21,065 bases of DNA, taken from Psammoneis japonica. Lineage: Eukaryota. Both the position numbers and the translations under genes were made by a program. Positions within the stretch are counted from its first letter, which is position 1, and the number at the start of each line of letters is the position of its first letter. Location: contig QPGO01000265.1 in NCBI GenBank assembly GCA_008632985.1, positions 62,001-83,065 on the forward strand, given 5' to 3'. Of this stretch, positions 1-21,065 are shown one piece after another. A model generated the notes under the pieces. That model was not told where the DNA came from. It was given only the letters and a program-made list of their open reading frames with translations, and did no database searches.

Positions 1-221
1 ACTTATGAAACGTGGTAGTGCAGCAGAGCAACATGGCATATAAAGTAAGCCGGCCAAACTACACGAAATCCACAAGTAAGTAAGTGAACGCCAATTAAGT
101 GCGTACATCGAGTACTGGGCAAGATGCTATGTACAATCGATACCATGAAAGAACAGCAGGACAATTGGTCCGTGTGTCCAAATGAACATGAGACAAACCA
201 TGATGCTCTCGAAAGACATTT
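1..221. repeat. Direct repeat, copy 1 (runs off the window start) of the segment at 2184-2491
   Basis: 1-188 aligns with 2184-2371 and 189-221 with 2459-2491; 7 differing sites by eye. Confidence 0.95.
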
Positions 222-1271
222 TCGTTTCCGCGCGAGAACGGTGAGCGTGTTTGTCTGTGAAAAAAATGTTCGGGTGTGCCAAATCAAACTGGAATTAGGA
301 ACTTCTGAATCTTCAAAGTTTTGAAAAAAGCACACTGTCACCGCACAAAAAAAATTTGTTGCTCAGAACCGCAGTCACCATGAATTGACAACAGCCGGTT
401 CTACTTCATGTAAACTGCCGACACTGAGGAAAAAATGAGATGTGTTGTCGTTCATGGTATTGTTGAGGTCATATGTCGTTTTTTCCTTAGTGTAAGATGT
501 TTTGATGTCGTCGTTATCGACATGGTTGACAATGGCGGACGGAATCTCGGTTGCGCCTTTTTTCGTTGAAATCATCGTAGATTTCTACGTGTGGTTTGCA
601 CTGGATTGTCGGAACGAGTTTTCGTCGACTTGTTGTCATCGATCTGACGGTAGCCTTGTTGATGGTATTTTGACTTGCCTCTCCCAGTATCTCCCATGTT
701 TCAGCTCTCTATTGTATCTAACTATCATGCTGTGCAAAATTATTTCATCTGTAGAAGCCTAGAGAGAAAAACACAAGATCATTCTTGCCGCTCCTGACGA
801 CGAGATTCATGCCACGATGCCGGGACGAACGAGCTTGACTGCAGGGGTGGATGAAAAGACCAGTGTGGACTATACAATGCAGCGCAGTCTTGGCATGCTT
901 ATTAAGACTTGGTGTGATGGCAGTGGAAGTATTCTGTCGGGATCATCCGAGCTCAAATCAGCTCAGGCCGCTGTTCTCTGTTGGTTGATGAGAAATGCAC
1001 CGTCGGGCTGATACAGTAGGTCGATGATCCAGGTAAGTTCACTTGATAAGTCTTATACATTTAACATCTTGATAGTGTGGGCGATTCTAACAGGTGGAGG
1101 CAATGGAAATTGTTTGCTAGGAAGGTCCATTTTTAAACTGCTCATGAGGTCAAATCCTGCCAGTCGACGCAGGCCATGAACCAACCGACGTGCAGCAGCA
1201 GGTAATCATCTCTAGTAGTCTACTATAGTTGAATCTTACATACACAATGCCTAGAGTAACAAGTCATGTGC

Positions 1272-1969
1272 TTAAACTAGCCATCTAGTGCTCCCAAGCA
1301 TATTTCCTCGAGCAAAGAGTGGTCGCTGAGGGCTGAGAGGAGGTCTCAGACAAGCGTTGCTTTGCAAGCAGGGTCCACCAAAGTACAGCAGAATCTGCTG
1401 AAAGAGAAATAATGCCATGTTCACTTTCATTGTGTCCAGTCCTGCCACGGATACAAAAACACCAGCATGACTGTCAACATCAAATCGTCTTGAACGGGGC
1501 AACTTCCATGTTTTTATCGTGCAGCTCGGCTTCCAGTTCAGCCTGTCGAGAAACCAATCGTCATTCTTGCCACTTAAAACAGTCTACATTGGCACCAAGT
1601 CCATCAATCACAGCGTCAAGCTCGGCTCAATGATCGCGGTGCGATCGTTCCTGATAATGGGCCTAGCTGCTGATTTCTTGAGCCGACGCAATGTGGCAAT
1701 CGTCTTGGAATTCTCCAATTCCTCCCCGAGCTCTTCCGGAATATCGTGCCAGAATCAGCTGCCGTTCGGGACAAGACAAAAGATAATCAAAAGACGAATT
1801 GTTCAGGCGAGACGATGGAGAGGAAGGAAACCAAAAAGGCGGCAAAGGGCAAACCTTGCTGTCGAGACAGAGACTGTACTGTAGAACAATGTTGAGGAGT
1901 CGGGTGGGGATGTATGTTGGCGGGGAAGAAGGAACTTCTGACTAACACAGTTGGCAAAATTTGACTTAC
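1272..1969 (-). pseudogene. Possible degraded spliced gene fragment, product unknown (coiled-coil-like)
   Basis: Minus-strand intron-like unit 1969-1879 (CAG|GTAAGT...CTCAAC...TTCTACAG, 91 nt). The frame of ORF 1663-1845 reads on through several stops as ...AELDAVIDGLGANVDCFKWQE*RLVSRQAELEAELHDKNME. No family recognised. Confidence 0.25.
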
Positions 1970-2183
1970 CTGTCTTCTCTACATGGTATGTTACAAAGGG
2001 GTGTCAATAATGCTGTAGAGTTACATCTTCAATTGACAAAGAGTGCCATCGTACTAATAGACTTGAAGACGTGCGACGTGCAATAAAATGAATCGGCGAG
2101 GGAAGGAGAAATAGGTAATGAGCACATTTCACCGTTCGCCCTGAAATGCGCGTTGAAACCGCTGTGGACCATCGTTAATTATT

Positions 2184-2491
2184 ACTTGTGAAACGTGGCA
2201 GTGCAGCAGAGCAATGTGGCATATAAAGTAAGCCCGCCAAACTACACGAAATCCACAAGTAAGTAAGTGAACGCCAATTAAGCGCGTACATCGAGTACTG
2301 GGCAAAATGCTATGTACAATCGATACCATGAAAGAACAGCAGGACAATTGGTCCGTGTGTCCAAATGAACAAAATAATGTCAGAGAGAATACTCGACGCA
2401 ATACTACAGTATATTCATATTCATATACATATAGATAGTTATATATACACATAAAGCGTGAGACAAACCATGATACTCTCGAAAGACATTT
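2184..2491. repeat. Direct repeat, copy 2, with an extra 87-bp AT-rich segment (2372-2458) absent from copy 1
   Basis: Direct alignment with 1-221. Confidence 0.95.
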
Positions 2492-2594
2492 GGAAAATGA
2501 AACGGCCCTGTGTATGCTGGCCTATATAAAACAACAACAGTCATTGCTAATGGCACAATACAGTGAACGTGGAGACATTATTGACACTGTCAAT

Positions 2595-2975
2595 TGCAAG
2601 ATCTAGCTTGAGATGACTTGATAAAAGTTGTGGGAGAACCGAGGAGAGACCCCATCATCGCTGATGCAGCCCAAACCTAACGGTTTCCCATGTGTCTAAT
2701 ACGTTAGTTAAGACGTGTTCCAGTCCCAGGTGACACACAAAACGACAATCGATTTTGAATATAAATTATGTATGTATTAGTGTATATAGTATTTTCATAT
2801 AAAATATTTAAGCGGATTGGCTTTTATAGGCATCTAGAGTATGAATAATTATGAAGAATTAAATAGTTTTTTGTTGGGCATCAAATTCCTCATGGGTTAT
2901 ATATCATAAACTTCCTCAGTAGACTCAATACTGAGGGCACACTCGGTCATAGAGTACATGTGCCTATCTCATTCA
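2595..2975 (-). repeat. 3' LTR of the Gypsy element (381 bp)
   Basis: 2595-2711 matches 8657-8773 and 2933-2975 matches 8789-8831; minus strand reads TGAATG...CTTGCA. Confidence 0.95.
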
Positions 2976-2987
2976 CTCTTCCCCTCC
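2976..2987 (-). other. Polypurine tract of the Gypsy element
   Basis: Minus strand GGAGGGGAAGAG abuts the TG of the 3' LTR. Confidence 0.9.
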
Positions 2988-3083
2988 ATGGTGCAAGGAA
3001 CACGCGCACCATTGGAACCACTCGACTAAAATTCAAAACCCACTGCGCACGGAGAAGGGAACCCAGACGTTGGGAAGAAACCC

Positions 3084-6000
3084 TCAACTCCGATACGGCA
3101 CCACACAGCGAACATTGATTCGCTCGATAACGTGCGGTGCTCGCAGTACCGAAACAGTCCCGTTGGCATGGACTTGTACAATTCGAGACGGACCATAAGC
3201 TCGTTCTTCCAACTTCGAAGGATCCACCGACTTGATTAACACATCTTGACCAACTAGATAATCGTAGGAATGTCGCTTCGCATTTTGTCGTCATAGGTTC
3301 TCGTCAATCAACACTTGTCGGTTGGCTTGTATCGTTGCGAGATCAGAAATAATAGGTAGGTCCAAAATCATATCACGTTGAAACACTAGAGCTCCACTTG
3401 AAACACCCGTAGACCTTGAGTGGGAGCATCGCAAAGCATAAGAGGCTGTAGCAAGGGCATCGTCCACAATCTGCTCGGCCTGTTGAACTTTTAAAGGTGG
3501 GTTAGCAACAACCACAGTGCGCAAGATATTAGCTACCGTCTGGTGCATTCGTTCACAAATAGAGTTGGCTGTAGGATTTCGAGACGTCGTCGGAGCATCC
3601 GCAATACCCGCTTGATTCAGTAACATTTGGAATTCCCAACCAATGAATTCTCCACCATTGTCATGGATGCATCGATTTGGTCTGGGATAACAAGCTAACC
3701 AAAGGTTGCGAAACTTGTTAGTCACATGTTGAGAAGTTTTGTTGTCAATGCGTACGAGTTCAGTCAATCCAGTAACAGCATCAATACAAGTGAGAGTGCT
3801 GAATTCAATCTCTTGATCTTGAATCGAGATCTTCCACGGTCCAATGAGATCAACTGCTACTTCCGTCCATGGAGCTAAAGGCGCTTGACGTTGAGGCAAC
3901 TCTCCATATCCAGGGCCTAGTTGCTTAAATCATTGACATGCATTGCAGACAAATTCATTACAACGTCGCCGCAATGCAGGATGATACATGTGAGTCCGAA
4001 TACTTTCATACAGTCGTACGACTCCACAATGGCCCAATACGCGATGATGCCATGCAATGATATCCGGCAACAATGCAGTGGGAATACAAATCTTCCAGGC
4101 TCCAGGCGGATCATTCAATTGCAAACGATAACAAATCAGGGGACGATGGTTCACAATCTTGACCACAAACTGCTGCGGATTTTGTTGTCTTTGCTGGTTC
4201 AGTTGGAGGTCTTCGAACTGGAACTGTTGGATCCTTAATGTCTCAGTGGGATTCGGCATCTCGTCCAGTGTTGGACAATTCAAAAAGCATTCAAACAATT
4301 CAGGCTCGTCGAGCAGAGAGGAAAAGGCGGCGTGAGACTCATCAGAAGGAGCAACCGGAGCACGGCAACACTTGAACCTGCAAGCGCCTAACTCCAAATC
4401 TTCCTCGGCCTGGGCCTTGGAATCCAACTTTTCAAAATGAATAATTTTTCCTTTGCGTTTACTACTTGGCCCAAGGCTCTTCCCTCCGAAGGTGGATCCA
4501 TACGTGGTAGACGAGAAAAACAATCGGCGAGCACGTTATCCTTGCCTTCGACATACTTAAACGTAGGCGCAAAATCTTCGAGGAACAGGCGCCAACGAAG
4601 GACGCGCTGTGCATTCAAAGTGCGAAAGGTGAGATTTTTGTGATCAGTATGAACAGTGATATCAGCACCGAGTGGCATCGAGCGAAATTCTTTGAAGCAC
4701 ATGACGACGGCCAGTAGTTCTTTTTCCATTGTCGAATAGTTTCATTGAGCCGTCGAAAGCTTTTTAGACCAACACGCCACCGGTTTACCATCTTGAATAA
4801 TAGCGGCGCCCATCTGGTAGTCTGATGCATCGGTGTAAACATGGAATGGTAGGTTATGGTTAGGGCAGGCCATCAATGCTTCCGCCGTGATTACTGCTTT
4901 CATTTCATCGAACGCTTTCTGACATGATTCCATCCATTGGAACTGACTTTTGCCTGTCAATTCAGTCAGAGGTGCAAGTAGGTGAGAACGGCGAGGCCAC
5001 ATATTGCAATAATAAGTTGCTGCACCGAGAAACGATCGGAGTTGAGTAGTGTCCCGTGGAGGTTGCATTCGTAGAATCGCTTCGACCTTTTTCTTCCACG
5101 GTCCAACACCAGTTGGAGTAAGCCAATGCCCTAAGAAATCGGTTTCTTGAACACACCACTCGCATTTCAACGGATTAACTTTCAAACCATTCTCTTCGAG
5201 ACGATGTAGCACCTTGTCAAGACGAGAGAGATGGCAATCAAAGTCAGTATCAAACGCTCCAATATCATCAATATAAGTTTCGACATCCAAACCATGAAGA
5301 ATCTTTTCAATAATGGACTGAGCAATGTCTGGAGCTGGCTTCAATCCCATAGCCATACGACAATGCTGAAACTTTCCGTAGGGAGTTGTAATCGTGGCGA
5401 GCTCTTTGCTTTCATCGTCTAATTCCAAATTGTAGTAGAACATAGTGAGATCCAATTTCATGAAGAATTTGTAGCCCGCTCTTCGTTGTAGCACATCTTG
5501 AATAACCGGTAAAGGATGCACTTTCCGCTTGAGGACCTTATTGAGCTCCCAAAAATCTGATACCCATCGTACTCGACCGTCGACGCGTTCCAGCCCTAGG
5601 TGGGAGCTCGTAGTACTGACGTGTGACAACAATAATTTTTATCATCCGTCGTATGTTTCGTACGTAGATTTCTACGTGTGATATTTAAAAAAAATTGTCC
5701 AGACTCGCTGTTTTGCGAAGCCCCAGACGTTTTATATAACAAATTTATAGAAACAATAATGCACCAGTTACATTCTTCAATGTCTGAAGAATGTAACTGG
5801 CTAAGTAAAAAATGATGTACTTCAATCATGTGCGAGTTTGTGCGTTCGCAAAATTGCCTCATTTTCTGTTGGCGATCATTGACACTTTAATTACCGTATA
5901 ATTTTACTACGGAGCTCGCACGTAGAAGTCTGCGGGCCCAATGTCACACGGATTCCCACCTACGTCTGGAACGCGTCCGTCCTTCTTCGGAGTAATAAAA

Positions 6001-7088
6001 GTACCAGCTGCCCATTCCGTAGGTCCACATGGTCGCAGCACACCGAGATTCACCAAGTGCTTCAATTCCTTTTTGAACGCTTCTTCATTAACTCGAGCAA
6101 CAGGAAACGGTTTTGAGTGATAAGGAATAGCGTTTTCATCCACTTCAAGGTGTACCTTTTCATGAGGATAGTGGCCCAACGTTCCGTCAAACAAGGTTGA
6201 ATACTTTTCCAACGCCGCTAGTAGTTTCTTCTTTTGTTCTTCCGTGAGATGGTCCAGATTCCGAACTACCTCCGCCGGATCCGTTGCTTCATACTTAGCA
6301 TCGAGCATGTGGGTGTCGTATCCGTCGTCGTATCCGTAGTCTGACTCGTCTTCATAATCTTCATCAAATTCATCCATTCGGTCTAAAGCAACATACCAAT
6401 TATAGGACTTGGACCAATGACGAGGCTCCTTCATTGGAATTACGCGGTCTAACCAACGTAGTGTTCTCGTATCATAGTTCAAATTGAGGCCAATCTTATC
6501 CAAGAAGTCTCGACCCAAAATGACATCATACGCACACGGAGCATCGAACACGTGAGCCACACAGCCGTCAATCCTCCTGGTCTTGTCGAATTCCGGTAAT
6601 ACAATATCGCTCAGGGCTACCCAACGACCCAACTGAAAAGGACCTGCAACGGTTTGAAAAGCTCGGACTCCATGTTCGTCAATAGATGGTACGGCTCCTC
6701 GAGGTAAAACTTGAGACGAGATCATAGTGTGAGAACCACCTGAGTCAAACAAGACACGCATCACACGATTCGACTCATGCCGCTGGATCAATTTCGTAAC
6801 AAGTAGTGTAGATGGGACCAACGCAGTACGCGAGACTTGCGATTTCATTTTGGGGAGAGGAATGTGATACTCAAATGCATCCTGATCGAACACGTCCCCC
6901 TCTTCATTCATGTAATTTTCTGCAGTATTTTCAAATTCAATGGGTGACAATTCGTCAGGATTTTCAAAACAATCAAAAACAAAATATTCATCATTTCTTT
7001 CAGGTAAAACACAATCATTTTCATCAACAAATACTTCTCTCATAGGCAATTGGGAGCATTCAGCTCCAGAGCATTCAGCTCCTTCTTC
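3084..7088 (-). pseudogene. pol: Gypsy pol: aspartic protease, reverse transcriptase, RNase H, integrase (disrupted)
   Basis: PR LFDSGGS...ILGRDFL; RT YIDD and NPLKCEW; RNase [28 protein letters not shown] zinc motif, VDLIGPW, HDNGGEF, NSICERMHQT. Broken by TGA stops at 4742, 3930 and 3291, a frameshift near 4480 and the MITE at 5582-5977. Natural stop at 3084-3086. Confidence 0.95.
5582..5977. mobile_element. 396-bp non-autonomous TIR element (MITE) inserted in the Gypsy RT
   Basis: 24-bp TIRs GACGCGTTCCAGcccTAGGTGGGA (5582-5605) and 5954-5977, 2 mismatches; 4-bp duplication CGTC at 5578-5581 and 5978-5981. Removing 400 bp restores [13 protein letters not shown] in frame. Confidence 0.93.
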
Positions 7089-8331
7089 TCAGAACTGCCG
7101 AGGAAACTGCCCATCTGGCTGAAACCTCACCACACCTCCATAACGTGGAGGGCCTCGTCCGATCATATCGAAATGGTGCACGTCACCACGAGGAGCTTCT
7201 CGAGCCTGGTTGTTGTTGTTCATATTGTCTGCTTGAGCAGCACATCCGTCGGCCTGACCTTGGCCTCCACGGTTGTTGTTTTCATTATAATGATGCTGAC
7301 CACCACCTTGGTTGCCATTGTTATTTTGGTGTCCATTGTTGTTATTGTTGTTATAACAGGTACCACGACCTCCTTGGTTCTGGTTACCACGACCACCAAA
7401 GCGTCCACCGCCTCCACGGCCTTGTCCACGGCCTCCTTGGAAACGACCTCCGCCTCGACCTCCACCGCCACGGCCTCCACCTCGACCGCCACGGTTTTGA
7501 GGCTCACGATAGTTAGGGTTGTTTGGATTATCATAACACTGGCCCCACGTATGCCTTCCATGGTGCCACGGGACTGGACACGGATCATTCGCCTTTGGTT
7601 GGCCCTTGCTATCCTTCTTGTCTCAGTTGCCCTTTTTGTTACTAGAGTTCCCTCCATTGCCATTATTGGACTTGCGCTTCTTGTTGTCCTGACCATCGGC
7701 GAATACCTTCTCATTGCTCATGTAGGCTTGGATGTCCACCATCGAGTCCGTAACAAGGTTCTTGCCCGCACGAATGTAAGACTGCTGCCAGGTCAAAGGG
7801 AAGGTGTAGAAGATAATATTTTTCTGCTCCTGCTCTGTAAGTTCAGGAACGGTTCCAGGCAAACGGTTAGTGCAACGAAACACCGTTTCCATATGATCAA
7901 CATGAGTTTCCGATTCCGCTGAATAAGGCTTTTTGCAAGTAGGCAAATACATCTTCATTGTGTCGCGAGCTGTTGGTTTCACGTAGCGCAAATAATAAGC
8001 CAAGATAGCCTGATTAAATCGAGCCACCGTCCGTTGATTCTGTTGGATACCCGTGGTAATATTCTGCCATTTCGCTTCCGCAGTACCTTGAAGGCAATCC
8101 TCGAAAGCATCAAATAATTCTGGTCCGGCATCATAGTCGAGCTGTCTTGCCACCTTCCGGAACCTATCCTCCACGTGCAATAATGATTCAATTCCATGCT
8201 CTCCTGTGAAAATAGGACACATTTTCGAAAGTTTAGTACCATCATCAAAGGTTTGAGTGAGCTTCACTTCCTGCAATTCTGAATTTGGTCTTATACTCAA
8301 TGCACGCTTTCTCCAAGGCTTCTTGATACAT
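7089..8331 (-). pseudogene. gag: Gypsy gag (disrupted)
   Basis: ORF 7623-8300 continues in frame past a TGA into a Cys/His knuckle (CPVPWHHGRHTWGQC) and an RGG/Asn-rich tail, up to TGA at 7089-7091. Probable ATG at 8331 with a frameshift near 8280. Confidence 0.8.
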
Positions 8332-8608
8332 GGCGATGAACAATTTCAGCGATCAAATAATCAACAATCCACAAGATGAACGAAACAAAGCGTTCCCAAT
8401 TGATCCACACAACGAGAACAATTAACAACCAAACAAGAATGAATTCAATAGTAGCAACACGAGCTTTGAGTTCAAACAAGCGCTGCTCTGAATCGCCAAT
8501 TTCACGAGTATAATTACGCGGCGATTCTGATCGACTTCGAATGAAATTTTCTGCATGCGCTCGTAAATAGACTTTCTCTCTTCTCAACAACACTCTTCGC
8601 GTTGTCAT
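8297..8608 (-). CDS. Small accessory ORF upstream of gag (103 aa; basic N-terminus, hydrophobic putative transmembrane segment)
   Basis: ATG at 8608, 48 nt inside the 5' LTR boundary; uninterrupted; IEFILVWLLIVLVVWINW hydrophobic run. Confidence 0.45.
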   Translation of the reverse strand: MTTRRVLLRREKVYLRAHAENFIRSRSESPRNYTREIGDSEQRLFELKARVATIEFILVWLLIVLVVWINWERFVSFILWIVDYLIAEIVHRHVSRSLGESVH

Positions 8609-8656
8609 AAAACTGATAATGCAATGAACAAGCTATAACAACGACTGTAATTACAG

Positions 8657-8831
8657 TGCAAGATCTAGCTCGAGATGACTTGATAAAAGTTGTGGGAGAA
8701 CCGAGGAGAGACCCCATCATCGCTGATGCAGCCCAAACCTAACGGTTTCCCATATATCTAATACGTTAGTTAACACACATATATCAGAGAGGGCACACTC
8801 GGTCATAGAGTACATGTGCCTATCTCATTCA
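8657..8831 (-). repeat. 5' LTR of the Gypsy element, internally deleted (175 bp)
   Basis: Matches both ends of 2595-2975; the 221-bp middle is replaced by 15 bp. Confidence 0.93.
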
Positions 8832-8891
8832 TCAATGTCCGTCGAATAATCCACTTAACAAATGACTCTAATGTGCAATTAGGGAGGCGAA

Positions 8892-9251
8892 TGCAGTATG
8901 CGACTGTTACACACATATTTATGATTATATATTATTTGTGTGTCAATCGTACCACAGTCGTGGATGCGTACAAAGGACAGAACGATCACACAGAGTTGAT
9001 CGGATGTCGAGAATACGATCGATTGACGATGTTGACATCTTACGTGTCAATAGCAATCGTATCCGGACAATCTGTTGTCACGAATATATTCTCCGAAAGG
9101 CCTTTTGTCTGTAGAAGCAGTACAGAAGCTTTAGGCCATTGAGAACTCGTTCGGAGAAACCAAAAATCACAGAGTAAAATTTAATCTCATAATTTTCACT
9201 TTTCGAACTTTGTTCTACTTTCGTTTACACTCGTTCTTTGAGCATAGTGCA
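8892..9251 (+). repeat. LTR of a second family, probably a 3' LTR (360 bp)
   Basis: TG...CA ends; aligns end to end with 18199-18565; preceded by purine-rich AGGGAGGCGAA (8881-8891); no flanking TSD. Confidence 0.85.
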
Positions 9252-9689
9252 TGCTGCCTCATCGCCAAAAATCGGCGATGTGATGGTGGTGCGTTGTTGT
9301 AAAGCGACGTGTCCCAGAGTCTTTTGTTGTTATAGGCATTTAGTTTATAAGTTTAAGAATGTATTCAGTCATGAAAGTCCCCTCGAGCAACCTCCGCTCG
9401 AAAGCAAAACGTCATGCCAACAAGGAGCTCTGTTTTTCGACCATCGTTTTATGCATTCGATTATCGAACGATTGTGAGTTCGTCCGGGGGACTTTCTTTA
9501 CATACATGTGTTCTCCACAGTGTTGTTGATTAACACATTAAGTGCCTGTTGCAAAGTTGTCCTCTATCAGCATCTGAAAATTGTCATCGTCATCGTCGGC
9601 GTCAAACGGCAATTTGTCATGCAAATCGCAATCAATTACACGGCCGTCATCTGTCCGACAGTGCACTTCTGTGTGCGACTTCTGTGCAT

Positions 9690-12600
9690 GCCTTAAGCAG
9701 CATTTGAAGTTGCGCTACGCCTTGTTCCACGTCCAGAGATCAAAAAACCCCACCACCAAGGGATTGGGGTCCGTAGAGGATGAGGCGCTTCGTGTTCCTA
9801 TCACACCCACATTTGGTGAGTACAATCCTCATCGCCTTTTGTTGTACTGTACGTAACTCTTTTGGGAGAAATGTTGTTGAATTTGAGACGAGCACATGTG
9901 TCATTGAAGACAGGTAGCATGAGTGGTAAAACCTCCACGTTTCAGCATGATTTAGGGGGCAGGAGCGAAGAAAGAGGGCGGTGTTGTCACTCTTGGATTG
10001 GAGCTTCTTCAATTGGGTCTTCTGAGTGCCGATCGGTGCCATGTAGTGTCCAAGCGTTTTATGGGGAGTGTACGCGGAGAGTTGAGTGCTGGAATGGGAG
10101 GTTGTTCTATCTGCAGAAAAATTTTTGATGTTCAGGTCATCGTGGTAAGGGTGAATGAACGGTTCACAGTACTCCGTGAACTCCCACTCCACAGCATGGA
10201 AGGAGCACTTAGGCAGCTCAAGTTCATGTCCAGAGGCGTTAAGGAGATCGCACCAGAGTTGGTTATCCTGTTGGAGGGAAAAGGACAAATCATGTGCCGA
10301 AGGTTGTGGACTTGCGAGGAAGTCATTAACTTGTTTGGACGTATCGTCAACACAGCCGCGATTGTACACTCGGATGAAGAACCTGCCATCAGGTGTTTCG
10401 AAATATGCACCGATGGCTCTTGCATCGAAAATGTCAAAAAGGCGGCTGCATAAGGAGTTCCAACACCCGGGCGAATTGCCACTCCCTTGACCAGTGCCAT
10501 GCAGGGGGTGTGTGTCTGAGTGAGAACAGCTCCTCTGAGCCAATCCCAACAGTGTCCTGAGCCAATATCAAGCATGATGTAAAGTCACCATGTTGACTTC
10601 GACCGCTTGGGACTCCATTCCATCACTCCTTGAACATGAGCTGACGATTGCTGGAACATTCCTATCGAAGCAAGATGTGCAATCATCGTCACTCTTCAGC
10701 AACGTCTTTCGTGAGGCTCTTGACATTTCTAACATCAAATTCTCTAGGAAAACTGGGGTCTGTGCGGACAGGAAGGAACTACATCCGTAAATGCCTGGAT
10801 TGTACATTCAGTGGTTCTCCATGTGCTGGGCCAATTCACGCCACTTGACACTTGTAACAATCTGAAAATCTGCTTCACATGTGTGAATGACCCGCAGCCG
10901 ATGGATTTTGTTGTTTCCTGGCTCCTTGAATGTCATTACGTTGACAATGTCTTTCCAGCGGTCGTACAAATAGCCCCACTTCAGAGCACAGTTGATGAGA
11001 TGAAGGCGGATCGTGAACAAAGTTTGCTGGACTTGGTCTAGGTGCACTTTCTCTGGAGTCAGATTACCTTGGGCATCAAGGTCTTTTGCGCGAGCATGAT
11101 TGATGTACAATGCCTTCCAGTGGCCAAGATGCAAACCTGATTTCAGAGAAGTAGATGTGGATTCTGACCACTTCTTCAACTTTGATAAGAAAGCCTCAGA
11201 TGATAAATGATTCTTCACTGCTGGTGGTGTGCGTCGTCGGAGGTGCTGAACAAGCAACAAAGTTGCAAGATTCAAGTGACTAGCTTCGTACTCCCCATCT
11301 AAAATAAGCTCTGCCATGATCGCACTCCCTTCATGTCCCAAGTCAATCGACAGGGGAGGAACTGTCGGAGGTGTGCCATGGGCCAGACCAAAGTGACGTT
11401 GGTTACGTGTCTGTAGTGCTGACGCAACATCATCTGGAGCATCGACCGTCATCTAGTGTTCGCATGTCTTCGGATTCTCCTGTGGATTCTCTGGAACTTG
11501 TATGGTTTTGACACTGGAGTCCTCCTTCTTCTTGCATGCATTGATCTTGCAAAAGACTCGCTTTGTCTCCTCCACACAGTGCAAGTTCTGTAGGATTTTT
11601 CCTCGGCTTTGGACTTGTTGGTGCCTTCGAGTTCTAGTTCAGCAATTTTTGTATCTCATTCCGTGTCACGGTGTTTCTGGCTGTCGCGAGCAACTTGACG
11701 ACACTCAGACCGGGCTCGTCACAACACTGTGGAACATTCTTGAAGCGTTGTGGGGAGAAGAAAGGATGAAGAAAGTTGACACTTTGATCAGAGAATGGAA
11801 GGCACCACATCTTTCCGGTTCCTGAACATGGACATCACACACAACAACACAAAGACTTGCTTCCGGAGGTCCGCTAGCTTGATGGACCATTCAGGCAGGT
11901 CCCTTGCACCGTTTGCATTGTTTGGCTGCCGACAATGAGAACTGTAACATGTCACGGTCTAATCTCTTGGCAAGACTATGATTCCGTGCATCAGATTCAA
12001 AAAGGGCCTCCACTCGGGCAAGGACATTCCGACTTGTTATCAGAGGATCCATTGCTTCAAGATACGTAGTCACGTGTTTGGGTGATGATGCTTGGAGGTC
12101 TTGAAACTGAAATCTTGGTAAATCAATGGAAGGGCTTCTGAACAGGGCAACTGTGTCGAAGTCCACAAAATAAGCGTGATGATCAGATGACATTCGACAC
12201 CCAAACGATTCGTATCCACAGTGTCGTACAGCAGCTAAAGCCCCGGGGGTAGCTAGGACGTAATCCAGGTGTCGAGAACCTCGAACATAGGTTGAGAAGT
12301 CGAGATCTCTTCGTGTTGATGATACATGACGTCGGACATGTTGAATCGTTGTGCCATTGAAGCCAGGGTGTCGGAATCATGGCGAAAATTGGTGTTGAAA
12401 TCTCTGACAAGGATCACTTCATGGTTTGGGTCATCCAAAAAGCGTGCAAGGATGCATGTCAAATCAGTGCAAAAAGCTCTGCAAGGGTCGGGATTAGCTC
12501 TACCTTGTTGGTGGAGTAATGCCACTTGCTGAGCATATGTGCCGTTGTCTTGCCGGCAAGGGAGGAAGAATTGGTGTGCATGCTCTGTAGCACGACACAA

Positions 12601-13142
12601 ACATGACCTGATGGCCATGTTTCCCATCAAAAATCTGAACAGACCAGCGTCCCAATGGGTCTTCATGTTGAGCATGAAAGAGAATTACACGACATCAAGG
12701 CGGCGGTGCCGCCCGGTTTGTATGGAGTGGAGAAAGTAGTCTTCGATGACAAGCAGGAAAGTCTGCCATGATGTAGAGATCGTTTCACCGTGGATGTGCA
12801 ACTTTGATGGACGTGAAATTGCGTGGTGTCCAAACAAGTCTCTGAGATTCCGATGAGATCTGCCTGGATTTCGGTAGCTACCTGAGTGCAATCGTTGAAA
12901 TCACCTCCGGGTTGGTCAAATGAGCAACCATTGGCATTGAACGCGTACAATCGTGCATGGCCAGGTAATTTGGGGAGTAGTGGATCACCAACTGGGTCAT
13001 TCGAAGACAATTTGGTGTAGTCGATGGCAGTGGAGGGAGGGACATAATTTCTACCTGACAATGAGTGGGTCCACTGCTGAGCAGCAGAGTCAACTGCAGA
13101 CGAAGGGGCATCACCCCTCATGTTGAGGCTGTGCTTCCTCAA
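9690..13142 (-). pseudogene. LINE ORF2: AP-endonuclease and reverse transcriptase, many stops and frameshifts
   Basis: EN motifs FNANG, ADLIGISET, KPGGT, RDFN, SDH; RT motifs KEPGNNKIHRLRVI, DCTSCFDR, GTGQGSGNSP, CVDDT, LELPKC, KTLG, GPQSLGG. The frame continues as SLDVEQGVAQLQMLLK to about 9690. Confidence 0.9.
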
Positions 13143-13209
13143 AGGAAGGCTGAAGGAAGACTCTCGTCTGCGTCATGGAGTGGAGGCAGGGGGGACGACT
13201 GGACCTGCC

Positions 13210-14900
13210 TTACAAAAAATCCGAAGTATCGGCATCCATCATCGAAGTGTCCCCAGGAGGAGCATGAGCAGAGGCACCGGCTGGAGCAGACTTCACAGGC
13301 TTTTTCCGTTGCGGAGAAGATGGATCACTCGGAATTGCTGATGTGAATGTGTCTTGTGTCATTACCTGCAGCTGTGTAGCCAGAGCAGTTTGTAACTGGG
13401 CGGCAATGGTAGCTTGTAACTGAGTAGACAAGGTTTAGAGAGACTCTTGGTGCTTCTTTTCGAGTGCCACAAAGCGCTTTTCTTGGTCCAGTTGATTTTT
13501 TATAACGAGTTGTTGCAATTCTGCAATCTCAGTCGACTGGTTAGACATGTCAGAGATTGGAATGGCGCCAGGGGGATCACTGCTCCTGGGGTGTTCTGCA
13601 ACACTTGAGAACATGGTGGAAAGCTACCTTGAACGCCTGCACTCTTGGAAACCAGAGGACCTTCAGAGTCAGCTGACTGAGGAGGAGCTGCTGAAGCAGC
13701 TGGAGAAATGTTGGAAATGTCTAAGGAGGCCCAACTCTGGACACTAGCAGAAGAAATGGATTGGACTGCATCGGACATGTCGTCGCTAATTCCGGGAATC
13801 ATGGGTTTGATTTGGCTATCCGGGATTCCAGCTTCGAGTGTGATCTTATCGAACTGTTCTGGAAGATGTTCAGCAATATAATGTTTAGCCTGATGAAAGC
13901 AATCCTTGTCCACCAAAATGTTGTAACGCGGGACAGCTGTGAGTTTCTTGGAGGGGACAACATCTAATGCACCATGGACTTCCTTGATCGTGTCCGACAA
14001 ATAAAAGGAAATGGCTTCCGTGTAATGAAGCACTGGAATAACGTGAATCTTGGCACTCGTTTTGCATTGTTTGCGGACTGCTTTGTCAAAGGCTTCCGGT
14101 TGCGAGTAACGCCAGCGGGAAAGAACAATTGCCAATGGGTGTTCCTTCAAGACTTCCATCAGTGCATGAATCATGTCTTTTGCACGATCGTGAGGAGTTT
14201 CGATGGCGTAAAAAGTAGTGCGAAGGGATTGATCAAATGGGGAGGAGGCGGACTGAACAACAAGCCGGAAAGGTATTTTGGAACTGCTGCGTTGGGGAAG
14301 AAGAGCCATCAATAACTTCTGAGCTAAATCCGCGGGGCAGTGCTTTGGCAAGAGATCCACCAACAGGGCGACCCGGGAAAGATCCACAACAGTCTCATCC
14401 CAGTCGTGACGGCACACATAAATTCTGTTGTCTTTTAACACCTTGTTAATAAATGGGACACTCTGAACATCGGTGAGTGACAGAGACATGCGGATACGGT
14501 GGGCAATGACAAAGGTGGGAGACCGATGACGGGAGCCACCGATGCGATGCACAACAAAGTGTTGGGAGTGAGTAAGACCTGGAGTCCACTCAACGACATT
14601 GACATCAGGGATTTTGAGACCTCGATTAGACACAATCATCATCTTATTCATCAGTGGGTCTTGGGAAGCTTTCTGTTGGAGCGCATTGAGAATCGTTGTG
14701 TGGCCCATAGCCAACACCGTAGATGCGTTGTCGTCAGAAGAGGCAAGCTCAAAACGGATGGTCATCTCTTTAAGAGAAGAGCTCTCAGGTTTTCCGGAGC
14801 CAGTCCTGGTTGGAGTGGATGGAGTAGAGTCCTTATCAGGTGGAGGCTTTGGTTGAGGGTCGCCGGCAAGGCTGGCCTGCGGCGGAGGGGGGATCGTCAT
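13210..14900 (-). pseudogene. LINE ORF1 (frameshifted near 13530; C-terminal coiled coil)
   Basis: 473-aa ORF directly upstream of ORF2 on the same strand; heptad-like QLQATIAAQLQTALATQLQ in the downstream frame; ATG at 14900. Confidence 0.7.
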
Positions 14901-15081
14901 GGTGATGGGTTTTCGGTACAAAATTCACGTAGAATTCCACGTAGAAACTATTAACAGGTACTTACGCAGAAAAGTGCAGCAGAGCAACATGGAACATGGT
15001 GATAGAGATCCCTGTATCTACAGGCACCAGAGGGGGGGGTGATATTTTGAGACAGTGAAGTGTGCTTAGTTGAAGGGGGCG

Positions 15082-17662
15082 GTGCACTTCAAGTGCACTG
15101 GCATAATTTCCGGTGCACAGCGGTGCACTGATAAGTAAATTTTGACTTTCTTTCGTCCTTAAGTAGCTTTGTCAAAAGGGTCATTCGAAAACTCGAGTGG
15201 CGCACCATAAGAAAATCATCAAAAACTCGCATTTCTCGTTTGCGAGAGAGAAAACACACACTCGACGATGGCATCTTACGTTATTTTGAAGGGCGGCGGA
15301 TTCAACATAACGCAGCAAACCCGCTCTCTTGGTGAGTCGAGCTTGAATGAGACACTGAAGAAGTACAAGCTGGACACAACGTCACCAAAACTTGCAATTA
15401 CAGGAAAGAACAAAAAGACCGGCGAAGTGGGCACTGACACCGTTGCGACTAGTTCCATTGCACGGCATGAACCCATGTGGAGGCCATTTCATGACTTCTG
15501 TTACCTCATTGGTGACTCTGAAAGTGCCATGCTGCTGGCACGTGACTTGTGTCCATCAGATCCTTTTCCTTCGAATTTGGATACAGCAATCCAGTTTACT
15601 CAGTTCAGGACAAAACAAAAGGGCGAACCACTGCTTCACAACCGCACAAACGCTCCAGTAAAGGACCGGCATGGAAACCCCATCACCTGCATTGGTGATT
15701 GGAAAGGTCATTCTTCCATTGGGCTCTTCCGCACTGCCATGAGCAAGCTTCATAAGCACTACGAAACGACCAATGGCGAACACCGAGAAATGTGTGCTGA
15801 TTGTCGTGAGATTGGTGAGGAGGAAGCCCGAAAGGGCACTGGATGCCTCAAACACCCTGGTGATCCCCATTTCTGGCATCGTGGAAATACCACCAAACAT
15901 GAAGATTTCAAGGCTGCAATTGACCAATGGCAAGACTATGCATCGAACTACTACGAAGCTAGAAGTGCTTTTGCATTCTTGCCGGGCGAGGTGCGGGCTA
16001 TTCGAGACTACTGTTCGTCACATAATGACAAGTATCATCTAATGCTGTGGACTATCATTGTTGTTGGTACAAAGTCATTTCTACGCTGCGAAGAGGTTTA
16101 GGAGATGACGGTTGAAAAGTTTGTCACCGAGTACTTCCAAGTAACAGAAAATGCCGTCAAGGGTCTCTGCACCAAAATCCGTGGCAAGCATGACGACAAG
16201 GATCTTCATTTCATGGTTTGGGACGATGAAGAATGTCCTGAATTCTCAGGAACTATTGCTATTCTCATTTGGATGCATTGTTCTGGCATCAAGTCGGGCA
16301 AGTTGTTTTCCACTAGAGACGAGTTGGAGCTCAACAATGAACATCACGACGAAAATTATCCATATGACTCGCTCCTGGATTTTTTCAAGTTTGCTTGCGA
16401 AACCATTCTGGGAAGGGACATTGATAAGATGTCAACTGAAATCATTGGACCACACATTCTTCGAAGGACTGGCTTCGCGTTTGCCAAATGGGGCTCTACG
16501 CGTGACGGAGGGCGGCTGGGTGAGATGGCCGAAGCGAATATTTTGCTGAGCGCTCGTCACAAGCATGTGTCAAGCACCGCGACTTACCTTTCTGACAGTG
16601 GTACATTGAAGACTCTAGTTGACAGGGAAAAGGACAAGGATGCTCACCGTGTTGGTAAATGGGAGCCCATCCATGTGAAGCATCTTTTTTCATTTGCATC
16701 CGTCATGGTGGACTCTGCCAGGTACCGAAATCCTCTGCCAGAACTTGCTGATTGGTATGTCACGGAACTGCTTGGTGTGCAGCAGAGCAACTTATTGACC
16801 GTCAAGCAACTGTTCGCAAAAGCTACATCATACACGCCGAACTTGCCTGATGAAGAAGAAATGAAGCAGTTCTTGATTCATGAGCTTGGATCCAGCAAGG
16901 CAGAGGTGGTGATGCGAATGCACGATAAGTCGGCTGCAGAAAGAGTGCGTGCTGCACAGTCTACAACTTTTGAAGTACTCACCAACACCAACAGTACAAG
17001 GGAGAAGCAAGCTGCTACTGTCCCAGCTCAAGATGAAAGGAACACCAAAAAAACCAAGTCCACAGGTGACACCATCGTCCAGTTTGATCGTGACTGCCAA
17101 TCTGAATTTAAATCCACCAAGGATGCTGCTGCCAAGGTTCAGGTATTTGTGGATGCATGTCAGGACATGAAAGGTCAGGTGTGCGCCGGTAAGTTTTTGG
17201 AAGATCCTATCAAAAGCTTTGCATATCGAGCCGCTAGGGTCGTACAGTGCCTTGACGACTGCTACGAAAGCAAGGTTGATTGTTTTTTGCAAGAGAATTC
17301 TGGGCCCCTGTCAAAGTTCAGGACGTGCAACAAGGGTGTCAATCACAAGCCTACATTCGACATTGCAAAACTGTAAGAGGACGGAACGTACCAACACATA
17401 GAAATACATAGCGTTGTTCATCATTGTCAACAGCAGCATCGCGCCGTGCTTCACTCGTTCGCGTTTCGGCGAGCGACTCTAAATTCTGGTGAGCGTTAGC
17501 GCCTCCGTAGTTTTTCTACGACTAGAAGTACTCTCTAGTAGGTACGATCAATACCACGACTACCCACGACCTCGCGTGACGTGTACTTCGGTCTATACTG
17601 TGCTCTGCAGGCTCCAGTACTGATTCTACGTGAGTGCACGGTGCACAGCACAGATGTGCTGT
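15082..17662 (+). mobile_element. Crypton-like tyrosine-recombinase DNA transposon
   Basis: Lone YR gene with no RT; flanked by 11-bp direct repeat CGGTGCACAGC (15111-15121, 17639-17649) and GTGCAC-rich palindromes; exact ends uncertain. Confidence 0.7.
15268..17376 (+). pseudogene. Tyrosine recombinase (~700 codons) with one in-frame TAG at 16099-16101
   Basis: Catalytic pattern R (FLRCEE), K (RGKHD), HxxR (HILRRTG), H (SARH), Y (TATYL); ORFs 15268-16101 and 16105-17376 share a frame. Confidence 0.88.
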
Positions 17663-17692
17663 ATCTAAGTAGGAATGACACGATCCACTAAG

Positions 17693-20616
17693 ACAAACAC
17701 GACGTCAACGATTGGTCCATCAAGGTCCCCAACGGTCTGCAGCGCATCACCACCCTTGATGGTTACATCATCCCCATTGACATCAAAGGCGGCCTTCCAT
17801 ACATCGCCATGCGCCCACACACTGATGCCAAATGGGACACCTTGCCACACGTCGTCCTCACTGGTGATGACACTTGGGACCCATCTGTCCTCGACCACCA
17901 GTTCACCGACAATGAGACATGGTATGATGCCGTATCTGACCTCCAGGCTGACCCGACTACCAACCTCTTTGATGAGTTTGGCAACTATCGCCACCGTCAT
18001 GTCATCAACAACGCCATGCTTACGGACTCCGTCCTTGATGACCACCTGCTCCCAACGTCCGATTTCTTCTACGAATGCCATGAGCACGAGATCAATCCAA
18101 AGGATCCTGACTTTGAGTCTCTGCGCCCTTATTTTGGCTTTCTCCCGAAAAACACTGTCCGCCGCACTTTCGATTGCACGACGCAATGCGCTCGCATGTG
18201 CAGCATGCGACTGTTATATGCATATTCATAATTATATATTATTTATATGTCAATCGTACCACAGTCGTGGATACGTACAAAGGACAGAACGATCACACAG
18301 AGTTGATCGGATGTCAAAAATTGCAAATACGATCGATTGACGATGTTGACATCTTACGTGTCAATGGCAATCGTATCCGGACAATCTGTTGTCACGAATA
18401 TATTCTCCGAAAGGCCTTTTGTCTGTAGAAGCAGTGCAGAAGCTTTAGGCCATTGAGAACTCGTTCGGAGAAACCAAAAATCACAGAGCAAAATTTAATC
18501 TCATAATTTTCACTTTTCATACTTGATTCTACTTTTGTTTATACTCGTTCTTCGAGCATAGTGCACATGCCCGCCAGCACGCACTTGTAAAAGGCGTACA
18601 AAGTGCCCAACCCGGCCCTCAATGTCCACCACTGCAATGAACCCGTTGCCACCGACATGGTGTACTCTAACACCCCCGCCATTGACTCCGGATGCACCAG
18701 CGCCCAGCTTTTTGTTGGCACGGAATCCCTTGTCACGGACGTGTGTGGAACCAAGACCGACCAGGAATTTGTCAACACGCTTGAGGACAACATTTGTAAT
18801 CGTGGTGCCCCATCCAAGCTCATCAGCGACCGTGCTCAGGTTGAGATCAGCAAGAACAAAATCCTTGGCATCCTTTGTGCCCTCTTCATCTCTAGTTGGC
18901 AAAGCGAGCCTCAGCAACAGCATCAGAATTTTGCTGAACGTTGCCACCAAACTATGAAGACCATGGCCAACACCATCATGGATTGCTTCGGGTCTCCGGC
19001 TTACACCTGGCTACTCGCCCTGATGTACGTGTGCTTTGTGCTCAACCACACGGCATCTGCCAAGCTCCACTGGCGCACTCCCACCAAAGTGCTGTCCGGC
19101 TCTACTCCCGACATCAGCCCGCTCCTCCGTTTTCAATGGTGGAAACCTGTGTGCTGTCACCTGGATGATTCCGACTGGCCGTCCGAATCCCGTGAATTAC
19201 TTGGTCACTTTGTTGGCATTGCCGAACTCACGTGGGCCTCCAAATGATGTTCAAGATTCTTTCTGACGACACTCAAAAGATTCTCTACCGTTCCAACGTT
19301 CCGCCCGTGATCCGTCTGCCCCGAACCTGCATCTTGATCCTCCTGATGAGAGATCTGCTGAACCTGTCATTAAATCCTGCCATGACTCCGAAGATTTGCT
19401 GGATTCACCAGATGGGGAGGCGATCAGGATGCCCAAAATGCCGGTCTTTGACCCCAAGGATATCATCGGACGCACCTTCCTGATGAAGCCACAAGAGGAT
19501 GGACAACGCCACAGAGCTTGCATCGTCAAAGCCGTTGAGGACCACGACTGGAAAATCGGAGACAATCCTGAACTAGTTAAGTTCATTTGCTCCGTCAACA
19601 ATGACGAATACGAGGAAGTCCTAGCCTACAACGACATCATGCACCACATCGAGCAAGAAGACGAGGATGCTACCCTCTGGAAGTTCTGACGTATCGTGTC
19701 ACACGAAGGACCATTGCAACCCCATGATCCCTCTTGGAAAGGCTCAAGCTACAATGTCATGCTTGAATGGGAGAATGGGGAGGTCACATCCAAACCCCTT
19801 GCCATCATTGCCAAGGACGATCCCGTCACCTGTGCCATCTGTGCACGTGAGCACGGCCTCCTTGAAACCGAAGGATGGAGGCATTTTTGCAAGATAGCCC
19901 TGCGTCAGAAGAAGCTGTTCCGCATGGCCAACCAAGCCAAGTTACGCTCCTTTCGCACTGCACCATGATGCAAGTACGGACATGAAGTGCCACGGGACTA
20001 CAAGCACGCCTTGGCCCTCGATGAGCGCAATGGCAACTGCAAGTGGGGAGAGGCAACGGACCTCGAGATGACTCAGCTTGATGAGTACGAGGTCTTCCAT
20101 GACTGCGGACATTACAAAGATTCCAGCACCCCATTGGGACACAAGAAGATCCGGGTGCATCTTGTCTACGACGTCAAACATGACAGACAGCACAAAGCAA
20201 GGCTGGTTGCCGATGGACACCTTACGGATGTGCCCGTCAACAGTGTCTATTCCGGAGTAGTGTCTCTTCGCGGCCTGCGAATGATGATCTTCCTAGCCAA
20301 ACTCAACGAACTAGAGACTTGGGCCACCGACATTGGGAATGCCCATCTTGAAGCTACGACCAAGGAGAAACTGTACATCGCAGCAGGCCATGAATTTGGC
20401 AAGCTAGAAGGACACATCCTTGTCATCCACAAGGCCTTGTATGGACTCCGCAGCTCTGGCCTCAGATGGCATGAACACTTTGCCAATTGCCTGCGTGCTG
20501 AAGGATTCTTCCCGTGCAAAGCCGAACCCGACATCTGGCTGCGCAGGAATGGTGACCACTACGAATGTGTGGCAGTGTATGTGGATGACCTAGCCTTCGC
20601 CATGAAGGACCCCCAG
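17693..20616 (+). pseudogene. pol: Diatom-type (CoDi-like) Ty1/Copia polyprotein fragment: integrase then RT, 5'-truncated
   Basis: LPHVVLTGDDTWDPSVLD; IN EPVATD, LISDRAQVEIS, SEPQQQHQNFAER; RT HKARLVADGH, ATDIGNA, KALYGLRSSG, YVDDL. IN before RT is the Copia order. Confidence 0.93.
18199..18565 (+). repeat. Solo LTR (367 bp) inserted in the Copia ORF; same family as 8892-9251
   Basis: TG...CA ends; 4-bp TSD CATG at 18195-18198 and 18566-18569; removal restores TTQCARMPASTHL*KAYKVPNPALNV. Confidence 0.93.
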
Positions 20617-21065
20617 TGCAGCAGGCATCCCTACCGTGGCCACCGATGATGCCACTTTCCTGTGTCTGTAGGCTGTCCGTAGCGATGCTGATCCCGCAGA
20701 AGCGCGCATTAGATAACGCGACTCCTGGTACGAGACCTACGATGGTCTACGGGAGATCCATGCGACTGAGACCAGTGTGACTGGCCATCGCGCAAGTGAC
20801 TCACCTTGTATGAAAGGTATGCGTAGGATGTATGCAGCACCGAGTATGACTGATTCCGCGAAAGGACTCAAGCTCCGTATGTCTTACTATCGCACATACG
20901 CATGCTCTACGTAAAATAAGCTCATAATTTTTACACACACAGAAAATCTCTATCTCTACGGTTTAAGTACTTAATCCCTATTTCTGCATAGGTCATAGTA
21001 ATGTTACTTCCGGTAAGTGCAAGAATAGCTTTATTTAACTAACCATGACTGTCAACCGTTCTGCA
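20617..21065. repeat. Probable LTR of a third family interrupting the Copia RT
   Basis: RT similarity ends abruptly after YVDDLAFAMKDPQ; the new sequence starts TGCAG and the window ends CTGCA (5-bp inverted termini); right flank and TSD not visible. Confidence 0.6.

Follow-up and report, generated by a model that had tools for sequence, protein, structure and literature searches.

The question raised by this locus is which process left its repeat copies differing at sites that are TA in one copy and TG or CA in the other. An earlier note had attributed these sites to a process that converts TA to TG or CA in repeats. The window analysed here, a stretch of 21,065 nucleotides, consists of nested dead retrotransposons (Gypsy, Copia and LINE-like elements and solo LTRs). 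Going by the named best hits, the host is probably a diatom. The features of the window are listed below, with the strand where one was assigned.

1-221: repeat copy truncated at the window start; 96% identical to 2184-2491 (self-BLAST, global alignment)
2184-2491: second copy of this repeat, with an 87-bp TA-rich extra segment at 2372-2458 (self-BLAST, global alignment)
2590-8836, minus strand: complete Gypsy LTR retrotransposon, with one LTR at 2595-2975 and the other, with about 205 bp missing, at 8657-8831
8892-9251: LTR-like repeat with TG...CA ends, of the same family as 18199-18565 (92.6% identical)
9740-14924, minus strand: LINE-like non-LTR retrotransposon with several broken frames; TA observed/expected (o/e) 0.39, the lowest in the window
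15211-17376, plus strand: unassigned repeated ORF, about 720 codons long and interrupted in frame by a single stop; TA o/e 0.40, multi-copy by depth
17692-21065, plus strand: Copia-type retrotransposon continuing past the window end; Pfam RVT_2, 120 polyprotein relatives
18195-18569: solo LTR (18199-18565) inserted into the Copia element, with a CATG target duplication in the flanking sequence

The Gypsy element carries Pfam rve, Integrase_H2C2, RVT_1, RNase H and Asp protease domains and is bounded by a 5-bp target duplication, TCAAT, at 2590-2594 and 8832-8836; the empty site was seen in contigs that join 2589 to 8832. A Pfam search of the LINE-like element's own ORFs gave no domain match; the element has 1681 relatives, and Exo_endo_phos is present in the full-length ones. 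The repeats at 8892-9251 and 18199-18565 were considered as two LTRs of one element, a pairing that was rejected because 18199-18565 is a solo LTR with its own CATG duplication; two contigs join 18194 to 18566.

TA differences between copies

Three repeat pairs (1-221 and 2184-2491, the two Gypsy LTRs, and 8892-9251 and 18199-18565) were identified by self-BLAST and aligned globally, and their differences were counted by script. The count agreed with the one made by eye in the earlier note (16 TA-type, 2 ambiguous, about 5 CpG-type and about 5 other sites). Sixteen sites were TA in one copy and TG (10) or CA (6) in the other; the remaining differences were two CA-versus-TG sites (four nucleotides), five CpG-type changes, three other transitions and four transversions. 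The pair at the window start contributed three TA-type differences, one CA-versus-TG site, one CpG-type change, one other transition and one transversion, and the Gypsy LTRs contributed two TA-type differences, adjacent to each other, and one CpG-type difference. The third pair contributed 11 TA-type differences, up to seven of which lie inside a low-complexity stretch (8905-8945).

Across the three pairs, TA-type changes made up 16/28 transitions, compared with an expectation of 0.274 from identical sites (binomial p=9e-4). Per dinucleotide, 16/59 positions that were TA in either copy differed in this way, versus 5/37 CG positions. Two low-complexity stretches, 8905-8945 and 2690-2696, which have a (CA)n(TA)n(TG)n appearance, held 7 of the 16 TA-type sites; microsatellite slippage could mimic these seven, and with both stretches removed the proportion was 9/19 (p=0.05).

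The window was also compared with other genomic contigs. Among the 40 of 2811 differences listed, 31 were transitions: 20 TA-type, four CpG-type and seven others (p=1.2e-6 against 0.233). At listed sites where every other contig differed from the window, the window had TA versus CA or TG six times and CA or TG versus TA three times. Taken naively this split favours the direction opposite to TA>TG/CA, but it is ambiguous, because the other contigs may form one amplified subfamily.

Direction, context and strand of the changes

Polarity was assessed from 868 protein columns, each with a conservation of at least 80% among 30 or more of the 510 relatives. TA>TG/CA changes were found at 14/136 possible sites, compared with 2/245 for the reverse direction, which is that of RIP (Fisher's test, p=2e-5), and 3/611 for other A>G and T>C changes (TA versus other AT>GC, p=1e-8). 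Other G>A and C>T changes occurred at 3/425 sites and CG>CA/TG at 25/225. The TA>TG/CA rate thus equals that of CpG decay and is about 20 times that of other transitions. By 5' base, A>G changes numbered 9/73 after T, 2/84 after A, 1/136 after G and 0/117 after C. Eight of the 14 TA-type changes were A>G on the sense strand and six were T>C.

Conserved Tyr had become Cys or His at 11/42 window columns (7 Cys, 4 His), in the Gypsy (4/19), Copia (5/18) and LINE-like (2/5) elements alike, as the earlier note had claimed, and the occurrence of both products on the coding strand bears out its statement that both DNA strands are affected. In the opposite direction, His>Tyr, Cys>Tyr, Trp>stop and Gln>stop together accounted for 1/98; stops arose once from Trp and never from Gln at conserved columns in the window. 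The changed codons at conserved columns were as follows.

3111-5518, minus strand: span of the inferred Gypsy TA>TG/CA changes, given below by codon start
4774 and 4867, minus strand: Gypsy Tyr>Cys
5365 and 5518, minus strand: Gypsy Tyr>His
5020, minus strand: Gypsy Val>Ala (GTA>GCA)
4675, minus strand: Gypsy Leu>Pro (CTA>CCA)
3113, minus strand: Gypsy Ile>Val (tATT>tGTT)
10879, minus strand: LINE-like Tyr>Cys
9898, minus strand: LINE-like Tyr>His
11455, minus strand: LINE-like Trp>stop, in the RIP direction
19152, 19155, 19840 and 20566, plus strand: Copia Tyr>Cys
20344, plus strand: Copia Tyr>His

The eight closest Gypsy relatives (72-78% identical) retain the consensus residue at the six Gypsy sites other than 3113, where seven have Ile and one (P0121) has Met. 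The Copia element also carries ten Arg>Cys/His/Trp/Gln changes, attributable to CpG decay.

Two context-specific decays at similar per-site rates were present, CpG>TpG/CpA and a TpA-specific A:T>G:C transition, which reads as TpA>TpG or TpA>CpA depending on the strand. The TpA context, the direction, the involvement of both strands and the separateness from 5mC decay, all part of the earlier interpretation, were upheld. The TpA decay removes Tyr codons and TA-rich tracts, creates no stop codons and leaves DNA that is TpA-poor and rich in CpA and TpG. Consistent with this, TA o/e was 0.56 and CA/TG 1.28 over the whole window, and TA o/e was 0.39-0.66 by element compared with 0.70-0.85 in most control loci. 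Over 1-kb windows, rho(TA) was correlated negatively with rho(CA+TG) (r=-0.54) and positively with rho(CG) (r=+0.48); a TA-rich tract persists at 2001-3000 (rho 0.97).

The controls were 30 related Gypsy loci from metagenomes of other marine samples. Tyr>Cys/His changes were found there at 3/369 columns (0 Cys, 3 His), the pooled TA class showed no excess (14/1382), and CpG decay was evident (77/852). Of 391 public relatives with at least five conserved Tyr columns, 333 had no Tyr>Cys/His change and six had 25% or more; one, P0071, has no Tyr in 269 residues. Such near-total loss in a few relatives points to copy-targeted hypermutation. Hardly any Tyr is left in some public copies that show almost no Arg>Cys/His. 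In five strongly altered public proteins Tyr>Cys exceeded Tyr>His by 26:6 (p=5e-4), a bias that is not predicted by a purely strand-symmetric DNA process.

Candidate process and alternatives

The earlier note had taken the signature to be undescribed, a belief that is now outdated. In a 2026 preprint on another marine alga, Bigelowiella natans (Mettrop et al., bioRxiv 10.64898/2026.01.13.699255), two integrated viral regions carried 231 mutations, of which 230 were A>G or T>C, every one of the 230 at TpA; an ADAT2-like adenosine deaminase was proposed, and genes low in TpA were enriched for reverse-transcriptase and endonuclease-RT domains. Enzymes of the ADAR and ADAT types prefer a U on the 5' side, a point also made in its discussion. 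The window carries the same odd kind of signature: only A>G/T>C transitions on TpA, giving TpG or CpA by strand; uneven, burst-like action is a further likely parallel. The systems also differ. Bigelowiella natans is a chlorarachniophyte (Rhizaria) whose mutations were observed directly, during mutation accumulation, in two inserts: one of a giant virus, present as a single copy, and one of a virophage. The host here is probably a diatom (stramenopile), and the process is deduced from how its Gypsy, Copia and LINE-like elements have decayed; unlike in B. natans, strong CpG decay runs alongside, and the signature is known here from mobile DNA alone. No report of such a TpA signature was found in the literature on diatoms.

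On balance, the TpA decay of these dead retrotransposons is probably akin to the B. natans hypermutation, with an adenine deaminase as the candidate cause. The process would be of the kind seen in the B. natans mutation-accumulation lines, where integrated foreign DNA is hypermutated at TpA only, and may act in bursts on silenced, integrated mobile DNA. Action after integration is suggested here by a single observation, the two adjacent TA-type sites in one Gypsy LTR pair. Most speculatively, a candidate ADAT2/TadA-like enzyme might act at TpA on both strands, turning adenine into hypoxanthine by deamination. Pol eta (WA>WG), another candidate of the earlier note, fits less well, because A>G was rarer after A than after T and the class consists of transitions only.

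Other known systems share some of these features. Ascomycete RIP also targets a YpR dinucleotide in duplicated or mobile sequence, alters some copies heavily and yields TA<->CA/TG differences when copies are compared without polarity, but it converts CpA to TpA and creates stop codons, whereas TpA is destroyed here. Decay of 5mC, found in the same elements and in the controls, likewise adds CpA and TpG; it has another target dinucleotide and base change and cannot convert Tyr to Cys or His. Restriction by APOBEC3 (G>A) or ADAR (A>G) resembles the window as copy-specific, editing-type hypermutation that disables retroelements, but acts before integration on one strand of RNA or cDNA, whereas the strands are about equally affected here. 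ADARs are not known outside animals.

It is unlikely that a genome-wide bias of mutation or biased repair turns TpA into TpG/CpA everywhere, with retrotransposons merely recording it through neutral evolution and no defence involved. TpA under-representation is common among genomes, the whole window is TA-poor, including its non-coding parts, and the comparison lies within mobile DNA, the only DNA that the window holds. However, if TA loss exceeded gain 13- to 20-fold everywhere, almost no TA would remain, yet the tract at 2001-3000 persists; the controls had no TA excess, and loss among public relatives is nearly all-or-none per copy. In addition, Phaeodactylum mutation-accumulation lines show a 2.21-fold GC>AT bias, with TA absent from the mutable dinucleotides (PMC6604790), and in B. 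natans the same signature occurs in two regions only. The all-or-none pattern would also be expected if an ADAT/ADAR-like deaminase edited retrotransposon RNA, and perhaps minus-strand cDNA, during retrotransposition, so that copies arrived already mutated, an adenosine counterpart of APOBEC3 restriction. ADAT-based mRNA editing in fungi prefers a 5' U, the affected elements here are all retroelements, and the sense-strand product dominates in the five heavily altered public proteins. This explanation is decidedly unlikely given the 8:6 strand ratio in the window, the TA-type differences between the LTRs of one Gypsy element, which are expected to arise after integration, and the B. natans target, which is integrated DNA-virus sequence in dividing cells, without reverse transcription.

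The equal per-site rates of TA loss and CpG decay in the same elements, and the joint fall of rho(TA) and rho(CG), would suit a side effect of 5mC repair, in which a T:G glycosylase (TDG/MBD4-like) at methylated repeats converts T:G at TpA to C:G. Such glycosylases have a context preference, and this would be the eukaryotic counterpart of the very-short-patch repair that depletes CTAG in E. coli. It is nevertheless very improbable: equal rates are hard to reach, since T:G mispairs from replication errors should be far rarer than 5mC deamination, the controls combine strong CpG decay with no TA loss, and public copies stripped of Tyr show almost no Arg changes. Almost no credence can be given to fungal-type RIP (CpA>TpA) by a RID-like DNMT4, in which case TA would be derived. 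TA<->CA/TG differences of unassigned polarity are exactly its trace, the six-versus-three split of listed window-private sites leans that way, and many diatoms encode a RID-like DNMT4 that groups with fungal RID (PMC9998398), but the polarity, the 1/98 count of RIP-type codon changes and the composition all run opposite to it. Extremely improbable, too, is an artefact, whether from modified bases misread in base calling or assembly, from slippage in microsatellites or from misaligned proteins. The low-complexity pair differences could be explained in this way, and the window's letter was absent from every contig at 24/40 sites in the contig comparison (40 of 2811 differences). However, X1 contigs have no differences from the window over 9644-15029, which includes both LINE-like Tyr changes; the same method gave no Tyr>Cys among the control columns; and the signature is shared by three unrelated elements and also turns up in public proteins that come from other assemblies.

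Mobile elements and differences between their copies

The window (21,065 bp, GC about 47%) consisted of mobile DNA only, with no unique DNA, and contained the following elements.

2595-8831, minus strand: complete Gypsy element; LTRs at 2595-2975 and 8657-8831, 5-bp target duplication TCAAT, Pfam matches to integrase, reverse transcriptase (RT), RNase H and protease
9740-14924, minus strand: broken LINE-like element; 1681 relatives, own ORFs without a Pfam match
15211-17376, plus strand: repeated, multi-copy ORF of about 720 codons; one in-frame stop, TA observed/expected ratio (o/e) of 0.40
About 17692 to the window end, plus strand: Copia element; Pfam RVT_2 match, interrupted by a solo LTR
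18199-18565: solo LTR within the Copia element; CATG duplication, contigs joining 18194 to 18566

Contigs of public sequencing runs were matched onto the window and stood for other genomic copies. Other copies of the repeat surrounding the Gypsy element had an empty site, with contigs joining 2589 to 8832. The LTR at 8657-8831 was without approximately 205 bp that the other LTR has at 2712-2932; because 20 contigs of other copies span this segment, the difference was taken as a deletion in the LTR at 8657-8831 and not as an insertion. The best named matches of the Gypsy RT were all from diatoms (Cylindrotheca, Nitzschia, Ditylum, Pseudictyota and Cyclotella, 53-63% identity; other matches reached up to 77%), and the host is therefore probably a diatom. 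Full-length relatives of the LINE-like element carried an APE-type endonuclease domain (Exo_endo_phos match in three of five). The RT of this element (9740-11452, minus strand) was missed by Pfam RVT_1 despite the 1681 relatives, and its motif was read as GCVDD (codon start 10354), with Cys in the window where the consensus is Phe. Relaxing E to 10 still yielded no Pfam match for the ORF at 15211-17376, which a short contig of run X2 covered over 16077-16985 at a depth of about 1790; on visual inspection its C-terminal portion bears a tentative resemblance to tyrosine recombinases of the Crypton/DIRS type.

Three repeat pairs (1-221 and 2184-2491; the two Gypsy LTRs; 8892-9251 and 18199-18565) were recovered by self-BLAST and aligned, and their differences were counted by script. 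The count was essentially equal to the tally made by eye in the earlier note: 16 sites were TA in one copy and TG or CA in the other (10 TG, 6 CA), two were CA versus TG and five were CpG-type, with three other transitions and four transversions. TA-type sites accounted for 16/28 transitions against an expected 27% (p=9e-4). Two stretches resembling (CA)n(TA)n(TG)n contributed seven of the 16; outside them the proportion was 9/19 (p=0.05). At these stretches (8905-8945 and 2690-2696), one copy has the form (CA)n(TA)n(TG)n and its partner is richer in TA. Slippage could explain this, as could incomplete TA>TG/CA conversion of TA-rich tracts, and the apparent microsatellite at 8905-8945 may be a product of the TA>TG/CA process rather than of slippage. 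An 87-bp TA-rich segment (2372-2458) was present in the repeat copy at 2184-2491 and missing from that at 1-221. The Gypsy LTRs differed at three sites, two of them adjacent and TA-type; the case for action after integration, which consists of these two adjacent sites of one Gypsy element, is thin.

Of the words sampled from 8892-18565, 70% occurred in a public run. When the contigs of this run were matched to window positions 1-20000 at 80% likeness, 10,212 matched, and the element families are therefore highly repeated. Among the 40 listed of 2811 contig differences, 31 were transitions, of which 20 were between TA and TG/CA, four were CpG-type and seven were other (p=1.2e-6); the context bias towards TA-type differences is real. 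In the same 40, the window had TA where all contigs had CA or TG at six sites (1088, 2790, 5420, 6402, 7287 and 19578) and CA or TG where all contigs had TA at three (599, 15349 and 15429). This 6 versus 3 split is ambiguous, as it fits either CA/TG>TA change in the window lineage or derived CA/TG common to an amplified subfamily. Total contig differences by kind leaned towards AT>GC (A>G 629, T>C 635, G>A 474, C>T 475), but these totals hinge on the family tree and were left out of the polarity evidence.

Polarity at conserved protein columns

The direction of change is decisive, because fungal RIP also leaves unpolarised differences between TA and CA/TG. Relatives of the Gypsy, Copia and LINE-like elements (n=510) were aligned to the window by tblastn, and 868 codons were used at which at least 30 relatives covered the column and at least 80% of them agreed. 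A polarised change was a single-transition departure of the window from this consensus, and rates were expressed per nonsynonymous opportunity; 18 multi-step and 23 transversion-only changes were left out of the rate table.

Polarised transitions at conserved protein columns of the window (class; changes/opportunities; rate)
TA>TG/CA; 15/137; 0.11
CG>CA/TG; 25/225; 0.11
TG/CA>TA; 2/245; 0.008
Other A>G, T>C; 3/611; 0.005
Other G>A, C>T; 3/425; 0.007

An Ile>Met change at 6308 was common to the two closest relatives, and its removal gave 14/136 for TA>TG/CA, against 2/245 in reverse. The closest relatives retained Tyr at all 11 changed Tyr sites and the consensus residue at the other sites of TA change (at 3113, seven of eight did so). 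Of 42 conserved Tyr columns, 11 had changed to Cys or His in the window (4/19 in Gypsy, 5/18 in Copia and 2/5 in the LINE-like element). A>G changes depended on the 5' base (T 9/73, A 2/84, G 1/136, C 0/117) and T>C changes on the 3' base (A 6/64, C 0/85, G 0/91, T 0/98). Both strands were struck, with eight A>G and six T>C events on the sense strand. These results confirmed the observation of the earlier note and its polarity, including its claims that Tyr is replaced by Cys or His in all three elements and that both DNA strands are hit. The three retroelements had undergone a TpA-specific, strand-symmetric AT>GC transition at CpG-decay rates. The base 3' of the A was a pyrimidine at 23/36 non-Tyr sites, compared to a background of 51% (p=0.08), and no motif is claimed beyond TpA. 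Three Tyr>Phe (A>T) changes were also seen at conserved columns.

The same procedure was carried out on 30 related Gypsy loci from metagenomes. These control loci had no Tyr>Cys and three Tyr>His changes in 369 Tyr columns, and pooled rates of 14/1382 for TA>TG/CA, 77/852 for CpG and 22/1665 for TG/CA>TA; the TA class differed significantly between window and control (p=1.5e-8). The method therefore picks up CpG decay and does not manufacture TA loss. Composition agreed with the polarity result. The o/e values of the window were 0.56 for TA, 1.28 for CA, 1.29 for TG and 0.85 for CG, and rho(TA) dropped as rho(CA+TG) climbed in 1-kb windows (r=-0.54). By element, TA o/e was 0.39 in the LINE-like element, 0.40 in the ORF at 15211-17376, 0.56 in Copia and 0.61-0.65 in Gypsy, compared to 0.70-0.85 in most control loci. 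In four metagenome Gypsy fragments (L013, L015, L018 and L023), TA o/e was as low as 0.48-0.56 although no conserved Tyr had turned into Cys or His, so that a shortage of TA is not by itself a diagnostic sign of the process.

Tyrosine-depleted public relatives

Among 391 public relatives with at least five conserved Tyr columns, 333 had no Tyr>Cys/His change and six had changes at 25% or more of these columns; the window's own copies had only moderate Tyr loss. Five reverse transcriptases, relatives of window positions 4742-5638 and 19969-20649, had Cys or His in place of 44-78% of their conserved Tyr: P0071 (7/9), P0095 (5/8), P0105 (5/9), P0036 (7/14) and the Copia protein P0356 (8/18). In the 269 residues of P0071 Tyr was entirely absent, against an average of 3.9% across the family. 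All five had nearly no Arg>Cys/His changes. At two adjacent Tyr columns some copies read Cys-His and others His-Cys, and the same TA was therefore struck independently on either strand. This close to all-or-none pattern looks like copy-targeted hypermutation, and not slow uniform decay. A search of metagenome contigs with P0071 returned the 30 relatives that served as control loci, of at most 60% identity, its own contig being absent; a search of genome contigs gave no match, nor did one of viral contigs with P0036.

Precedent, mechanism and significance

The earlier note knew of no description of such a process as a defined pathway. TpA-restricted hypermutation has already been described in the chlorarachniophyte Bigelowiella natans, in a 2026 preprint (10.64898/2026.01.13.699255) of which part was available. 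In mutation-accumulation lines of this organism, 231/302 new mutations fell within two integrated viral regions; A>G and T>C made up 230 of the 231, every one of them on TpA. Mutation proceeded at approximately 6e-7 per site per generation, in some lines only. RT, endonuclease-RT and DDE domains were overrepresented among genes low in TpA, and an ADAT2-like adenosine deaminase was proposed as a candidate. The available part of the preprint does not mention diatoms, and our literature search found no report of TpA hypermutation in diatoms.

The window shared with B. natans the site (an A after T, or a T before A), the AT>GC direction with TA ancestral, the TpG and CpA products on both strands, and depletion of TpA with enrichment of CpA and TpG. 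A process of the B. natans type would be restricted to integrated DNA of foreign or mobile origin, leave a normal spectrum elsewhere and be episodic, affecting some lines or copies only; the window read here was mobile DNA throughout, and Tyr loss was concentrated in few public relatives. By analogy, we consider it probable that the same kind of targeted, episodic process acted here. Its cause is more speculative, and might be deamination of adenine to hypoxanthine by a candidate ADAT2/TadA-like enzyme. U precedes the edited A in the natural substrate of the ADAT2/TadA family. The TA>TG/CA change removes Tyr codons without making stop codons; LTR tracts that are promoter-like and rich in TA would be predicted to shift towards TG/CA.

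A general, genome-wide TpA bias is an unlikely alternative, to be read against a window of mobile DNA only. In the available part of a study of Phaeodactylum mutation-accumulation lines (PMC6604790), the bias was GC>AT (2.21-fold) and the mutable dinucleotides were CG, CC and TG, not TA. Editing of RNA or cDNA before integration, of the ADAR/ADAT type, predicts sense-strand A>G only, whereas 6/14 window events were sense T>C; the sense-strand excess of Cys over His in the five public proteins (26:6, p=5e-4) keeps this model alive, and we regard it as improbable. Misdirected T:G glycosylase repair in methylated DNA was considered very improbable. Pol eta-type WA>WG change, which predicts A>G at AA plus transversions at A, was set aside as a poorer fit on small numbers, with AA changed at 2/84 and TA at 9/73 and the three Tyr>Phe (A>T) changes also present.

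Artefact and fungal-type RIP were weighed and also set aside, artefact as scarcely credible and RIP as the least credible explanation of all. RIP depends on a RID/DNMT4 enzyme and on duplicated sequence; it changes C to T at CpA, and so enriches TpA and makes stop codons, which the TpA process does not make, erasing Tyr codons instead. The window went in the opposite direction, with TG/CA>TA at only 2/245 and a TA o/e of 0.56, and His>Tyr, Cys>Tyr, Trp>stop and Gln>stop changes summed to 1/98; the direction therefore rules out a RIP-like reading. According to the accessible part of PMC9998398, many diatoms encode DNMT4, a relative of the fungal RIP enzyme RID with no known function.

It is possible, and we propose it tentatively, that TpA-directed editing of integrated mobile DNA is an old genome defence that diatoms and chlorarachniophytes share across the SAR supergroup. 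It would act on retrotransposons and integrated viruses, which would be disabled through loss of Tyr codons, of TATA-like tracts and of other signals containing TA rather than through stop codons. If so, a copy hit with full force would be left without any Tyr, as in the Tyr-free public reverse transcriptases. To our knowledge, mutation biases and defences of the genome almost invariably drive GC towards AT. A TpA>TpG/CpA process in mobile DNA comes so far from one organism and the one 2026 preprint, with no enzyme identified in its available part. A matching polarised signature in three unrelated retrotransposons of a probable diatom, at rates like those of CpG decay, would add retroelements and a second major lineage to its range; the phenomenon can no longer be called undescribed, yet both the lineage and the class of target would be new to it. 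Replacement of conserved Tyr by Cys or His offers a simple sequence assay for genome surveys and directs the search for the responsible enzyme, possibly a natural DNA adenine deaminase, to genetically tractable organisms. The process would also bear on the evolution of TpA depletion and GC content in algal genomes.

Follow-up and report, generated by a model that had tools for sequence, protein, structure and literature searches.

Conserved tyrosines of a dead Copia-type retrotransposon fragment in Psammoneis japonica have given way to cysteine and histidine, and these replacements are probably the footprint of a mutational process that converts TpA to TpG or CpA after insertion of the element, likely by enzymatic deamination of the adenine of TpA. 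The fragment lies in a stretch of 21,065 nucleotides (the window; positions 62001-83065 of contig C265), and it was compared with its sister copies in the same genome, with relatives outside this genome and with host genes.

The Copia fragment and its surroundings

Both ends of the window copy are cut off, the 5' part of the element is lacking, and the copy is collinear with full-length relatives. Its parts and its three in-frame stops are the following.

17692-20616, + strand: Copia-type pol fragment overall, a dead retrotransposon piece split by an insertion
17692..18198, + strand: 5' pol piece (region before the integrase core), 88% match to locus L045 4094-4599
18199..18565, no strand assigned: solo-LTR-like TG...CA insertion of 367 bp, CATG duplicated on both sides
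18566..20616, + strand: integrase region, linker and RVT_2 reverse transcriptase; TA O/E 0.37, CG O/E 0.71
18588, + strand: in-frame TAA, unrelated to the TpA process and to CpG decay
19687..19689, + strand: in-frame TGA, CpG-decay site
19966-19968, + strand: in-frame TGA, CpG-decay site

The reverse transcriptase was identified as RVT_2 (PF07727, E 2.7e-21, Pfam), the Copia reading changes frame near 19230-19330, and it ends just past the YVDD motif. Pfam names no integrase in either the window piece or its intact relatives, and the region before the linker is one that we take to be integrase from its motifs. The 367-bp insertion (TA O/E 0.76) is younger than the surrounding Copia fragment, and its joint (18194>18566) is also present in contigs of the public sequencing run X1. 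Among public runs, one DNA run matched, as contigs, and none was listed for RNA; a contig from the public run equals window 18538-18825 without any difference, possibly comes from the same sample and is not independent. The small TG...CA element occurs in four copies (window 18199-18565 and 8892-9251; L045 2496-2897 and 9635-10000) that differ in their stage of TA loss, and conversion is nearly complete in the AT-rich first 60 bases of the second L045 copy.

Other elements share the window. A broken multi-copy frame at 15211-17376 on the + strand (TA O/E 0.41, no Pfam hit) resembles NDC10-II/tyrosine-recombinase (Crypton-like) proteins by ESM Atlas features (0.94). A broken gypsy element on the - strand (3291-8345; protease, RVT_1, RNase H, rve; TA O/E 0.6) carries His or Cys at several places where Tyr is presumably the family residue, and a fragmented element at 9740-14924, also on the - strand (TA O/E 0.37-0.44, CG 0.65-0.70, no Pfam hit), is taken by us to be LINE-like from its motifs.

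The Copia family is large: scoring of 40 among 410 DNA candidates gave 41 matches, and on the protein side 150 among 947 candidates were scored. The host is a diatom, as its genome contains silicon transporter genes (best E 2e-208), and one outside relative of the family comes from Cylindrotheca fusiformis.

Tyrosine sites of the window copy

The initial annotation had listed ten eroded peptide motifs, and all ten are present in the + strand translation of 17692-20616. The 12 sites that it read as former tyrosines bear TGC or TGT at seven (18187, 18744, 19152, 19155, 19840, 19969, 20566) and CAC or CAT at five (17818, 18945, 19981, 20140, 20344); TGY and CAY replacements both occur, as claimed.

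17818..17820, + strand: RPHTD, CAC (His); outside relatives Tyr 40/58; sisters CAC 5, TGC 1, TAC 1
18187..18189, + strand: TTQCAR, TGC (Cys); outside relatives Tyr 38/58; sisters TGY 15, CAY 3
18744..18746, + strand: TDVCG, TGT (Cys); outside relatives Tyr 53/66; sisters TGT, CAT, TAT
18942..18947, + strand: ERCHQT, TGC CAC; Cys at an Arg site (CpG decay), then His at a Tyr site
19152..19157, + strand: PVCC, TGC TGT (Cys Cys); outside relatives Tyr 57/66 and 61/66; sisters TG, CA, TA
19840..19842, + strand: CAICA, TGT (Cys); outside relatives Tyr 66/66; TAY kept in 18 sisters
19969..19983, + strand: CKYGH, TGC at 19969 and CAT at 19981; both Tyr sites, middle Tyr intact
20140..20142, + strand: GHKKI, CAC (His); family-inherited His, not erosion of the window copy
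20344..20346, + strand: IGNAHLEA, CAT (His); outside relatives Tyr 66/66; sisters TGY 18, CAY 5, TAY 5
20566..20568, + strand: YECVAVYVDD, TGT (Cys); outside relatives Tyr 57/66; sisters TGY 15, CAY 8, TAC 5

Tyrosine as the ancestral residue was borne out at 11 of the 12 sites by sister copies and outside relatives. In an alignment of up to 66 outside relatives of at least 1000 aa (66 of 120 proteins kept; six of low identity and those under 1000 aa dropped), Tyr outnumbers every other residue at 11 sites, the exception being 19981, where these relatives have Phe in 48 cases and Tyr in 16. Own-genome sisters show a mixture of TGY and CAY at 11 sites and retain TAY at 10 of these; codon counts at 19981 are CAT 14, TGT 10 and TAT 2, and no TAY is left in any sister at 18187. 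The exception is GHKKI, where the proposed eroded GYKKI has to be given up: all but one of 29 sisters carry CAC, and the five younger-family copies checked all carry His. At ERCHQT, outside relatives have Arg in 61/66 and Tyr in 48/66, and sisters have CGC (15) as the first codon and TGC (16), CAC (5) or TAC (1) as the second. In YECVAVYVDD the neighbouring tyrosines at 20560 and 20578 are intact. The proposed direction, TA to TG/CA, holds, as intact relatives retain Tyr rather than Cys or His at the eroded positions.

Cys or His occupies 8 of the 22 conserved tyrosine positions of the window (Tyr in at least 70% of outside relatives), compared with 34/3200 in outside proteins (binomial p 5e-11). 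TA occurs 42 times in 18566-20616 against 113 +/- 8 in shuffles, a difference to be read with the host coding DNA being already TA-poor (O/E 0.47). Counted in strictly defined columns, 8 of 25 TA and 38 of 97 CG are gone from the window copy, which is the fourth least eroded among 30 copies, i.e., a mild example of TA erosion.

Mutation spectrum in own-genome copies

Copies were picked by similarity (best 40 of 410 candidates) or by a long open frame (20 of 150 listed). Nineteen of the 20 long-frame copies are members of a younger family that shares 78% identity with the window and has frames of up to 1900+ codons, TA O/E 0.09-0.42 and CG O/E 0.86-1.0. Across 50 own-genome loci (49 places, as L006 and L045 overlap) Cys or His was found at 860 of 1462 conserved tyrosines (Cys 599, His 261), compared with outside backgrounds of 34/3200 and 38/2215; a control for T>C off TA, Phe to Leu or Ser, gave 18/1261 in the own-genome loci.

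The young-family alignment comprises 17 copies (L045, L047 and L049 left out), with L043 and L044, two real copies with little erosion, as the reference against which changes in the 15 others were polarised. A>G changes affected 526 of 2066 adenines at TpA (0.255 per site) versus 266 of 29724 other adenines (0.009), with ApA (59/7288) equal to background. C>T at CpG amounted to 238/9783, C>T at CpA (68/11524) was at background level, and transversions numbered 134/71971. When 70 TA sites were followed through the 15 copies, TG or CA was frequent and CG was encountered 0 times: a single hit at TpA destroys the target on both strands, hence the product is almost never CG. About 100 alignment columns contain TA, TG and CA side by side.

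The two LTRs of one insertion are identical at the time of insertion. In 18 LTR pairs (93-98% alike, with visible 5-bp target duplications; L044 and L045 not included) 224 mismatches were counted, 117 of which oppose TA to TG or CA (TA/TG 54, TA/CA 63), the remainder being 28 TG-vs-CA doublets (56 mismatches), 30 of CG type and 21 others. Since the LTRs start identical and yet differ at TA, it was the integrated, chromosomal DNA that changed, and it did so on both strands.

The base that follows TpA matters. A competing-hazard fit gave 1 for TAA, 1.6 for TAC, 0.8 for TAG and 2.1 for TAT, so that TAC and TAT are lost about twofold faster than TAA and TAG. A sense-strand bias considered as a separate feature (sense/antisense ratio 1.38 overall) was set aside as largely a product of this 3' base preference, as the ratio is 1.91 at Tyr sites and falls to 1.12 at non-Tyr sites; at symmetric GTAC sites a mild strand bias remains (12 vs 4 sites). 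That Cys outnumbers His is thus largely explained by the preference for TAC and TAT together with little strand bias outside Tyr codons. There were no same-strand runs in own-genome copies (0.522 vs 0.532 +/- 0.011 shuffled).

Young copies have lost 19-81% of TA versus 2-13% of CG, and TA loss ranges from 16% to 100% among copies with similar background divergence. The most eroded sister has one TA in 1492 bases, and O/E goes down to 0.01. No significant relation was found between the erosion of a copy and that of its flanks (rho 0.24).

Why tyrosine is the main victim

Tyrosine is hit most because it is the only residue without TA-free codons and because the family has few synonymous TA. The 1146 TA losses of the 17 young copies comprise Tyr>Cys 414, Tyr>His 162, silent 278, Thr>Ala 79, Val>Ala 35, Asn>Asp 33, Ile>Met 27, Ile>Val 25, Leu>Pro 24 and Ile>Thr 18. 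The initial annotation had stated that TA to TG/CA changes create no stops, and 0 of the 1146 did so, in copies that were chosen for long open frames and under a genetic code that predicts zero stops too. It had also predicted exchanges of Ile to Met or Thr, Val to Ala and Leu to Pro or Ser; these are present, as predicted, but make up just 106 of the 1146 events versus 576 for Tyr to Cys or His. They are few because ATA, GTA, CTA and TTA codons are scarce in the family. Columns with TA or a TG/CA mixture in any copy number 72 at Tyr codons, 34 at xTA codons and 68 spanning two codons. The xTA sites account for about 9% of the codons for Ile, Val and Leu, with an outside median of about 20% (76 relatives) and a host value of 15% (13 frames), the denominators differing slightly among the three. 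It seems that the family shed synonymous TA while selection retained Tyr. The Tyr content is about 4% in outside relatives versus 0.4-2.9% in own-genome copies.

CpG decay as a second process

Conserved arginines of the window copy are changed at 11 of 36 positions, to Cys, His or Gln. These Arg losses and the TGA stops are due to CpG decay, which harmed the window copy as much as TpA erosion did. The CG to TG/CA changes are a slower 5-methylcytosine decay, a separate process in the same DNA. Copies that lost more TA also tend to have lost more CG (rho 0.46 and 0.52), which points to a shared cause, at least in age or chromatin. A local coupling of the two was considered and rejected: the crude OR of about 1.3 was only 1.04 once stratified by copy (Mantel-Haenszel). 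TA loss was not raised within 30 bp of a mutated CG and did not track CG density (rho 0.05).

Targeting within the genome

Host genes have TA O/E of about 0.47 and normal Tyr content. Silicon transporter duplicates that are 89-99.9% identical over 1.7-3.3 kb are untouched, frameshifted ones included (TA O/E 0.37-0.55; aligned Tyr all kept or all but one), some of which may be alleles, while two pairs sit on one contig each. Old transporter fragments within TA-erased blocks have O/E 0.0-0.08 and show Tyr>Cys. Near-identical duplicates being intact, duplication by itself is no trigger; TA erasure switches on and off between neighbouring kilobases, and the trigger is likely a silenced domain.

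Several further observations concern the same genome. The silicon transporter family is large (L164-L176) and includes a 1511-aa frame on C38 that contains three tandem repeats, and its recent duplicates are uneroded and its old fragments on C53 erased. In C5 DNA-methylase-like copies (L065, L066, L067 and L071, on C301 and C297) Tyr is nearly absent and TA O/E is 0.07-0.11, compared with 0.54 in a distant paralogue on C34 that is intact. Along C265 22001-83065, TA O/E is 0.03-0.27 at 22-39 kb and then mostly 0.3-1.0, and the window occupies a partly spared zone at the contig end.

The same signature outside this genome

In the set of outside proteins (5 of 306 dropped, with under 10 conserved Tyr covered), 3 of 301 have at least three Cys or His at conserved Tyr, intact Arg and almost no reverse changes, which is no prevalence figure since two of the three came from a search with an eroded query. 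They are P0182 (9/21, p 1e-14), P0108 (11/35, p 1e-15) and P0236 (5/15, p 6e-8), which share 60-71% identity among themselves and no more than 67% with own-genome copies. Compared with its closest relative, P0236 has 8 Tyr>His and 0 Tyr>Cys, a pattern compatible with one strand having gone through a single round. Viral contigs were searched for relatives of P0108, and none were found.

A marine metagenome contig (L134) contains an intact Copia frame (235-2577) with 68% DNA identity to own-genome copies. Although Tyr makes up 3.7% of its residues, TA is almost restricted to Tyr codons (29 of 34 TA steps), and three codons are xTA. T was used before A at 2 of 154 chances versus 68 of 192 before C or T (p 5e-18). 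Among 76 relatives, from which 4 of 80 metagenome loci had been left out for frames shorter than 400 aa, the T-before-A rate second to that of L134 is ten times higher. In its 3' non-coding DNA (2577-3500) TA and CG O/E are both near 0.2. We infer from these sequences that the process is not private to the Psammoneis japonica genome; P0108, P0182, P0236 and L134 may stem from close relatives of P. japonica.

Proposed mechanism and its rivals

In the mechanism that we favour, a TadA/ADAT2-type deaminase with a 5'-U/T preference would be recruited to silenced chromatin. The deaminated adenine of TpA would become deoxyinosine, replication would fix A>G on that strand, and repeated rounds would mix TG and CA along one copy. 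This would constitute a genome defence in which elements are killed by missense changes and stops are not needed. As far as the sequences go, the damaged base may be the A of TpA or the T of the other strand, since both fit.

The genome contains an ADAT2 orthologue (L056) that looks like an ordinary tRNA enzyme; the Asn in its GCxNxRFGG motif is common to the three top ADAT2 chains of a structure search and is not discriminating. Profile searches with PF00383 and PF14437 returned ordinary-looking deaminases, which we take by their motifs to be dCMP deaminase-, TadA-, ADAT2-, RibD- and guanine-deaminase-like. A search with PF02137 returned two A_deamin-domain genes (L072-L075; C40, C79) with no extra domain visible in the stretches read. 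ADAT-catalysed editing was reported to prefer U at -1, in agreement with the strict 5' T of the present process, and fungal ADAT mRNA editing to prefer A/G at +1 (PMC11156358); the preference for C/T at +1 found here counts against an ADAT-type enzyme, and the absence of strand-coordinated runs counts against a processive deaminase, which might leave such runs. A search for methylpurine DNA glycosylase (PF02245) gave no match in the genome, with controls positive in 4 of 14; its loss, if real, would let deoxyinosine persist.

A modified base at TpA in silenced DNA (N6-methyladenine, 5-hydroxymethyl- or 5-formyluracil) that mispairs or deaminates would make the mutations an epigenetic by-product. 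We consider this unlikely, while a base of this kind would account both for the strict dinucleotide and for the confinement to silent domains, in the way that 5mC does for CpG decay, and the base preference reads equally as R-T-A around the T. TA loss in young copies is, however, about ten times faster per base than that of methyl-CpG, which is fast for passive decay, and neither MT-A70 nor TET/JBP had a match in the genome, an argument that weighs little as bacterial controls were equally silent. That TA and CG losses share the same DNA and correlate across copies would also be expected if T:G mismatches from deaminated 5mC recruited an eta-like translesion polymerase that miscopied nearby A:T, and diatom CoDi elements were reported to be CG-methylated by DNMT5 (PMC9998398). 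Such error-prone repair appears improbable, given that A>G at ApA is only at background and that mutated CG have no local excess around them and CG density no link with TA loss, even though mismatches restored to CG would leave no trace. The polymerase eta WA signature includes ApA.

Editing of RNA or cDNA before integration (ADAR- or APOBEC-like), fixed by reverse transcription, would draw on the two A_deamin-domain genes and would agree with the one-strand pattern of P0236. TA sites, however, distinguish the two LTRs of an insertion, hence the change is post-integration; moreover, host-gene duplicates without a retro step are erased too (L065-L071, transporter fragments), and non-Tyr sites show about as many hits on one strand as on the other. 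This makes editing before integration very improbable as the cause: it is largely refuted by the own-genome LTR pairs and could account for a minor share. Finally, there is hardly any chance that the direction is reversed (RIP-like CA/TG to TA), that Cys and His are the normal residues or that the assembly is at fault. At one of the 12 sites the family does have His, but outside relatives carry Tyr, a RIP-like direction cannot produce the roughly 100 mixed TA/TG/CA columns, and an artefact is contradicted by the alternation of the effect between neighbouring kilobases, by the sparing of genes and by the identical contig of the public run, with the reservation about its sample made above.

Relation to known systems and significance

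Deamination of TpA in silenced DNA, the reading preferred here, has a close parallel in Bigelowiella natans, in which TpA-only A>G/T>C changes in integrated NCLDV and virophage DNA were measured de novo, as an intermittent hypermutation with the de novo rate raised about 1000-fold; the authors (Mettrop et al.) propose ADAT2, which is unproven, and report that low-TpA genes are enriched for transposase and reverse-transcriptase domains (bioRxiv 10.64898/2026.01.13.699255). As far as that preprint goes, both processes are confined to TpA, affect both strands, act in the chromosome on foreign or silent sequence, spare genes and are uneven in activity. B. natans is a rhizarian alga in which two single-copy viral regions are affected and TpA is still common there, whereas the present process runs in a diatom, hits transposons in general, reaches near-complete erasure in many copies, is accompanied by CpG decay and prefers TAY. 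The words "diatom" and "tyrosine" are absent from the main text of the preprint, and our literature search for a TpA process in diatoms found none in a body of work from which most subscription papers were beyond reach. What is new here is the diatom host, the transposon targets and the near-complete erasure of a process otherwise known from one preprint; the most useful additions are the cases outside this genome and the purge of synonymous TA.

RIP of ascomycetes likewise disables chromosomal repeats by dinucleotide-specific transitions, and its chemistry is opposite: it makes TA from CA/TG and creates stops. Unlike in RIP, near-identical duplicated genes are untouched here and no strand-coordinated runs were seen, and the RIP hallmark, C>T at CpA/TpG, was no higher than background in young copies, as the CpA count given above shows. 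Diatoms carry a RID-related DNMT4, of which the function is given as unknown (PMC9998398). TadA and ADAT2-ADAT3 systems, including the fungal Tad2-Tad3-Ame1, in which a cofactor redirects a tRNA enzyme to a new substrate, resemble the present process in having U/T directly 5' of the edited A (PMC11156358); they differ in acting on RNA and in their +1 preference, and DNA activity of a diatom ADAT2 is putative. The elements resemble the CoDi Ty1/copia elements of diatoms (Maumus et al. 2009, PMC2806351) in RVT_2 and host, and the 78%-identical sister family shares with CoDi the TG...CA LTRs with 5-bp target duplications (PMC2806351).

For annotation, eroded elements look intact, with open frames of 1900+ aa and 0.4-1.5% Tyr, and LTR-based ages are inflated in genomes with a TpA process. 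A natural DNA adenine deaminase, if real, would be relevant to base-editor work. A repeat-directed A>G mutator, if true, would be a second RIP-like eukaryotic genome defence, of opposite chemistry. Given the outside cases, existing assemblies can be used to test how the process is distributed. It is quite possible, and we propose it tentatively, that several microalgal lineages run a chromatin-guided DNA adenine deaminase against their transposons and that elements exposed to it are pushed to shed all TA they can do without, as L134 would exemplify, and keep Tyr codons as an inescapable target; if so, transposon codon usage alone could map the host range of the deaminase system.
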